A stretch of DNA of 64,000 nucleotides, from assembly GCA_043803405.1 (NCBI GenBank), contig JAZDKB010000044.1, positions 1 to 64,000 of the forward strand, in the 5' to 3' direction. Below, in pieces: positions 1-64,000 of the stretch (within the stretch, counting starts at the first letter, position 1; the number at the start of each line of letters is the position of its first letter). The notes beneath the pieces are model-generated. The model saw nothing but the letters and a program-made list of their open reading frames with translations, ran no database searches and was not told where the DNA came from. This stretch comes from Spirochaetota bacterium (GTDB taxonomy: Bacteria > Spirochaetota > UBA4802 > JAFGDQ01). The position numbers and the translations under genes are program-made.

Positions 1-149
1 TGGGATGAAAATCCCCCTAACCCCCTTTAAAAAAAGGGGGTAAAAAGCTTTCAAACCTCCTTTAATAAAGGAGGTGGCGAGCGTAGCGAGCCGGAGGATT
101 TAATCCGGAGCAGGAATTTCAGAAGTTATATTTAGCATGAGGCAGCCCT
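1..149. mobile_element. MITE-like element, left end outside the window
   Basis: Ends in TTAGCATGAGGCAGCCCT, the terminus also seen at 26877, 28802, 33679 and 33995; 41-149 matches 26877-27041 in reverse complement apart from a palindromic insert in the latter. Confidence 0.65.
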
Positions 150-165
150 GGGCGTGAGGGGTAAA

Positions 166-195
166 CAAGGCAGGGGGCTGCAACCCCCTGCCTTG
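166..195. repeat. REP-like palindrome
   Basis: CAAGGCAGGGGG-CTGCAA-CCCCCTGCCTTG; related palindromes at about 1523-1551, 11227-11260 and 36912-36941. Confidence 0.6.
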
Positions 196-318
196 CCGTG
201 CGTGGCCGCACTTTGCTTTCAGGATTCCGCGGGGGTAGGTTCCGGGTTTCCTTTGACAACTGACATGTATTGTCCCGAACTAAGATTTATTTTAATAGTT
301 ATGGGATTCATTTTTATA

Positions 319-1407
319 TTAATTAAACCAGATAGTCGGCCAGCCGACATAGACCGATGCCGCATCATTGTAAATTCCCAGCCAGTCGCCGTTTGCCCCG
401 GCGCTGTATCCGTCGCCGTTTGTGTCGCCCTTGCGGCTGTCGTCCTTAAAGGAAGTAAAGGCAACGCCCGCTCCATTGTGATTAGCAATGGCAGAGTCTC
501 CGTCTTCAAGGTTAAGAACATTTGCGGTGAACTTTATTGTTACGTTGTTGCCGAGAGTCAGCGTACAGCCGGAGTTCACCCATAAGCTGTTGTCGTACAT
601 TACGAAAGCGACTTCCGTCTCTGCCCATGTTATGTTGTTTGCGAAATCATCGCCGGCGTGCAGAAATATACCGTTATATGTATTGCCGGTTGCTCCGCTA
701 TGAAATATATTAGAATCGTCAATGTTTATCTTCGAGCTTATTGATAATGGCAGGATATTGTCATAGAACGTGTTGCCTGTAATGATTGTGCCTGTTTCCG
801 CAAGGTTAGCATCCAGAGCGCCGAAATAAAAATCATCAAACTTGCCGCTGTTATTATGTGCAAAAATACAGTTTGTTACCGTTGCGGTTTGGTAGTAAAT
901 ACAAAGCGCCCTGTTGTCTCCCGATCCACCACCGTAGTAAAATTCGCAGTAATTAAATATCGATGCATCTGCGCCGTTTGTGTTAATACTGATCCAGTCT
1001 CCTTTGGCTGGCGAACTCGCCGAGCAATCGTCATTTGTATCGCCGCCGTGTGCGTCATCTTTGTATGAAGTAAAGATTATAGGATCGACAGAGGTTCCGT
1101 TCGCCACAATTCTGCCGTTCGAGCTGTCCAGTATCATATAAGGGCCGTCATCTGGATGAAACTTAACAATTGCTCCGGGTTCAATGGTCAGGGTATCCAT
1201 AACATAAAAATCATATTTTTTAATAAGATATACATTGCCTTTAATCCATGCTGCCGGTGATGTAATGTTATTAGTTATTTCTATTACCGGTAATGCAGAT
1301 GAAGCGCAAGGACCACTCCCGCCGCTGCCGCTATCTCCTGGACCGCATGCCGTAAAAACTACCGCAGAAAAAAGAGACGCAATAAATAATCTTATTATAG
1401 TGTTCAT
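319..1407 (-). CDS. Lipoprotein, right-handed beta-helix (pectin-lyase-like)
   Basis: Lipobox VFTAC; LTIEPGAIVKF and PIIFTS..DD..GGDTN motifs; AAGGAGG RBS. Confidence 0.8.
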   Translation of the reverse strand: MNTIIRLFIASLFSAVVFTACGPGDSGSGGSGPCASSALPVIEITNNITSPAAWIKGNVYLIKKYDFYVMDTLTIEPGAIVKFHPDDGPYMILDSSNGRIVANGTSVDPIIFTSYKDDAHGGDTNDDCSASSPAKGDWISINTNGADASIFNYCEFYYGGGSGDNRALCIYYQTATVTNCIFAHNNSGKFDDFYFGALDANLAETGTIITGNTFYDNILPLSISSKINIDDSNIFHSGATGNTYNGIFLHAGDDFANNITWAETEVAFVMYDNSLWVNSGCTLTLGNNVTIKFTANVLNLEDGDSAIANHNGAGVAFTSFKDDSRKGDTNGDGYSAGANGDWLGIYNDAASVYVGWPTIWFN

Positions 1408-1477
1408 ATATCCTCCTTAAATTAAAAAATATCTGAAAGATAATAGACGCTTGCTTTTAGCTTATCCTTCAGTATGT

Positions 1478-1504
1478 AGTTCTATTTTTAGCGGAATCGT
1501 CACA
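1478..1504 (-). promoter_or_regulatory. Putative ECF promoter motif, copy 1
   Basis: TGTGACGATT-CCGCTAAAAATA-GAACT, 70 nt upstream of the ATG at 1407. Confidence 0.75.
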
Positions 1505-1570
1505 AAAAAAATTTACACAAACAGAACAAATAGCTGCGGCCCCTTGTTCTATGGCAGCGCATATAAGCAA

Positions 1571-1604
1571 AACAAAACCGGCGGATTGCTCCGCCGGTTT
1601 TGTT
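1571..1604 (-). terminator. Intrinsic terminator (array hairpin family)
   Basis: AACAAAACCGGCGGA-TTGC-TCCGCCGGTTTTGTT perfect stem. Confidence 0.8.
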
Positions 1605-1744
1605 AAGGGTTGGAGGTGTATGCTTATCTCGATATTTTAAACTTCATATCGATTTCTAACTTTTAAAACGCCTGTATAGGACGTACAGAATATGAACTGA
1701 TTTTACTGTCATAATCTGTGCCGACTGTTGACCATCCTGCCATG

Positions 1745-2318
1745 TCATTTTTCAACTATTATTCTTATATTCAAATTGCCTCCCAGAGTGTATTCCGCAT
1801 AAGGACCATTATCTATTGAGATCCAGTTTTTATTATCTACAAGCGGACCGGCATCGACAGAACTTGCATATACTCCATTTATCGATGTAACATAACCGGC
1901 CCAGATTTCAGATACGGAATCAATTACAAATGGATTTGACAAAGTAATAGTATTCCAGCCTTTATTAAAAGTGTATGTTTGCTCAAATAGTATTATCCCC
2001 GGCGCTGTTGTTGTACCTTTTCCGTATATCCGGACTGTGAAACTATGCGTTGCGGGATTATTTCCAATATTGAAATAATTGATTTTCACCTTAGTTATCT
2101 TCCCGCCTATGTAGGGCATTAATTTAGCATTATCCAGATAAACAAGATATTCATTTATATGATTTAAATTTCCCCAGCAATTGGATGGATCACCATCGTA
2201 ACCGATTTCATGTTCTGATGCAGATGGACTTGAAGATTCTGAATCATCACTGCCGCAGGCTAAGCGCTATTGTTGTAATAAGTATTAAAACAAACATAAC
2301 TTTAAAATATATTTTCAT
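1745..2318 (-). pseudogene. Lipoprotein gene frameshifted in the signal peptide
   Basis: AGGAGGATGT-ATG at 2318 (MKIYFKVMFVLILITTIAL) is out of frame with ACGSDDSESS..., which is in frame with ORF 1745-2119; shift near 2261. Confidence 0.75.
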
Positions 2319-2351
2319 ACATCCTCCTGAATTTATTAAATGACGATTTTG

Positions 2352-2936
2352 TTAAAAAGCACGGACAGGACGAACGTAATAAGGAGTATTTTTCCCAGTT
2401 CTTGTTTTGTTGTAAAGCTTTGCAACATACGCTGTGTTTGCGTCTATTTCAGATGAACTCCAGTAATATTCATTTTCATAACCGTCCATGACGCTTATTT
2501 GATTAAATAAATCTTCAAGTTCATCAATAGATGGAAGGAACCAGTCTGTTTTACCTCCGCCATTATAGTCTCTGCAAACTTTTGCGGCACTTCCAGTATG
2601 TCCGGGTTGTGCCATAATGGCATTGGAATTTGCCAATCCTGTCCCCGGTTCAGTTGAAGTATTTCCGTTAAAATTCCACACTTGATAGTCGCCCTCTATC
2701 CAGGTCGGCTGAGGATCACCGGAACCATTCGGATTCCAGTTTGCAGGTGCTACTTCCATTCCATGCACCCCGCCGTTTGTTATGTAAAAGACAGTGCCGA
2801 CTCCGCTGGGGCCTGTATCTCCTATAGCGTACGTTGCGGCAGGCGGATTATCGCTGCCGTCGTCTCCTCCGCAGGCTATAAACAAAACTGCTCCAAACAG
2901 CATTAAAGCGAACATAGTTTTAAAATATTTTTTCAT
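2352..2936 (-). CDS. Lipoprotein with a DUF1566/Lcl-type domain
   Basis: Lipobox FIAC; DWFLPSIDEL, YWSSSE and VRPVRAF motifs; start moved to the ATG after the RBS. Confidence 0.8.
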   Translation of the reverse strand: MKKYFKTMFALMLFGAVLFIACGGDDGSDNPPAATYAIGDTGPSGVGTVFYITNGGVHGMEVAPANWNPNGSGDPQPTWIEGDYQVWNFNGNTSTEPGTGLANSNAIMAQPGHTGSAAKVCRDYNGGGKTDWFLPSIDELEDLFNQISVMDGYENEYYWSSSEIDANTAYVAKLYNKTRTGKNTPYYVRPVRAF

Positions 2937-2964
2937 ACATCCTCCTGAATTTATCAAACTGATA

Positions 2965-4098
2965 TTATCTTCCGCCTCTTACAGCCCAAAAATAACTTGA
3001 ATTTGATTTTATAACATCCTGGGATATTCCACTGCCGATCTGTAACGGCCAGACATTCGCTGTATTCGTACAATTGGTTGTAGAAGACCAGTAATTTGCG
3101 TTTGCAGCATTTTCAAAACCCTGGCTGTTGAGCCAGGATGCATTGTTATTTGATTCGAAATTACTAAGACTCAATAATTCGTTTCGGTTAGGCATGCGCC
3201 AGTCGTTATAACCGCCTGCTGATACTCCTGAACAGGATACGATAGCATTCGACCATGTGTTTAAAGTAGTACTTACTGTTTTCTGCCAGATCAATCCTGT
3301 TAAATAATCCGTAATTGTACCGTTGCCGTTATCATGGAACCTTGGATTCGGCCAGTCATAGCCCACCTGCAGGTTGCCGTCATCCCCGTCAGCATATTTT
3401 GTTGTCTGCCCCGTTTTAGGAATTTTAGGCGATGTGATGCCGCCGCGTACCGGCCACACGATAAAATAGTCGCTGTCTTTTGTGCATGGGCAGGTGTATC
3501 CACTGTTAATCCACATCCCATTAGCATAAATTGTGTTACTTGAATATGTTGTTCCGCTCCAGTAAATAAAATTTACATTGGTAAAGTAACCATGATCAGT
3601 CAACCATTGGGCAGTGTCCGCTCCCATGTTTGTTATGGAATAGAACTCATTAATATTCGGCAAACGCCAGTCATTATGCCCAAGGTAATTCTCTGTATTC
3701 AATTTTTTAATATAATCAAGCGCATGCAGCCATGTGACCATTCCGTCATTCGAAGTTGTGCCATCCAGATCAAAATTATAATCAGGGCTGGTAGGAGTCG
3801 TACTCCTGGAATACATAAGATTGGCATCGCGTGCCCAGATAAGCCCGGTGAGATTGTCTGTAACACTTGCGCTGTCCGGATTTAGCGTAAAACGCGGAGA
3901 AGGCCATACAGCCCCTTTCTGCAGGGAACCATCCTCTCTAGTATTAAGAGTGTATCCGCTTATTGCTCCTGCACCGGTTTTAGGTATCTCATAAACCCAG
4001 CTTGTTGTTGAGTGGGAAGAATCGTCTCCTCCGCAGGCTGTAAACGCCAATGCGGCAAAAAGCATTAAAATTGCAATAAATTTGAATTTTGATTTCAT
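2965..4098 (-). CDS. Lipoprotein with two DUF1566/Lcl domains
   Basis: Lipobox FTAC; two copies of TD.LTGLIW...DWR(L/M)PN..E...YWS.TT...W.VRGG. Confidence 0.85.
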   Translation of the reverse strand: MKSKFKFIAILMLFAALAFTACGGDDSSHSTTSWVYEIPKTGAGAISGYTLNTREDGSLQKGAVWPSPRFTLNPDSASVTDNLTGLIWARDANLMYSRSTTPTSPDYNFDLDGTTSNDGMVTWLHALDYIKKLNTENYLGHNDWRLPNINEFYSITNMGADTAQWLTDHGYFTNVNFIYWSGTTYSSNTIYANGMWINSGYTCPCTKDSDYFIVWPVRGGITSPKIPKTGQTTKYADGDDGNLQVGYDWPNPRFHDNGNGTITDYLTGLIWQKTVSTTLNTWSNAIVSCSGVSAGGYNDWRMPNRNELLSLSNFESNNNASWLNSQGFENAANANYWSSTTNCTNTANVWPLQIGSGISQDVIKSNSSYFWAVRGGR

Positions 4099-4220
4099 CT
4101 TTCCTCCGAAATAATATTTGAATCCTACTATATAAGAGATATAATAAGTGTGCATATACCATCTTCCCGGGCGCAGGTACATTTGCCTTAAAAGCGCCTG
4201 GATAAAACCCGAACAAAAAT

Positions 4221-5255
4221 TTAATCGGCAGACCTCGCAAGACGGAAACCCAGAGTATTGTATTCATTATATGGGGAATCCTGCCCCCCGCTGTATCCTA
4301 TCTGTAAGGTACTGCCCGAAAATAACCAGGCTCCTCCCCGTATTGCACGACTGGCTCCACTATTCCCATAGCACCATTCCCACACATTACCGGATATGTC
4401 ATAAAGTCCCAGAGCATTGGGCAAAAGACCTTTCACTGCATGAGTGGAGGATGAACTATACCAGGCTACTGCCTGATTTGCTCCTGTATTTGTGTAATCC
4501 GCCATAGCGCCGCTGGCATAATTGCCTGGATAATACTCTCCCATGTCCGATATATCGCCGTCATTGTTTGCGTCATCTATATACCGCGCGGCAAGCTCCC
4601 ATTCAAGGGCAGTAAGCATGCGGAATCCGGTAGCAGCGTAATTTTCCATGTCAACATTTCCATTGGTCGCGGCTTTTATATAGGGTTTATCCTCACTTCC
4701 GTTAGTTGTGTCAACAGAAGCTGTATTTGTCGATATACGTATGGGTATTGTATAAGCAGAATCGCTGTAATAAGCGCATGTGTAACTTGTGCTGTTCTTC
4801 TCGTTATACCATTCAGTTGCAGCGTTGCACCAGATTATGGCATCACGCCAGTTGATCATTGTTACAGGCTCCATAGTTAATGGCGAAGCAGCGCCTCCGG
4901 CACCGTCATTGCCTTCAATTCCTGTGTTTGCAAATGTATACGCATTTGTTACTCTACTAATCGCCCATTGACGAACTGTGTACCATAACTCGTAAGTCAC
5001 CTCGGTTTCACCTATCCAGAAAGCTTTACTCACTGTAGCAGTTCCACTATCATCCGTGCCTGTCTTAAAAGTCTTTCCAGGCACATAAGACATCATAAAG
5101 CCTGCGCCATCTGCATTGTAAAAAGATATATCTCCTGCCTGCAATCCTTCATCCTGATAAATATAAGAGCTTTTATCATCTCCCCCGCAGGCTGTGAAAA
5201 CAAGCGCCAGCGCAGTGATCAGCATTAAAGAAATTGCTTTTAACAAATTTTTCAT
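4221..5255 (-). CDS. Lipoprotein, FGE-sulfatase/SUMF1 (C-type lectin fold) family
   Basis: ETEVT, PNALGLYDISGNVWEWC, RGGAW and terminal GFRLARS motifs; lipobox FTAC. Confidence 0.85.
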   Translation of the reverse strand: MKNLLKAISLMLITALALVFTACGGDDKSSYIYQDEGLQAGDISFYNADGAGFMMSYVPGKTFKTGTDDSGTATVSKAFWIGETEVTYELWYTVRQWAISRVTNAYTFANTGIEGNDGAGGAASPLTMEPVTMINWRDAIIWCNAATEWYNEKNSTSYTCAYYSDSAYTIPIRISTNTASVDTTNGSEDKPYIKAATNGNVDMENYAATGFRMLTALEWELAARYIDDANNDGDISDMGEYYPGNYASGAMADYTNTGANQAVAWYSSSSTHAVKGLLPNALGLYDISGNVWEWCYGNSGASRAIRGGAWLFSGSTLQIGYSGGQDSPYNEYNTLGFRLARSAD

Positions 5256-5325
5256 ACATCCTCCAGGATTTTTATAATTATTTGATATGATTATAGTTTT
5301 CTTAAAAACATACTCTTCAGTGTGT

Positions 5326-5352
5326 AGTTCTCTTTTTGCCCAGATCGTCACA
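5326..5352 (-). promoter_or_regulatory. Putative ECF promoter motif, copy 2
   Basis: TGTGACGATC-TGGGCAAAAAGA-GAACT, 70 nt upstream of the ATG at 5255. Confidence 0.75.
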
Positions 5353-5370
5353 AAAAAAATGAGCTTTTTG

Positions 5371-5400
5371 TAAAACCGGCAGGGCAGGCCGCCGGTTTTA
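5371..5400 (-). terminator. Intrinsic terminator (array hairpin family)
   Basis: TAAAACCGGC...GCCGGTTTTA just downstream of the stop at 5424. Confidence 0.75.
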
Positions 5401-5423
5401 TATATAATATAGGCTGTCTGCTG

Positions 5424-7598
5424 CTACTGGCTAAGCCGCGCAAAATATGATTGCAATTCTTCAGTCCCGATATAGTTGAAAGACCCACCTGCGTACATCG
5501 AGCTCCCGCTTACCGCAAGAGCAAGTACAGCGTCATTTGCGTTGGGATTCCACGAAGTTGCATTTCCAGTAACTGTGTCCAGAGCTGCAATGTTGTTTCT
5601 GGCTACCGGGGTAGTGCCAATTTCCGTGAATCCCCCTCCTGCGTATACTGTACTTCCGCTTATAGCAATAGAAAATACAGTACCATTCGCGTTAGGGTTC
5701 CATGAAGTTGCATCTCCAGTCGTTACATCAAGTGCAGCAATATAGTTCCTTGTGGGCGTATTGCCTATGCTTGTAAAATTCCCTCCGGTATAAACCAGGC
5801 TTCCGCTTATGGTAATAACATATACAGTACCATTCGCATTAGGGTTCCATGCGGTTACAGCTCCTGTCGAGTCAAGTGCTGCAATATAATTTCTTGCTGT
5901 CGGTGTGCTGCCTATGCTATTGAAATCCCCGCCTGCATATATAGTGCTTCCGCTTATGGCAATAGCATATACAGTACCATTTGCGTTGGGGTTCCATGAA
6001 GTTGGAACTCCGGTCGCAGAATCAATCGCGGCAATACGATTTCTTGCTATTGGCGTGCTGCCTATTTGTGTAAAGAAGCCACCAATATATACTGTGTTCC
6101 CATTTACTGCGATAGCATAAACAGGACCACCATTTGCATTCGGATTCCATGATGTCACTGCTCCGGTTGTTGTATCAAGCGCTGCAATACAGCTTCTCGC
6201 TGCCGGTGTGCTGCCAATGCTTGTGAAAGCTCCACCAACATACACAGTGCTCCCGCTTACAGTTAAAGCATTTACAGTGCCGTTCGCATTTGGATTCCAT
6301 GAGGTCACTGTTCCGGTTGAATCAAATGCGGCCACATGGTTTCTTGTTACAGATGTTCCGCCTATGCTTGTGAATTCCCCGCCTGTATATACTGTACTCT
6401 CGCTTACCGCAAGAGCATATACATATCCATTTGCATTCGGATTCCATGAAGTTGCAGCTCCAGTTGAATCAATTGCAGCAATATACTTTCTTGCTGCGGG
6501 CGTATTTCCAATATATTGAAAACTACCTGCTGCATAAACAGTATTTCCGCTGATAACAATAGCATAGATGGCACTGTCCGCGCTGGGGTCCCAGGAAGTT
6601 ACATTGCCTGTACCTGCGTCCAGAGCAGCGATATGATTTCTTGCAGCTGTTACAGCGCCTATGCTTGAAAAATTTCCTCCCGCATATACAGTTGTACCGC
6701 TTACTGCGAGAGCTGTTACATATCCGTTTGCATTGGGATTCCAGGCAGTAACCTGTCCCATCGAATCCAGAGCAGCAATACGGTTTCTTACTGCAGGAGT
6801 GCTGCCTATGCTGGTAAAATGTCCGCCTGCGTACACAGTGCTGCCGCTTACGGTTATAGAACTAACTAACCCATTTGCGTTAGGGATCCATGTCATTACA
6901 GCCTCTCCGGTAGATGCATCCAGAGCAGCAATATTATTTCTTGTCATTGATGGGCTTCCTATGGTTGCAAATTGACCGCCTGCATATACTGTACTTCCGC
7001 TTACTGCAATGGCATGTACAGTGCCGCCGGCATTCGGGTTCCATGAAGTCGGTGCACCTGTAGATGCGTCAAGGCAGGCAATTCTGTTTCTTGTTACAGG
7101 CGTGCTGCCTATGCTTGTAAAGTTTCCGCCAATGTATACATTGCTGCCGTTTACTGTAATAACTTTTATTTCGTCATTTACGTTAGGGTTCCATGAAGGA
7201 TCAACAGTGCCGTTTGAAAGTATATGGGCAATGTTGTTGCGGGCCAATCCGCCTGCATAAGTAAATCTGCCTCCAATGTACCAGCCGTTTGCGTTATCGG
7301 ATGCAACAGCCGTAACATATCCCTTAACCTGCGGAAAAGCTGAAGCAGGTTTTCCTGTGGAAGTATCAAGCGGAACACATGGGCCTGTAAACGGCCATAA
7401 TTCTGTAAAATCTCCGCCAATATACGTGGTTCCGTCCGGTCCAACTGCAATTGCATTAACCATGCCGTTAGGCGCCATAACCGGAGCTGGACCGGCTACT
7501 CCGCCGCTGTCGCTGCTGCTTCCTCCGCCGCAGGCTGAAAAAGCAAGCGCCAGAGCAGTGATCAGCATTAAAGAAATTGCTTTTAACAAATTTTTCAT
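5424..7598 (-). CDS. Lipoprotein with about 12 beta-propeller repeats
   Basis: ~52-aa repeats WNPNANG.V.A(I/L)A(V/I)SGSTVYAGG.FTSIG...RN.IAALD; lipobox FSAC. Confidence 0.85.
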   Translation of the reverse strand: MKNLLKAISLMLITALALAFSACGGGSSSDSGGVAGPAPVMAPNGMVNAIAVGPDGTTYIGGDFTELWPFTGPCVPLDTSTGKPASAFPQVKGYVTAVASDNANGWYIGGRFTYAGGLARNNIAHILSNGTVDPSWNPNVNDEIKVITVNGSNVYIGGNFTSIGSTPVTRNRIACLDASTGAPTSWNPNAGGTVHAIAVSGSTVYAGGQFATIGSPSMTRNNIAALDASTGEAVMTWIPNANGLVSSITVSGSTVYAGGHFTSIGSTPAVRNRIAALDSMGQVTAWNPNANGYVTALAVSGTTVYAGGNFSSIGAVTAARNHIAALDAGTGNVTSWDPSADSAIYAIVISGNTVYAAGSFQYIGNTPAARKYIAAIDSTGAATSWNPNANGYVYALAVSESTVYTGGEFTSIGGTSVTRNHVAAFDSTGTVTSWNPNANGTVNALTVSGSTVYVGGAFTSIGSTPAARSCIAALDTTTGAVTSWNPNANGGPVYAIAVNGNTVYIGGFFTQIGSTPIARNRIAAIDSATGVPTSWNPNANGTVYAIAISGSTIYAGGDFNSIGSTPTARNYIAALDSTGAVTAWNPNANGTVYVITISGSLVYTGGNFTSIGNTPTRNYIAALDVTTGDATSWNPNANGTVFSIAISGSTVYAGGGFTEIGTTPVARNNIAALDTVTGNATSWNPNANDAVLALAVSGSSMYAGGSFNYIGTEELQSYFARLSQ

Positions 7599-7668
7599 AC
7601 ATCCTCCAGGATTTTTATAATTATTTGATATGATTATAGTTTTCTTAAAAACATACTCTTCAATATGT

Positions 7669-7695
7669 AGTTCTATTTTTGCCCAAATCGTCACA
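7669..7695 (-). promoter_or_regulatory. Putative ECF promoter motif, copy 3
   Basis: TGTGACGATT-TGGGCAAAAATA-GAACT, 70 nt upstream of the ATG at 7598. Confidence 0.75.
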
Positions 7696-7891
7696 AAAAA
7701 AATGAGCAAACTGCTGTTCTTCCGGATAACAGCGATTTTATATCTGTTATTTGAAAGTATGAAAATCAAGTTGACCGGTCAATACTGCAAAACATACTCA
7801 ATTTTTAATTGACTTTATTAAGGGAATGCCCAAGAATCAAAGGCAGCTTTATTATTATTTCAGAGTACTTTGATGTAATAGGCTGATAATA

Positions 7892-8668
7892 ATGGAATTA
7901 GTTGATAAGAAGCAGCTTTCAAAATCCCGGTGGTTAAAAGCAAATGACTTTCTGTTGTCGGTCAGCTCCGCGGATTCAATCAAAGAACTGAACACCGGTA
8001 TACTTGAAGAAATACCTGCTCTTATTCCATTCGGGAATTCCGGAATATTCATGGAATTGAGCGAAAACTTTATACCTACCATAGTGGAATCCGTCAATTC
8101 GGCAAAAAAATGGAATGATTCATTTAATGAATATTATTATAAAATTTCCAATTCTCCCGGCTTTGATAAAAATATTTTCTATGCAAATATACGTGCATTA
8201 AAAAGGTATCATAATTCCGAATATTATAATGATTTTCTGGTTCCGCAGGATATAAGCTACAGTGCCGGATTTATGATATCAGCCCTGGGGAATAAACCAA
8301 GCCACATATTCGTGCTGAACAGAACAAAAGGCGAACGCATGTACACCGAAGAAGAATTATCTCTTATGAAAATTATAGAGCCTCATATTTCGGGCTATTA
8401 CAGGATGCTCTCCCTGCTGGAAAGTTTTAAAAAATTACCAGTCCTGATGTCGGAACTTGAAACAGACAGCAGGCTGCTTAGCAGGAGAGAAGCGGAGATA
8501 ACCCATCTGCTTTTGCAGAGACTAAAACCTGACGGCATTGCAAAGGAACTTAAAATCAGCATATTGACTGTGCGGAAGCATATACAGAATATTTATGAAA
8601 AATTAAATGTATCGGACAGGAAGCAGCTGTTTCAGAAGATACATTTAAATTTTAATAAGAACGATTAG
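7892..8668 (+). CDS. LuxR-family HTH regulator with a GAF-like N-terminus
   Basis: C-terminal LSRREAEI...IAKELKISILTVRKHIQNIYEKLNV. Confidence 0.85.
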   Translation: MELVDKKQLSKSRWLKANDFLLSVSSADSIKELNTGILEEIPALIPFGNSGIFMELSENFIPTIVESVNSAKKWNDSFNEYYYKISNSPGFDKNIFYANIRALKRYHNSEYYNDFLVPQDISYSAGFMISALGNKPSHIFVLNRTKGERMYTEEELSLMKIIEPHISGYYRMLSLLESFKKLPVLMSELETDSRLLSRREAEITHLLLQRLKPDGIAKELKISILTVRKHIQNIYEKLNVSDRKQLFQKIHLNFNKND

Positions 8669-8693
8669 CAGCTAAAGCAAAACCTGCGGCCGC

Positions 8694-9821
8694 TTATTCT
8701 ATCGTTGAATTAATGACATCGCAGGGAGTGTCGCTGTGCATGGAGATGCCCGGATATAGAACATACCACCAGCCGCCTGCGTTGTTTCGTATTGTGCTGT
8801 TCTCGATGCGGATGTTGCCCGTATGATCGTTTGTGACAAAAAAGATGGCTGAACCGTGCGTGGTTACGGAGTTGTATTCTATGAGAGTGCCGCAAATGGA
8901 GAGAGTCATTGTGTTGCCGTCATTATAGATCGCGCCCCCGCTCCCGCCGCCGGGAGTGCCTTCGCTCGCGGGATTGGCGCCCCAGCCCGTACACCGGTTA
9001 TACGAGAACACGCTGTTTATGATAGTCCACGATACGCCTATGCTGCTTAAGCCGCCGCCGTTTGCCCCCACGTTACCGTAGCCGTTGTCCCTGCCTCCGA
9101 ACGTGCAGCCTGTTACATACACAGGCCTGTCCTGGTACTGATCGAACACGCGCACTGCAGCTCCGCCCACGTCCGGCCCTTCACGCTGGCACGTATTGTT
9201 AAAGAAGCGGCAGTTGACCATCTTGAACTGCCCGCCGCGTACCCAGATGGCGCCGCCGCCGTCGTACTCTGCTTCGCACATTGCATTGCCGTCAATGAAG
9301 GTAAGGTTCTGCACAGTGAGCCTTGGTGTTTCCTGGTCATTGCAATAGCTGCTTGTCCACACCTGTTCAGGATCGCAGGTGTTCATGTACAGTATGCGTC
9401 TCTTGCCCCCGCCGCTTAAGGTTATAAGTCCGCCTCCGTCAATTACAACATCCGGTCTTTTATCATTAAATACTTTAGCTGTCCTGTTTAAGGTTATCGT
9501 TAAGGGACTTGCTCCGCAGTTAAAGACTATCTTTCCTCCCCTTGCTACCGCGCTTACGAATGCTTCGGATGTGCAGCTTCCCGGAGTGCCGTTGCCTACT
9601 GTTTCATCCGGCGCTGTAACATCTTCCGCGTCAGCGGCCGCAGGAACAGCGCAGTTACCGGAGAGATTTCCGGCAGCAGGTCCCGCAAGCGGATCTGTGC
9701 GCGGATCGGGGCAATATTCGCAGTTGAGAGAAGGTTCTTCCCCGCACTTACAGCTGTATCCTCCAAAAAGAATTAGCGCGAGAAAGCAGGCAATTCCCGA
9801 AATGTATAATAAATGTTTCAT
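8694..9821 (-). CDS. Secreted or lipoprotein beta-helix protein
   Basis: Signal peptide with Cys; IDGGGLITLSG motif and GGAI/FxxN repeats. Confidence 0.75.
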   Translation of the reverse strand: MKHLLYISGIACFLALILFGGYSCKCGEEPSLNCEYCPDPRTDPLAGPAAGNLSGNCAVPAAADAEDVTAPDETVGNGTPGSCTSEAFVSAVARGGKIVFNCGASPLTITLNRTAKVFNDKRPDVVIDGGGLITLSGGGKRRILYMNTCDPEQVWTSSYCNDQETPRLTVQNLTFIDGNAMCEAEYDGGGAIWVRGGQFKMVNCRFFNNTCQREGPDVGGAAVRVFDQYQDRPVYVTGCTFGGRDNGYGNVGANGGGLSSIGVSWTIINSVFSYNRCTGWGANPASEGTPGGGSGGAIYNDGNTMTLSICGTLIEYNSVTTHGSAIFFVTNDHTGNIRIENSTIRNNAGGWWYVLYPGISMHSDTPCDVINSTIE

Positions 9822-10073
9822 AATAGTATATTATGTTAAAATATTATTACCTGCAGTCCAGTGATTTTTAATATTTTCCCGAATGATATATCTGTTTACG
9901 ATTGCATTAGCACTTCATGCTTGTTGCAACTTTTCAGAACCAGCGGCAGAAGCCGCATGCTGAGCGAAGATGAAGTTCTTAGATTTGGGGCATAATAAAT
10001 TCACACAAAAGGCGGTCTTGCAACTGCCTTTTGTATTAAAACGCGCCTTTGCCGCTTACGCAGCCGTAAAAAC

Positions 10074-10101
10074 AAAACCGGCGGGCTAGGCCGCCGGTTT
10101 T
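10074..10101 (-). terminator. Intrinsic terminator (array hairpin family)
   Basis: AAAACCGGCGG-GCTAGG-CCGCCGGTTTT. Confidence 0.75.
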
Positions 10102-10124
10102 TTCGCTTTCTTGTTAGCAAGGAA

Positions 10125-10982
10125 CTATTTAATAAGCTTCAGTTTTTTGAGACTGCATTCAGCGCACTTTTTCTGATATTTTGATGAACTTGTACTGCTT
10201 GTTTTGCTCATCGTAATCGACTTGTCCGGCAGATTATTCAGAAAATCCAGATCAGGCACTCCGCCACTTGTGCAATCCCAGATCACATCCTGAATAGCCT
10301 GATAATCAGAGTATTCAAGCTGGGCAAAATCTACTCCAGCCAGTATGTCCATTATTTCGGAAAGACAGCCCGTGCCAGTCGGTAGTACAATGTTATATCC
10401 TGTATAGTAAGCTTCTTCATCAGGTGCATGTGCACTTAAATTGAGGCAGAACACGGGGAGACATGTTGTTTTTGTTTGCTGCGAAGTGATGGTAATCGTT
10501 ACTTCTTTGATTATCATCATTGGCTGATAACCGCTGTCGCTCGGTACGAAAGTCAAGCCTGCCGGAAGGGTAACAGTTACAGTGCTTGTGGTTGTGTTTG
10601 TTAAAGTGATGGTAATTAGAAAAGAAGATGTCATGTCGCAACCGGCATAACAGGCCTCACTGCAGCTTTCATAAGTTGCCTCCAGCGCTGCTGCCTGAGC
10701 ATCATAGTTCGGATCGTCCGGATCAAGACCTGCCAGTTGTGTCTGCCAGGTATTATAGCAGCTTATATCACATGCGTAGCTCATACAGTTGCTATCATAT
10801 TGCATATAGCAGCTGTAGCTGTCGCCGCTCACTGTCGCGTTTACACCGTTCGGTAAAAGAACGCCTCCGTTAAACACAGGCGTACTTCCGCCTCCGCTGC
10901 TATCGCTGCTGCTGCCGCCGCATGCTGTAAAAATAAATGCTGTGGCGAGCGTAATTGCAAAAAGTTTAAATAATTTGTTCAT
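10125..10982 (-). CDS. Cys-rich lipoprotein with a possible thioester-domain-like region
   Basis: Lipobox FTAC; YQPMM, VFCLN and IQDVIW motifs. Confidence 0.75.
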   Translation of the reverse strand: MNKLFKLFAITLATAFIFTACGGSSSDSSGGGSTPVFNGGVLLPNGVNATVSGDSYSCYMQYDSNCMSYACDISCYNTWQTQLAGLDPDDPNYDAQAAALEATYESCSEACYAGCDMTSSFLITITLTNTTTSTVTVTLPAGLTFVPSDSGYQPMMIIKEVTITITSQQTKTTCLPVFCLNLSAHAPDEEAYYTGYNIVLPTGTGCLSEIMDILAGVDFAQLEYSDYQAIQDVIWDCTSGGVPDLDFLNNLPDKSITMSKTSSTSSSKYQKKCAECSLKKLKLIK

Positions 10983-11182
10983 ACATCCTCCTATTGTTTT
11001 GATATATTATTTGCTAAGTAAATAAAAAAAGACCGTCATTCGCTATGTAAAACACTAACCTGAAACAATGTTCTAAATACAAGCAAAAATTTTTTAATTT
11101 AAAACGGGTTTATGGACTATTTTAATTTTTTAATATGTTTAAAAAACATTAAAACTGCGATTTCTTATCATCTTAATAATAC

Positions 11183-11209
11183 AGTGCTCATTTTGCTCAA
11201 ATCGTCACA
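11183..11209 (-). promoter_or_regulatory. Putative ECF promoter motif, copy 4 (GCACT variant)
   Basis: TGTGACGATT-TGAGCAAAATGA-GCACT. Confidence 0.65.
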
Positions 11210-11226
11210 AAAAAATCGCGCTTGCT

Positions 11227-11260
11227 TATAGAATAAGGGGCCGCAGCCCCTTATTCTATA
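11227..11260. terminator. REP-like palindrome, probable terminator
   Basis: TATAGAATAAGGGGC-CGCA-GCCCCTTATTCTATA immediately after the stop at 11268. Confidence 0.65.
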
Positions 11261-11267
11261 TATTTTT

Positions 11268-13745
11268 TTACAACCCCAGTTTGGCATAGATATCCCTTGA
11301 TAATGTACCATCCTGTCGCCAGATTGCTGAATATTTATTTCCATTCGTTGTAATGTGCGGCATATATGCTGCACTGCCGTCAATGGTTTCCAGCAATACG
11401 GAGCTTGCCCATGAGGAGCCGTCAAAGAGACTCATATAAACGCTGTCATAAGACCCGTCGTACGTGTACCAGACAAGTCCGCAGCCGGAAGTATTAGAGG
11501 CGATAGAAGGGGGCGAACCTTCATCGATCTCAGTTTCAGCTGACCATAAAGCGCCGTTATAAAACTTAACATAGATATTATAATTAAAGTTGATATTGCT
11601 GTATTGACTCCAGGTCGTTACATATCCGGCACCGTATGCAGCGACTGAAGAAGAGTAATCGACATAAGTATCGCCTGTGTCGATTACGTTTGCTCCACTC
11701 CACGCTGTACCGTTATATATGTTCGCATATGCGTTATTGTACAAACCGTCACTCTGACCCCAGACAACCGCATAACCTGTGCCGTTGGAAGCAACAGCAG
11801 GTATATACAGATAGCCTGTAGAAGTACTGAGCTTACTCTCCGTTCCCCATGATGAACCATCGCATAAATTTGCGTATAAGGAGTAAGTTGCACCGTCGTA
11901 CTGGCTCCAGACTGCGGCGTATCCTGTTCCGTTTGAAGCGATTACTGGGCTATATGAAGAGTCTGCCTGGGATTCGATTAAAGTTTCCGCGCTCCATGAA
12001 GTCCCATTGTATATGCTGGCATATATGCTTGGGATGTTTGGATCATACTTATGCCATACAGCTGCAAAACCTGTGCCATTGGAAGCTACAGAGGGTTCGT
12101 ATGAATAGTAATTAGTAGATTCGAGTTTTACTTCAGTTCCCCATGAGGATCCGTCAAAAGATCTTGCATGTATATCTCCGTTTGATTCATAAACCACCAT
12201 AAAAATAGTACCGTTTGTGGCAAGAGATGGATTGTATGAATATTCATAGGTCTCAGCATTGCCTGCAAGCTTAACAGGTGTTTCCCATGTCCCGGTTATA
12301 TTGACGCTTGCATAAGTGCAATATGATCCGCTATTGTACTGCTGCCACACAGCCAGCGATTTTCCCGCATCATTTGTAGCAAGCTTGTAATAATCGCAAA
12401 GGCCTTTGTGAAGGCTTACCGCAAGGCTTTTTTCGGAGGACCAGCTTGTCCCGCTATATATGGATGTGACTATATTGCTGTTCCCGCTTGCATCTATCTG
12501 CTCCCACGCAGCAGCAAAAGAATCAGTGCTGCCTTTCTTTACGATTAACGGATAAAGCGCCCGACCGCTACCGTGTTCGAGCAATGCGGATGCTCCCCAT
12601 GAAGAGCCGTTGTATATGCTGGCGTAAATATTATACGCTTCGCTGTCTTCCTGGTACCATGTGACAGCATAAGAAGTGCCGCTTTGGGCTATGGAAGGCA
12701 GGCTCGAGTACGTAGTTGCCAACCCAACGTCAGTTGCTGTGCCCCATGTACTTCCGTTATAAAAGCACGCGAATATGCTGTACGAAGATCCACCCCACTG
12801 CGACCATACTGCAGCGTAACCCGCTCCGTTTGAAGCAATATCCGGATTGAAAGAGTCGGAGGATCCTGATGAAATAACAGTTGCCATACCCCAGCCTGCA
12901 TTATAAATATTGACGTAACTATTATAGTGGCTCGCATCACGCTGATACCAGATTACTGCATAGGTCGTGCCGTTGGAGGCGATAGCGGGCAAGTCCGCGC
13001 TATAATCAGTAACCTCGTCAATATCCGCTACACCGGTCCAAATAGTTCCGTTATATACATTAGCGTAAAGATTGTATCTTGAGCCCGTATACTGATTCCA
13101 TGCTAAGGCATACCCGGTTCCATTTGATGCTATACAAAAGCTGGAAATATTATTGGCAACGTTATCTATTCGGGACGCTGTGCCCCATGCTGAGCCGTTA
13201 TAAATATTCGCGTACAGAACGTAATTGCTGCCATTCCATTGATTCCATGCAACAGCATATTGTCCGGTTGTGCCTCTTGCAGCTATTTTCGGTTCATAAC
13301 CATACCCGGATTCTGATTCTATCGAAGACTCTGCACTCCAGTCCGTACCGTCATAAGTACGCATATATATGTTGCCGGACTTGTTGTATACAACCATAAA
13401 ATTAGTGCCGTCTGTAGCTATAGAAGGATTGGAACCATATAGCACCAGCTGGAGTTCGTCAGACCATGAAGAGCCAGAATATACAGAATACAGAACTTCG
13501 TAATATACTCCGTTATATACATGCCATACTGAAAGACCAGTAGAGCCTGTACTATTAAATGCTACACTCTGATGTTCGTGTTTGCCGGATGTATCGCCGT
13601 TTATCTTCAATGCATCAGTCGAAGGCGGAGCTGTAGGGTCCGTTCCCTCTCCCCCTCCGCCGCTACTGCTGCTCCCGCCGCCGCAGGCTGTAAAAAGAAA
13701 CGCTGTGACAAGCGTAATTGCAAAAAGTTTCAAAAATTTGTTCAT
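11268..13745 (-). CDS. Large lipoprotein with beta-propeller-like repeats
   Basis: ~47-aa repeats P.IASNGTGYAAVW.Q...IYA.IYNG.SWG; lipobox FTAC; start moved to the ATG after the RBS. Confidence 0.85.
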   Translation of the reverse strand: MNKFLKLFAITLVTAFLFTACGGGSSSSGGGGEGTDPTAPPSTDALKINGDTSGKHEHQSVAFNSTGSTGLSVWHVYNGVYYEVLYSVYSGSSWSDELQLVLYGSNPSIATDGTNFMVVYNKSGNIYMRTYDGTDWSAESSIESESGYGYEPKIAARGTTGQYAVAWNQWNGSNYVLYANIYNGSAWGTASRIDNVANNISSFCIASNGTGYALAWNQYTGSRYNLYANVYNGTIWTGVADIDEVTDYSADLPAIASNGTTYAVIWYQRDASHYNSYVNIYNAGWGMATVISSGSSDSFNPDIASNGAGYAAVWSQWGGSSYSIFACFYNGSTWGTATDVGLATTYSSLPSIAQSGTSYAVTWYQEDSEAYNIYASIYNGSSWGASALLEHGSGRALYPLIVKKGSTDSFAAAWEQIDASGNSNIVTSIYSGTSWSSEKSLAVSLHKGLCDYYKLATNDAGKSLAVWQQYNSGSYCTYASVNITGTWETPVKLAGNAETYEYSYNPSLATNGTIFMVVYESNGDIHARSFDGSSWGTEVKLESTNYYSYEPSVASNGTGFAAVWHKYDPNIPSIYASIYNGTSWSAETLIESQADSSYSPVIASNGTGYAAVWSQYDGATYSLYANLCDGSSWGTESKLSTSTGYLYIPAVASNGTGYAVVWGQSDGLYNNAYANIYNGTAWSGANVIDTGDTYVDYSSSVAAYGAGYVTTWSQYSNINFNYNIYVKFYNGALWSAETEIDEGSPPSIASNTSGCGLVWYTYDGSYDSVYMSLFDGSSWASSVLLETIDGSAAYMPHITTNGNKYSAIWRQDGTLSRDIYAKLGL

Positions 13746-13782
13746 ACATCCTCCTGATTCTTTTTGATTAAAATAATTTATC

Positions 13783-13847
13783 ATACCATGGAGCACTATT
13801 GCTATAAGACCGTGTAAATTAAAAGCGCAAGTCTCTACACTGACCGC
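13783..13847 (-). repeat. 65-bp leader element duplicated at 16701-16765
   Basis: 64/65 identical; runs into TGGTAT(G/A)AT, an extended -10-like sequence. Confidence 0.8.
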
Positions 13848-14035
13848 TGTACTTTGCCCCTGCATATAAAACAGCCGATAGACATTCTGCAAATCCTGAA
13901 ATGGCAGTGCGGAAAATGGAATAAGCAAATTTAAATTTAGTTATGTGTTTATCAGGCTTTTTTTGTTTTTAGCCGTATCATAATAATATATCAAACAATA
14001 ATCCAAACGACGAATTTTTAGTCCTCTTATAATGT

Positions 14036-14062
14036 AGTTCAGGTTTTGTCCGAATCGTCACA
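14036..14062 (-). promoter_or_regulatory. Putative ECF promoter motif, copy 5
   Basis: TGTGACGATT-CGGACAAAACCT-GAACT. Confidence 0.75.
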
Positions 14063-14217
14063 AAGAAAATCGCAGTTTTATAAAGCAGGACAATAGGCTC
14101 GTGCCCATTGTCTTGCCGCTCACGCGCCCGTAAAAGCAAAACCGGCGGGGCAGGCCGCTGGTGATAAATATAATGTTCTTAATCTTTCTTTAGAATAAAA
14201 GATGTCTTCAAAAAAAT

Positions 14218-14490
14218 CTATTTAAAAAGCTCCGTATGACTTCCAGTTCTTTCAAAGATAATTTTATCACTATCGATTTTATAGACAAGAAGCCAGTCTG
14301 GTCCAATATGACATTCTTTGCGGTTTTTGTATGTGCCGGATAAATAGTGTTCCTTGTATTTTGAGTCTAATTTCTCGCCAGCGGAAAGTTTCCGCATAAC
14401 AGTTTTTAATTTTTCTATGTCTTTGCGTCCTGATTTTTTAATTCTTCTATAATCCTTTTCAAATCTCTTTGTGGTCTGAATTATATACAT
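14218..14490 (-). CDS. yafQ: YafQ-family mRNA interferase toxin
   Basis: KEHYLSG...KECHIGPDWLLVY...RTGSHTELF. Confidence 0.9.
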   Translation of the reverse strand: MYIIQTTKRFEKDYRRIKKSGRKDIEKLKTVMRKLSAGEKLDSKYKEHYLSGTYKNRKECHIGPDWLLVYKIDSDKIIFERTGSHTELFK

Positions 14491-14492
14491 TA

Positions 14493-14705
14493 TTATTTCA
14501 TTTTATTAAAAAACTCATCAAGAGAAGAATAGGTATTTAGATTTTTTCTGTTATCAGTATCTTTGAAAGTTTTTTTTGTAGTTCTGTTTGGGATATTCCT
14601 GCTCTCGGATTTTAAAAAATGCATATAATGCAAAAGAGAATCAACTTTATCTTCCGGGAAATTCATTAATTCTGTTATTAGATTTTTTTTTGCTTTTGTA
14701 AACAT
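14493..14705 (-). CDS. Cognate antitoxin
   Basis: 70 aa directly upstream of yafQ; IPN.TT and acidic YSSLDEFF tail like DinJ/RelB C-termini. Confidence 0.7.
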   Translation of the reverse strand: MFTKAKKNLITELMNFPEDKVDSLLHYMHFLKSESRNIPNRTTKKTFKDTDNRKNLNTYSSLDEFFNKMK

Positions 14706-14980
14706 TCTGATTGCCTCATTATGGAATAAATCTAACGGAATATAAAGTCTATGATAGTTTATATCCTGCTGTTAAATTAAGTAATAAATAATTATTAGTC
14801 AAGTCCAAAAATATCTTTTGAATATGCACCGTCCGAATCGTTTTAAAAAAACTTTAGCTTCTCCCGCGCCCGTAAAAGCAAAACCGGCGGGGTAGGCCCG
14901 CCGGTTTGTGTTATTGTCTATGTCTCATAGACCTGATTAGCAAATTTAAGTTTAAATAAAGATTAACCGGTAAACCCGCA

Positions 14981-16663
14981 TTACTTGCTTACCCAGAATT
15001 TAAATACTCCGCGGGAATTATTTAGAACAGAGCCTCCGGTTGCTTTCTCACAAGCAAAAAATCTTGGATTGCCATTTGTTATTTGACACCACTTTGCCGA
15101 CGTTCCGCCGCTTGTTTTGGTCTGTATTACAAGATTATCTGTACCATTATAATAAAACGGAGTGCTAAGCGGGATCTCAATCCAGTCGCCTCCCAGCAGA
15201 TTAGCAGATAAATTAAACGTATTATTGAAAACAGTAGTTCCTCCAGCCACATTAGTTGCATCATCAGCCACAAGGGAATTTTGTGTTGTATGCGCAAGAA
15301 TTACAGTAAAGTCCGGATATGCAATAGGAACAGAACCGCTCGAAGAAGATAACCGGAATGCGAGCCTGGTTATAGAACCTGATGTTCCTAGTTCTGCAGC
15401 GCGTAAAATAAACTGGTATCCTCCGGATGAGTTACCGAAGACAGTAGCGTCTCCGTCATACTTATCGATCACGTCCATTGTCCCGCCATAGAAGCGAAAT
15501 ACTGGTTCAAATCCTCTATCCATGAGTGAACCATTTGTCGCATTAAGAGTAGCCGCTAAAAGCGTGCGGTCTGTCGAGATGTCTTCATAATCAACAGCAT
15601 AACTTGCAGAACTTGTGCATGATATATCTATAAGCAAGTTGCTTGTACCGTCATAGGTAAAGCTTCCGATATTAAACGGTATCCATACTGCAGAAGTACT
15701 TCCAGCCGGAATATGATATGCAAGATTCTGTGTTACGGTTACAGGAGTAACTCCGCCATAATTAACCGAAAATTGATTGCTTGTCAGTGTAGTTGTGCTT
15801 GATGGCAAATGTGCAATCTTTACACTCAGTTCCGTAATATCCGATGAAGCAGTTGTAGTACTGGGTCTGATTGCCATACCGGTTATCATGCCAGATCCAT
15901 TAATATCAGAAGCTAAAATCAGCATCTGTGTACGGCCTGTCTCTCCTGGAGCTATACTATTCCCGTTATCACCATCAGAATCCGCGCAGATTATATTGTT
16001 ATCCCCGCCAGCGAATGTAAATTTAGCGTTATGAACCCATTTTTCAACAGATCCAGTTGTGTTGCCTGATGTATATGACCAGAGTGTCGAGTCGTCAACC
16101 AAACCCCCTTGAATTCCGTCATAAACATCCCCTGAGCAGGCTGCAGTCCTTTCGAACTCAACAATTAAATTATCCACTCCGTTATAATCGAACGGAGTTG
16201 TAAACGTGATATTATGCCATGTGCCTGCCGCATCTGCAGGAAATGTCACAGTTCCATTCGATAAGACAGTTGTTTGTCCTCCCTTCCCATTCGAAACATT
16301 ATTAGCGAATGTGTCTGTAACAGCCGAAAGGCTGGTATGGCCTAATTTAATCGTAAGGTTGGTACAGGTTACATTTGTTCCCAATCCTGTATGATATTGA
16401 ATCGCAATACCTGTGATCTTTCCCGAAGCATTTATTGCGCTGTTTGTACTGCCGCTTGCCTTATACAGACTTTGCCAGTGAGCATAAACACTAGATTGAT
16501 TAAATGAACCTGCATAGTTGCTGCTAACATTACTGGCTATTTTCGTAAACGTCCCAGCGGGCGTGGCACCCGGACCGCTGTCGCTGCTGCTCCCGCCGCC
16601 GCAGGCTGTAAAAAGAAACGCTGTAGCGAGCGTAATTGCAAAAAGTTTAAATAATTTGTTCAT
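14981..16663 (-). CDS. Lipoprotein with three tandem beta-sandwich repeats
   Basis: Three copies of Q.L..AS...SG.IT..A...W..I.F...F.Y.G..NL(I/V); lipobox FTAC. Confidence 0.8.
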   Translation of the reverse strand: MNKLFKLFAITLATAFLFTACGGGSSSDSGPGATPAGTFTKIASNVSSNYAGSFNQSSVYAHWQSLYKASGSTNSAINASGKITGIAIQYHTGLGTNVTCTNLTIKLGHTSLSAVTDTFANNVSNGKGGQTTVLSNGTVTFPADAAGTWHNITFTTPFDYNGVDNLIVEFERTAACSGDVYDGIQGGLVDDSTLWSYTSGNTTGSVEKWVHNAKFTFAGGDNNIICADSDGDNGNSIAPGETGRTQMLILASDINGSGMITGMAIRPSTTTASSDITELSVKIAHLPSSTTTLTSNQFSVNYGGVTPVTVTQNLAYHIPAGSTSAVWIPFNIGSFTYDGTSNLLIDISCTSSASYAVDYEDISTDRTLLAATLNATNGSLMDRGFEPVFRFYGGTMDVIDKYDGDATVFGNSSGGYQFILRAAELGTSGSITRLAFRLSSSSGSVPIAYPDFTVILAHTTQNSLVADDATNVAGGTTVFNNTFNLSANLLGGDWIEIPLSTPFYYNGTDNLVIQTKTSGGTSAKWCQITNGNPRFFACEKATGGSVLNNSRGVFKFWVSK

Positions 16664-16796
16664 ATATCCTCCTGAATTTTCTTAAAAAAAATATTTTATT
16701 ATACCATGGAGCACTATTGCTATAAGACCGTGTGAATTAAAAGCGCAAGTCTCTACACTGACCGCCCATACGGTACCTATGCTATTCGCAAAATTC

Positions 16797-19043
16797 CTAT
16801 TGAACCTTTGTAAAAACGTTTTTATTGTTGTCTTTGCCGCATGTTCCGTTTCCAAGCTGGCCATAGTAATTATATCCCCAAGTCGATATTGTTCCATTCG
16901 ACTTTAGTGCAGCCGTATGCTCAAAATATCCTCCGGACACATATCCCCAGTTTGTATCTGTTCCAATCCGTACGGGTACGTTCCGGCTTACATTCGTTCC
17001 ATCACCGACCTGGCCATGTTCGTTATAACCCCACATATAGAGAGCGCCGCTGGTTTTTATGGCGATGCTGTGGCCATAACCTCCTGACACATAAAGCCAG
17101 TCTGTATCAGACCCGATCTGTACAGGCGCGTCTTTTGGGGAATACGATCCATCCCCATGCTGGCCATAGAAGTTAGCGCCCCATGCATATAGTGTGCCGT
17201 TTGTCTTTACGGCAAGCGTATGATAAGATCCTGCGTATATAGCTGCCCAGTTAGTATCTGCGCCTATATGTACAGGCACGTTCTTGTTGGCAGTATCCGG
17301 TCCGTCTCCAAGCTGACCATAGGCGTCCCATCCCCATGCCCAGAGACTACCGTCGGTTTTAATAGCAACAGTATGATTACCCCCGGCACACACGGATCTC
17401 CAGTCAGCAGAACCAATCTGTACAGGCGTATTCCTGTTGGAATTCAACCCATCCCCAAGCTGGCCGTACTGATTATATCCCCATGCCCAGAGCGTATTAC
17501 CGGCTTTTATTGCCGTACTATGGAATTGTCCGGCAGAAACGGATGCCCAGTCGGTACCGGAACCTATCTTTACAGGCATCATCCCGATGGAGTCTGTTCC
17601 GTTACCAAGTTGACCGTACGAGCCATAACCCCACGCATAAAGCGTACCGTCGGTCTTTAAGGCAAGTGTATGATAATATCCCGCAGATACAGATTTCCAG
17701 TTTGCATCAGTCCCTATCTTAACAGGTGTTTTTTTATCCACCCATGTCCCATCCCCTAATTGAGCCCATCCGCCATTACCCCATGTATAAAGTGTATGAT
17801 TGGTTTTTATGGCAACAGTATGTATAGCTCCCGCAGATATACCTGCCCAGTCACTATCCGAAATTTGATTTGGTATATTCTTATCATTGTCCCTGCCGGA
17901 TATCCCGATTCCAAGTTGACCGTCATAATTATCTCCGCTAGCCCATATAGTGCCGTTTGTTTTAAGTGCCTCTGTGAATGTTGATCCTGCAGAAGCTGCT
18001 GCCCAGTCAGTATCCGTGCCTATCTGAACCGGTATGTTCGTCATGTAATTATCTATTCCATTCCCAAATTGACCGGAATAACCATCTCCGCATCCCCAGA
18101 GCGCTCCGCTGGTCTTTACAACAACCGTAAAATATTCTCCACAGTCCGCTGATTTCCAGTCTGTTTCCGAACCAATGTGAACAGGAACACTTTTATTATT
18201 GTAAGTTCCATCTCCCAACTGTCCGCTCCCGTTATAACCCCACGCGTAGAGCGTCCCGCCGGTCTTTATAGCAATTGTATGATATGCGCCGCCTGAAACA
18301 AATGCCCAGTCAGTATCCGTACCTATTTGTACTGGCGCATTCTTTTCTGTCCCTGTTCCGGATTCATTGTTTCCAAGCTGGCCGTATTCATTATATCCCC
18401 ACGCGTAAAGAGCTCCGCCGGTCTTTATTGCAATTGTATGATATGCGCCGCCTGAAACAAATGCCCAGTCAGTATCCGTACCTATCTGTACAGGCGCGTT
18501 CTTGCTGGTATTATCCGGTCCGTCCCCAAGCTGACCATATGCGTCATATCCCCACGCGTAAAGAGCTCCGCCGGTCTTTACTGCGACAGTGTGATAGTCT
18601 CCGGTGGACACGGAAGCCCAGTCTGTATCTGAACCAATCTGTACAGGTTCAGATTTGGCCTCCCATGTACCATCGCCCAATTGCCCGGATCCATTGTCTC
18701 CCCATGCCCAGAGGGTCCCGTCTGTCTTTAAAGCAATTGTATGTCCTCCGCCTGTAGAAACATATTTCCAGTCAGTAGCTGACCCGACTTTAACCGGACT
18801 TTTTTTAAGAACATTCGTTCCATCTCCCACCTGACCATATCTATTACTCCCCCATGCATACATACTCCCGTTCGCGTCAATCGCCGCGCAATGATTTCTT
18901 CCGGCAGATACGAATGCCCAAACCGTCGATGTGCTTCCGCTTCCTCCGCTGCTCTTGCTGCTATCGCCTCCGCAGGCGCATACGATAAAAATAAGCAGCT
19001 CAACAAGCAGAACTATACCTACTGATTTAAAAATATTTTTCAT
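16797..19043 (-). CDS. RCC1/BLIP-II repeat lipoprotein
   Basis: About 14 repeats VSAG..HT.A(I/L)KTDGTL(Y/W)AWG.N..GQLGDG; lipobox VCAC. Confidence 0.9.
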   Translation of the reverse strand: MKNIFKSVGIVLLVELLIFIVCACGGDSSKSSGGSGSTSTVWAFVSAGRNHCAAIDANGSMYAWGSNRYGQVGDGTNVLKKSPVKVGSATDWKYVSTGGGHTIALKTDGTLWAWGDNGSGQLGDGTWEAKSEPVQIGSDTDWASVSTGDYHTVAVKTGGALYAWGYDAYGQLGDGPDNTSKNAPVQIGTDTDWAFVSGGAYHTIAIKTGGALYAWGYNEYGQLGNNESGTGTEKNAPVQIGTDTDWAFVSGGAYHTIAIKTGGTLYAWGYNGSGQLGDGTYNNKSVPVHIGSETDWKSADCGEYFTVVVKTSGALWGCGDGYSGQFGNGIDNYMTNIPVQIGTDTDWAAASAGSTFTEALKTNGTIWASGDNYDGQLGIGISGRDNDKNIPNQISDSDWAGISAGAIHTVAIKTNHTLYTWGNGGWAQLGDGTWVDKKTPVKIGTDANWKSVSAGYYHTLALKTDGTLYAWGYGSYGQLGNGTDSIGMMPVKIGSGTDWASVSAGQFHSTAIKAGNTLWAWGYNQYGQLGDGLNSNRNTPVQIGSADWRSVCAGGNHTVAIKTDGSLWAWGWDAYGQLGDGPDTANKNVPVHIGADTNWAAIYAGSYHTLAVKTNGTLYAWGANFYGQHGDGSYSPKDAPVQIGSDTDWLYVSGGYGHSIAIKTSGALYMWGYNEHGQVGDGTNVSRNVPVRIGTDTNWGYVSGGYFEHTAALKSNGTISTWGYNYYGQLGNGTCGKDNNKNVFTKVQ

Positions 19044-19410
19044 ATATCCTCCCGGATTTATTTTAAATTTTGACTTGTTGCAATTAGAAAGTGTCATTTT
19101 TCGTCGCTATACTCCTCGAAATGATAGTTTTGCAACAAATCAATCATCTATTTATTATACCCGAAAAAGGCGGACGCTTCGCAGGGGCAGCAATCCCCTG
19201 CGAAAACGTCCTATGCATCATCAAAAAATTAAATTTAGGGTAAAATCTTCTTTAATATCAGATAATAATTATGTTTAAACTGCCGCGCCTGCGACCTAGT
19301 AACGGAAGCCTGCGCAGCAGCCTGCTTTGCAGCAGATTATTTTTGTGTATCATACAAAAATATTAAACAAATGCAAAGATGGCGATTTTTTTCACTATCC
19401 TTAATATATA

Positions 19411-19437
19411 AGTTCAATTTTTAGCCGAATCGTCACA
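19411..19437 (-). promoter_or_regulatory. Putative ECF promoter motif, copy 6
   Basis: TGTGACGATT-CGGCTAAAAATT-GAACT facing the RCC1 gene. Confidence 0.75.
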
Positions 19438-19573
19438 AAAAAAATGTGTTTTGGGTTTATAATGAATGCTATACGGAGTGTAATTAACGGTATATGAAGG
19501 AATTATTTTATGATTGCAATTTTTTGTTACTCATCTCTCATATAAATAATTTTATGAAAAGAGTCATTTTTTT

Positions 19574-19600
19574 TGTGACGATTCGGCTAAAAATTGAACT
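19574..19600 (+). promoter_or_regulatory. Putative ECF promoter motif, copy 7
   Basis: Identical to copy 6 but on the + strand, facing the FecR gene. Confidence 0.75.
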
Positions 19601-19702
19601 TATATATTGGATAAGAAAGAGAGGTCTTACCATTTGACCGCAGAGGCGCAGGTTAATTTTTGCGTCTCTGCGGTTACTCTTTACTTTACCAGGGAAGGAA
19701 AT

Positions 19703-20605
19703 ATGAAAAAAATAAATTGTATGATATTTGCCTTTATTATCATTCTGTTTATTTTTAACGGCTGCGCTTTTAAGGCAAGCGAAGACGCCAGGATAATATT
19801 TATAATGGAAGGTGGTGAAATTACTCACAGCGACGGCAAAAAAGAGCCTGCTGCGCTTAAAATGCTTGTGCGGAAGGGCGATACAATAAAAACCGGCTCC
19901 GGATTTATCATGCTTCAGATAGGGGACGACATACTTACAAGAATAGAGCCCAACTCGACAGTGCAAATGGCAAAGCTATTTGAAGGCGAAGAGACAAGGC
20001 TTGCGCTCGACGACGGCCAGATTATATCGCGCATTAAAAAGCTGAGAAGGAATTCCTTTATTATAAAAACGCCGACAGCAACGGCTTCGGTAAGGGGCAC
20101 GCAGTACAGCGTGTCGTATTACAAAAACCGCTCCGTGCTTGCAGTGAAAGAGGGCAGGGTACAGATTGACATTAAAGAGAAGAGCGGAGAAAAGCAGAAA
20201 ATGGTTGAAGCCGGAAATACGATGGTCATTAACAAGGACCAGATGAGGAGCATTAATGAGTTTGAAGCTCTTGAAATAGATAAGCTTTCGCAGATTCCTT
20301 ACAGCACTGAAAGAGAGCTTAAAGGAGATGACGCGTACAAGGATGTAGCCAGAATAGCTGAAGAGCAGGAACAGATGCTCTATAAAGAAATAGTAGCCAA
20401 AGGCGGCCCGATACCTAAAACGCACCGCGAAATGCTGAAAAAATTCGGGTACATTAATAGGGTGAATCTTTACAACAACAAGTATTATACAGGCATAATA
20501 ATTTCGCGCGGCAGAGACGTGCTTATAATGACTCTCGACGGGATCGAATCAGTTCCAGCGAAGCAGATAAGGAACGTTAAACGCGCAAGGAATGTAGAGG
20601 AATAA
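19703..20605 (+). CDS. FecR-domain lipoprotein (LipL45-like)
   Basis: Lipobox FNGC; GDTIKTG and FIIKTPTATASVRGT..SV...VKEGRV FecR motifs. Confidence 0.85.
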   Translation: MKKINCMIFAFIIILFIFNGCAFKASEDARIIFIMEGGEITHSDGKKEPAALKMLVRKGDTIKTGSGFIMLQIGDDILTRIEPNSTVQMAKLFEGEETRLALDDGQIISRIKKLRRNSFIIKTPTATASVRGTQYSVSYYKNRSVLAVKEGRVQIDIKEKSGEKQKMVEAGNTMVINKDQMRSINEFEALEIDKLSQIPYSTERELKGDDAYKDVARIAEEQEQMLYKEIVAKGGPIPKTHREMLKKFGYINRVNLYNNKYYTGIIISRGRDVLIMTLDGIESVPAKQIRNVKRARNVEE

Positions 20606-20659
20606 AAAAAACCATATCCCCCTTCCGGGCATAACCCCTTTCCGGCCTTCGGCCGGTTT

Positions 20660-20718
20660 TCCCCCTTAACAGGGGGAATAACCTGTGCAGCATAGGTTAT
20701 TCCCCCTGTTAAGGGGGA
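20660..20718. repeat. Long GC palindrome (REP-like)
   Basis: TCCCCCTTAACAGGGGGAATAACCT-N9-AGGTTATTCCCCCTGTTAAGGGGGA. Confidence 0.75.
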
Positions 20719-20794
20719 GATGTCGCGTAGCGACAGAGGGGGTTTTAAAGAGCACGGGTTAGGAGGGTAATGTTACAACACAAAAAGAGGCGTT

Positions 20795-22216
20795 ATGAAA
20801 AAACAAACAAAGATCTCTCTCTTGATTTTTTTCTTCTTTATCATGGCAAACACAGCTTTTGCAGAATACGTGTTTTTACGGGACGGTTCAATCGTTAAAT
20901 GCAAAATCGAAAGTGAGACTGCGGCAACTATTACTGCGCGGCTTGCGGACGGCAAACAAATGACGATCAGCCCTAAAAACGTTATACGTATTCTATACAC
21001 AGAGCTTTACATGGGTAAGATATTTATAAATAAAACCGATGGAACAGTAATAGAAGCATACATGGTAGATGAGGATCAGACTACTTATACATTGAGAAAA
21101 GAACTGTACAAGCCGCAGGAATTTATAATTAAGCGCGACGAAGTTCTTTTTACTACGCGCAAAAATCCTTCGGGACTTATCGGGAAAGCAAAGGATGACA
21201 GAATTGAAATTACATGGAAAGCCCCGTATACTCCTGTTAATAATTATAAAGTTTATTTTAGAAGCACCGGCGAGTTCAAGCTTCATGGTACAACAGGAAG
21301 CACAAGCTATACTTTAAAAGGGCTGCGCGGCAGCACTCATTACACTATTAAAGTTACAGCGATCGACAAACAGGGAGATGAGTCGCTGCCTACAAATGAA
21401 TTTAAGATTAAGACAGAGAACAAGCCTCCGGATTCGCCCGGTTACGTTAGAGCGTCTGTTAAACCCGATAAAAGCGGCCAGAAAATGACTGCGAAGATTA
21501 CATGGAAGGCAGCCTTTGACGCGGACGGATCTATTACCGGCTACCGTATATACAGATCGGATGTTAAGGGCTATACACAGGTTGGCGAGACGAACAAAAA
21601 TACGTACGAAATAAAAAATCTTGATGCAGATAAAAGCTATCGCTATGCAGTGCGGTCAATTGATGACAAGAACCTCGAATCGGAAAACAGCAGGCTGGTT
21701 GCGGCAACGCTTCTCAAGGGATACGAAGCCGGAGTGGAGTTCAGCTACATTAAGCCATTCGGTGATTTTAAGAAGATAAACGAATCCGGGTTCGGGGGGC
21801 TCGTCAGCTTCTCAAAGACTGACGCGCTGTTTTACGATATGGTTATCGGGCTTGCGGTCGGTTACTGGAAGTTCAGCGGAGCAACCGACGTAGACTCGTC
21901 GTACATGATTCCCTTAATGGCAACAGCGACGTACAGATACGAAGCGTTCGATTCGTTCTTTATCGCGCCCAGAGTGGCGCTCGGGATGAGCTACAACAGT
22001 GTAAGCTACTACTGGGAATCCCCGTCCTTTACAGGCACAAAAGAGAAAAAATCCAGAAGCGGTATTGAGCCAATTGTAATGGCAGGATTATCTTTTAATT
22101 ATGAGTTCGCAGATTACTGGACAGTCGGTCTGGGGGCGAACTACGGCTTTGTTTATGAGACAGACGGGCTAATGAACTTTGTAACCGGCAGCCTTACTGC
22201 TGCAAGAAAATTTTAG
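20795..22216 (+). CDS. Outer-membrane protein: small N-terminal beta domains, two FN3 domains, C-terminal beta-barrel
   Basis: Signal peptide AFA; ITWKAP...YTIKVTAID and ITWKAA...YRYAVRSID FN3 patterns; amphipathic strands ending in Phe. Confidence 0.75.
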   Translation: MKKQTKISLLIFFFFIMANTAFAEYVFLRDGSIVKCKIESETAATITARLADGKQMTISPKNVIRILYTELYMGKIFINKTDGTVIEAYMVDEDQTTYTLRKELYKPQEFIIKRDEVLFTTRKNPSGLIGKAKDDRIEITWKAPYTPVNNYKVYFRSTGEFKLHGTTGSTSYTLKGLRGSTHYTIKVTAIDKQGDESLPTNEFKIKTENKPPDSPGYVRASVKPDKSGQKMTAKITWKAAFDADGSITGYRIYRSDVKGYTQVGETNKNTYEIKNLDADKSYRYAVRSIDDKNLESENSRLVAATLLKGYEAGVEFSYIKPFGDFKKINESGFGGLVSFSKTDALFYDMVIGLAVGYWKFSGATDVDSSYMIPLMATATYRYEAFDSFFIAPRVALGMSYNSVSYYWESPSFTGTKEKKSRSGIEPIVMAGLSFNYEFADYWTVGLGANYGFVYETDGLMNFVTGSLTAARKF

Positions 22217-22239
22217 TTCGAACTATCGAGAGAGAATTC

Positions 22240-23355
22240 ATGAAAACATTATTTAAGATATTGATGGCTTTGTTTGCTTTGACATTTGCAGGCTGTGGAG
22301 ACACATATAACGATGTACTTAATGATCTGGAAGAAGAGTATAAATATTTCCTCGCAATATTTAATTCCCCTAATGCCGGTGGCAGATATATTTCAACTTT
22401 TTCGTTAAATTCAGATGGAGCCTTGAGTCCGGCATTTGAATCAACAGATTATTCAGCTGCAGGCACATACCCGGACGCACATCCAAATGGGAAATATTTA
22501 TATGGTCTAATTTCAGATACAGCAAAGTTAAACGTATATACTGTCAGCGATGAAGGAATCTTGAGTTTGTCTTCAACCGCAGATACCGGTACATATCCTT
22601 ATGTAGTAAAAGTACACCCATCCGGTAAATATGTGTATGTTTCTAACAGCAGCGGTTATTCCATATCAATGTACATAGTTAATGCTGATGGAACATTGAC
22701 AAGCAATGGAACACTTTCTATAGGAAGTCCTTACAGACCGCGTAGAATGTCGTTTCATCCTTCAGGAAATTATCTCTATGTTGCAATTATATATCCTACC
22801 TGGAACGCAAGTTATTTTTCGTCGTTCAGTGTGAATAATGATGGGACTTTAACTCCAGTCGAATCACTAGTGGAAGTAATTACTGGTACTCCTTCAATAA
22901 CCACATTTGATATTGCAGTACATCCTAACGGACAGTTCCTCTATGTGACACAAAGCAATGCGGATATTTATAAATATAAGATTGAGAATGATGGAACTAC
23001 CAGCGCCAAATTAAATGCAGGGAGTTCCGGGAGCAGCAATGTTAGTTTAGCTATTCATCCTAATGGAAATTATTTATATGCTATTGGTTATAATATTTTG
23101 ACAAACTACCAGATCAATCAAACAGATGGTACTTTATCATCTATTAGTGGCTTCATTGCTACTGGTGAAAATGAAGCTGTCGTTCATCCAAATGGCAAGT
23201 ATCTTTACAAAACAGATTACAGCAACAGTGCCATTCAGTGCTACACAATAAACGGGAATGGTTCAATTGATAATTCAAATATGATTAGTTATCAAATAAC
23301 CGATTATATCTATTACCCTTCTCACCTTGTCCTGTTCAGAAAGAAAAGCGGTTAA
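22240..23355 (+). CDS. Lactonase-family beta-propeller lipoprotein
   Basis: Lipobox FAGC; repeated HP(N/S)G.YLY. Confidence 0.8.
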   Translation: MKTLFKILMALFALTFAGCGDTYNDVLNDLEEEYKYFLAIFNSPNAGGRYISTFSLNSDGALSPAFESTDYSAAGTYPDAHPNGKYLYGLISDTAKLNVYTVSDEGILSLSSTADTGTYPYVVKVHPSGKYVYVSNSSGYSISMYIVNADGTLTSNGTLSIGSPYRPRRMSFHPSGNYLYVAIIYPTWNASYFSSFSVNNDGTLTPVESLVEVITGTPSITTFDIAVHPNGQFLYVTQSNADIYKYKIENDGTTSAKLNAGSSGSSNVSLAIHPNGNYLYAIGYNILTNYQINQTDGTLSSISGFIATGENEAVVHPNGKYLYKTDYSNSAIQCYTINGNGSIDNSNMISYQITDYIYYPSHLVLFRKKSG

Positions 23356-23377
23356 ATTTTTCAATTAAAGAGCATTT

Positions 23378-24676
23378 ATGAAAACACTCATCAAAACAAC
23401 AATATTGCTATTAGGTATAAGTTTCAGCAGCTGCTGGAACATGTTCAACGATACGATAGATGATCTTGGGAAAACTGTTTCACCTGAAAGCATTACTGCC
23501 TTTTCAATAGAAGAACCAACCAGCGGTGTACCGGTTAACGGAATTATTAGCGGAGTGAATATAACAGTATCGCTTCCGGAGGGAGTATCACTTACTAATT
23601 TAATTGCGACATTTACCCATACAGGAACGGAACTAAGAATAGGAAGCACCGTACAGGTAAGCGGTGTAACAGCTAATAATTTTGCGACTTCCCAGTTATA
23701 CATATTATATGATTCGAATGGTCTAACCAAAAATTATATGGTCAATGTCCGTACTAAAAGCTGGACAGCAAAAACAAGCGGGTTGCCTGTAAGCGGTACA
23801 GAATGGTCGTCAATTACTTCTTCATCCGACGGTAATAGACTGGCAGCAGCGATATCCAGTTATGGAGATGGCATATATGTATCTGCAAACGGAGGTACAG
23901 ATTGGACACATTTAACTACTATAAGCGGAGTATCACGCTCTATTGCTTCGTTGGCTGACGGAACATGTCTTTCAATCGCAGCAGGCTGGGGTGATATGGA
24001 TCCAGACTATGTATATACCTCGCTAGATTCCGGATTATCATGGACAACTCATAACGCCGCTGTAGGGGGATCTAACGAATGGTCATCCATTGCGTCATCA
24101 TCAGACGGCACTTATGTAATTGCAGCACAAAGCAGAAACACGGATGGAGACGGCTATATCTATATTGGTGAATATGACGGCGATACCTGGGCATGGGATC
24201 AGACTCAACCAGCAATACTAAGCTGGAAAGGCGTTGCTTCATCAAGTACCGGATTATATATGGTTGCTGTAGCCGACGGCGGGAATATTTATACTTCTGT
24301 CAATGGCGGATCAAACTGGACATCCAGAGAATCGGTGCGGGCGTGGAGCTCGGTAGCTTCATCATCAAATGGAACAATTCTATATGCAACAGTATATGGC
24401 GGTCAAATTTACAGATCAATAAACAGCGGAGTTAACTGGACTTCAATAAATGCTTCAAATCAGAACTGGAAGTCTATTGCCTGCTCTAGTGACGGGACTA
24501 CAGTTGTTGCAGCAGTTGAAGGAGGAACTATTGTATCATCCATAAACAGCGGTACGAACTGGATAAGTCATTCAAGTGCCGGCTCACACGACTGGAGGTC
24601 AGTAACAATGCCAGCAGATGGAAGCAGATTTGCTGCAGTTGCTTATAATGAAAGATATGTTTATATTTATGACTAA
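23378..24676 (+). CDS. Lipoprotein with an Ig-like domain and BNR/WD40-like propeller
   Basis: Lipobox FSSC; WSSIASSSDG and S.(D/N)(S/G)G..W Asp-box repeats. Confidence 0.8.
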   Translation: MKTLIKTTILLLGISFSSCWNMFNDTIDDLGKTVSPESITAFSIEEPTSGVPVNGIISGVNITVSLPEGVSLTNLIATFTHTGTELRIGSTVQVSGVTANNFATSQLYILYDSNGLTKNYMVNVRTKSWTAKTSGLPVSGTEWSSITSSSDGNRLAAAISSYGDGIYVSANGGTDWTHLTTISGVSRSIASLADGTCLSIAAGWGDMDPDYVYTSLDSGLSWTTHNAAVGGSNEWSSIASSSDGTYVIAAQSRNTDGDGYIYIGEYDGDTWAWDQTQPAILSWKGVASSSTGLYMVAVADGGNIYTSVNGGSNWTSRESVRAWSSVASSSNGTILYATVYGGQIYRSINSGVNWTSINASNQNWKSIACSSDGTTVVAAVEGGTIVSSINSGTNWISHSSAGSHDWRSVTMPADGSRFAAVAYNERYVYIYD

Positions 24677-24781
24677 ATGGCTTGTTTATAATTTATAATT
24701 TTTACAACAAGCTATGCAGACTAAAACAAACTGTTAAATAAAGTTATTTCTAAAAATAAATATCTTAACTGTGGAGATCTT

Positions 24782-25894
24782 ATGAAAATATTCCTTAAAG
24801 TGATTATATTTCTAATTGTTTTGTATTCCACAGGCTGCTGGAACATGTATAACGATACGATAGATGATCAAGAAGCAGAATATCAGTTTTATTTAGCAAT
24901 AGTTAATTCAATGATGAATTACAAAATTTCGATTGTTTCCATAGAGTCAACCACACTCAGTAAATCATCACAAACATCAACAGGTAGTACCCAAGTAGAC
25001 TATGTCGCTGCACACCCGACAGGAAATTATCTATATGTTACTAATCCGGGTAGTCAAAGGATTTTAATGTATAAAGTAGTTACCAATGGTACACTTGAAG
25101 TGTTAGGTACAGGTTTTATTAATACAACAGATGGAGGGGGACCAGGTGGGACACCTGGCGTAATAAAAGTGCATCCATCTGGAAATTATGCTTTTGTCGC
25201 TAATGCAGGTACTAGTTTTAATATTTCAAGGTATCTAATTGATAGTGCAGGTACTCTTACTTTTCAAGATTACATAAGTCCAGGAGCGTCAGCAACATCA
25301 TCTAGGATGGTTATTGATAAGTCAGCAACATATCTATATTGGGTTAGTAACAATGCTGGTGGTAATGTTTTACAACAAGTTGAAATTAGTGGTTCGCTAA
25401 TTATAGATAAAACAGTAAGTTATGCAAGTAATACTCCAAGAGATGTTGCCGTGCATCCAAATGGACAATATATATATGTGACTGTAGACGGAACTATATA
25501 TTTATACTATAGTAATGACATACCTACCTCACATGGATCTATTGCTGGCGATGGTATGTTAACTATTCATCCTAATGGTAAATTCCTCTATACTGACGAT
25601 GATTCCAATGTTAAAGTATATCAAATCAATGCAGATGGAACATTAACCGATCTTAATAACTCAACTCCGGTACAAGCCGATGTTAAAGATTTTATTATTG
25701 ACACTAATGGTAATTACTTAATTGCATCTGGTCGAGGTAGTGATTCTATTGAATATTTAAAAATAAATGCAGATGGAACAACTAGCCCTATACAATATTA
25801 TGATGGTGGTTTTGGTCATTATCCCAATGCTTTAGATGGATATAGATCAAGTCCATGTGGTCTAGCTTTAATCAACAGACAAAAAATCAAATAA
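24782..25894 (+). CDS. Lactonase-family beta-propeller lipoprotein
   Basis: Lipobox STGC; HP.G.Y.Y repeats; similar to 22240-23355. Confidence 0.8.
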   Translation: MKIFLKVIIFLIVLYSTGCWNMYNDTIDDQEAEYQFYLAIVNSMMNYKISIVSIESTTLSKSSQTSTGSTQVDYVAAHPTGNYLYVTNPGSQRILMYKVVTNGTLEVLGTGFINTTDGGGPGGTPGVIKVHPSGNYAFVANAGTSFNISRYLIDSAGTLTFQDYISPGASATSSRMVIDKSATYLYWVSNNAGGNVLQQVEISGSLIIDKTVSYASNTPRDVAVHPNGQYIYVTVDGTIYLYYSNDIPTSHGSIAGDGMLTIHPNGKFLYTDDDSNVKVYQINADGTLTDLNNSTPVQADVKDFIIDTNGNYLIASGRGSDSIEYLKINADGTTSPIQYYDGGFGHYPNALDGYRSSPCGLALINRQKIK

Positions 25895-26129
25895 AATGTT
25901 ATCTTCTTCTTAAAGAAAAAACAATGTAGCTTGTGAGTATAACCGCGGGCTTTCTATTCGCAGCAGCACAACCTCACCGGTATAATAACGTAAGCGTAAA
26001 ATTCCTCCCATCTTGCGTTAAATAATAAACCATCGTACTTCCGATTAATTTCATGGCCTTTTTTCTGCAAGGCCTTTGTAATCTTTCGATATTCGAAAAA
26101 TGGGCACTCTTTGTATTCCTCAAAAATAA

Positions 26130-26638
26130 GCCGCTTATATTGTTCATCTTCCTCGTTCTCAATCGGTTTATAGTAGTATATGGATCATGAAATACCTAAA
26201 AGCTCGCATTGCCTCCTGATCGATAATATTTGATGTTCTGGCTCTATCATGTCTTTACTTACCGGAAGAACGGATCCAACTTTTTTTTTAGCCATTCATT
26301 CTCAATCTTCATTATCCCTATCTGCCGTTACAGCTCGTCTCGTTCTTTATCCGTTTCTTTTGTTTTTTTCTCCTCTCCTTTTTCAAATATTTCCGGTAGA
26401 TTCTCAAGCACCTTCTTCTTCCATTGTCCTACCAGATTCGGATGTACGCTGTATTCCGATGCTATTTCAACTATTGTTTTTTCCCCCTTAATCGCTTCAA
26501 GGGCTACTCTTGCTTTAAATTTACTGTCATGTTGTTTTTTCTTCATGCTCTTATTTTCGTCTCCTTATTATTCTTTTCTAAGGAGTTTTCCCACTTATCC
26601 TATTCCTGTTTTACTGTCCAGTTTTCGGGGAGCATTAT
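26130..26638 (-). mobile_element. IS3-family remnant
   Basis: Truncated OrfA 26328-26546 (HDSKFKARVALEAIKGEKT..EIA..Y.VHPNLVGQWKK); IRL-like ATAATGCTCCCCGAAAACTGGACAG; broken OrfB start (YYKP); left boundary approximate. Confidence 0.8.
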
Positions 26639-26740
26639 AACCCGCCAAAATTCCGGCACTTTCATTTGTATCGTATATAAATTAATGCCTTTAACGGTCT
26701 TTAAGTGTCTCCTTACGGGTCTTTTTCTATGTCCTTACGA

Positions 26741-26876
26741 CGTAGGGACGGGTGACGACCCCGTAGGGACGTGCTTCTCCACCCGCAGGGACAGGCGACA
26801 ACCCCGTAAGAACGGGTGACTGGCCCGTAAGTACAGGCGACATAGCCGCAGGGGCGTGAGACCTGCCCGCAGGGCA
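26741..26876 (+). repeat. Degenerate 21-bp tandem repeat (CG(T/C)A(G/A)G...)
   Basis: Units start at 26741, 26762, 26784, 26805, 26826, 26847 and 26868; the array resumes at about 28822. Confidence 0.75.
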
Positions 26877-27041
26877 GGGCTGTCTCATGCTAAATATAAC
26901 TTATGAAATTGCTGCTCCGGATTAAATCCTCCGGCTCGCTACGGCCGGTCGCAGACGGGCGTCCTGCCCGCGCCCGGCACTTCGGCATCCGTGCCTGTCG
27001 CTCGCCACCTCCTTTATTAAAGGAGGTTTGGAAGCTTTTTA

Positions 27042-28755
27042 GGGGATGTCTCAAAATCAGACCCTTATTTTTCAATATGTAAAATATTCCATTATTTCAA
27101 TAATTAACAAAAACTTCTGTTTTAGACCGGGATTTTCATCAAATTGTGAGCAATCGAGATCAATCCCCACTCTATATTTACTTTTTCAATCCCTCTAAGC
27201 AAAAATCTTTTGAACAATTTGTTATGCTTAATCTGGCCAAAAACAGATTCTACTTCAACTCCTCTCTTTTTGCGCAAGACTGTTCCTTTTTCACTATTTA
27301 AATTTTCTCTGGCCTTGCCTTTTAAATAATTCAGCCGATGACTTACTTGTATTCTTCTGTTGTTTGCAGATTTATGACATTGCTCCCGAAACGTGCATTC
27401 ATTACAATCTTCACATTCATAAAGATCCCTATGCGTCTTATAGCCATTTGCTGTTATTATTTCTCTGGTTTCGGAATATTTTAATTTCTTTTCTCCAGGA
27501 CAACTGTACTCGTTTTTCTCCGAGTCATACGGTAAGTTTTCAACTCTGAACTTGTTCTCTTTAAATTTCTTTGTCTTCTCAATGTGATAATAATTGTACT
27601 TTACATAATTTCCTAATTCATTACTTTCTATATACTCGTAATTTTCTTCACTGCCGTATCCTGCATCAGTTATTATATTTTCCGGCAGTCTGTTTTTGAA
27701 TTCTGTTTTTACTCTCTCTAAATGCGGGATAAAACATGATGTATCTCCTGCTTGCTGATGGATGCTGTATCCAACTATAAATTGATTCTCTGTCCCTATC
27801 TGTACATTGTATCCGGGTTTCGCCTGTCCATTTTTCTGATCTTCTTTCATCCTCATGAAAGTGGCATCTGTGTCTGTCTTTGAATAACTGTTCCTGTCCC
27901 CTAATTTTTCAGCCTGATCTTCATACTTTTCCAGCTTTGGCAGATAATCTTTTTCCAGAATTTTCACTGCCTTTTTCAAATCCTTATCCTCAGGTTTCTC
28001 CCGCAGTCTTTCATTCATCTCTTCAATTCGTTTTTTAAGTGCTTCTGAATCTATATTCGCGTCTTCTCCCGTTTCTTCAAGGTCTTTGTCTTTGTACTCG
28101 GATTCCTCTGCTTCATTCTCCCTGTCTATCTCTACCAGCAATGCTTTTACTTTCTTTTCCAGATTCTCCCTGTATCTCTTGTTTGATTTTTTCCATACCC
28201 ATGTATATTTATTTGCATTTGCCTCTATCTTTGTACCATCAAGAAAATAGTTCTCTAACTTTATCACCTGCATTTCTTCAAGTATTTCTATCAGCGAATA
28301 GAACAATTCATCTATTGTTGCTTTCAGCCGGGATGTCCTGAATCTGTTTATTGTCCGGAAGTCAGGCCGGTTCATCCCGCATATCCACATGAAATGGATA
28401 TTCTCTCGTAATGCTTTTGCTATTCTCCTTGATGAATATATTCTCTGCGTATATGCATATAGTATTGCTTTCAACATCATCTTCGGATGATAGCTGCTTG
28501 TCCCCACCATTTTATATTGCTTTACAAGGTTCGATATATCCATCGATTCTATTATCGAATTTACTAATCTTACTAAATTCCCTTGTGGAATCATATCATC
28601 AAGGCTTGGTGGAAATAGCATTCCTTGATGCTGATTATATTCTTTAAATGTCGGTTCTATCCTTAATTTTTTCTTTTTCATGATGTCACATATATTATAT
28701 GTGCATCATTTTTCAATTAATTATATTGCAAATGATCGCTTTTTGGGACAGCCCC
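27042..28755 (-). mobile_element. IS1182-family insertion sequence, apparently complete
   Basis: TIRs GGGGATGTCTCAAAA and TTTTGGGACAGCCCC (13/15 match), each flanked by TTA. Confidence 0.85.
27122..28681 (-). CDS. IS1182-family DDE transposase
   Basis: YHPKMMLK, SSRRI, PDFRTINRFR, DGTKIEANAN, SKTDTDA.FM, DAGYGSEENY and VESVFGQIK motifs. Confidence 0.95.
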   Translation of the reverse strand: MKKKKLRIEPTFKEYNQHQGMLFPPSLDDMIPQGNLVRLVNSIIESMDISNLVKQYKMVGTSSYHPKMMLKAILYAYTQRIYSSRRIAKALRENIHFMWICGMNRPDFRTINRFRTSRLKATIDELFYSLIEILEEMQVIKLENYFLDGTKIEANANKYTWVWKKSNKRYRENLEKKVKALLVEIDRENEAEESEYKDKDLEETGEDANIDSEALKKRIEEMNERLREKPEDKDLKKAVKILEKDYLPKLEKYEDQAEKLGDRNSYSKTDTDATFMRMKEDQKNGQAKPGYNVQIGTENQFIVGYSIHQQAGDTSCFIPHLERVKTEFKNRLPENIITDAGYGSEENYEYIESNELGNYVKYNYYHIEKTKKFKENKFRVENLPYDSEKNEYSCPGEKKLKYSETREIITANGYKTHRDLYECEDCNECTFREQCHKSANNRRIQVSHRLNYLKGKARENLNSEKGTVLRKKRGVEVESVFGQIKHNKLFKRFLLRGIEKVNIEWGLISIAHNLMKIPV

Positions 28756-28999
28756 TTAGGGGGATTTTCATACCAAATCCCTAACTTCAATCGGCTTCAC
28801 CTTAGCATGAGGCAGCACTGTGTAGGGACAGACGACATAGCCGCAGGGGCGTGGCGGGAGCAGTTAAAATCGTTTTTAAACTTGACGAATAATTTTTAAT
28901 AACTTAACCTGATAGGAAAATATATAAAGTAATTGATTTGTTTAAAATTTAATTATATTTTTTTAAAAGCATAGTAGAAAGCTTGATTGTGAGGTTCAA

Positions 29000-29182
29000 A
29001 TGATCTCAGTAAAAGAAAATTACATTGTCGATAGAAATGGCATTACCACAAATGTAATTCTTAGTAAAAAAGATTATAATAAAATGCTGGAGTACATCGA
29101 AGAATTGGAAGATATTGCAGCTTATGATAGGGCAAAAAAAGAGAGCGGAAAACCCATACCCTGGAAAAAGGTAAAACGCTAA
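29000..29182 (+). CDS. Antitoxin
   Basis: 60 aa, EELEDI..YD.AK....IPW pattern, directly upstream of RelE. Confidence 0.75.
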   Translation: MISVKENYIVDRNGITTNVILSKKDYNKMLEYIEELEDIAAYDRAKKESGKPIPWKKVKR

Positions 29183-29185
29183 ATT

Positions 29186-29443
29186 ATGTATTCCATTATT
29201 ATTTCATCTGCAGCTAATCGTGACTATAAAAGATTGCCACAAAGTGAAATTCTAAAAATCAATAAGGTAATTGACCATCTTGCTTCAAATCCAAGACCTA
29301 GCGGCTACAAAAAATTAAAGGACAGAAATGCATATCGTATCCGCATTGGAAACTACAGAATCATTTATGAAATTAACGATAAAGATGTTATTTTATTTGT
29401 CATAAGAATTCGGCATAGAAAAGAAGTTTATAAGAATTTATGA
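29186..29443 (+). CDS. RelE/ParE-family toxin
   Basis: NPRPSGYKKL...YRIRIGNYRIIY...HRKEVY. Confidence 0.9.
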   Translation: MYSIIISSAANRDYKRLPQSEILKINKVIDHLASNPRPSGYKKLKDRNAYRIRIGNYRIIYEINDKDVILFVIRIRHRKEVYKNL

Positions 29444-29625
29444 CAATAAACCAATAAGCCACTTATTTTCAACAACCGTTATCTGCACACCAAATCAGCC
29501 TAGACAATAACGCATTAATTCACACATGATAAGTTTGATGCACTGGGACAGCACAGGCTGCTAAACAGCACGCGCGGATCGGGCGGCCGGGTACTCAAGA
29601 GACGCACTGAAGAGCAGGGGCATAA

Positions 29626-29823
29626 ATCAAAAATTTTTGTTCAATCGATAGCGACAAGCCGGTAGTTGTTATACCTATAGACGAATATGAGGCAATGAAA
29701 GAAACTATTGCTATACTTTCTTCTCAAACCGACATTGTTAGGGAATTAAAAAAAGAACGAAAAAAAATGGAACAAGGCGATTTTATTGATTATGAAGATT
29801 TTAAAAAATATCACGGATTATAA
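29626..29823 (+). pseudogene. 5'-truncated Phd/YefM-like antitoxin
   Basis: KPVVVIPIDEYEAMKETIAILS...; the native N-terminus is missing and the frame is closed by a stop at 29623. Confidence 0.65.
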
Positions 29824-29826
29824 ATC

Positions 29827-30090
29827 ATGTATAATCTGATTCTATCAAAAAAAGCTGTCGGGTTTCTGGAAAAGACGGCAAAAAGTGACAAGAAGCTTTT
29901 TAATCAATTTATCAACGCTCTTGAAGAAATTTAAAAAGATCCTTATATCGGTAAAAGTCATGCCGGTAATCTTAAAGGATACTGGTCTTATAGAATAAGA
30001 GATTACCGCATTCTATATGAGATTGAAAAGAAACGCCTGCTTGTATTTATTGAAAAATATCACACCGAAAAGAATCCTACTGGTAGTTAA
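29827..30090 (+). pseudogene. RelE-family toxin pseudogene
   Basis: In-frame TAA at 29932; LKGYWSYRIRDYRILYEI follows; frameshift before SHRKESY. Confidence 0.75.
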
Positions 30091-30229
30091 TTTGAATAAT
30101 TCAAATTGTTTAGCAGTAGGGGCTATCATTCTGCACGAAAAAGCAAAGATATTCATAGTCGCACAGACGCGCGTGTACAGCACAGGCTGCAGCGCGCTCG
30201 CAAGCAGCACGGGCATGCTGAACAGCACA

Positions 30230-30440
30230 AACGATTACAAACGGCCTTATGGCATTGCCTGCCATATTGTTGTCCTGAGTCATTAAAGGCGCTCTAAATA
30301 TTTTGTAAGCTTATCCCATTCCGATATTGCGTACCTGGTGGCTTTTCCTGTCTTGCTTTAAGGCAGTATGGAATCGCTTTGAGCCAGGAACCGGTTGTGA
30401 AATTCATCGGTTACCGGTGTCACGATTTCTTTACGTTTCC
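30230..30440 (-). mobile_element. IS66 transposase fragment
   Basis: Broken translation ...SKTGKATRYAISEWDKLTKYLE...DNNMAGNAIRPFVI. Confidence 0.7.
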
Positions 30441-30451
30441 CGTATAACATC

Positions 30452-30480
30452 TTGACAGAATATATATCAAGATATATATT
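30452..30480 (+). promoter_or_regulatory. Sigma70 promoter with overlapping vapBC operator
   Basis: TTGACA-N17-TATATT; palindrome AATATATATC-AA-GATATATATT. Confidence 0.7.
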
Positions 30481-30501
30481 ACTTTACAGAGGTAGAAAAT
30501 A

Positions 30502-30732
30502 ATGCAGATAGCAAAACTTTTTCAAAATGGCCGGAGTCAGGCCGTCAGGCTTCCAAAAGAATTTAAATTCAATGGTGATGAAGTCTATATTCAAAAACAC
30601 GGAGAAGCTGTAATCCTCATTCCGCACAAAAAAGCCTGGAAAGTTTTTCTTGAAGGTCTTAACGGATTCTCCGACGATTTTATGGAGAAAGGGAGAGATC
30701 AGGGTAAAGATCAAGAGCGGGAAAAATTTTAA
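30502..30732 (+). CDS. vapB: VapB antitoxin (AbrB fold)
   Basis: AKLFQNGRSQAVRLPKEF. Confidence 0.92.
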   Translation: MQIAKLFQNGRSQAVRLPKEFKFNGDEVYIQKHGEAVILIPHKKAWKVFLEGLNGFSDDFMEKGRDQGKDQEREKF

Positions 30733-31136
30733 TGTACTTGTTAGATACAAATATCTGTATTTATGCGATTAATAAGAAACCAGAGCTGATACTGAATAGA
30801 ATAAAAAAGGAAATTCATAAGGGTATTTTTATTTCAGCGTTGACGATAGCTGAACTTGAGTATGGCGTTGAAAACAGCTCTAGAATCGAAGAAAATCGGG
30901 TTGCATTATTAAAGTTTCTTTCCATTTTTAATATTCTGGCTTTTGATGATTTAGACCCCATTGCTTATGGCAAATTGAAATCAAAGTTAAAAAGAACAGG
31001 CAATATAATTGGCCCCATTGATATGCTACTTGCGGCGCAGGCTATTAGCAGAGGTTTAATTCTGGTAACAAATAATACCAAAGAATTTAGTCGAATAGAA
31101 GGTCTAAAAATAGAAGATTGGACACTGCCATTATAG
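30732..31136 (+). CDS. vapC: VapC PIN-domain toxin
   Basis: YLLDTNICI...EL.YG...GPIDMLLAAQA...LVTNNTKEF. Confidence 0.92.
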   Translation: MYLLDTNICIYAINKKPELILNRIKKEIHKGIFISALTIAELEYGVENSSRIEENRVALLKFLSIFNILAFDDLDPIAYGKLKSKLKRTGNIIGPIDMLLAAQAISRGLILVTNNTKEFSRIEGLKIEDWTLPL

Positions 31137-31469
31137 CAAAGAAAAAATATTGGATAATGATGTTAAAAATCAAGTATTAAATAAAATTTACTAATTTATA
31201 ACTCACAGATCTATGGCAGAAGCTTTCTGCTAAAAATGCACACGCAGCCATCTGCACGAAAAAGCAAAGATATTCATAGTCGCACAGACGCGCGTGTACA
31301 GCACAGGCTGCAGCGCGCTAGCAGCAGCACGCGCATACTGAACAGCACGCGCGTTCGGGCGCGGGGTGCTCAAGAGACGCACGAGAGGGCAGGGGTTTAA
31401 TCAAATAATTCTTATTTATGATAAAATCAATAAAGAACGTAAAAGCTTATATTACTTTTAAAATTCAAT

Positions 31470-31625
31470 CTATGAACAAGATGATTTTTTATTTTCACAT
31501 CGTTTCGTATCAATAATGCATTTTCTGTATTCCGGTGCGTTTTTCTTTGCACCTGTAATCAGTTTTGCTCCATGCTTTTTTAAAAAGCGCTCAATAGTTT
31601 TAACATCTGCTTTTCTATTTGCCAT
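31470..31625 (-). CDS. Small basic protein, possible TA partner
   Basis: 51-aa ORF MANRKADVKTIERFLKKHGAK... overlapping the end of 31615-31926. Confidence 0.4.
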   Translation of the reverse strand: MANRKADVKTIERFLKKHGAKLITGAKKNAPEYRKCIIDTKRCENKKSSCS

Positions 31626-31926
31626 AAAGAAATCTCCAAATAATTGCTTTATAATTTGTCTTAAAATCTTCGATAGCCATGTTTAAGCCCGAAGATAAGT
31701 CTACCAGAGGGTAGAGAATCTGTCTTTTTTTATTTCCTTTTGTATTATAAATATCCTTATGAACCGAATTATGAAAACAATCATATCTTTCAATCTCATA
31801 CCATGAATTTTTATAAAAATATAATAACTTGATAACAAAATTAATCACTTCGCCGTTTTCGGTTTCGAAAAATATAATAATTTTAGTAATGTCATCAATA
31901 AATATTTCATATATTTTTTCCGGCAT
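31615..31926 (-). CDS. Small protein resembling putative TA toxins with an RYD..H...H motif
   Basis: WYEIERYDCFHNSVHKD. Confidence 0.55.
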   Translation of the reverse strand: MPEKIYEIFIDDITKIIIFFETENGEVINFVIKLLYFYKNSWYEIERYDCFHNSVHKDIYNTKGNKKRQILYPLVDLSSGLNMAIEDFKTNYKAIIWRFLYGK

Positions 31927-32194
31927 ATTTCAAATGTAACAATTTTTATCTTTGTGTCAATTTATAATTAAAAAATTGTAGAATAAATAAGCAAAGATCA
32001 TTTAATAGCCTAAGGTTTAAATCGTAAACTATTTATTCGCTGCAGCAAATACAATCTTGCTCATGATAATGCACAGACATATATGTCTGTAAAATACACT
32101 GGAACAGCACAGACTGCTTAACAGCACGTATGCCCAGGGGTGCTGATAGCTGAGAGACGTTCGGAACAGCAGGGGCGAGGGGAGGGCTGCGATG

Positions 32195-32767
32195 TTATTG
32201 TTTATTCAGCTCCATTATCCTGCAGTGCACTCTTATAATATTTTCTTTTAAATTATAACTGAAGCAACTTCCCTGACCATAACTATATTTGATTATCTGA
32301 ATTTTTCCTGTAAATTTTGAGCCTGCCGGACTTTGCAAATAAATCTTTTCAAATTTCTCATCAGTCAGATCATCATCGGATATTCCGACAAGTTTCTTAC
32401 TTTTAGTATGGAATTGATAAATTACCACAGGTGCTAATTCCTCTGCTTTCTCATTAGTTGTTTTACTCGTAATATTACTGGACTGTTTGCATGATGATAA
32501 AAATTCATTATTTTTATATATATTATCTTTAACAAGTTTGCATAAATTGCTGGTGCTTAACACCTTGCCTGGTCTGATTTCTTTATTCAATATACCGAAT
32601 GCTTCGTTTCTGAGCTTTTCAGCGCAAATTCCGCAACCTTCACTAACGCTATCTGTAAGACGGCTGGTTGCTTCTTCAGGAAGTATAATCAAATCATAAG
32701 CGTCTTTACTTTCACCGGCTAACGAACCGCCGAGTATTAAAACAATAAGAATAATTTTATATTTCAT
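32195..32767 (-). CDS. Hypothetical secreted protein
   Basis: Signal peptide, CGIC motif, AAGGAG RBS. Confidence 0.65.
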   Translation of the reverse strand: MKYKIILIVLILGGSLAGESKDAYDLIILPEEATSRLTDSVSEGCGICAEKLRNEAFGILNKEIRPGKVLSTSNLCKLVKDNIYKNNEFLSSCKQSSNITSKTTNEKAEELAPVVIYQFHTKSKKLVGISDDDLTDEKFEKIYLQSPAGSKFTGKIQIIKYSYGQGSCFSYNLKENIIRVHCRIMELNKQ

Positions 32768-32786
32768 GATAGCTCCTTAATTCTTA

Positions 32787-33575
32787 TTAATTTGTATAAT
32801 ATCCGGAAATAAATTTTTTCAAATTATTTTCATATATATTTTTGGATTTATAATAACCCGCGTTATGAGAGCCGCTAATCTCACAGAATTCCTTTGGTTC
32901 ATTTGCCAATTCAAAAAGCCTTACGCCCTGATGGAAAGGGATCAGCTCATCATCCCTGCTGTGAATAATAAGCACAGGGCATTTTACTTTCTTTAAATAC
33001 TCTGCTGTGTTGTATTTATATGTGAGAATGATCAGCGCAGGAGTACACGAGCAGTTGTGTTTTGCAGCATCCTTCATGCTGGTAAACGACGATTCAACGA
33101 TCAGCATCCGCGGTTCACGCTTCATCGCGAGCCACGCTGCAATTGATCCGCCTAATGATCTTCCATGTATAATGATATTCTTCGGCGGAATTTTCCTTGT
33201 ATTTACAACATAATTCCATGCCGCTTCAGCATCGAGATATGTCCCCTGCTCGGATGGAGATCCTTTGTTCATTCCATAACCCCGATAATCGAATACAAGA
33301 ATATTGTATCCAAGCTTGTTATACATTTTAATTATATCGAGAAGATGCGAAACGTTTCCTCCATTTCCATGGCAGTAAAGTATAACCGGCTTCCTGACAG
33401 ATGGAATCCACCATCCGGAAAGAATTATATTATCTACTGTTTTAAATTCCACCTGCTCATAATGCAGTTCGACATTCTTTGGAGTATATCTCACTTCTTT
33501 TTCCGGGAAGAATATAAAAGTCGACTGGCATGAACTTAGCAGGGAAATGACTAATAATATAATTATTTTTTTCAT
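32787..33575 (-). CDS. Alpha/beta hydrolase lipoprotein
   Basis: Lipobox LSSC; HGNGG, DYRGYG, GRSLG, HSRDD and GSHN motifs. Confidence 0.9.
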   Translation of the reverse strand: MKKIIILLVISLLSSCQSTFIFFPEKEVRYTPKNVELHYEQVEFKTVDNIILSGWWIPSVRKPVILYCHGNGGNVSHLLDIIKMYNKLGYNILVFDYRGYGMNKGSPSEQGTYLDAEAAWNYVVNTRKIPPKNIIIHGRSLGGSIAAWLAMKREPRMLIVESSFTSMKDAAKHNCSCTPALIILTYKYNTAEYLKKVKCPVLIIHSRDDELIPFHQGVRLFELANEPKEFCEISGSHNAGYYKSKNIYENNLKKFISGYYTN

Positions 33576-33659
33576 GGATTAATCATCTGTTTTTACTAAG
33601 TACAGTCCTACACAAGATAAGGGGCAAAATAAATATAATTAATCAAATTCGCTTTTTTA

Positions 33660-34014
33660 ACTCATCCCCCTAACCCCCAGGGATGCCTCATGCTAAATAT
33701 CTGTTATTATTATTTGCTTTTGGCAATCATACTTGCATACCATCTCAATTGCTCTTTCAGCCCCCTAACCCCCTTAAGGGGGCACATTCGGGAAAATATT
33801 TATATTATATCTTATATCTTTAATCAGATGTATTATCTTATCTGATATTTCACTCTTAATTCGTTGCTTTAAACCTTTTTAGCACTAAAAAAATATTGTC
33901 AAATCAACCCCTTTCCAATTATGCCCCCTTCAGGGGGTTAGGGGGCCGGGAGCATATCCAATTTACAACTAAAAAATTTAGCGTGAGGCATCCCTGGGGG
34001 TTAGGGGGGTGAGT
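33660..34014. mobile_element. MITE-like fold-back element
   Basis: 39-bp inverted ends (37/39) containing AGGGATGCCTCA(T/C)GCTAAA; internal inverted palindromes at about 33760 and 33922. Confidence 0.75.
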
Positions 34015-34114
34015 CTAAAAGAAATGTTGTAATAAATAACACCCCCTAACTTGTGTGGCGCTGTACTAAGAACATATTTCACTATGACTTTACAAGGAGA
34101 TACGACCAATCATT

Positions 34115-36040
34115 TTAAAAGAACAAATTAAAATTTATTTTAAATTCGTATTGATGAAAATTATTCTCCAGATGCTTATCAAATATATCCTTTCTGGAGG
34201 CGTCTGCAACTATGGCCGTATTTGTGCTGAAGCTGAATCCCTCTCTAAGAGTAAACGAAAGCTCATTCCTTGTTTCGCCTAAACCGTAATACAAATTCCT
34301 TATTATCAGGTTGCTGTTCCAGAAGCCTGTAACTTTTGATATTAAACCGGTTGAAGCGCCAATTCCTGCCGCGTAATTATCATTTAGGTCTTTGGCAACG
34401 TTTATCTCATAATCAGCCATAACAAAAAATATTCCCGGAAAACCCTTATAAGATAAACCTGCTCCTCCATTAAGTTCATATACAAGCTGTTCCTTGCCGT
34501 CAAGCAATAGTTTTCTGGATAATCCTGTATCAACTTTCCATGAAATTGATCTTATAAAATTATCTCTTGGCGACAGGGAGATAATGTTGATCACATCAAC
34601 TTTGTTCAGCTCTAATTTCCTGTCGCATGAATAATAGCGGAGCCCTATGTCTCCGAATACTATCTGGCCGCCTTCAATATAGCCGTCATCAAGGTCAATC
34701 AGTGTGTGATAGGCGAAGCGGTAAAGTATCTCCTGAAACAGATTGCCGTCTCTGTAGCCGGCTCCAATGCTGGCTCTGTTAGACAAATGGCCTTCATCCG
34801 GTCTGGGAGGAATCGGTATCTTGTAATCCTTTTCTCCCTGGCTGCCAAGTCGGCTTCTGACATTAAGTGTTTTCATAAGGAGAGTTGAATAGCTGTCCTT
34901 TGTTATGTCTTCCTTCGTGTATTTATACTGCACATATTCAGCGACAAGATCGCATATTACTATCTTTTCTTCGTTTGTGATATCTTTTTTTAATATAATA
35001 TCAGGCTCTTCGGAGCCGTTTATTACTGAAAGAGCCAGCTTCTGATTTTTACTGTTAAGCAATGATGTTAAATGTTTTATTGTAGCAGATTTTGACGGCC
35101 TGTATGCGGCAGATTCAACCATCTGCTTCTTTTTCATTTCTCTGATCGTATCGATCGGGATTACCCAATTGATGAAGTTGGAATAAAATCTGTCAGACAG
35201 TGCGGGCGTAGGCCGTGCTGCGTCAAAGAGGAACAGAATACTGTATGAGCAGTTCTCATCAAAAAAATAATAATTGGAATATATATTATTCAGCTCAACG
35301 ACGTGCAATATCATTTTTATGATCTCATCCTCTTTGAGATTTAGCTGGTATTCCCAGATGTCCCTGTGATCAAAATCCCTGTATTCCTGGACTTTCGCGT
35401 AATATGGCAGTATGGAAAAATAACCCGGATAAAATCCGAAAAGACCCTTTAAAGCATAGAGCGGACTGAATGTCTCGTTTGTAATTGCGGAATAATTCAC
35501 CGAATATGAAAGCAGTTTGCTCCTGTTCTCTGTTTCAATGTTTATAAAAGTGTGTCCATACATTGAGGACGGATTGTTAATATGCGAAGTCGGGAATATT
35601 ATCTGTGCACTTTTTGGCTTGATCATTTTGATAATATCTTCAGCATACTTGCATCCTGAATAAGGCAGTTTCGAAGTATCAATTGCGAGCTTTTCTTTTA
35701 ACCATGTATAACGCGCAATAAACTTGCATATAGCGTTATCTTCTTCTTTATCCTTTTTTTGAAAAAATCCCCGGATAGTAGCTTCCATCTCGGATTTCGG
35801 ATTGCGCTTTCCATCAGAGGCAAGGAAAAATTTCGGGTCGTCGATAAGGCTTTTCACGCTGAAAAAAGTCTTTTTATAATGAAGAAGAATATACCAGTAA
35901 GGATCCTGATATAATTTATTTTTATTTGCCTGCCCTATAAGCTGTTCCATATAGGAGCCATCCCGGGCATTAAGAACAGATGAAAATAAAATGATAATAA
36001 GTAATATAATTTTAATGAATAAGTAATGAGATCTTGGCAA
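34115..36040 (-). CDS. DUF4105 (Lnb N-terminal-like) protein with a C-terminal beta-barrel
   Basis: PSSMYGHTF, RDIWEY.L and YYFFDENCSY motifs; terminal Phe. Confidence 0.8.
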   Translation of the reverse strand: MPRSHYLFIKIILLIIILFSSVLNARDGSYMEQLIGQANKNKLYQDPYWYILLHYKKTFFSVKSLIDDPKFFLASDGKRNPKSEMEATIRGFFQKKDKEEDNAICKFIARYTWLKEKLAIDTSKLPYSGCKYAEDIIKMIKPKSAQIIFPTSHINNPSSMYGHTFINIETENRSKLLSYSVNYSAITNETFSPLYALKGLFGFYPGYFSILPYYAKVQEYRDFDHRDIWEYQLNLKEDEIIKMILHVVELNNIYSNYYFFDENCSYSILFLFDAARPTPALSDRFYSNFINWVIPIDTIREMKKKQMVESAAYRPSKSATIKHLTSLLNSKNQKLALSVINGSEEPDIILKKDITNEEKIVICDLVAEYVQYKYTKEDITKDSYSTLLMKTLNVRSRLGSQGEKDYKIPIPPRPDEGHLSNRASIGAGYRDGNLFQEILYRFAYHTLIDLDDGYIEGGQIVFGDIGLRYYSCDRKLELNKVDVINIISLSPRDNFIRSISWKVDTGLSRKLLLDGKEQLVYELNGGAGLSYKGFPGIFFVMADYEINVAKDLNDNYAAGIGASTGLISKVTGFWNSNLIIRNLYYGLGETRNELSFTLREGFSFSTNTAIVADASRKDIFDKHLENNFHQYEFKINFNLFF

Positions 36041-36141
36041 TTTATTTTTATTTGGAAATATATTTTGTATTTAAAAAATAAAAAAGGGGATACAGGTTTT
36101 ATTATAATTCCATATCCCCTTAGTATTTCCATCCATTATAA

Positions 36142-36606
36142 TTAGCTGGATTTCAATACTGATTCGATATTGTTTAAAACATCGTTGTGATTTACTTTTT
36201 CAGATGTGAATATTTTTGAGAAATTTGACTGAAGTTTTGAATAGAAGGTCGATCTTTCAGTTTCTTTAACCTGCATTAGAACTGCGAATGTGTTCAAATA
36301 CTCTCCATTGCCTTTAGCAACATCCTTTGCAAGGTTGTCCATATTGTCTGCAACGAACTTGTTGATCTGTTCGTTTGACGCAATAGAATTCCATGCCTTG
36401 CAGTTTGATGTCCCAGTAGTAATCGCGGAGATTTGGCCGGATGTTCCGTTTAATGTTGCAGCGCATGTCTGTGAAAGCAATCCTTCCTTTCCCTGGAAGA
36501 CTATTGAACCGAGACCGCATCCGTAATTGCTTTGGTCAGCGTAAAGAGTTGCGCCAAAAGCAATTACAGCTGCGATTGCAACTAAAACAACTAAAAATCT
36601 CTTCAT
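36142..36606 (-). CDS. DUF3015 family protein
   Basis: GCGLGS, ITTGTSNC and D.AKGNGEYL motifs. Confidence 0.85.
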   Translation of the reverse strand: MKRFLVVLVAIAAVIAFGATLYADQSNYGCGLGSIVFQGKEGLLSQTCAATLNGTSGQISAITTGTSNCKAWNSIASNEQINKFVADNMDNLAKDVAKGNGEYLNTFAVLMQVKETERSTFYSKLQSNFSKIFTSEKVNHNDVLNNIESVLKSS

Positions 36607-36911
36607 ATTTTAACTCCTTGAAATTAAGATATAAATTTATAGCGTAAACTAATTATATTTGCGCTATAGATTTCTGTGTTATGTATAAAAAACGGTGTTT
36701 TATTAATAATTACACTGCGGAAATGGAGTTCTTTAGCATAGATGGGAAACAATTCTTAGTTAAATATGCTCAAAAACATACTATAATTTTTCAGATTTGT
36801 CAAGTAGATTATTATAACCAGGAATCAAGCAGATACATGGTAGCATTAATATTCGTAGTTGGCAAACTACCGGCAGCTGCCGTATAAAGATGTGAGAAAC
36901 TCAAGGGTAGC

Positions 36912-36941
36912 TAGAACAAGGGGTTGCAACCCCTTGTTCTA
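36912..36941. repeat. REP-like palindrome
   Basis: TAGAACAAGGGGTTGCAACCCCTTGTTCTA. Confidence 0.7.
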
Positions 36942-37030
36942 TGTAATCAGCACCCTCTTCCCTTAATATATAATACATTTGTAACAAGTTTCTCAGAAGT
37001 CAGCAAATTTTGTTGACCATACTGTAGAAT

Positions 37031-37594
37031 CTATTTCTCAACACGCTTAATCATCTTTATCTGCTTTGCCGGAACGGAGATAGTGCCGTTTGCAGTATTA
37101 AGTATGTAGGCCTTGCCCCGTGATTTGATGCTTCCGTAGTATTTTTTTCCGCTGTATAAAATAATCTCGTATACGGGAGCTTTTACCTGTTCTTTGGCAG
37201 GTTCTATTTTTTTATCCTGAAGTTCAGTTAAAGGATTATTCTCTTCAGTTATAGAATCGACAGTTTCTTCAACTATAACAGGTATATCCGGCGCTGTATA
37301 TTGCTTTACAATAACATAAATGCCGCCTGCGGCAGCGCCCGTTGTGAGCACAGTAGCTGTAATAGCCGCGGCATTGGCAAATGAGACAGCAAACTTAAGT
37401 CCAATTTTTCTGAGCCTGAAAATAATAAAAAGCAATAAGCTGAACCAGATTGAATAAGCGCCGACTTTTTTTAAAGTAGCCCTTAATACTCTGGCGCGCG
37501 ATTTCAGCATCATTTTCCGCGCGGGCTCAGGTATTGGGTTAACAAACTTAAATTTCTCAAAAAGCTTTTCCAGACGGGCAGTTTCTGTTGTCAT
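37031..37594 (-). CDS. Putative membrane anti-sigma factor
   Basis: ATGA overlap with the ECF sigma stop; hydrophobic segments, linker and small C-terminal beta domain. Confidence 0.65.
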   Translation of the reverse strand: MTTETARLEKLFEKFKFVNPIPEPARKMMLKSRARVLRATLKKVGAYSIWFSLLLFIIFRLRKIGLKFAVSFANAAAITATVLTTGAAAGGIYVIVKQYTAPDIPVIVEETVDSITEENNPLTELQDKKIEPAKEQVKAPVYEIILYSGKKYYGSIKSRGKAYILNTANGTISVPAKQIKMIKRVEK

Positions 37595-38112
37595 AATATA
37601 TCCTCAATATGAGCAATGCCCTTTTCCTTCAGAAGCGATGTAATTCCGGAAGCAAGCTTTGTATACTTGTACTCGACTTTTCTTTTAGTCAGTCCCATTA
37701 TGTCAGCGGTCTCGGAATAACTGTATTTATGGAATGCAATTAATTCGAACATGTTTTTTTCTTCCTCATTGGATAAGACTTTGTCCAGCACTTCGCCTAT
37801 TATGATCCTTGTATCGCGAAAGCCGTTAACAAAGCTGAGAGCCGCGTCTTCCATAAAGTTTTCTATATTTTCATTACCGGAGTATTTCTCCTTATAATAT
37901 TTTAACACAAAATTTTTTAATGTCCCGTAAAGCCAGGCTCGTATGTTCTTTATCTCATCAAGATGATTATAAAGCGCAATGAAAACTTCCTGGCAAATAT
38001 CTTCAGTATCGTGCTCGGAGCTTATCTTAGTATAAACGGCATTAAACACCATCGGATAATAATCGACAAACAGTTTGGAAAAGACATTGCGCTTCCCGGA
38101 TTTGCTCGACAT
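37591..38112 (-). CDS. ECF (sigma-70 group 4) sigma factor
   Basis: EDICQEVFI...AWLYG (region 2) and YSYSETADIMG (region 4). Confidence 0.9.
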   Translation of the reverse strand: MSSKSGKRNVFSKLFVDYYPMVFNAVYTKISSEHDTEDICQEVFIALYNHLDEIKNIRAWLYGTLKNFVLKYYKEKYSGNENIENFMEDAALSFVNGFRDTRIIIGEVLDKVLSNEEEKNMFELIAFHKYSYSETADIMGLTKRKVEYKYTKLASGITSLLKEKGIAHIEDIL

Positions 38113-38138
38113 GTGAACTACAGCCTTCTTATTAATTA

Positions 38139-38165
38139 AGTTCCCGATTTGTTAAAATCGTCTCA
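38139..38165 (-). promoter_or_regulatory. Putative ECF promoter motif, copy 8 (autoregulatory position)
   Basis: TGAGACGATT-TTAACAAATCGG-GAACT, 26 nt upstream of the sigma ATG. Confidence 0.7.
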
Positions 38166-38453
38166 AAGTATTTTTTGTTTTTAAAAAAAATAAGTAAAAT
38201 AATGTTATGTGCGACTTTTGTCTGGAGTTGATCTTTAAATAGGGATTTTATCCGCTAGAAAAGTCGCATATTTGTGTTAAATTAGTGATTTTATAGGCTA
38301 GGATGGGAAGAAAGTCTATTATATTTTTTTGAACCGGATATAATTTTTAAATTTGTTGCGCATTTGCCGTGACTTAATTTTTATATTATATCTGCTGCGT
38401 GCTGCTTTTTTTAATGTAATATTGCGCTTGTTTTTAGCAAGACATCGCTCTTT

Positions 38454-38885
38454 TTATGCAATTGCCTGCTTTACAGAATCGGTTTTTAACGGGGCGGTTT
38501 TATCGGAAACATCTTCATAAGTTTTTATCATTTCGCAGCTTCCTTCAAAAATTACTCCGTCCGCAATCTTTAACTTGGCAGTTCTTATATTGCCGTATAC
38601 TTTTCCGTTCGGAAGTATTTCCAGTTTTTCCCGTGCTTCAATGTTGCCGAAAACGGTACCGCTGATTATAACGACATTTGCTTTAATGTTTGCTTTTACT
38701 GCTGCGCCTTCACCTATAACAAGAAATCCGCCGGAAGATATTTCTCCTTCGAAGTTGCCGTTGATCTGGAGCGATTTTTTAAAAGTCAGATCCCCGAAGA
38801 ACTGGGTTTCCTTGCCGAAAACCGTAGCTATCATTCCGATCTCGTAAACCGGATTTTTATTAATCTGAATTATTTTCCTGGCCAT
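38454..38885 (-). CDS. Bactofilin (polymer-forming cytoskeletal protein)
   Basis: GDLTF...INGNFEGEI...IGEGA.V.A.I...G..FEGSCEM. Confidence 0.9.
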   Translation of the reverse strand: MARKIIQINKNPVYEIGMIATVFGKETQFFGDLTFKKSLQINGNFEGEISSGGFLVIGEGAAVKANIKANVVIISGTVFGNIEAREKLEILPNGKVYGNIRTAKLKIADGVIFEGSCEMIKTYEDVSDKTAPLKTDSVKQAIA

Positions 38886-38967
38886 TATTTTCTTTCACTT
38901 ATTGTTGATAATAATTTTTAAGGTTATATGCGGTTTTTCACTACAAAGAAAAATCCGCACTTTGTGT

Positions 38968-39189
38968 TTATTTTGTTTTCATCGTAACTACACCGTCCCA
39001 GTCAGCGGGCGGAGGATTCAGTTTAAAAGCTTTCGCTCTCCCAATATACACTGTGGACGGGCCGTCTTCCGGGTCTATTGCTAAAGCGTGCTCAAAAGCT
39101 CTGATGGATTCATCCCATTTTTGCTGTTTGTAGGCAGTAAGTCCAAGATTATAATATTTGAGCACTTCTTCTTTTTCCTTGGTAATCAT
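38968..39189 (-). CDS. Small TPR protein
   Basis: TPR helix pattern and PP.DWDGV..M.TK tail. Confidence 0.75.
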   Translation of the reverse strand: MITKEKEEVLKYYNLGLTAYKQQKWDESIRAFEHALAIDPEDGPSTVYIGRAKAFKLNPPPADWDGVVTMKTK

Positions 39190-39286
39190 AATGCCTCCCT
39201 GAAATCAGGAATATTGATCTGAATATTATATCCCATTAGTAAAGATGCATGTCGAGTTAAAAATATTTATTTTTATTATACAGTTC

Positions 39287-40273
39287 CTAATATTCCCTAT
39301 CAATTAAAAATTCCGCAAGATCAATTAATTTCTCTTTGTAAACGGATGAAGGAAAAGCATCGAGAAATGGAACGGCTTTTTTTATATAATCTCCGGCAGT
39401 TTCCATGCAGTATTCTACAGCCTTGTGTTCGTCAAACAATCCTTTTACTTTAATCCACGCTTCTTTATCCGGATTCTTAATGCAATTAATCAGATCCTTT
39501 CTTACTCCTTTTGACACCGTTTCCAGAAGGTACAAAAGAGGCAATGTGATTTTCCCATTGCGAAAATCATTGCCCGTATCTTTCCCTATTGCATCTTTTT
39601 CTTCGACATAATCAAAAGTATCATCTATTATCTGGAAAGCCCTGCCAAGGTTGAGCCCAAACTGATTCAGGGATTCGCGTTCACTATCAGGCATATCCGC
39701 TTTCATTGCTCCCAGCTTTGAGCATGTTCCCATAAAAACCGCGGTTTTCAGTTCAATTATATTAAAATAATGTTCTTTGTTAATTTTATCAATGCCCGAA
39801 AATTCTATCTGGTAAATCTCACCCTTAAACATTTCCAGCGCAGCAGCTAAAAGTTCGCCGACGAGCAGTGAACTCCCGCCGCCTAAAATAGTCTGCAAAG
39901 ACCTTACGTGCATAAAGTCGCCTGCCAGTACAGCGACTTTGCTTCCCCATTCCGAAGATACAGATATATTGCCTCTTCGAAGAAAAGCCTGGTCTATAAT
40001 ATCGTCATGTACAAGAGTTGCGCTGTGAAATATTTCCACTGCAGCAGCTAAATCGGTTATTCCGTCAGGAATTTGCCCGTTCAAACCGCTTGATAATATT
40101 ACAATTGACGCCCTTATTTTTTTTCCCCCTCTTTTAAAAAGATGCAGGGAGCTTAAATTCATTAATGGTATCCGGGTTTTAAGAATTTCCGGTATTGCTT
40201 CGTCAACTCCTTTCAGATATGAATTTATCGGCTTAACAATATCTTTAAGATTTGCTTTAACTCTGTTAGGCAT
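39287..40273 (-). CDS. Polyprenyl diphosphate synthase (IspB-like)
   Basis: GGK.IR, HDDIID...RRG, KTA and FQIIDDTFD motifs. Confidence 0.9.
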   Translation of the reverse strand: MPNRVKANLKDIVKPINSYLKGVDEAIPEILKTRIPLMNLSSLHLFKRGGKKIRASIVILSSGLNGQIPDGITDLAAAVEIFHSATLVHDDIIDQAFLRRGNISVSSEWGSKVAVLAGDFMHVRSLQTILGGGSSLLVGELLAAALEMFKGEIYQIEFSGIDKINKEHYFNIIELKTAVFMGTCSKLGAMKADMPDSERESLNQFGLNLGRAFQIIDDTFDYVEEKDAIGKDTGNDFRNGKITLPLLYLLETVSKGVRKDLINCIKNPDKEAWIKVKGLFDEHKAVEYCMETAGDYIKKAVPFLDAFPSSVYKEKLIDLAEFLIDREY

Positions 40274-40313
40274 TATGATCCATTAATGGGAAGTGTCCGT
40301 AAAAAGCATTATT

Positions 40314-40643
40314 TTAATAGAAAGCATTGACACATTCGCGTTTTGACTCAAATATTTCAAAAATTGTATCCAGCATTGTGATCTGGAAAGGTTTCAGAAT
40401 CACTTCATCCACTATAACCAGTTTAATGTCTCCGTCTTTTTTCTTATATTCCTGTTTTTTCTTATTTAGAAGTCCCAAAGCGCGGCTGCATATAAATTTT
40501 ACATTTACCATATCAAGGCATACGTTATATAATCCTTCTTTCAGACAATCATCCAGCACTTCCTGCAGTTCTTCCAGTTCTTCCTGGTCGATTCTTCCAT
40601 CAAGCACAACTACTTCAACGTTATTTACTGATGACCTCTTCAT
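40314..40643 (-). CDS. STAS-domain anti-sigma antagonist
   Basis: LDGRID...LDMVNVKFICSRALG. Confidence 0.85.
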   Translation of the reverse strand: MKRSSVNNVEVVVLDGRIDQEELEELQEVLDDCLKEGLYNVCLDMVNVKFICSRALGLLNKKKQEYKKKDGDIKLVIVDEVILKPFQITMLDTIFEIFESKRECVNAFY

Positions 40644-40698
40644 TAAAATCCTCCGAAAAAATCCTCGAAAAATTCAGATTAAAAACATAATAATACAT

Positions 40699-41424
40699 TT
40701 AAAACAAAAAATTATCAACTCTTTTTATATCTGCCTTTGCTATTGTCAACGAATATACCCTGTCTGCTCCAAAACTTTTTAAAATTCTGGCGCATTCATT
40801 AATTGTTGCACCTGTTGTGAACACGTCATCAATAATAAGAATTGTTTTGCCTGCAACAAGCCCGGCATTTTTAATATAATATCTGTCAAGTATGTTTAGA
40901 AATCTTTCCCTGTAGCCAAGTTTTTTTTGTGTTTTAAAATGATATTTCTCTTTTAAAATTGATCTGTACTTCTTTCCGAGTTTCCTGGAAATATCTCTGG
41001 CAATTAGTTCGCTCTGGTTAAATCCTCTCTCCCATCTTTTTTTTCTGTTGATTGGTACGGATGTTACAGCATCGATCAGTTCTTTATATCTAATAATATG
41101 GTTTAACGACAGTAAAGAGATATGTTTATATAGTCTTCTTCGTTTATTGAATTTATAATTATGTAAAATTTCTTTTATTACCCCGGCGTATGCGGCAACG
41201 GCAATGTTTTTATCGATAAAAAGCTTTCTGCTGCTGCATATTGTACATTTGTTCTCGATTATATCTCCGGAACAAATTTCGCATGTGTTTTTAAGATAAT
41301 CTATTTTTTGAAGACAGCCGTTGCACAGGCACATTTCTTTATATGATATTAATTTTTTGCAGTTTACACAGTAAGAAGGGAATAAGAAATCGATAATATG
41401 ATAAATAATATTTCTGATATGCAT
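40699..41424 (-). CDS. comF: ComF family protein
   Basis: CxxC pairs, RGFNQS and IIDDVFTTGAT. Confidence 0.9.
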   Translation of the reverse strand: MHIRNIIYHIIDFLFPSYCVNCKKLISYKEMCLCNGCLQKIDYLKNTCEICSGDIIENKCTICSSRKLFIDKNIAVAAYAGVIKEILHNYKFNKRRRLYKHISLLSLNHIIRYKELIDAVTSVPINRKKRWERGFNQSELIARDISRKLGKKYRSILKEKYHFKTQKKLGYRERFLNILDRYYIKNAGLVAGKTILIIDDVFTTGATINECARILKSFGADRVYSLTIAKADIKRVDNFLF

Positions 41425-41545
41425 AAAATTTCTTTATAATAATTCTATCAAATTTAAACATCGCAAATGCTATTAGCTTTTAATATGTGTTCCGGTTAAA
41501 TAGAATCCAGGTTGTTTCAAATAACCTGCCGCCCTTAGGCAACAG

Positions 41546-42265
41546 TTATTTTTTTTTATAAACAGTAGGATCGCTAATACCTGCTTCGATGAAACCTTTT
41601 CTGCGGATCTGACAACTGTCGCACTCACCGCATGATGAGCCGTCCGGGTCAGGATCGTAACAGCTATGAGTGAGCGAATAATCGACTCCGAGATTTGTTC
41701 CAAGCTTAATGATTTCCGACTTCTTTAAATCAAGGAGCGGCGCGCGTATTTTAAATCCGTCGCCCATTATTCCCGCTTTTGTGCCTATATTCGCCATTGC
41801 TTCGAAGGATTGTAAAAATTCCGGCCTGCAGTCAGGGTATCCGCTGTAATCTACGGCATTAGCGCCTATGAAAATGTCGCGCGAATTTATGGATTCTGCG
41901 AAGGAAAGCGCATAGGACAGAAAAAGAATATTTCTTCCCGGCACATAAGTGGAAGGGATGTCATCCTTTGCGGAAAAAGACATATCGCGGTTTTTCGGAA
42001 TAATCTCATCGGAAGCTTTTGATAATGCAGACGAAGAGAATATTTGCACCGGAAGCTCAATAAGAAGATGATTTGTTATCCTGAAAAAAGCGCATAGCTT
42101 TTTTGCGAATTCGATTTCGGTGCTGTGCCTTTGCCCGTATAGAAAGGTTATTGCATAAATGATATAGCCGTTTTTTAAAGCATAAGCAGTTGTTGTTGCG
42201 GAATCAATGCCGCCGCTTAACAAAACTACTGCTTTTTTTTGTTTTTCTTTCATGAATGTATACAC
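41546..42265 (-). CDS. queC: 7-cyano-7-deazaguanine synthase
   Basis: SGGIDS, TYVPGRN, YPDCR and CGECDSC motifs. Confidence 0.95.
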   Translation of the reverse strand: MYTFMKEKQKKAVVLLSGGIDSATTTAYALKNGYIIYAITFLYGQRHSTEIEFAKKLCAFFRITNHLLIELPVQIFSSSALSKASDEIIPKNRDMSFSAKDDIPSTYVPGRNILFLSYALSFAESINSRDIFIGANAVDYSGYPDCRPEFLQSFEAMANIGTKAGIMGDGFKIRAPLLDLKKSEIIKLGTNLGVDYSLTHSCYDPDPDGSSCGECDSCQIRRKGFIEAGISDPTVYKKK

Positions 42266-42312
42266 GCCCTATCTTTTGATTACTTTAACCGGGTAATCCC
42301 GACTGCAATATA

Positions 42313-42759
42313 TTATTTACCATGGGATAATATACCGATTAGCCTGGCAATAAAATATGCACCTGCGAAGATAAACAAAGGAATTGTAATCATAAAATTT
42401 TTCATTTCTTTATCCGATAAAAAACCGGAATGTATAACTTTTTTTCCGAAAAAATTATAATGATAATTTTCAGGATCCTGGTATCTTAAATATAGTCTTC
42501 TGATTATCATTATCTTTATCATAACTGATACGATCATTAAATAGCCGGAAAGAATCCAGAAGTAAAAAGAAAAATTAAAAGTATTATACAAAACAGGAAT
42601 AACTAAAGAAAGCGGGATTAGTATACCCAGAAGAGAAAAACCAATAAAAGCTGTAAAAAAAAATCGTTTACGGTAAATTATATTCTTAGTACAAATATAT
42701 TGTATAAGAATAAGTATATTTACAGCAAATGGAATTAGAAATAATAATGTTAATATCAT
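42313..42759 (-). CDS. Four-TM membrane protein, paralog A
   Basis: Hydrophobic; DP.NYHYNFFGKKV.HSGF shared with the neighbouring gene. Confidence 0.7.
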   Translation of the reverse strand: MILTLLFLIPFAVNILILIQYICTKNIIYRKRFFFTAFIGFSLLGILIPLSLVIPVLYNTFNFSFYFWILSGYLMIVSVMIKIMIIRRLYLRYQDPENYHYNFFGKKVIHSGFLSDKEMKNFMITIPLFIFAGAYFIARLIGILSHGK

Positions 42760-42868
42760 TAGACCTTGACTGAGTTTAAAATTAAAAAATATTTTAGAAA
42801 TACTCGTCTACATCCATGAATAAATTATCTCATTCTAATAATGAAAAATACTCCGATCGTACTTAATT

Positions 42869-43318
42869 TTAAAAATGCCCGTAAACGATTAAATTTATTA
42901 GCCTGGCTATAAAATAAGCTCCTACAAAAAGAATAAGCGGAACCGTTAATACAAGATACCCCATTTCTTTATTTGTTATAAATCCGGAATGCAATACTTT
43001 TTTTCCGAATATATTGTAATGAAAATTTTTTGGATCCCTATTCCGTACATAAACTTTAGTAGACACTAAGATAATAATACAAAATGCGAGAATCATTAAA
43101 TAACCTGAAAGAAGCCAGAATAAAAGAAGAAAGTCAATCGAGTTATTTATCCACGAAAAAAAATATGCGAGCACAAGTACAATACACAGGACTCCAAAAC
43201 ACAGGCATGTAATAATGAAAAAAAGTTTCCGGTAAATTGACTTCTTTGTCCAAATATATTGAATAAGAATGATTATACTTAATGCAAATGGGATGCAAAA
43301 TGTTATCGTTAATATCAT
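42869..43318 (-). CDS. Four-TM membrane protein, paralog B
   Basis: DP.NFHYNIFGKKV.HSGF. Confidence 0.7.
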   Translation of the reverse strand: MILTITFCIPFALSIIILIQYIWTKKSIYRKLFFIITCLCFGVLCIVLVLAYFFSWINNSIDFLLLFWLLSGYLMILAFCIIILVSTKVYVRNRDPKNFHYNIFGKKVLHSGFITNKEMGYLVLTVPLILFVGAYFIARLINLIVYGHF

Positions 43319-43504
43319 TATTCTTTTATAGAATTTTACATAGATATTCAGAGAAAGTCAATAAGCGGACGCTTCTCTTTGTAAATAATTCTCCGGCAGC
43401 ATCCGGAGATGGAGGTTCCCCTGATATGAATATCCTAACCAGGTTATTCCCGCACACAGTAATCCCAAAGTCAGTTTGTACAGCATCACAGAAATGACGG
43501 CAAC

Positions 43505-44821
43505 TTAATGGACAAATTTTCTCATTCTAATGTTAATTAAAATACCGACAGAGATCATTGACATCACAAGGTTGGAGCCTCCATAGGATAAAAAACACAA
43601 TGGTAATCCGGTTACAGGCATTATGCCCAGCGCCATTCCGATATTAACAAATATGTGGTAGAAAAAAATTGCACTTATTCCGCTTGCCAGGAGAGCACCG
43701 TACTTATCTTTGGATTCCAATGCTATTTGAATACCTCGAAAAACTATTATGGAAAGCAAAATTATAATTATTATGGAACCTATAAATCCCCATTCTTCAG
43801 CTACTACTGAAAAAATAAAATCAGATGTTTTTTCCGGCAAAAATCCAAGTTGTGACTGGCTGCCGTTTAAAAATCCTTTGCCGAAAAATCCGCCGGAACC
43901 GACTGCTATTTTTGACTGTATAATGTTATAGCCCGAACCGTGAGGATCCAGATCTGGATTTAAAAATACCAGTATTCTTCTTTTCTGATACTCCTTTAGG
44001 AAATGTTGAATAATTACGGAAAATAATAATCCAAGCGAAAGTACGGCTGATGGGATATATATCTTTCTGTAATATTTCTTTATAAAGAAAAAATTAAGTA
44101 TAAATGTTACTATAGCTATAATCAGTAAAATACCGGAAACAATGAATAATAGATTTAAATCTTTAAAAAAGTCGAGCAGAAAATTCGAAGCTTCCTGCCC
44201 GACCCATTCTCTGTATGTAAGCACCATGGGGACTGTCAGGGCAATTACAGCTATTCCGATAATCGATAAAAGATGGGACACGTCTGCGCCTCCTACAAAA
44301 AGAAGGGTAAATAATATCGGAATAAACATCATTGCTGTTCCGAAATCGGGCTGCTTTAATATTATAAGCATCGGTATGATCGTTAAAAGGGTAGGGATCA
44401 GCAGTTCCTTAAAGTTCCTGATATCCCTCTCTCTGAACTCAAGATACTTCCCCAGCAGAATTATTAAACCTAGTTTCATAAATTCCGAAGGCTGCACGGC
44501 AAATAGACCCAGGTTAAGCCACGCCCTTGTGTTCCTTACCGGGGAGCTGAAAATTGTAGTAAAAGCCAGGAGCAATAAAAATCCTGTATAAATCTGTACA
44601 GAGTATTCGCTCAGGATTTTATAATTCATAAAAGAAATAGCCATCATTATAACAAAACCGAAAATAAACCATAATAGCTGTTTTTTGTACAAGCCTTTGT
44701 TTATTTTTTCAATGGGATCAAACCCGGCGCTGTAGATCATCAGCACGCCTATCAAAACAAGAAGCGTTACTGCAAATACCAGTACATAATCAATTCTGTA
44801 GATTTCGTCTTTTCGCGGCAT
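43505..44821 (-). CDS. rodA: Rod shape-determining protein RodA
   Basis: QPSEFMK, QPDFGT, FLPE..SDFIF and PVTG.PL.FLSYGGS motifs. Confidence 0.95.
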   Translation of the reverse strand: MPRKDEIYRIDYVLVFAVTLLVLIGVLMIYSAGFDPIEKINKGLYKKQLLWFIFGFVIMMAISFMNYKILSEYSVQIYTGFLLLLAFTTIFSSPVRNTRAWLNLGLFAVQPSEFMKLGLIILLGKYLEFRERDIRNFKELLIPTLLTIIPMLIILKQPDFGTAMMFIPILFTLLFVGGADVSHLLSIIGIAVIALTVPMVLTYREWVGQEASNFLLDFFKDLNLLFIVSGILLIIAIVTFILNFFFIKKYYRKIYIPSAVLSLGLLFSVIIQHFLKEYQKRRILVFLNPDLDPHGSGYNIIQSKIAVGSGGFFGKGFLNGSQSQLGFLPEKTSDFIFSVVAEEWGFIGSIIIIILLSIIVFRGIQIALESKDKYGALLASGISAIFFYHIFVNIGMALGIMPVTGLPLCFLSYGGSNLVMSMISVGILINIRMRKFVH

Positions 44822-46647
44822 TAGAAGTACCCTAATGAAACAAGTTTTAAATATATTTTTTCCGCCACAGGAACTGCACTTGAAGCTCCGGCTACACCGT
44901 ATTCTACGAATACAACTACTGCAATTGCTTTGCTTACATCGCCGTTATAAGGAGCATAGCTCATTGACCAGGCATGCTGGCTGTAATCCTCTTTACGTAC
45001 TGATCGTGTCTGTGCGGTTCCGGTTTTTCCTGCTATGGGAACTTTAATATAGCCTAGCCTTCCAGAAGTGCCGTATGTTACCGAAGAACGCATGCCGGAT
45101 TTAATCGTATTCATGGTAAGTTCGGATAAAGGAACTTCTCTTATTTTTTCCGGCTTAAAAGTTTTAATTATTTTTGTATTATCCGGAGAACGGATTTCTT
45201 TTATAATATGCGGCTTAAAAACGACGCCATTATTTACAAGTCCTGAAAGAAAATCAGCAATACCGATTGTTGTTGTACTTATAAATCCCTGGCCTATCGA
45301 AAGGTTAACCGTATCTCCGTCGTACCATTGCTGACCGAATGTTTTAAGTTTCCATGCTTTGGAAGGAATAAATCCTGTAGTTTCGCCCGGAAGGTCTATA
45401 CCTGTTTTATCACCAAGTCCCAGGTAGTCGGCATACTTTAACATTATCGTAGGAGTTGCAGCCAGACCAACCTGATAAAAATATACGCTGCACGATTTTG
45501 CAATTGCTCCTTCCATGTCCAGTGTTCCGTGCTGTTGATAGCAGTAAATATCCTTATCAATATAGCCCTTAAGCGTATATTTTCCCGGGCAATATTTAGT
45601 CCATCCGGGTTTCCATTTATCTTCCTCAAGGGCGGAAATTGCCGTAACAATTTTAAACATGGAAGCAGGCGGAAATTTTGCCTGTAAAGCCCTGTTAAGG
45701 AACGGTTTATCTTTATTGCTGTATAATCCGGAGATAATCTTTTCATTGTTCCTGGAGATAATTAAATTCGGATCAATATCGGGCTTGCTTAATAGCGCTA
45801 TGATTTCGCCGGTAGACGGCTTTATTACTACAACGGCACCCTTTTGTCCTTCCATTGCTTCGCTGGCAACGCTTTGAATTTCGGAATCGATCGTCAATAC
45901 AAGATTATTCCCGGCAATAGGCGTTGATCCGATCTCTTCGCCTTCCAGTCTGTTTTTAACGTCAACAATTCTTCTTACAAATCCGTCAATTCCTCTAAGG
46001 GTCAAATCATATTCGCTTTCGACCCCGGACTTCCCGATTTTCTGATAATGTTTATATCCGCTTGCCTTATATTTCAGATATTCGTCCCTACTGATGCTTC
46101 CGACATATCCGATTGCATGAAAAAATTTTTTTCCTGAATTATATACTCTTACCGGTTCATCGTTCCAGTCGATATTCGGGAATTTTTCTTTGTTTGATGC
46201 CAGTTTAATAATGATTTCAAGCGGGACATCTTCCTTAATTATTACGCGTTCCCATGGATTCTGCTGATTTATAATTTGATATATATCTTCATAGGGGGTT
46301 TTAAGGACACGCGAGAGTTTCTTTACTATACGTTCAAATTGCTTTTTATCTGTAAATCTGGCCGGTATAGTGCTTATATTAAAGGACGGCCTGTTGGAAA
46401 CAATTATGGTGTTGTCGTTGCCAGGCATAAAATTTCTATCATATATTTCTCCTCTCGGAGCCGGGATCGGAATATTATTTTCCATGTTCATTTTGGATTT
46501 GCGTTTGTATTCTTCGCCCTGGATTAATTGAATATTTACAACTTGAATTATCAGGAAACCGAATAGAACCGAAACAATTGCCAGGAAAGTAAACATTCTG
46601 AATCTGAATACTTCCAACATCCGGAGTTTAAGAGATGATTGCGCCAT
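44821..46647 (-). CDS. mrdA: Penicillin-binding protein 2
   Basis: PRGEIYDRN, SMFK, SCS and KTGT motifs. Confidence 0.95.
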   Translation of the reverse strand: MAQSSLKLRMLEVFRFRMFTFLAIVSVLFGFLIIQVVNIQLIQGEEYKRKSKMNMENNIPIPAPRGEIYDRNFMPGNDNTIIVSNRPSFNISTIPARFTDKKQFERIVKKLSRVLKTPYEDIYQIINQQNPWERVIIKEDVPLEIIIKLASNKEKFPNIDWNDEPVRVYNSGKKFFHAIGYVGSISRDEYLKYKASGYKHYQKIGKSGVESEYDLTLRGIDGFVRRIVDVKNRLEGEEIGSTPIAGNNLVLTIDSEIQSVASEAMEGQKGAVVVIKPSTGEIIALLSKPDIDPNLIISRNNEKIISGLYSNKDKPFLNRALQAKFPPASMFKIVTAISALEEDKWKPGWTKYCPGKYTLKGYIDKDIYCYQQHGTLDMEGAIAKSCSVYFYQVGLAATPTIMLKYADYLGLGDKTGIDLPGETTGFIPSKAWKLKTFGQQWYDGDTVNLSIGQGFISTTTIGIADFLSGLVNNGVVFKPHIIKEIRSPDNTKIIKTFKPEKIREVPLSELTMNTIKSGMRSSVTYGTSGRLGYIKVPIAGKTGTAQTRSVRKEDYSQHAWSMSYAPYNGDVSKAIAVVVFVEYGVAGASSAVPVAEKIYLKLVSLGYF

Positions 46648-47151
46648 CTATGAACTCCCCTCCACAGATAAAGCGTCTTTAAATAATTTATCGTAAAGCA
46701 GGAAAAGAGGGGGCGCGAGCAATGCATTATAAAAAGATTCAGGAAAGATAATACTTACGATTGTTGATATGGCACCTTCATGAAAAATATAACATAAAAA
46801 TAATGTGATTATACCTTTAAGTAAAGATGCGATAAATACCATCAGAAAAACGGTTAAGACATTCCCTTTTAAAATTGATCTGCCGAACATCCCGACAATA
46901 AATCCAAGCGCCATTTTGGGGAATGCCAAAAGGCCCAGCGGAGAAATGGAAATGGCGTCATGTAAAAGTCCGCTGATGAATCCCGTCATTTCTCCATAGA
47001 AAGATCCGAAACTGTAAGCAAAGTAGACAACTGCAATAAAGACAAGATCCGGCTTAACTTCGGCAATTCTCAAAATATCGAAAGAGGAGTGTCCCTGAAT
47101 TATTAATGATACTATCACAAGAGCGCCGGTATATATATATGTACTAATCAT
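46648..47151 (-). CDS. mreD: Rod shape-determining protein MreD
   Basis: Hydrophobic; KPDL and GF..GLL.D motifs; lies between mreC and mrdA. Confidence 0.88.
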   Translation of the reverse strand: MISTYIYTGALVIVSLIIQGHSSFDILRIAEVKPDLVFIAVVYFAYSFGSFYGEMTGFISGLLHDAISISPLGLLAFPKMALGFIVGMFGRSILKGNVLTVFLMVFIASLLKGIITLFLCYIFHEGAISTIVSIIFPESFYNALLAPPLFLLYDKLFKDALSVEGSS

Positions 47152-47155
47152 CGAT

Positions 47156-48022
47156 TTATCGATCCTCATCATCGAGCAGTTCCAGTAATTCCGGATCAGG
47201 CTCCTTTTTAAGTATAAACACTTCCTCAATCTGAGAATAATCAATTATTGGTTTAATTAATACTTTCTGAAAGCTGCTCGATTCAATTATTATTGATTTT
47301 ACCGTTTTTCCTACGAGGAGACCCTGTGGGAATATCCCGCCCTGGCCGGAAGTAATTACCGTATCTCCCACTTTTACAGGAACAGTTCTGTTTAAATAAT
47401 TCATAATGCACAGATTGGAATTCGGTGAATAACCCGATAAAAGACCCTGGAATCGGTTTTCCTGAAGCATTACTCCGATATTCATGTCAGTTGATACTAT
47501 AGGCTGTATCCTTGATACGCTTCCTCTGACTTCTATAACCTTTCCGAATACAGCTTTTTCGTCACCGCTGAAAGAAATTACCGGCATATTGACTTTAATC
47601 CCGTCGTTCTTGCCCCTGTCGATTATTATAGTTCTAAACCAGTTATCCGGATCTTTGGATATTATGGTTGCCGGCAGAAATTCATAGGTGAGACGCTCCT
47701 TAATTGAGAGCTGTTTTCTTAATCTGGAATTTTCTCTTTTAATTTCACTCAACTCTTCGGAAAAAGCTTCGTATTTACGCAGCTTTTCCCTTGTTTTGTG
47801 CAGTTCTTCCCTTACATCGCCCAGTTCGCTGAAGCCGGCCCATAACTTGTGCATACCGTCCTGCAATCTGTCATAGCCTTTCTGAAAAGGCATTATAAAC
47901 CAGCTTCCGATCCCTTCAACGGACATTGTAAAAGCTGAGGTCTGTAAGGATAAGGAGACAATGCAAAAAAGGGTACAGAGTACAAACGCAAGGATTGTTT
48001 TATGTTTAATTATAAAATCCAA
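47156..48022 (-). CDS. mreC: Rod shape-determining protein MreC
   Basis: EN.RLR, IDRG..DG and VITSG.GGIFP.G motifs. Confidence 0.92.
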
Positions 48023-48025
48023 ATT

Positions 48026-49051
48026 TTATTTAAAATGATGCCTGTTTAAATTTTTTATTTCCTCAAGGAATTTGCCGGCGCCCATAACAACACATGTAAG
48101 CGGGTTTTCCGCCTTTATGGCAGGGACTCCGGTTTCTTTGCTTATGAATTTATCAAGACCTTTTAAAAGAGACCCGCCGCCCGTCATTACAATCCCTCTT
48201 TCCACAATATCCGCGGCCAGTTCCGGAGGGGTTCTTTCCAGAGCGTGTTTAATTGCGTCTAATATCTGATCAACAGGTTCTTTTAAAGCTTTTCTTATTT
48301 CGGAAGAATCAATTTCAAGGGTGCGCGGAAGGCCGGAAATCGCGTCTCTGCCTTTTAATTCCATTGTTTCCGCTTTCTTTTCCGGAAACACATTGCCTAT
48401 CCTTATTTTTACTTCTTCTGCCATTCTTTCCCCGATCACCAGGTTGTACTGCGTTCTCATGTATTTCATGATAGCTTCGTCAAATTCATCGCCCGCAATC
48501 CTGATCGAATCTGCGATTACCATTCCACCAAGAGATATTACGGCAATCTCGGTTGTGCCACCGCCTATATCTACTACCATGTGCCCGGCGGGTTCATGAA
48601 TCGGAATATTTGCGCCTATTGCAGCTGCAAGTGCCTCTTCTATCAGGAATATCTCCCTTGCGCCCGCCTGCTCACAGGATTCTCTAACAGCTCTTTTCTC
48701 AACTTCCGTAATACCTGAAGGTACACCTACCACCATTCTGGGCCTTACAAGAGCTCTTCTTTTATGTACTTTTTGAATAAAATATCTGATCATTTTTTCG
48801 ACAGTTTCAAAATCCGCGATAACTCCGTCTTTCATAGGACGAATCGCGACTATGTCACCTGGAGTTCTGCCGAGCATTCTTTTGGCTTCCTGTCCTACTG
48901 CCAGTACTCTTGATGTACTCGTTTGTACGGCAACGACAGAAGGTTCGCTTAATACTATTCCCTGACCTTTGACATGTACAAGCGTATTTGCCGTACCAAG
49001 GTCAATTCCCATATCGTTTGAAAACAAACTGTAAATCGCATCAAATATCAT
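48026..49051 (-). CDS. mreB: Rod shape-determining protein MreB
   Basis: [17 protein letters not shown] and GGGSLL motifs. Confidence 0.97.
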
Positions 49052-49184
49052 ATTGTCTTTTCACACTCACTTCTTATTTCTTTTATATTTAAGGAAAATG
49101 AAATAATCTCAACTGCTGCAATAATTACAACAATTATTTCGCTTATAACTAAATTATTTTAAATATCCTTTGGATTTCCTGCTT

Positions 49185-50186
49185 TTACATCAAACCCAGC
49201 AGTTTCTTTGCTTCTTTATTTGACTGATCGGACGCTAAAACTTCAGACCAAATTGCTTTAGCTTTTGTTTTTTCTCCCAGAGCAGAATAATTTTTACCAA
49301 TCCATATTTTTAACAGGTTATCCCTTCCGTCAATTTTGAGCGCATTAGTAAAATGCATAAGTGATTCTTTATAAAGGGATTGGTTAAAGTATATTTTGCC
49401 TAGATTCATATTAGCCGATTTAATTAAATTACTGTCCGAACAATTATCCAGGATGTTTCTGAAACTCATGATCGAATCCGTATATTTCCCGGCAATATTA
49501 TAGGCAGATGCCAAAAAGAAGCGGCCGTTTATAGTATCTGAGATCATCCCGTGCTTTTTTAGAATTTCGAGGCCATACTCTTCTTTTTTATTTAAAATAT
49601 TAATTATCGATAAAAATCTTATGTCGTTTACATTTGAGATTGATTCAATGTTGCCTATTCTTTCGACGGTTTTATATATGTCTTTTGTGTTGTAATAATT
49701 ACAATAAAAAGATGCTTTTGCCATTATAAATAAAAGTTCCGGTTTTATTTCTTCGGACATGGAAAGAGCAATACCTTTTTTTATACTTTTTATTGCGTTG
49801 AAGAATTCAATTTTTGCTTTTTCCTCTGTACAATTAAAACTATCACTCATAATAAATTCGGAAAAACTCTTATTTAAATAAAATTCGCCTAAATGAAAAT
49901 GAATTTTGCCGGCAAGAAGGAATGTGCCGGCGGATATTTGATGTTTGTCGTTATAGTCAGCAGATATCCGGCATATTTCCTCTAATTTATGTTTTTTCAT
50001 TACAGGATCGCTGATCTTTAAAGCATCTTCCAGTTCTGAGTTGATTTTATTATACGTATATTTCCAGAAAAAAATATAGTGCTGATATGTTTTACCTAAA
50101 TATAAAATACCGGCTATCACAATAAGTAAAAGCGATATCTTATAAATTTTTTTATTTTTTCTTTTTGATTTATAGCTATAATACAT
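49185..50186 (-). CDS. Membrane-anchored TPR protein
   Basis: N-terminal TM segment and C-terminal TPR repeats. Confidence 0.7.
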   Translation of the reverse strand: MYYSYKSKRKNKKIYKISLLLIVIAGILYLGKTYQHYIFFWKYTYNKINSELEDALKISDPVMKKHKLEEICRISADYNDKHQISAGTFLLAGKIHFHLGEFYLNKSFSEFIMSDSFNCTEEKAKIEFFNAIKSIKKGIALSMSEEIKPELLFIMAKASFYCNYYNTKDIYKTVERIGNIESISNVNDIRFLSIINILNKKEEYGLEILKKHGMISDTINGRFFLASAYNIAGKYTDSIMSFRNILDNCSDSNLIKSANMNLGKIYFNQSLYKESLMHFTNALKIDGRDNLLKIWIGKNYSALGEKTKAKAIWSEVLASDQSNKEAKKLLGLM

Positions 50187-50826
50187 TTGTTAAATTATTC
50201 TTAAATAGTTGTTTCAGCTTTACTAAAAGCGCAGCATCTTTCTTAAAAAGAAATAAGCGCAGCACATTGCTTCCTTTAATGAACAGAACAATAAAATTGT
50301 TGCCGCTTTTGATATTGGCTATGCGGCGGAAATCGAACCTGTACAATTTTTTTCCGGCTCTAAAATTTATTCCGTCGTTCAGTATCTCAATATTTCCTGG
50401 TCCGATTCTTTTAATTTTTTTATATTCTTCCAGCGTCGAGTCAATTATGCTGTCATTATTGTTGTAATTAATAATACTGGAAGAATCCTCATATAAAACA
50501 ACGGGAGTGTCATAAGACATAGCTTCATCGCTGAATGGAATTTCAGCTTCGGATCTTTCCTCTCCAAATGGATTATCCTGGTTAATAATTTTGTGTTGTT
50601 CGAGGGAAGTGTTTTTATCTTCGTTTTTATTATTAGTTATTGGAGCTGCTTCTTCGCTGGTTTTTTCAGATCTTAATATCCGCTCTTTACTGAAAAAAGG
50701 CGGCTTGGTGCGATTGGTTTCTTTATCAGTATCAGATTTATCGGTTTCTTTTTTTGTTATGGAAGCAACAGTAAAGATGATAAAAAATATTCCGGATACT
50801 ATCAGGATTAAACTTAAATACAGCAT
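50176..50826 (-). CDS. Hypothetical membrane-anchored protein
   Basis: N-terminal TM segment; overlaps the next gene. Confidence 0.65.
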   Translation of the reverse strand: MLYLSLILIVSGIFFIIFTVASITKKETDKSDTDKETNRTKPPFFSKERILRSEKTSEEAAPITNNKNEDKNTSLEQHKIINQDNPFGEERSEAEIPFSDEAMSYDTPVVLYEDSSSIINYNNNDSIIDSTLEEYKKIKRIGPGNIEILNDGINFRAGKKLYRFDFRRIANIKSGNNFIVLFIKGSNVLRLFLFKKDAALLVKLKQLFKNNLTNVL

Positions 50827-51064
50827 ATTGATTTTGTTTTATTAAAAATTAATAAATTTTATTATTTATTTACGATTTTTAAACAACTTATACAATGAAT
50901 CTTTTGAGAGATATATATTATTAAGATTTATTTTTTTAAACAACAGTCGAGCGGAACGTACGGTTGTTTGTCCTGATTAAGCTGGGAAAGCAATCCTGCT
51001 TAATCATTAAGCAACAATAAATCCGTTTATCTTCTTTGCAATATTTTACTGTGTCAAGGATTTT

Positions 51065-51721
51065 TCACTTTAAAGCGAGCAGTTCTTTTGTCATACGGAT
51101 TCTGCGATCAAGTTCGTCAAATTCATTTTTTTCGATAAGCTTGCTGTCGACAATATATGAAGCTCCGCATGCAATTACTCTTTCGGTTTTCAGATATTCG
51201 GCGATGTTTTTTTCGTTTATACCGCCTGTGGGAACCAGGTAAAAATCCTTCATTTTAAAAGGAGCTGTAATTGCCTTAATGTACTCTGTGCCGCCCATGT
51301 TCGCAGCAGGAAAAATTTTAATGAATTTTAAATCTGCCTTAATTGCAGAGTTAAGTTCGCTAGGAGTCAGGACTCCGGGAATAAAATTAATTTTTTTTGA
51401 CAGGGCATAATTGACTACATCAAAATCCAGTCCTGGAGCCACGCCGAACATAGCACCGGAATCGACGGCTTCTTTAAGCGCATCTGCTGATAATACACTT
51501 CCGGCACCTACGATTAGTTCGGGGAAATTATCCCTGATTTCTTTTAAACATTTAAAAGCTATTGCCGTTCTAAGGGTAATTTCCAGCAGGTTTACTGAGT
51601 TTTTAAGAAGTAATTCCGCAGTTCTGATTGCATTGTTTATATCGCTGAAAACAGCAATCGGAATAACTTTACTTTTTTTAAGTATTTCCAGTAAGTTTAT
51701 ATTTTTAGTTTCGGATAACAT
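51065..51721 (-). CDS. eda: KDPG/KHG aldolase
   Basis: EITLRT, GAGSV, PGVLTPSE, KIFPA and PTGGI motifs. Confidence 0.92.
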   Translation of the reverse strand: MLSETKNINLLEILKKSKVIPIAVFSDINNAIRTAELLLKNSVNLLEITLRTAIAFKCLKEIRDNFPELIVGAGSVLSADALKEAVDSGAMFGVAPGLDFDVVNYALSKKINFIPGVLTPSELNSAIKADLKFIKIFPAANMGGTEYIKAITAPFKMKDFYLVPTGGINEKNIAEYLKTERVIACGASYIVDSKLIEKNEFDELDRRIRMTKELLALK

Positions 51722-52065
51722 AGCTCAATTTGATTGCCGTCTGGATCTAAAAATACTATGCTTTGACCTTTTCTTATGTTTTCCGGTCCGGATACAATAG
51801 GGATTTCCTTTTCTTTCAGTTCATCAACAGCGTCCTCAAAATCATCTTCATCTACAATAAAGCTGACACGGTTTTTTGTATCTCCAGGGTTTTTTAATTT
51901 TTCCGCTTCGTACAGACTAATAATAATATCCCCTTCTTTTATAAAAGCCTGTCCCGAATTGTTTTCAATAACTTCAAAATCAAATAATTCTCTGTAAAAT
52001 TTTATCGAATTTTCTAGATTAGAAACTGTCAGTCCCAAATAATTTATGCTTTCAATTACTATCAT
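51697..52065 (-). CDS. VOC/glyoxalase family protein
   Basis: VSNLE.S.KFY and FLDPDGNQIEL motifs. Confidence 0.88.
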   Translation of the reverse strand: MIVIESINYLGLTVSNLENSIKFYRELFDFEVIENNSGQAFIKEGDIIISLYEAEKLKNPGDTKNRVSFIVDEDDFEDAVDELKEKEIPIVSGPENIRKGQSIVFLDPDGNQIELCYPKLKI

Positions 52066-52309
52066 TATAAGTCTCCGTTGTCTGCGTGAATATATCCTTA
52101 TGCTATCGCTACTGCAATTATTCTTTTATTTTGTTCAATTCCTAATATATATGTTTTAACGTGTCAATAAATATAAATAACAGCCGAGATTTTTCTTGTA
52201 GTTTTTATATATCGGGTCAGTTTAAAGCTTTAAAAATTATTTTGTTTTTTCCGATTTTTAACTCGGGGTGTTTTTATAGACCGTTTACAGGATCTGCGGC
52301 AAACTGTTT

Positions 52310-53122
52310 TCATCCTATTTTACCATAGTCACCGAATATTTCGGAAATCGCATGCTCAATATCCCTTTGCTTCATGAATCTTTCTCCAATTAAAAAACCA
52401 TCTGCTCCGCTGTCCCGTAGAAGGCTAACATCGTCCCTTGAGTTTATTCCGCTTTCCGAAATAATGAGCTTGTCTGAAGGTCTGCCTTCCGAGTTGATTA
52501 TATTTATTGTAGTATGTATGTCTGTAACGAAAGTTTTAAGATCACGGTTATTGATGCCGATCATGTTAAAATTGTTATCCAATGCCCGCCTGTATTCGCT
52601 TGAAGTATGTGTCTCAAAAAGTATTCCTAAGTTCAGATCGAGCGCCGCTTTTCTTAAATCTTCCAGTTCGGAATCCGTTAAAATGGCGGAAATAAAAAGC
52701 ACTGCAGATGCTCCCTCGGCAAATCCTTTGTAGATCTGATATTTATCTATTATGAAATCCTTCATAAGCAATGGTTTGGCTGCTATATCCTTTGCTTTTT
52801 TTAAATACTGGTAGCTCCCCAGAAAATAATCCGGCTCAGTAAGCACTGAAATAGCGTTTACGTAAGAGGATGATTTGTATGCCTGTGCAATTTCGTCGAT
52901 ATTAAAATCTTCCCTGATTAAACCCCTGGAAGGAGAAGCCTTTTTTATCTCTGCGACCAGGAAAGGAATATTTATATTACGCCCACATAAAAAATCGGCA
53001 GGCGCATAGCCGGAAGAAATCAAATCATCTATTTTTTTTCTGATCTTTTTTTCCGGAACCTGCTGTTTTTCTTTTTCCAGCAGCATTCTTCTGTTATTTA
53101 TTATTTTTTCCAGCACTGTCAT
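52310..53122 (-). CDS. trpC: Indole-3-glycerol phosphate synthase
   Basis: AEIKKASPS.G, SVLTEP..F.GS, GINNRDL and SESGI motifs. Confidence 0.95.
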   Translation of the reverse strand: MTVLEKIINNRRMLLEKEKQQVPEKKIRKKIDDLISSGYAPADFLCGRNINIPFLVAEIKKASPSRGLIREDFNIDEIAQAYKSSSYVNAISVLTEPDYFLGSYQYLKKAKDIAAKPLLMKDFIIDKYQIYKGFAEGASAVLFISAILTDSELEDLRKAALDLNLGILFETHTSSEYRRALDNNFNMIGINNRDLKTFVTDIHTTINIINSEGRPSDKLIISESGINSRDDVSLLRDSGADGFLIGERFMKQRDIEHAISEIFGDYGKIG

Positions 53123-53726
53123 TTTCGATCTCTTTAACTTTAATATCCTTCAAATGAATTGTAATAACCTCACCAAGCTTATATGAATCCAGGCTAAAAT
53201 CTTTAAGCCTGCCGGAAACCGAAATAAGCTTTTTTGATCTCACCCATTTTGCTAAAAGCTCGGGTTTTTTTTCAACAATCTTTATAAAAGTATCCTGCTG
53301 AATATCGCCTTTAACCTGCAGCCATCTCCCAAACACGAGATTGCAGTGCAGCTCTTTTTCATATTTTTCTTCCGGAGAGACAAGGACATATTCATAATCG
53401 GTCAAAATTTCTTTGTCAATAATGCTTATCAGATATTTTGTAACGACACGTCTATAGTGTCGTTTGTTTTTTAATAGACCCTGGTTCCATTTGATATAAT
53501 GTTTTCTTAAAATAATGTAGTTATTATATGCATCAGTTGAAGTTTCCGGAATTGCTTTGCCGGAAGTTTCTGCATATACGCAGTTTTTAAAAAAGGAAGA
53601 TGTAAATTTTTTATCGGAATAATAATAAAATCGGCTATTTTTTGCACTCTCAACGAAGATTGCGGTATCCCTGTAAGCGAAGAGAATAAAACAACAAATT
53701 TGTAAAATTATTATTATTTTTTTCAA
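53094..53726 (-). CDS. Hypothetical protein
   Basis: Long ORF with a signal-like N-terminus, overlapping the trpC start. Confidence 0.55.
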   Translation of the reverse strand: MKKIIIILQICCFILFAYRDTAIFVESAKNSRFYYYSDKKFTSSFFKNCVYAETSGKAIPETSTDAYNNYIILRKHYIKWNQGLLKNKRHYRRVVTKYLISIIDKEILTDYEYVLVSPEEKYEKELHCNLVFGRWLQVKGDIQQDTFIKIVEKKPELLAKWVRSKKLISVSGRLKDFSLDSYKLGEVITIHLKDIKVKEIENDSAGKNNK

Positions 53727-53800
53727 GATATTTAAATAGCCATATTTTAATATCAGGAAATTTATTTCAATGTTGTCAAAAAAGATTTTGAAAATAAAAA

Positions 53801-53831
53801 TATATCTACCCCCGAAAAGGGGATAGATATA
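53801..53831 (-). terminator. Terminator after the ferredoxin gene
   Basis: TATATCTACCCCC-GAAA-AGGGGATAGATATA imperfect stem with a T-tract on the minus strand. Confidence 0.6.
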
Positions 53832-53855
53832 TTGATGAATATGAATAATTAAGGA

Positions 53856-54026
53856 TTAACCTTCAACTATTGCTTCATTCGGGCATGAATCTTTGCATGT
53901 GCCGCAGTCAGTGCAGGTTTCCGGATCTATTACGTATTTATCTTCACCTTCTTTTATTGATCCTGACGGACACTCGTCTGCACATACACCACATGACACG
54001 CAATCATCGGTAATCTTATAAGGCAT
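53856..54026 (-). CDS. 2[4Fe-4S] ferredoxin
   Basis: CVSCGVCADECP and CTDCGTCKDSCP. Confidence 0.95.
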   Translation of the reverse strand: MPYKITDDCVSCGVCADECPSGSIKEGEDKYVIDPETCTDCGTCKDSCPNEAIVEG

Positions 54027-54163
54027 GGATTTCCTCCATAAAGTTATCATTTTTTCAAGAATTATATTTAAAATAAATCTTGATTAAAACCAAAAATAAA
54101 GCTTTTTGATTGTTGCTAGGGATTGAAAATAATTTGCAGTTTCTGTCAAGCTTTTTATTAAGA

Positions 54164-54466
54164 TTACTGAATCCTGTTTTTAATAGAATCAGGAATTTGC
54201 GATGCTTTTATTTCGCCGAATCTTTCCTCATATTTTCTGACATTATCACTAAGAGCCTGTAAAATTCTTTTTGCATGCCCCGGAGTCAGTATAATTCTTG
54301 AAACTAGCTTGCCGAAGCCCGGGGGAGGTGTGGGGTTCACGTATAAAAAATCAAGTACGAACTCATCCGGAGAATGCGATATGTTCGCAAAATTTGAAAA
54401 TACTCCCGAAGCAATTGCCTCATCGATTTTTATTTCTATTTTAACGTCTACTGTATCTTTTTCCAT
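54164..54466 (-). CDS. DUF3467 family protein
   Basis: GVFSN...HS..EFVLDF...SRIILTP.HAK...YE.RFGEI. Confidence 0.85.
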   Translation of the reverse strand: MEKDTVDVKIEIKIDEAIASGVFSNFANISHSPDEFVLDFLYVNPTPPPGFGKLVSRIILTPGHAKRILQALSDNVRKYEERFGEIKASQIPDSIKNRIQ

Positions 54467-54850
54467 TTTTGCTCCATATATGTTTTATTTAAACATTATA
54501 ATACTAAAGTTGTTTTCCTAACTTTTTCAAGCAATTATTTTTTCCTTCTATAGCATAGCACAAAATTTCCATGTTATAGTATGAAAACATTAAGTACCAG
54601 GTATGCTGCAGCAATTATTATTACCTTTTGAGTTTAATGGTCGGCAGCGATATTATAACCGGAAAATACACCCCATAGATAGATAATATATTTTTGTATT
54701 TTTATTTGTATCTTAATAATTTAGGATACATTTATTTTTTTTAAAAAAAAGAGAAAATTTTTGCTGAAAAATATTTTTTTTGAAATATTTTATTGACAAT
54801 TTTTCATTGGATGTTAATCATGGTTCATCCTTTGATAAATGAGTTAAAAT

Positions 54851-55222
54851 ATGATAAACTATTGGTATTTCTTTTTATTCTTTATCATTGCTGTTGCCTT
54901 TTCAATAGGTTTGCTGCTGGCAATAGCCCTTATTCGTTTTAAACGAAATGTCCACGGAGATAAAACATTCCCTTACGAATGCGGAGTCGATCCCATTACA
55001 GAGGGAGCGAGGGACGCTTACTCGATAAGATTTTATCTTCTTACTCTTGTTTTTGTAATCTTCGATGTTGAAACTCTTTTTCTATTCCCATGGGCAGTAA
55101 TTCACGATAAACTTAAATGGTTCGGTTTTATTGAAATAACAATTTTTATTGTCATATTATTATTCGGTTATTTATACGCATGGAAAGCCGATGCGCTTGA
55201 TTTCAGGAGGAACATTGACTGA
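54851..55222 (+). CDS. nuoA: Complex I subunit A
   Basis: YECG and FDVE..FLFPWA motifs. Confidence 0.93.
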
Positions 55223-55718
55223 TAAAATTGAAAAAATGCCATTCATTTTAACCACATTGGATAAAGTGATTACATGGGCACAAAAGAATTCCGTATGGCC
55301 GTTCGGCTCAGGACTTGCGTGTTGTGCTATTGAAATGGTTGCGACTGCTGCAGCTCGTTATGATATTTCCCGTTTCGGAATGGAAGTCTTCAGGGCTTCC
55401 CCAAGGCAGTGCGATCTTTTTATTGTTGCCGGAACAGTTACTAAAAAAATGGCACCTGTTATCAGGCGCTTGTGGGAGCAGATACCTGATCCCAAATGGG
55501 TTGTCGCAATGGGAAACTGCGCAATATCCGGCGGACCGTTTCCGACATACTCGGTGCTTCAGGGGGTTGATAAAATTATTCCGGTTGATGTATATATATC
55601 AGGGTGCCCGCCGACACCGCAGGGATTGCTTCACGGTTTAATGACTCTGCAGAAGAAAATAGCGACAGAACATCCGACAAAGGAGATATTTAGCGTCCAT
55701 GATAGACCAAATTGTTAA
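55215..55718 (+). CDS. nuoB: Complex I subunit B
   Basis: [13 protein letters not shown] and GCPP motifs; TTG start after AGGAGG inferred. Confidence 0.93.
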
Positions 55719-56187
55719 ATTTCCGGCATTGGAAGAAATATATCGTTCTATTGAATCCGGCTTTAAAGACTCAATAATAGAAAGCAAATTTGAGAAAGAT
55801 GAGCTTTCCGTAAAAATTAAAAAAGACGATCTTCCAAAAATAATACAATTTTTAATAGCTGAAAAAGGTTTTAATGCTCTTAACGATATAATAGCGCTTG
55901 ATAATCTTTCCAGTATGAAACAAGGACAAAAGCGTTTTTCAGTACTTTATCAACTTTATAAATTTCCAGCGTATCTGCGTATACGTCTGATAGTTGATGT
56001 AGATGCAGGGGAATCGGTTGAATCTATTTATAAATTTTTCAAAGCATCGGATTGGGCGGAACGCGAAATATACGATATGTTCGGGATTAGTTTTAACGGC
56101 CATCCGGATCTGAAAAGGATTTATATGCCGAATAATTTTACCGAATTTCCATTACGTAAGGATTTTCCATTAGAGGGGAAAAACTAG
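55699..56187 (+). CDS. nuoC: Complex I subunit C
   Basis: [18 protein letters not shown]...PLRKDFP. Confidence 0.93.
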
Positions 56188-57281
56188 TGGCTTTCAAATT
56201 AATTGAAATAAATATGGGACCTCAGCATCCTTCCACACATGGGGTGCTGCAACTTAAGCTTACGGTTGACAATGAAGTAGTTCTAAAGGTTGAGCCCGTT
56301 ATCGGTTATTTGCACAGGGGTATGGAAAAGTTATGGGAAAACCGAACTTACACTCAAATACTTCCCTTTACCGACCGTCTTGATTATCTGGCAGCTATTT
56401 CTAATAATTTAGGTTATGTTCTTGCAGTAGAAAAATTGCTAGGACTTGAGATTCCAAAACGTGCACAATATATTCGGGTAATATTAACTGAGCTTCAGCG
56501 AATTGCCTCGCATATAGCATGGGTCGGATTTATGGCAAATGATATAGGCGCTGCTTCTGTATTGTTATATACTTTTGATGAACGCGAAGATATTCTTGAA
56601 ATATTCGAAGAATATGTTGGAGCAAGGCTAACCATTAATGCAATGCGCATTGGCGGCGTTCCATTTGATATAAGTGAAAACATAATAGCGAGAATCAATA
56701 AGTGCCTTGTTGAAATACCTAAAAAGATTAAAGATATAGAACGACTGCTTAGTGCAAATCGTATCTGGCTTCATAGAACAAAAAATATCGGCGTCATGAG
56801 CGGGGAAGCTGCAATGAATTTTGGAATTACCGGCCCATGCCTGCGCGCGTCCGGTGTTAAGTGGGACATCCGTAAAAATATCCCGTATTCATCTTACGAA
56901 GATTTTGATTTTGATATAGCTTATGGTACTAATTGCGATGTTTATGATAGATATGCTGTACGTCTTGAAGAAATGCACCAGAGTATGCGTATAATACGTC
57001 AGGCAATCGATAAACTACCAGCTGGCGAAATCCAGACAAAAGTGCCAAAAGTATTAAAAGTACCTGCCGGAGAGGTTTTTTATAGTATAGAAAATCCGAA
57101 AGGCGAGCTTGGCTTTTATATAAAGTCTAATGGAACCGACAAGCCTGAAAGAGTAAAAATGAAATCACCTTCCTTTATAAATATGCAGGCACTGGAAACG
57201 ATGTGTAAGGGATACCTTTTTGCAGATGTCGTTGCGATTCTTGGTTCGCTTGACATAGTACTTGGAGAGATAGACAAATGA
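56187..57281 (+). CDS. nuoD: Complex I subunit D
   Basis: GPQHPSTHGVL and GYLHRG.EK motifs; no NiFe-binding CxxC. Confidence 0.95.
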   Translation: MAFKLIEINMGPQHPSTHGVLQLKLTVDNEVVLKVEPVIGYLHRGMEKLWENRTYTQILPFTDRLDYLAAISNNLGYVLAVEKLLGLEIPKRAQYIRVILTELQRIASHIAWVGFMANDIGAASVLLYTFDEREDILEIFEEYVGARLTINAMRIGGVPFDISENIIARINKCLVEIPKKIKDIERLLSANRIWLHRTKNIGVMSGEAAMNFGITGPCLRASGVKWDIRKNIPYSSYEDFDFDIAYGTNCDVYDRYAVRLEEMHQSMRIIRQAIDKLPAGEIQTKVPKVLKVPAGEVFYSIENPKGELGFYIKSNGTDKPERVKMKSPSFINMQALETMCKGYLFADVVAILGSLDIVLGEIDK

Positions 57282-58315
57282 TAGATATTGATACTATAAT
57301 ATATGAGTTTATCATACCGGTTATTAAGATAATTGTCGCTATTCTGTTCCCAATGCTTATGGTAATTGCAATGGTGTGGATTGAAAGAAGGGTAATTGCA
57401 ATTATACAGGAAAGATTAGGACCAAACAGGGTAGGTTTTCAGGGTGTTCTTCAGCCAATTGCAGATGCAATAAAGCTTTTTTTTAAAGAAGATATTGTTC
57501 CCAGAGATGCAGATAAATTGACATATAGGGTCGCTCCAATATTAGTGTTGGGATCAACACTGCTCGCCTTCTGTTTTATTCCTTTCGGTACAACAATGCA
57601 AATAGGAACGTATAATCTAACATTCTGGGTAGCGGAGACTCCGGTAGGTTTACTGCTCGTTTTGGGCATTTCATCGCTTGCGGTTCTTGGTATAATATTT
57701 GCGGGATGGTCGTCAAACTCTAAATATCCGCTGATGGGAGCATTACGTGGGGTTGTTCAGCTTTTAAGTTATGAAATTCCGATGGCATTAACTGTGTTGA
57801 CGGTTGTTTTTATGACACAGTCCATGAATCTTATAGATATAGTAAATAAACAAAATGAAATGCAGATATGGTATGCTTTTTTAATGCCTGTTTCATGTGT
57901 AGTATTCTGGATAGCGGTTGTTGCTGATACAAATCGCTGTCCTTTCGACTTACCTGAAGGAGAATCTGAGTTGGTTGCGGGATTCCATACTGAATATTCA
58001 GGTCTTAAATTCGGATATTTCTATATGGGTGAATATGCGCATATGGTGCTGGCATCTTCTTTAATGGTCACATTGTTTTTCGGCGGCGGGCTGCCACCTT
58101 TTGCGAATGTTAAATTTCTTTCATTCCTTCACTATGTTCCAGGATTTGTATGGTATATAATGAAAATATTATTCTTTTTGTACTTTTATGTATGGATAAG
58201 GGGAACGTACCCCCGTTATAGGTTTGATGAATTGATTAAACTTGCGTGGAAATGGCTTATTCCGCTTTCAATATTAAATATTCTTGTTGTTGCATTTATC
58301 AGGTTGAGCATATGA
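57278..58315 (+). CDS. nuoH: Complex I subunit H
   Basis: GPNRVG..G.LQPIADAIKL and PFDLPE.ESELV.G motifs. Confidence 0.95.
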   Translation: MIDIDTIIYEFIIPVIKIIVAILFPMLMVIAMVWIERRVIAIIQERLGPNRVGFQGVLQPIADAIKLFFKEDIVPRDADKLTYRVAPILVLGSTLLAFCFIPFGTTMQIGTYNLTFWVAETPVGLLLVLGISSLAVLGIIFAGWSSNSKYPLMGALRGVVQLLSYEIPMALTVLTVVFMTQSMNLIDIVNKQNEMQIWYAFLMPVSCVVFWIAVVADTNRCPFDLPEGESELVAGFHTEYSGLKFGYFYMGEYAHMVLASSLMVTLFFGGGLPPFANVKFLSFLHYVPGFVWYIMKILFFLYFYVWIRGTYPRYRFDELIKLAWKWLIPLSILNILVVAFIRLSI

Positions 58316-58770
58316 TAAAATTTATTAAAAAGATATTCTTAATAGAACTAATACAGGGCTTGCTTGTAACTTTAAAATATACATTATTGCCGAAGGCAAC
58401 AATTCAGTATCCGGAGAAAGTAAAAGAGCCATCTGAGCGTTTCAGAGGTATTGTGCGGCTTTATCGTGATGAAGAAGGAAAGCAGTTATGTATAGCATGC
58501 AAAATGTGTCAGCGCGCATGCCCGCAATATTGTTTTGATATAGAAGGCCAGAAAGATGAGAGCAACAAAATGCGGCCGGTAAAGTTTGATTGGAAACTTG
58601 AACGTTGCAGTTTTTGCGGATTATGCGCTGAAGCATGCCCTACAGGCGCTATTCGCTCATCAAAAGAATTCCGTCTTGCGACACTGGACAGATCAAAGCT
58701 TCTGTTGCATTTGCCGGAAATGTATTGTGATTTCGATCTGCAAAAACATTTATTAGACGATTTAAAATAA
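58312..58770 (+). CDS. nuoI: Complex I subunit I
   Basis: Two CxxCxxCxxxCP motifs. Confidence 0.93.
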   Translation: MIKFIKKIFLIELIQGLLVTLKYTLLPKATIQYPEKVKEPSERFRGIVRLYRDEEGKQLCIACKMCQRACPQYCFDIEGQKDESNKMRPVKFDWKLERCSFCGLCAEACPTGAIRSSKEFRLATLDRSKLLLHLPEMYCDFDLQKHLLDDLK

Positions 58771-58874
58771 TAATTGAAGATTCATTTTAATAACGATTAT
58801 TTTGAAATAAAGTTATAAATTTTTTAACAGTTTAATTAATCTATATGCAGGCTGTTTTTTAAGGAGAAGATATA

Positions 58875-59381
58875 ATGATTTCCAATATAATTTTCATATT
58901 TTTTGCCGTGTTATCAGTTATTTGTTCGTTGCTGGTAATTCTCCAAAAAAATGTTATGCATAGTGTATTATATTTGGCATTTACAGTACTTACAATTGCA
59001 GGAATATTTTTTACTCTACAGGCTGAATTTTTAGGTGCAGTTCAGATACTTGTTTATGCAGGCGGAATTGTTGTTCTTTATCTCTTTGTTATCATCATCG
59101 TTAATTTGAAAGAAATTAAAGTTGAGAAGAGAAAAATATTTCCCAAATTTTTTATATTTAGTACCGCGGCACTGTTCTTAATAGAAATGTTATATATTTT
59201 ATTCAAGAATCAAATTGTTATAAATCCGGCTGTTGAATCCGGAATGGACATTAATTCATTGGCAGAAATGTTGCTTTCAAAATATATAGTACCATTTGAA
59301 ATCGCGTCAATTCTGTTGCTTGCAGTGCTAATTGGTTCCATAATAATTGCTAGAAGGACGTTATTGCATGATCCCGATTAA
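58875..59381 (+). CDS. nuoJ: Complex I subunit J
   Basis: AEFL...QILVYAG.I.VL and PFE..S.LLL motifs. Confidence 0.93.
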   Translation: MISNIIFIFFAVLSVICSLLVILQKNVMHSVLYLAFTVLTIAGIFFTLQAEFLGAVQILVYAGGIVVLYLFVIIIVNLKEIKVEKRKIFPKFFIFSTAALFLIEMLYILFKNQIVINPAVESGMDINSLAEMLLSKYIVPFEIASILLLAVLIGSIIIARRTLLHDPD

Positions 59382-59670
59382 TCAAATCATTGGTCTTGGA
59401 CTTATAATATTCTTTATTGGACTATTCGGTGTTTTATTCCGAAAGAACCTCATAATTATTCTTATGGCTCTTGAATTAGTTCTAAACGGAATAAATATAA
59501 TCTTAGTAGGTATAAGTTATTATATGAAATCGCCCATTGGTTCAATATTTGCGGTTTTTGTTATAATGATTGCAGTTGCTGAAGCGGCAATAGGTTTTGC
59601 GCTTGCGTTATCATATTTCAGACATAAAACGACTTATGATCTTGATGAGATCAGCGAATTAAAAGGTTAA
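59368..59670 (+). CDS. nuoK: Complex I subunit K
   Basis: LM.LEL.LN and AEAAIG motifs. Confidence 0.93.
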   Translation: MIPINQIIGLGLIIFFIGLFGVLFRKNLIIILMALELVLNGINIILVGISYYMKSPIGSIFAVFVIMIAVAEAAIGFALALSYFRHKTTYDLDEISELKG

Positions 59671-59674
59671 AGAC

Positions 59675-61675
59675 ATGTTCTATCTGATTCCTGTTTTTCC
59701 ACTAATTGGAGTATTATTAAATGGACTTTTTGGAATTAAATATTTTCCTAAAAAACTTGTCCATTCAATTGCAGTTGCTGGTATAGGTTTAAGTTTTATA
59801 TTTTCAGTTATCAGTTTTTTTCAAATTGCAAACTCGACAGAACCATACTTAATAAAAACATTATTCACTTGGGTACCGGCAAGTATAGTAAATCTTTCAA
59901 ATAACGGTGCCACCTCTTTTGTAATAGATTTCGCATTCAGATTCGACTCGCTTACATCAGTAATGACACTGGTAGTTACGGGTGTTGGACTTCTCATACA
60001 TATATATTCAATCGGTTACATGGCTCATGATGCAAGTTATGCCCGTTTCTTTACTTACTTAAATCTTTTTTCTTTCGCAATGCTTATCCTGGTACTTGGT
60101 GCCAATCTGGCAATCATGTTTATTGGGTGGGAAGGTGTCGGGCTTTGTTCTTACCTGCTGATTGGTTTTTGGTTTAATAAAGATTCTGCTGCAAATGCAG
60201 GGAAAAAGGCTTTCATTACAAATAGAGTGGGGGACTTTGGATTTTTGATCGGAATTGGATTTTTAATTTATTATTTTGGCACTATTGACGTTGCACAAAT
60301 ATCAACTCTTGTAGAGGGCGGGAATATAACAAAGGAAACAGCAACTATAATTGCATTGTGCCTTTTTGTCGGTGCTACGGGGAAATCAGCACAGATACCA
60401 TTATATACCTGGTTGCCCGATGCTATGGAAGGTCCCACTCCAGTTTCAGCACTTATCCATGCTGCTACAATGGTTACAGCCGGTGTTTACATGGTAGCTC
60501 GAATGAACGTATTATTCACTTATTCCGGAACAGCTCTTGCAGTTGTTGCTCTTGTCGGAGTAATAACGGCAGTTTATGCTGCAACAATGGGTTTTGTTCA
60601 GACTGATATTAAGCGGGTTCTGGCTTACTCAACGATATCTCAGATAGGTTATATGTTTGTTGGACTTGGAGTAGGTGCGTATGCAGCCGGTGTTTTTCAT
60701 CTAATGACACATGCTTTCTTTAAAAGCTTACTCTTCCTTTCGGCAGGAAGCGTAATTCATGCTATGTCCGGCCAGCAGGATATGCGTAAGATGGGTGGAC
60801 TTAGAAAACATATACCAAAAACCTTTTTAGTAATGTTTGTTGCTACTCTCGCCATATCAGGTATACCCGGCTTTTCAGGCTTTTTCTCAAAAGATGAAAT
60901 ACTTGCTTCGGCGTATGCATCCGGTAATTATTTAGTTTGGGCACTTGGGGTTGTTGGCGCAGGAATGACTGCATTTTATATGTTCAGGCTTATTTTCATG
61001 ACATTTTATGGAGATGAAAGAATTGACCATGAAGCTAAACATCATTTGCATGAATCACCTAATGTAATGATTAAACCTTTACAAGTACTTGCAATTCTAT
61101 CGTTCATTGGCGGATATGTCGGATTACCTCACATATTCGGTGGGCATAACTGGTTTGGACAATTTTTATCAAATACGGTCGGTCATCATGAGCTGGGATT
61201 GTCCGCACAAACTGAAATTTTACTTATGGCAGTATCTGTGGGGATCGGATTCTTTGGCATCTTAATGGCTTACATAATTTATGTAAAACTGAAAGGTCGT
61301 CCTGCAGAATCGCTAGCAGAGAAATTTAAAATATTCTATAAACTTGTTCTAAATAAATACTTTATTGATGAAATTTATAATGGATTATTTGTTGGTGGTG
61401 CTATGAAACTTGGGACTCTACTCGGTAAATTTGACCTAGGAATAATAGATGGGATCGTAAATGGAGTAGCATCCTTAGTAAGAAAGATCTCTACAGGATC
61501 TATGGCTATTGACAGCCATGTTGTTGACGGAGCAGTAAATGGAGTCGGCTCAATAAATAACTTTTTCTCTAAAATATTAAAAAGATTCCAAACTGGATAT
61601 GTATACAATTACGCATTGTCGATAGTTATTGGTGTAGTAATAATACTTACATTGACGGTAATTGTTTATAATTAA
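59675..61675 (+). CDS. nuoL: Complex I subunit L
   Basis: WLPDAMEGPTPVSALIHAATMV. Confidence 0.95.
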   Translation: MFYLIPVFPLIGVLLNGLFGIKYFPKKLVHSIAVAGIGLSFIFSVISFFQIANSTEPYLIKTLFTWVPASIVNLSNNGATSFVIDFAFRFDSLTSVMTLVVTGVGLLIHIYSIGYMAHDASYARFFTYLNLFSFAMLILVLGANLAIMFIGWEGVGLCSYLLIGFWFNKDSAANAGKKAFITNRVGDFGFLIGIGFLIYYFGTIDVAQISTLVEGGNITKETATIIALCLFVGATGKSAQIPLYTWLPDAMEGPTPVSALIHAATMVTAGVYMVARMNVLFTYSGTALAVVALVGVITAVYAATMGFVQTDIKRVLAYSTISQIGYMFVGLGVGAYAAGVFHLMTHAFFKSLLFLSAGSVIHAMSGQQDMRKMGGLRKHIPKTFLVMFVATLAISGIPGFSGFFSKDEILASAYASGNYLVWALGVVGAGMTAFYMFRLIFMTFYGDERIDHEAKHHLHESPNVMIKPLQVLAILSFIGGYVGLPHIFGGHNWFGQFLSNTVGHHELGLSAQTEILLMAVSVGIGFFGILMAYIIYVKLKGRPAESLAEKFKIFYKLVLNKYFIDEIYNGLFVGGAMKLGTLLGKFDLGIIDGIVNGVASLVRKISTGSMAIDSHVVDGAVNGVGSINNFFSKILKRFQTGYVYNYALSIVIGVVIILTLTVIVYN

Positions 61676-61762
61676 ATATACTATCATTAAACTATTTGTT
61701 TAATAAATAGTTTAGATAATGAATAGACGAATTTATTATAATTGAACATTTAAGGAGAAGTC

Positions 61763-63322
61763 ATGGATATTTTCGGTATTCCAATATTAACACTACTTAC
61801 ATTTTTCCCTGTAGCAGGAATTATCCTTCTGCTGTTTATTCCGGGTGCTAAATCAAATGCTCTGAAATTGGTTGCGAACATTGTTACAGCAATTGAATTT
61901 CTATTTACTCTATATCTATTAAAGGGATTTGATATATCAGCTGATGGTATGCAATTCATTGAAAGAGTAGATTGGATACCGCTCGCAAAAGTTCAATATC
62001 TTATGGGAATTGATGGCATTTCCCTTCTGCTAATACTACTTACCGGAATGTTGACATTTATAGCCACATTAAGCTCGTGGTCCGCTATTAAAGATAGAAT
62101 AAAAGAATATTACATATTTATGCTTTTACTGGAAGTAGGCATGATCGGTGTATTTGTATCGCTTGATATGATTCTTTTCTATGTATTCTGGGAAGTTATG
62201 CTTGTTCCAATGTACTTTCTTATCGGTGTGTGGGGCGGAGAGCGCAAACTTTATGCGGCTATAAAATTCTTCCTGTATACCTTGTTTGGATCAGTAATGA
62301 TGCTTGTTGCTATACTAGTACTATATTTTAACTATAATACATTTGATTTACTAAAAATGATGGAATCAGGGACATATCTGCCATACGTTGTTCAGTGCTG
62401 GGTATTCTTCGCATTCTTCCTTGGATTTGCAATCAAAGTTCCTATGTTTCCGTTCCACACATGGTTACCTGATGCACATGTTGAAGCACCGACAGCTGGT
62501 TCAGTTATACTTGCCGGCGTTTTACTAAAAATGGGTACATACGGTTTCGTTCGATTCTCTCTTAATTTATTTCCGGAAGCTTCTAGGACATTCGTGCCTT
62601 TAATAATTATACTTGCTCTTATATCTATCGTATATGGAGCATTAGTATCCCTGATGCAGAAAGATATGAAAAAATTGATTGCATACTCTTCAGTTTCGCA
62701 TATGGGATTTGTTATGCTTGGTTTATTTGCGTTTACGCCAATGGCCATTAAAGGTGCTATATTACAGATGATTAATCACGGTGTAAGCACAGGAGCACTC
62801 TTCCTTATAGTAGGTGTTATCTACGAAAGACGTCATACCAGATTAATTTCAGAGTTTGGCGGGCTTTCTTCTAAAATGCCTATTTATGCTGCAATATTTT
62901 TAATTATAACAATGTCCTCAATAGGATTGCCTGGTTTAAACGGTTTTATCGGTGAATTTATGATTCTAATGGGAGTCTTTACAGTAAACTGGGTATGGGC
63001 TGCAATTGCGGCATCTGGAATTATTCTTGGTGCAGGATATATGCTATGGATGTATCAAAGAGTTATGTTTGGTGTAAACGAGAACCCTGCTAACCAGAAT
63101 TTAAAGGATTTAAACCTACGCGAATGCTTTGTATTCCTTCCGTTGATTATAATGGCTTTCTGGATTGGTATATATCCGAAACCGTTTTTAAATATAATAG
63201 ACAAACCGGTTGAAAAAATAGTACGCGTAGTCAATCCCGATTATTATAAAAAAGAAGCGGTTGTCTTTAAAACCGATGATTCCAAGGCTCACCAGCCAGC
63301 TAAAAAGGCAGAGGTACATTGA
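61763..63322 (+). CDS. nuoM: Complex I subunit M
   Basis: PFHTWLPDAHVEAPT.GS. Confidence 0.95.
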   Translation: MDIFGIPILTLLTFFPVAGIILLLFIPGAKSNALKLVANIVTAIEFLFTLYLLKGFDISADGMQFIERVDWIPLAKVQYLMGIDGISLLLILLTGMLTFIATLSSWSAIKDRIKEYYIFMLLLEVGMIGVFVSLDMILFYVFWEVMLVPMYFLIGVWGGERKLYAAIKFFLYTLFGSVMMLVAILVLYFNYNTFDLLKMMESGTYLPYVVQCWVFFAFFLGFAIKVPMFPFHTWLPDAHVEAPTAGSVILAGVLLKMGTYGFVRFSLNLFPEASRTFVPLIIILALISIVYGALVSLMQKDMKKLIAYSSVSHMGFVMLGLFAFTPMAIKGAILQMINHGVSTGALFLIVGVIYERRHTRLISEFGGLSSKMPIYAAIFLIITMSSIGLPGLNGFIGEFMILMGVFTVNWVWAAIAASGIILGAGYMLWMYQRVMFGVNENPANQNLKDLNLRECFVFLPLIIMAFWIGIYPKPFLNIIDKPVEKIVRVVNPDYYKKEAVVFKTDDSKAHQPAKKAEVH

Positions 63323-64000
63323 TGGATTATTCTTTATACATTGCCCAACTTAAATTTATTGTTCCTGAACTTATAGTACTAGCATTTGCTCTTGTTGCCA
63401 TGTTAGCCCATTTGTTCATAAAGAGCAAAGGAAAAAGAATTGCCGGCATAATATCTATTTTAGGTTTGATTGCCGGAGCAGTAGCATTGCTAAAGACACC
63501 CATTACAAATGGCGAGATATACTCTGGAAATCTTGTAGTAGATCAATTCGCTTTCTATTTTAAAATAATATTTTTAATATCTGGATTACTTACAATAGTA
63601 TTGTCTTTTAAATTCTTTGATGTTGAAAAATCGGAGCCTGGAGAAGCATATTATCTGATTATGTTATCAGTAGTCGGGATGATGTTCGTTGTTTCTGCTG
63701 TTGATCTAATTACATTTTATATAGCATTTGAAACATTTGCACTTTCATCATACATATTAGCAGGCATCTTTAAAAAGGACAAAAGATCTTCTGAAGCGGG
63801 CATAAAATATTTTATTCTGGGGACCTTAAGCTCGGCTATTATGGTATTAGGTGTTGCCTTGCTGGTAGGAATTGCCGGAAGCACTAATTATGCTGAAATT
63901 TCAAAAATATTATCGTCAACCGCGACGTCAAAACTGGCCTTAACCGGAATGCTATTGTTGTTTTCAGGATTATTCTTTAAATTAGCATTAGTTCCTTTTC
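63322..64000 (+). CDS. nuoN: Complex I subunit N, truncated by the window end
   Basis: MDYSLYIAQ...PEL...SEAGIKYFILG...FKL..VPF. Confidence 0.9.
   Translation, partial: MDYSLYIAQLKFIVPELIVLAFALVAMLAHLFIKSKGKRIAGIISILGLIAGAVALLKTPITNGEIYSGNLVVDQFAFYFKIIFLISGLLTIVLSFKFFDVEKSEPGEAYYLIMLSVVGMMFVVSAVDLITFYIAFETFALSSYILAGIFKKDKRSSEAGIKYFILGTLSSAIMVLGVALLVGIAGSTNYAEISKILSSTATSKLALTGMLLLFSGLFFKLALVPF

Follow-up and report, generated by a model that had tools for sequence, protein, structure and literature searches.

The window (the whole stretch of 64,000 nucleotides analysed here) carries the gene of an ECF sigma factor followed by that of a membrane partner, an operon encoding a FecR-domain protein and a predicted outer-membrane barrel, and an array of lipoprotein genes, together with eight copies of a bipartite motif. 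The genome of the window is designated G000, its two congeners G003 and G004, and contigs are given C-numbers. The features are listed below.

38139..38165, minus strand: predicted autoregulatory sigma promoter, TGAGACGATT-N12-GAACT, 26 nt before the sigma ATG; start predicted about 9 nt past the last T (about 38130)
37591..38112, minus strand: 173-aa ECF sigma factor, member of a set of eight paralogues in the genome (Pfam Sigma70_r2, 1.6e-10; TIGR02937, 58.9 bits, cut-off 42.9)
37031..37594, minus strand: membrane protein of 187 aa, the partner of the sigma and probable anti-sigma factor; a conserved domain at the N-terminus, then a hydrophobic segment and a small beta domain at the C-terminus
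19574..19600, plus strand: predicted GAACT-class promoter of the FecR/barrel operon, 102 nt to the ATG; counterparts in G004 (GAACT) and G003 (GAACA)
19703..20605, plus strand: FecR-domain lipoprotein-like protein, 300 aa (PF04773, 1.1e-13); C-terminal small beta domain as in the partner
20795..22216, plus strand: predicted outer-membrane protein with two small beta domains, two FN3 domains and an 8-stranded OmpA/NspA-type barrel
22240-23355, 23378-24676 and 24782-25894, plus strand: three lipoproteins after the barrel, two with lactonase-type propellers; acidic stretch after the Cys common to them
19411..19437, minus strand: predicted promoter of the GAACT class, 367 nt to the ATG of the RCC1-repeat lipoprotein
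16797..19043, minus strand: RCC1-repeat lipoprotein, 748 aa (PF00415), RBS-supported start
14981..16663, minus strand: lipoprotein, 560 aa, no motif copy of its own; homologues behind GAACT-class sites in G003, G004 and C12
14036..14062, minus strand: predicted promoter of the GAACT class, 290 nt to the ATG of the 825-aa lipoprotein
11268..13745, minus strand: repeat lipoprotein, 825 aa, 50% identity to a G003 array gene
11183..11209, minus strand: predicted promoter with the variant GCACT, 200 nt to the ATG of the 285-aa lipoprotein
10125..10982, minus strand: lipoprotein, 285 aa
7892..8668, plus strand: LuxR-family regulator within the array (PF00196); counterpart kept in the G003 array, 56% identity
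7669..7695, minus strand: predicted promoter of the GAACT class, 70 nt to the ATG of the 724-aa lipoprotein
5424..7598, minus strand: repeat (propeller-like) lipoprotein, 724 aa, 59% identity to a C33 gene under the CTGCT class
5326..5352, minus strand: predicted promoter of the GAACT class, 70 nt to the ATG of the FGE-sulfatase lipoprotein
2352..5255, minus strand: probable operon of three lipoprotein genes, the first with an FGE-sulfatase domain (4221-5255) and the other two of the Lcl_C type (2965-4098, 2352-2936)
1478..1504, minus strand: predicted promoter of the GAACT class, 70 nt to the ATG of the 362-aa lipoprotein
319..1407, minus strand: lipoprotein, 362 aa, 63% identity to a G003 array gene

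Motif copies in the window and in the genome

A pattern search of the window recovered all eight copies of TG[TA]GACGAT[TC]-N12-G[AC]ACT that a preliminary description of this DNA had named, each with the constant spacer of 12 nt. The coordinates given there followed two conventions, the low end being used for the six minus-strand array copies and the high end for the eighth. Distances re-measured from the last motif base to the RBS-supported ATG agreed with those claimed, i.e. exactly 70 nt for the copies at 1478-1504, 5326-5352 and 7669-7695, and 26 nt for the copy upstream of the sigma gene. All eight copies are intergenic, as had been described, when RBS-supported ATG starts are used; with the longer GTG/TTG calls, two of the copies overlap an ORF. 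Under an order-3 Markov model, 0.0003 copies are expected in the window (8 observed) and 0.018 in the genome (11 observed), and chance is excluded as their origin. The whole-genome scan found the motif outside the window too, the GAACT class being present on four other contigs. The exact sequence TTGTGACGATY occurs at 28 genome sites (2.1 expected), and 24 of the 28 have CT at the same spacing.

Conservation is limited to two blocks and the spacer sequence is variable. The copies at 7695 and 5352 are not independent since their leaders of about 100 nt and the signal peptides are nearly identical, and the copies at 19437 and 19574 are identical over 34 nt and inverted relative to each other. 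No individual copy precedes four of the lipoprotein or lipoprotein-like genes (14981-16663, 8694-9821, 2965-4098 and 2352-2936), the first of which is possibly co-transcribed from the predicted promoter at 19437. A TATA-like sequence follows CT in several copies. An Rfam search of the window, including the leaders of 200-367 nt, gave no match. The contig joins were uninformative because they run through a 141-bp repeat.

The sigma factor family

The window sigma fits the ECF (group 4) layout of a small protein with σ2 and σ4 domains only; PF04542 scored 41 bits (cut-off 24) and PF08281 21.8 bits, which is under its cut-off of 25.7. G000 holds eight paralogous sigma/membrane-partner pairs, and the paralogues are 36-47% identical to the window sigma. 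The paralogue on C41 has the same GAACT promoter and similar σ2.4 residues (T64, N67 and K71, as in the window sigma), and the six further paralogues have other −10 pentamers. None of 255 genomes outside the order matched the family sigma at 1e-20. This sigma family of uncultured spirochaetes is apparently undescribed so far: no title or abstract on it was found, in a literature search that could have missed a description among the Casas-Pastor ECF groups, and in the available passages of the Casas-Pastor 2021 supplement the spirochaete entries with a genus belong to Leptospira, Turneriella or Treponema and the motif is absent.

Probable assignment of the motif to an ECF sigma factor

The most probable role of the motif is that of an ECF sigma promoter, as the preliminary description had proposed. 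An EM search seeded with the window's own sites (three variable bases unscored, score >10) found a site of this bipartite shape before 94 of 153 non-redundant family sigmas, compared with 3 of 153 shuffled controls, which points to such a promoter; the other 59 had no site above the threshold. The proposal also bears up in related genomes, where the orthologues of the window sigma (75% identity in G003 and 83% in G004) both have a GAACT promoter. In these congeners, the motif precedes lipoprotein arrays and FecR/barrel operons as well. The purine fraction is 0.44-0.53 at 7-8 nt past CT and 0.76-0.85 at 9-10 nt, in agreement with the start position predicted from the σH geometry (10.1101/534826). 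In the C30 sigma gene, the ATG begins 7 nt past the T, upstream of the predicted start. A GAACG match was seen in G061, a genome without a family sigma at 1e-20, and next to one of the G003 sites no gene for a secreted protein was called. The ACGCT-class pattern was not enriched across the order (20 sites, about 21 in the control).

An operator of a LuxR-type or other regulator, with the housekeeping sigma acting on the AT-rich stretch past CT, would account for the LuxR gene that lies inside the array both here and in G003, and for the TATA-like sequences mentioned above. However, the motif is non-palindromic and strictly oriented, its two blocks flank a free spacer, it is found before sigma genes of the family throughout the order, and its bases change with the sigma residues (see below). 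None of the 60 σ70-type sites examined (of 64) overlaps a motif copy on the same strand. We consider the operator reading very improbable and rejected it on these grounds. Still slightly less credible is an origin of the copies as side-effects of the duplication of promoter-leader-signal-peptide cassettes, or a role in recombination that shuffles lipoprotein passengers. The near-identical leaders, the inverted identical copies, the signal peptides in common and the differences between the arrays of congeners would fit, but duplication accounts for the spread of the copies and not for their retention, and conservation is confined to the two blocks. Recombination sites were rejected because of this two-block conservation, the retention of the motif before diverged sigma genes and the absence of a recombinase among 50 window proteins scanned with Pfam, which found only a DDE transposase.

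Predicted promoter classes and candidate specificity residues

The ECF promoter reading extends to further paralogues. Five −10 pentamers (GAACT, ACGCT, [A/C]TGCT, TCACT and TCGCT) were found behind the common −35 element, and each pentamer goes with a sigma gene and with the lipoprotein genes belonging to that sigma. Among the relaxed genome sites, 36 of 49 fall into the five classes before secreted proteins or sigma genes; 12 of the remaining 13 lie inside long ORFs. By raw mutual information, the variable promoter bases covary most with σ2.4 and σ4.2 residues. At 88 confident sites, residue 71 was the top column for −10 positions 1 and 2, residues 68 and 46 for −10 position 3, and residues 144, 147 and 143 for the −35 element. 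At −10 position 2, K71 goes with A (6/7), R71 with G (5/5), E71 with C (16/19) and D71 with T (15/19); at the −35 element, E147 goes with G (20/28) and R147 with C (23/37). A test with phylogenetically independent pairs had only 1-5 pairs and gave p values of 0.5-1. When base prediction was trained on the 71 sites that come from outside the G000 family, the base was called correctly from residue 71 for 7/8 G000 sigmas and from residue 68 for 6/7, the columns having been picked on a set that included G000. The same −10 pentamer within one genome was found in only 1/59 paralogue pairs, kin not being independent, compared with 8.2% at random. It is likely from these patterns that the paralogous sigmas tell surface-protein gene sets apart by a three-base promoter code.

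We take residues 71, 46 and 147 to be the equivalents of RpoE Asn84, Lys56 and Arg171, the register being computed and the numbering match in part presumed. These RpoE residues are specificity positions in the available part of Todor 2020 (PMC7776599), and the covariation at their equivalents resembles the ECF code described there; here, residue 68 covaries in addition to them, as far as that part goes. Compared with SigR/SigW, the specificity loop lacks about three residues. The strings 'Spirochaet' and 'paralog' are absent from the main text of Todor 2020 in its available form.

Which sigma factor may read the array

In G003 (3 sigmas) and G004 (2 sigmas), the orthologue of the window sigma is present and the second GAACT sigma is absent, and 5 and 4 exact GAACT targets, respectively, were found; in G003, the sigma gene, relay and array lie together within 17 kb on C31. 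The window sigma is favoured as the reader because congeners without a second GAACT sigma still carry GAACT targets, although the missing paralogue could be an assembly gap since these genomes are 90-93% complete. Within G000 the assignment is ambiguous as the C41 sigma has GAACT too. The idea that this sigma is the 'one switch' is not supported in that form, since two G000 sigmas have GAACT, the GAACT class also occurs on four other contigs, and six further paralogues have other −10 pentamers.

It is improbable, in our estimate, that the C41 sigma is the main reader of the array in G000 or that the paralogues cross-read freely through the common −35 element and CT. The GAACT promoter and the T64/N67/K71 residues of the C41 sigma are in favour of this, as are the deviating −35 element of the window sigma's own promoter (TGAGAC) and the single-base −10 variants among the targets (GCACT, GGACT, GAGCT and ATACT). 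On the other hand, GAACT targets and synteny are kept in congeners without a C41-type sigma, the targets have G at −35 position 4, which is the commonest base with E147 as in the window sigma (C41 has Q147 and C), and paralogues of one genome rarely have the same −10 pentamer.

We assign a probability of roughly 0.78 to the reading that the motif is a bipartite ECF promoter recognized by the window sigma, and probably also by the C41 sigma, which would drive the sigma operon itself, the barrel/FecR relay operon and the surface-lipoprotein set. Region σ4.2 would read the T-tract/TGTGACG −35 element and σ2.4 three variable duplex bases before the invariant CT, which would be flipped out at −10/−9, with the start about 9 nt past the T. 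The three bases (GAA, ACG, [A/C]TG, TCA and TCG, also CCA and CTA) may largely insulate the paralogues, and two genes appear to have tandem promoters of two classes.

The membrane partner and the predicted outer-membrane barrel

The N-terminal domain of the partner was found in all 142 of the +1 ORFs examined (156 sigmas surveyed, 14 of them with no +1 ORF in the DNA covered), and the +1 membrane partner is a probable anti-sigma factor, which would sequester the sigma through this domain. The C-terminal domain of the window partner finds the FecR-domain protein (19703-20605) at 3.4e-7; the small beta domain may be Sm/SH3-like. The window partner itself has no Pfam match and no FecR domain, which is present in 21/142 partners, including that of C18. 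A single-sequence fold of the partner had low confidence (pLDDT 55.8) and was left out of the reasoning.

The structure model of the barrel protein (20795-22216; pLDDT 88.2) resembles NspA (1p4t; Z 19.3, rmsd 2.8, 152 aligned), and its NF047433 score of 41.8 bits is just under the cut-off of 43. A sequence search of its N-terminal domains against the PDB gave nothing convincing, the fold search barely covering residues 1-99; no barrel relatives were confirmed in viral contigs. The periplasmic domain types of the partner and the neighbouring barrel agree in 59/59 typed loci, none being crossed, and 82 of 141 loci could not be paired. By hhalign, the likeness within the pairs is 98% for the CsgG-like type and only 78% for the small-beta-domain type. 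These matching domains suggest a split trans-envelope relay, in which every sigma would have an outer-membrane sensor of its own. The preliminary description had counted the FecR/barrel operon among the outputs of the sigma; a GAACT-class site does precede it, but a signal relay belonging to the sigma itself is the better interpretation of this operon. The periplasmic domain of the partner would couple to the homologous domain of the neighbouring 8-stranded barrel, and a signal arriving there would set off positive feedback through this coupling. The coupling is the weakest step of the proposal, and we put it slightly below even odds. The three lipoproteins behind the barrel (22240-25894) are candidate surface sensors.

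If the promoter reading holds, the barrel could instead be a display or anchoring device for these lipoproteins, an alternative to the relay step only and, in our judgement, the less likely one. Lipoproteins with a common N-terminal stretch do sit behind barrel genes, and the barrel family outnumbers the sigmas in some genomes (up to 14 copies). Against it, the modelled barrel is of the 8-stranded OmpA/NspA type, a class in which we know of no protein channel, and its domain type follows that of the partner in every typed locus.

Relation to known systems

The core claim of the preliminary description is of a known type, since autoregulated ECF sigmas with lipoprotein regulons have been described. 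In Leptospira interrogans, σX (LIMLP_03680) and the transmembrane anti-sigma factor Rsx (LIMLP_03685) form an autoregulated operon with a lipoprotein regulon and the promoter TG[A/G]CAC-N15/16-TCGTT (PMC7708080, available part). To the extent described there, the present system is alike in its operon with a transmembrane partner, predicted autoregulation and predicted lipoprotein targets with a common promoter, and the geometry equals TGTGAC-N16-NNNCT here, the TCGCT class being nearest. The C-terminal periplasmic domains of Rsx and the partner are related. In contrast to Rsx, the partners fall under the NF047528 cut-off of 200 (22.1 bits for the C-terminal 56 aa of the window partner, 49.6 bits for the C18 partner), and their cytoplasmic domain was not found in 12 Rsx-family loci. 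The sigmas form a clade separate from the sigmas beside Rsx homologues (SH-aLRT 99 in a quick tree of 35 rows), and the present system is set apart by its eight paralogues and their probable −10 code, by the larger size of the arrays and by the barrel encoded alongside.

Clostridium thermocellum has about eight paralogous σI factors (36-45% identity), each with a membrane anti-sigma RsgI; their promoters have a common −10 CGAA and differing −35 elements and control surface or secreted regulons (PMC6056542, passages available). The likeness to these passages lies in about eight paralogues with membrane partners, promoters split into common and specificity parts, and surface or secreted targets. 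Here, however, it is the −35 element that is largely common and the upstream −10 bases that differ, and the sigmas are σ2/σ4 ECFs of a diderm spirochaete lineage. The set is thus a mirror image of clostridial σI. It is unusual for a single genome to have eight paralogous sigmas whose promoters and targets can be read off the sequence and which three −10 bases apparently insulate. Such a set lends itself to testing the ECF specificity code and might supply orthogonal switches.

The Dma anti-sigmas of Bacteroidota ECF21 combine an ECF sigma with an inner-membrane anti-sigma factor and an 8-stranded outer-membrane barrel, a proposed sensor (PMC10927553, available text). The same three elements are predicted here, but the partner (37031-37594) and the barrel (20795-22216) are separate genes, in contrast to the one polypeptide which that text describes, and their periplasmic domains, in putative contact, are of two interchangeable types. 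The layout of N-terminal domain, transmembrane segment and periplasmic part is also that of FecI/FecR/FecA and of Leptospira LIC12757/LIC12756 (ECF229), judging from the portions available of PMC12655853 and PMC13118517. The FecR domain of some partners and of the co-regulated lipoprotein-like protein is a further likeness to FecIRA; unlike it, an OmpA-type barrel takes the place of the TonB-dependent receptor, none of which was found among the 50 window proteins by the Pfam scan, and the window partner lacks the FecR domain. According to the accessible part of a review (PMC12655853), Leptospira TonB-dependent receptors are without the usual signalling extension. The strict match between anti-sigma and barrel domains represents a testable route to TonB-independent surface signalling in spirochaetes.

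Tentatively, the family may constitute an order-specific modular trans-envelope kit, a split Dma with two interchangeable coupling domains. Lipoproteins would load the barrel, barrel and anti-sigma factor would pair through homotypic domains, and the freed sigma would select its surface set by the three-base −10 code. Input type and output code would recombine independently, and genes could be rewired or doubly wired by a few promoter bases. The GAACT class was found with both coupling-domain types.

Probable promoter motif and associated genes

The motif TG[TA]GACGAT[TC]-N12-G[AC]ACT, a predicted −35 block with a −10 pentamer, is in our estimate a promoter with the ECF sigma factor of the window among its readers (probability about 0.78). 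A regular-expression scan found eight copies in the window, all with a 12-nt spacer, which are exactly those listed in the preliminary description. An order-3 Markov model predicted 0.0003 copies for the window; for the 3.98-Mb genome it predicted 0.018, and 11 were seen. With RBS-supported starts, the distances from motif to ATG were 70, 70, 70, 200, 290, 367, 102 and 26 nt. The preliminary observation was confirmed, including the three copies at 70 nt. The copies are not mutually independent, since those at 7695 and 5352 have about 100 nt of leader in common and those at 19437 (minus) and 19574 (plus) are an inverted pair identical to each other.

Main features of the window
319–19043, minus strand: lipoprotein array; the signal peptides are alike and the passengers differ (RCC1, Lcl_C, FGE-sulfatase, propeller-like repeats)
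from 19703, plus strand: operon encoding a FecR-domain protein, an outer-membrane protein and three lipoproteins
37031–37594, minus strand: partner membrane protein (187 aa), a probable anti-sigma factor
37591–38112, minus strand: ECF sigma factor (173 aa), its gene overlapping that of the partner

The two closest titled matches among those listed were spirochaete MAGs. The array also contains a LuxR gene, and four of its lipoprotein or lipoprotein-like genes have no motif copy of their own. The outer-membrane protein, modelled from a 19-sequence alignment (pLDDT 88.2), comprises two small beta domains, two FN3 domains and an 8-stranded barrel which matched NspA with Z 19.3 and rmsd 2.8 over 152 residues.

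Leaders of 200–367 nt separate promoter and start codon at 10983–11182, 13746–14035 and 19044–19410; they had no Rfam match and possibly form a second layer of control. A GC-rich, terminator-like hairpin with T/A tails is repeated between array genes (1571–1604, 10074–10101, 14881–14907). Three small gene pairs resemble toxin-antitoxin modules, RelE/YafQ-like by appearance (14218–14705, 29000–29443, 30502–31136); the third has a PIN domain and one is inserted in the array. A DDE transposase (PF13751/PF05598; 27122–28681) and a probable IS remnant (26233–26640) lie in the insert between the sigma gene and the FecR/barrel operon, most of which is missing from the congener genome G003. On the same strand, the sigma operon is followed by genes for an Lnb_N/DUF7840 protein and a DUF3015 protein (34115–36606). 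Beside lipoprotein arrays the assembly is broken by a 141-bp repeat (1–141), common to several contig ends (C12, C7, C41, C50).

Paralogous sigma factors and promoter classes

Eight paralogous sigma factors of this family are encoded in the genome, with 36–47% identity to the window sigma, and each is followed by a related membrane partner. Exact TTGTGACGATY sites number 28 vs 2.1 expected; 24 of them carry CT at the same spacing, the three preceding bases being variable. Among 49 relaxed sites, 36 fall into five −10 classes and 12 of the remaining 13 lie within long ORFs.

Promoter classes in the genome
GAACT: 12 sites, among them the promoters of the window (C44) and C41 sigmas, as well as GCACT, GGACT and GAGCT variants
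[A/C]TGCT/ATACT: 11 sites, among them that of the C30 sigma
TCGCT: 5 sites, all on contig C7, with the C7 sigma
ACGCT: 3 sites
TCACT: 2 sites, one for the C19 sigma and the other for a gene 4.6 kb downstream

Upstream of the C27 sigma, ACGCT lies behind a degenerate −35, and the C39 and C18 sigmas have CCACT and CTACT, respectively. The genes downstream of class sites are mostly lipoproteins or secreted proteins (rough background 148/2384 ORFs). Tandem promoters of two different classes precede two genes (C27, 90403/90467; C6, 69682/69736), and one passenger was found under both GAACT and CTGCT (59% identity). The TCGCT-class sigma gene (C7, 52027–52548) has no ATG, GTG or TTG at the expected N-terminus and an ATT after a GGAGG box, which suggests a non-canonical start codon. 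A third FecR/barrel/lipoprotein operon (C48, 63641–71629) adjoins no family sigma, and no class promoter was found in its upstream region.

Covariation of sigma residues and promoter bases

Of the 122 genomes in the order, 81 contained the sigma family (189 matches, 150 of them listed); no match at 1e-20 came from 255 genomes sampled elsewhere in the phylum. Sigmas were collected from 30 order loci, 100 further regions, the loci of the window's genome, closest database-match loci and metagenome loci; 164 remained after filtering, 156 were non-redundant at 95% and 153 had enough upstream DNA. Motif discovery upstream of related sigmas, proposed earlier as a check, was favourable: an EM search seeded with the window's sites, the three variable bases unscored, gave a site above 10 bits for 94/153 sigmas vs 3/153 shuffled, and none for 59/153.

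In the 88 confident sites (score >10, 20–75 nt from the anchor), mutual information was highest between −10 positions 1–2 and residue 71, −10 position 3 and residues 68 and 46, and −35 positions 3, 4, 6 and residues 144, 147, 143. Lysine at residue 71 went with A (6/7), arginine with G (5/5), glutamate with C (16/19) and aspartate with T (15/19). Residues 71, 46 and 147 presumably correspond to RpoE Asn84, Lys56 and Arg171 (HMMER register and RpoE numbering). Todor 2020 (PMC7776599) assigns these RpoE residues to −12/−13, −11/−12 and −31, respectively. In a kinship-corrected test, supported branches provided just 1–5 independent pairs, most of which pointed the expected way (p 0.5–1). A partial hold-out, with columns chosen with the window's genome included, gave correct bases in 7/8 and 6/7 cases. 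In the family alignment, the sigma2–sigma4 linker has a conserved NGFR motif, and the specificity loop is shorter than its SigR/SigW counterpart by about three residues.

Purines increase 9–10 nt after CT, where the sigmaH geometry would place +1, T-10 and T-9 being unwound in that structure (10.1101/534826). The ATG of the C30 sigma (8501–9046), 7 nt after the −10 T, does not fit this predicted start cleanly; its transcript may be leaderless, or a start at the predicted place would clip the codon.

The likely reader of the GAACT promoters

GAACT precedes both the window and the C41 sigma; of 59 within-genome pairs of paralogues, no other was identical (random expectation 8.2%). Family sigmas number three in G003 and two in G004, the second congener. 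Both genomes have an orthologue of the window sigma (75% and 83%, respectively) with a GAACT promoter; their other sigmas are of the CTACT type in both and additionally of the TCACT type in G003. Exact sites were five GAACT, TAACT and TCACT in G003 and four GAACT in G004, and the reversed-pattern control gave none in either. In G003, the sigma, partner, FecR/barrel operon, LuxR gene and a homologous array lie within 17 kb of one contig (C31). The exact GAAC[T/G] pattern occurred in 6 of 122 genomes, three of them outside the genus; in two of these three it lies just upstream of a family sigma, and the match in G061, which overlaps a start codon, is probably due to chance. The window sigma is likely the primary reader of GAACT promoters and the C41 sigma a probable second input; the absence of a C41-type gene from the congeners could reflect an assembly gap, since these genomes are 90–93% complete. 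The earlier reading, in which a single sigma transcribes itself, its partner, the array and the FecR operon, was largely right, although incomplete as to the eight paralogues and the GAACT promoter of the C41 sigma.

Partner proteins and a possible signal relay

The partner's N-terminal domain was common to 142/142 +1 ORFs examined and, in those inspected, precedes a hydrophobic segment. By their periplasmic part, 82 were CsgG/TolB_N/FlgO-like, 19 had a small beta domain, 17 a FecR domain and 4 FecR together with small beta; the other 20 were unclassified. In 141 loci (the window's own excluded), CsgG-type partners lay near a protein with a CsgG-like N-terminal domain in 53 and small-beta partners near a small-beta barrel in 6, with no crossed types among these 59 paired loci; 82/141 were unpairable, many being just 2 kb. 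The window's partner, FecR protein and barrel protein all contain the small beta domain. On these domain matches, a relay from surface lipoprotein through the barrel to the anti-sigma factor may be tentatively proposed, at slightly less than even odds. Shared ancestry could produce the same matching. Profile comparison of partner and neighbour domains gave 98% for the CsgG-like and 78% for the small-beta pair. Partners of both types go with the GAACT class (3 and 2).

Lipoproteins directly behind barrel genes (window 22240–25894; barrel operons on C18, C48 and C30) have in common a short acidic stretch that follows the lipidated Cys, possibly a barrel-targeting signal, whereas array lipoproteins have a Gly/Ser linker. 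The barrel family reaches 11–14 copies in G058, G059, G067, G119 and G121, other genomes of the order, far above the number of family sigmas.

Comparison with known systems

The text and supplement of Casas-Pastor 2021, as far as available, do not describe the motif in spirochaetes. Of the systems tested, Leptospira sigmaX/Rsx comes closest: its autoregulation and lipoprotein regulon (PMC7708080) are predicted here as well, and the promoter geometry is similar. In contrast, the window partner scores far below the NF047528 cut-off, the partners' cytoplasmic domain is not common to both systems and the sigmas form separate clades. Clostridial sigmaI shows a like paralogue logic, with the variable promoter element reversed here (PMC6056542), and the barrel link resembles a split version of Dma (PMC10927553) or a TonB-free form of cell-surface signalling (PMC12655853, PMC13118517).
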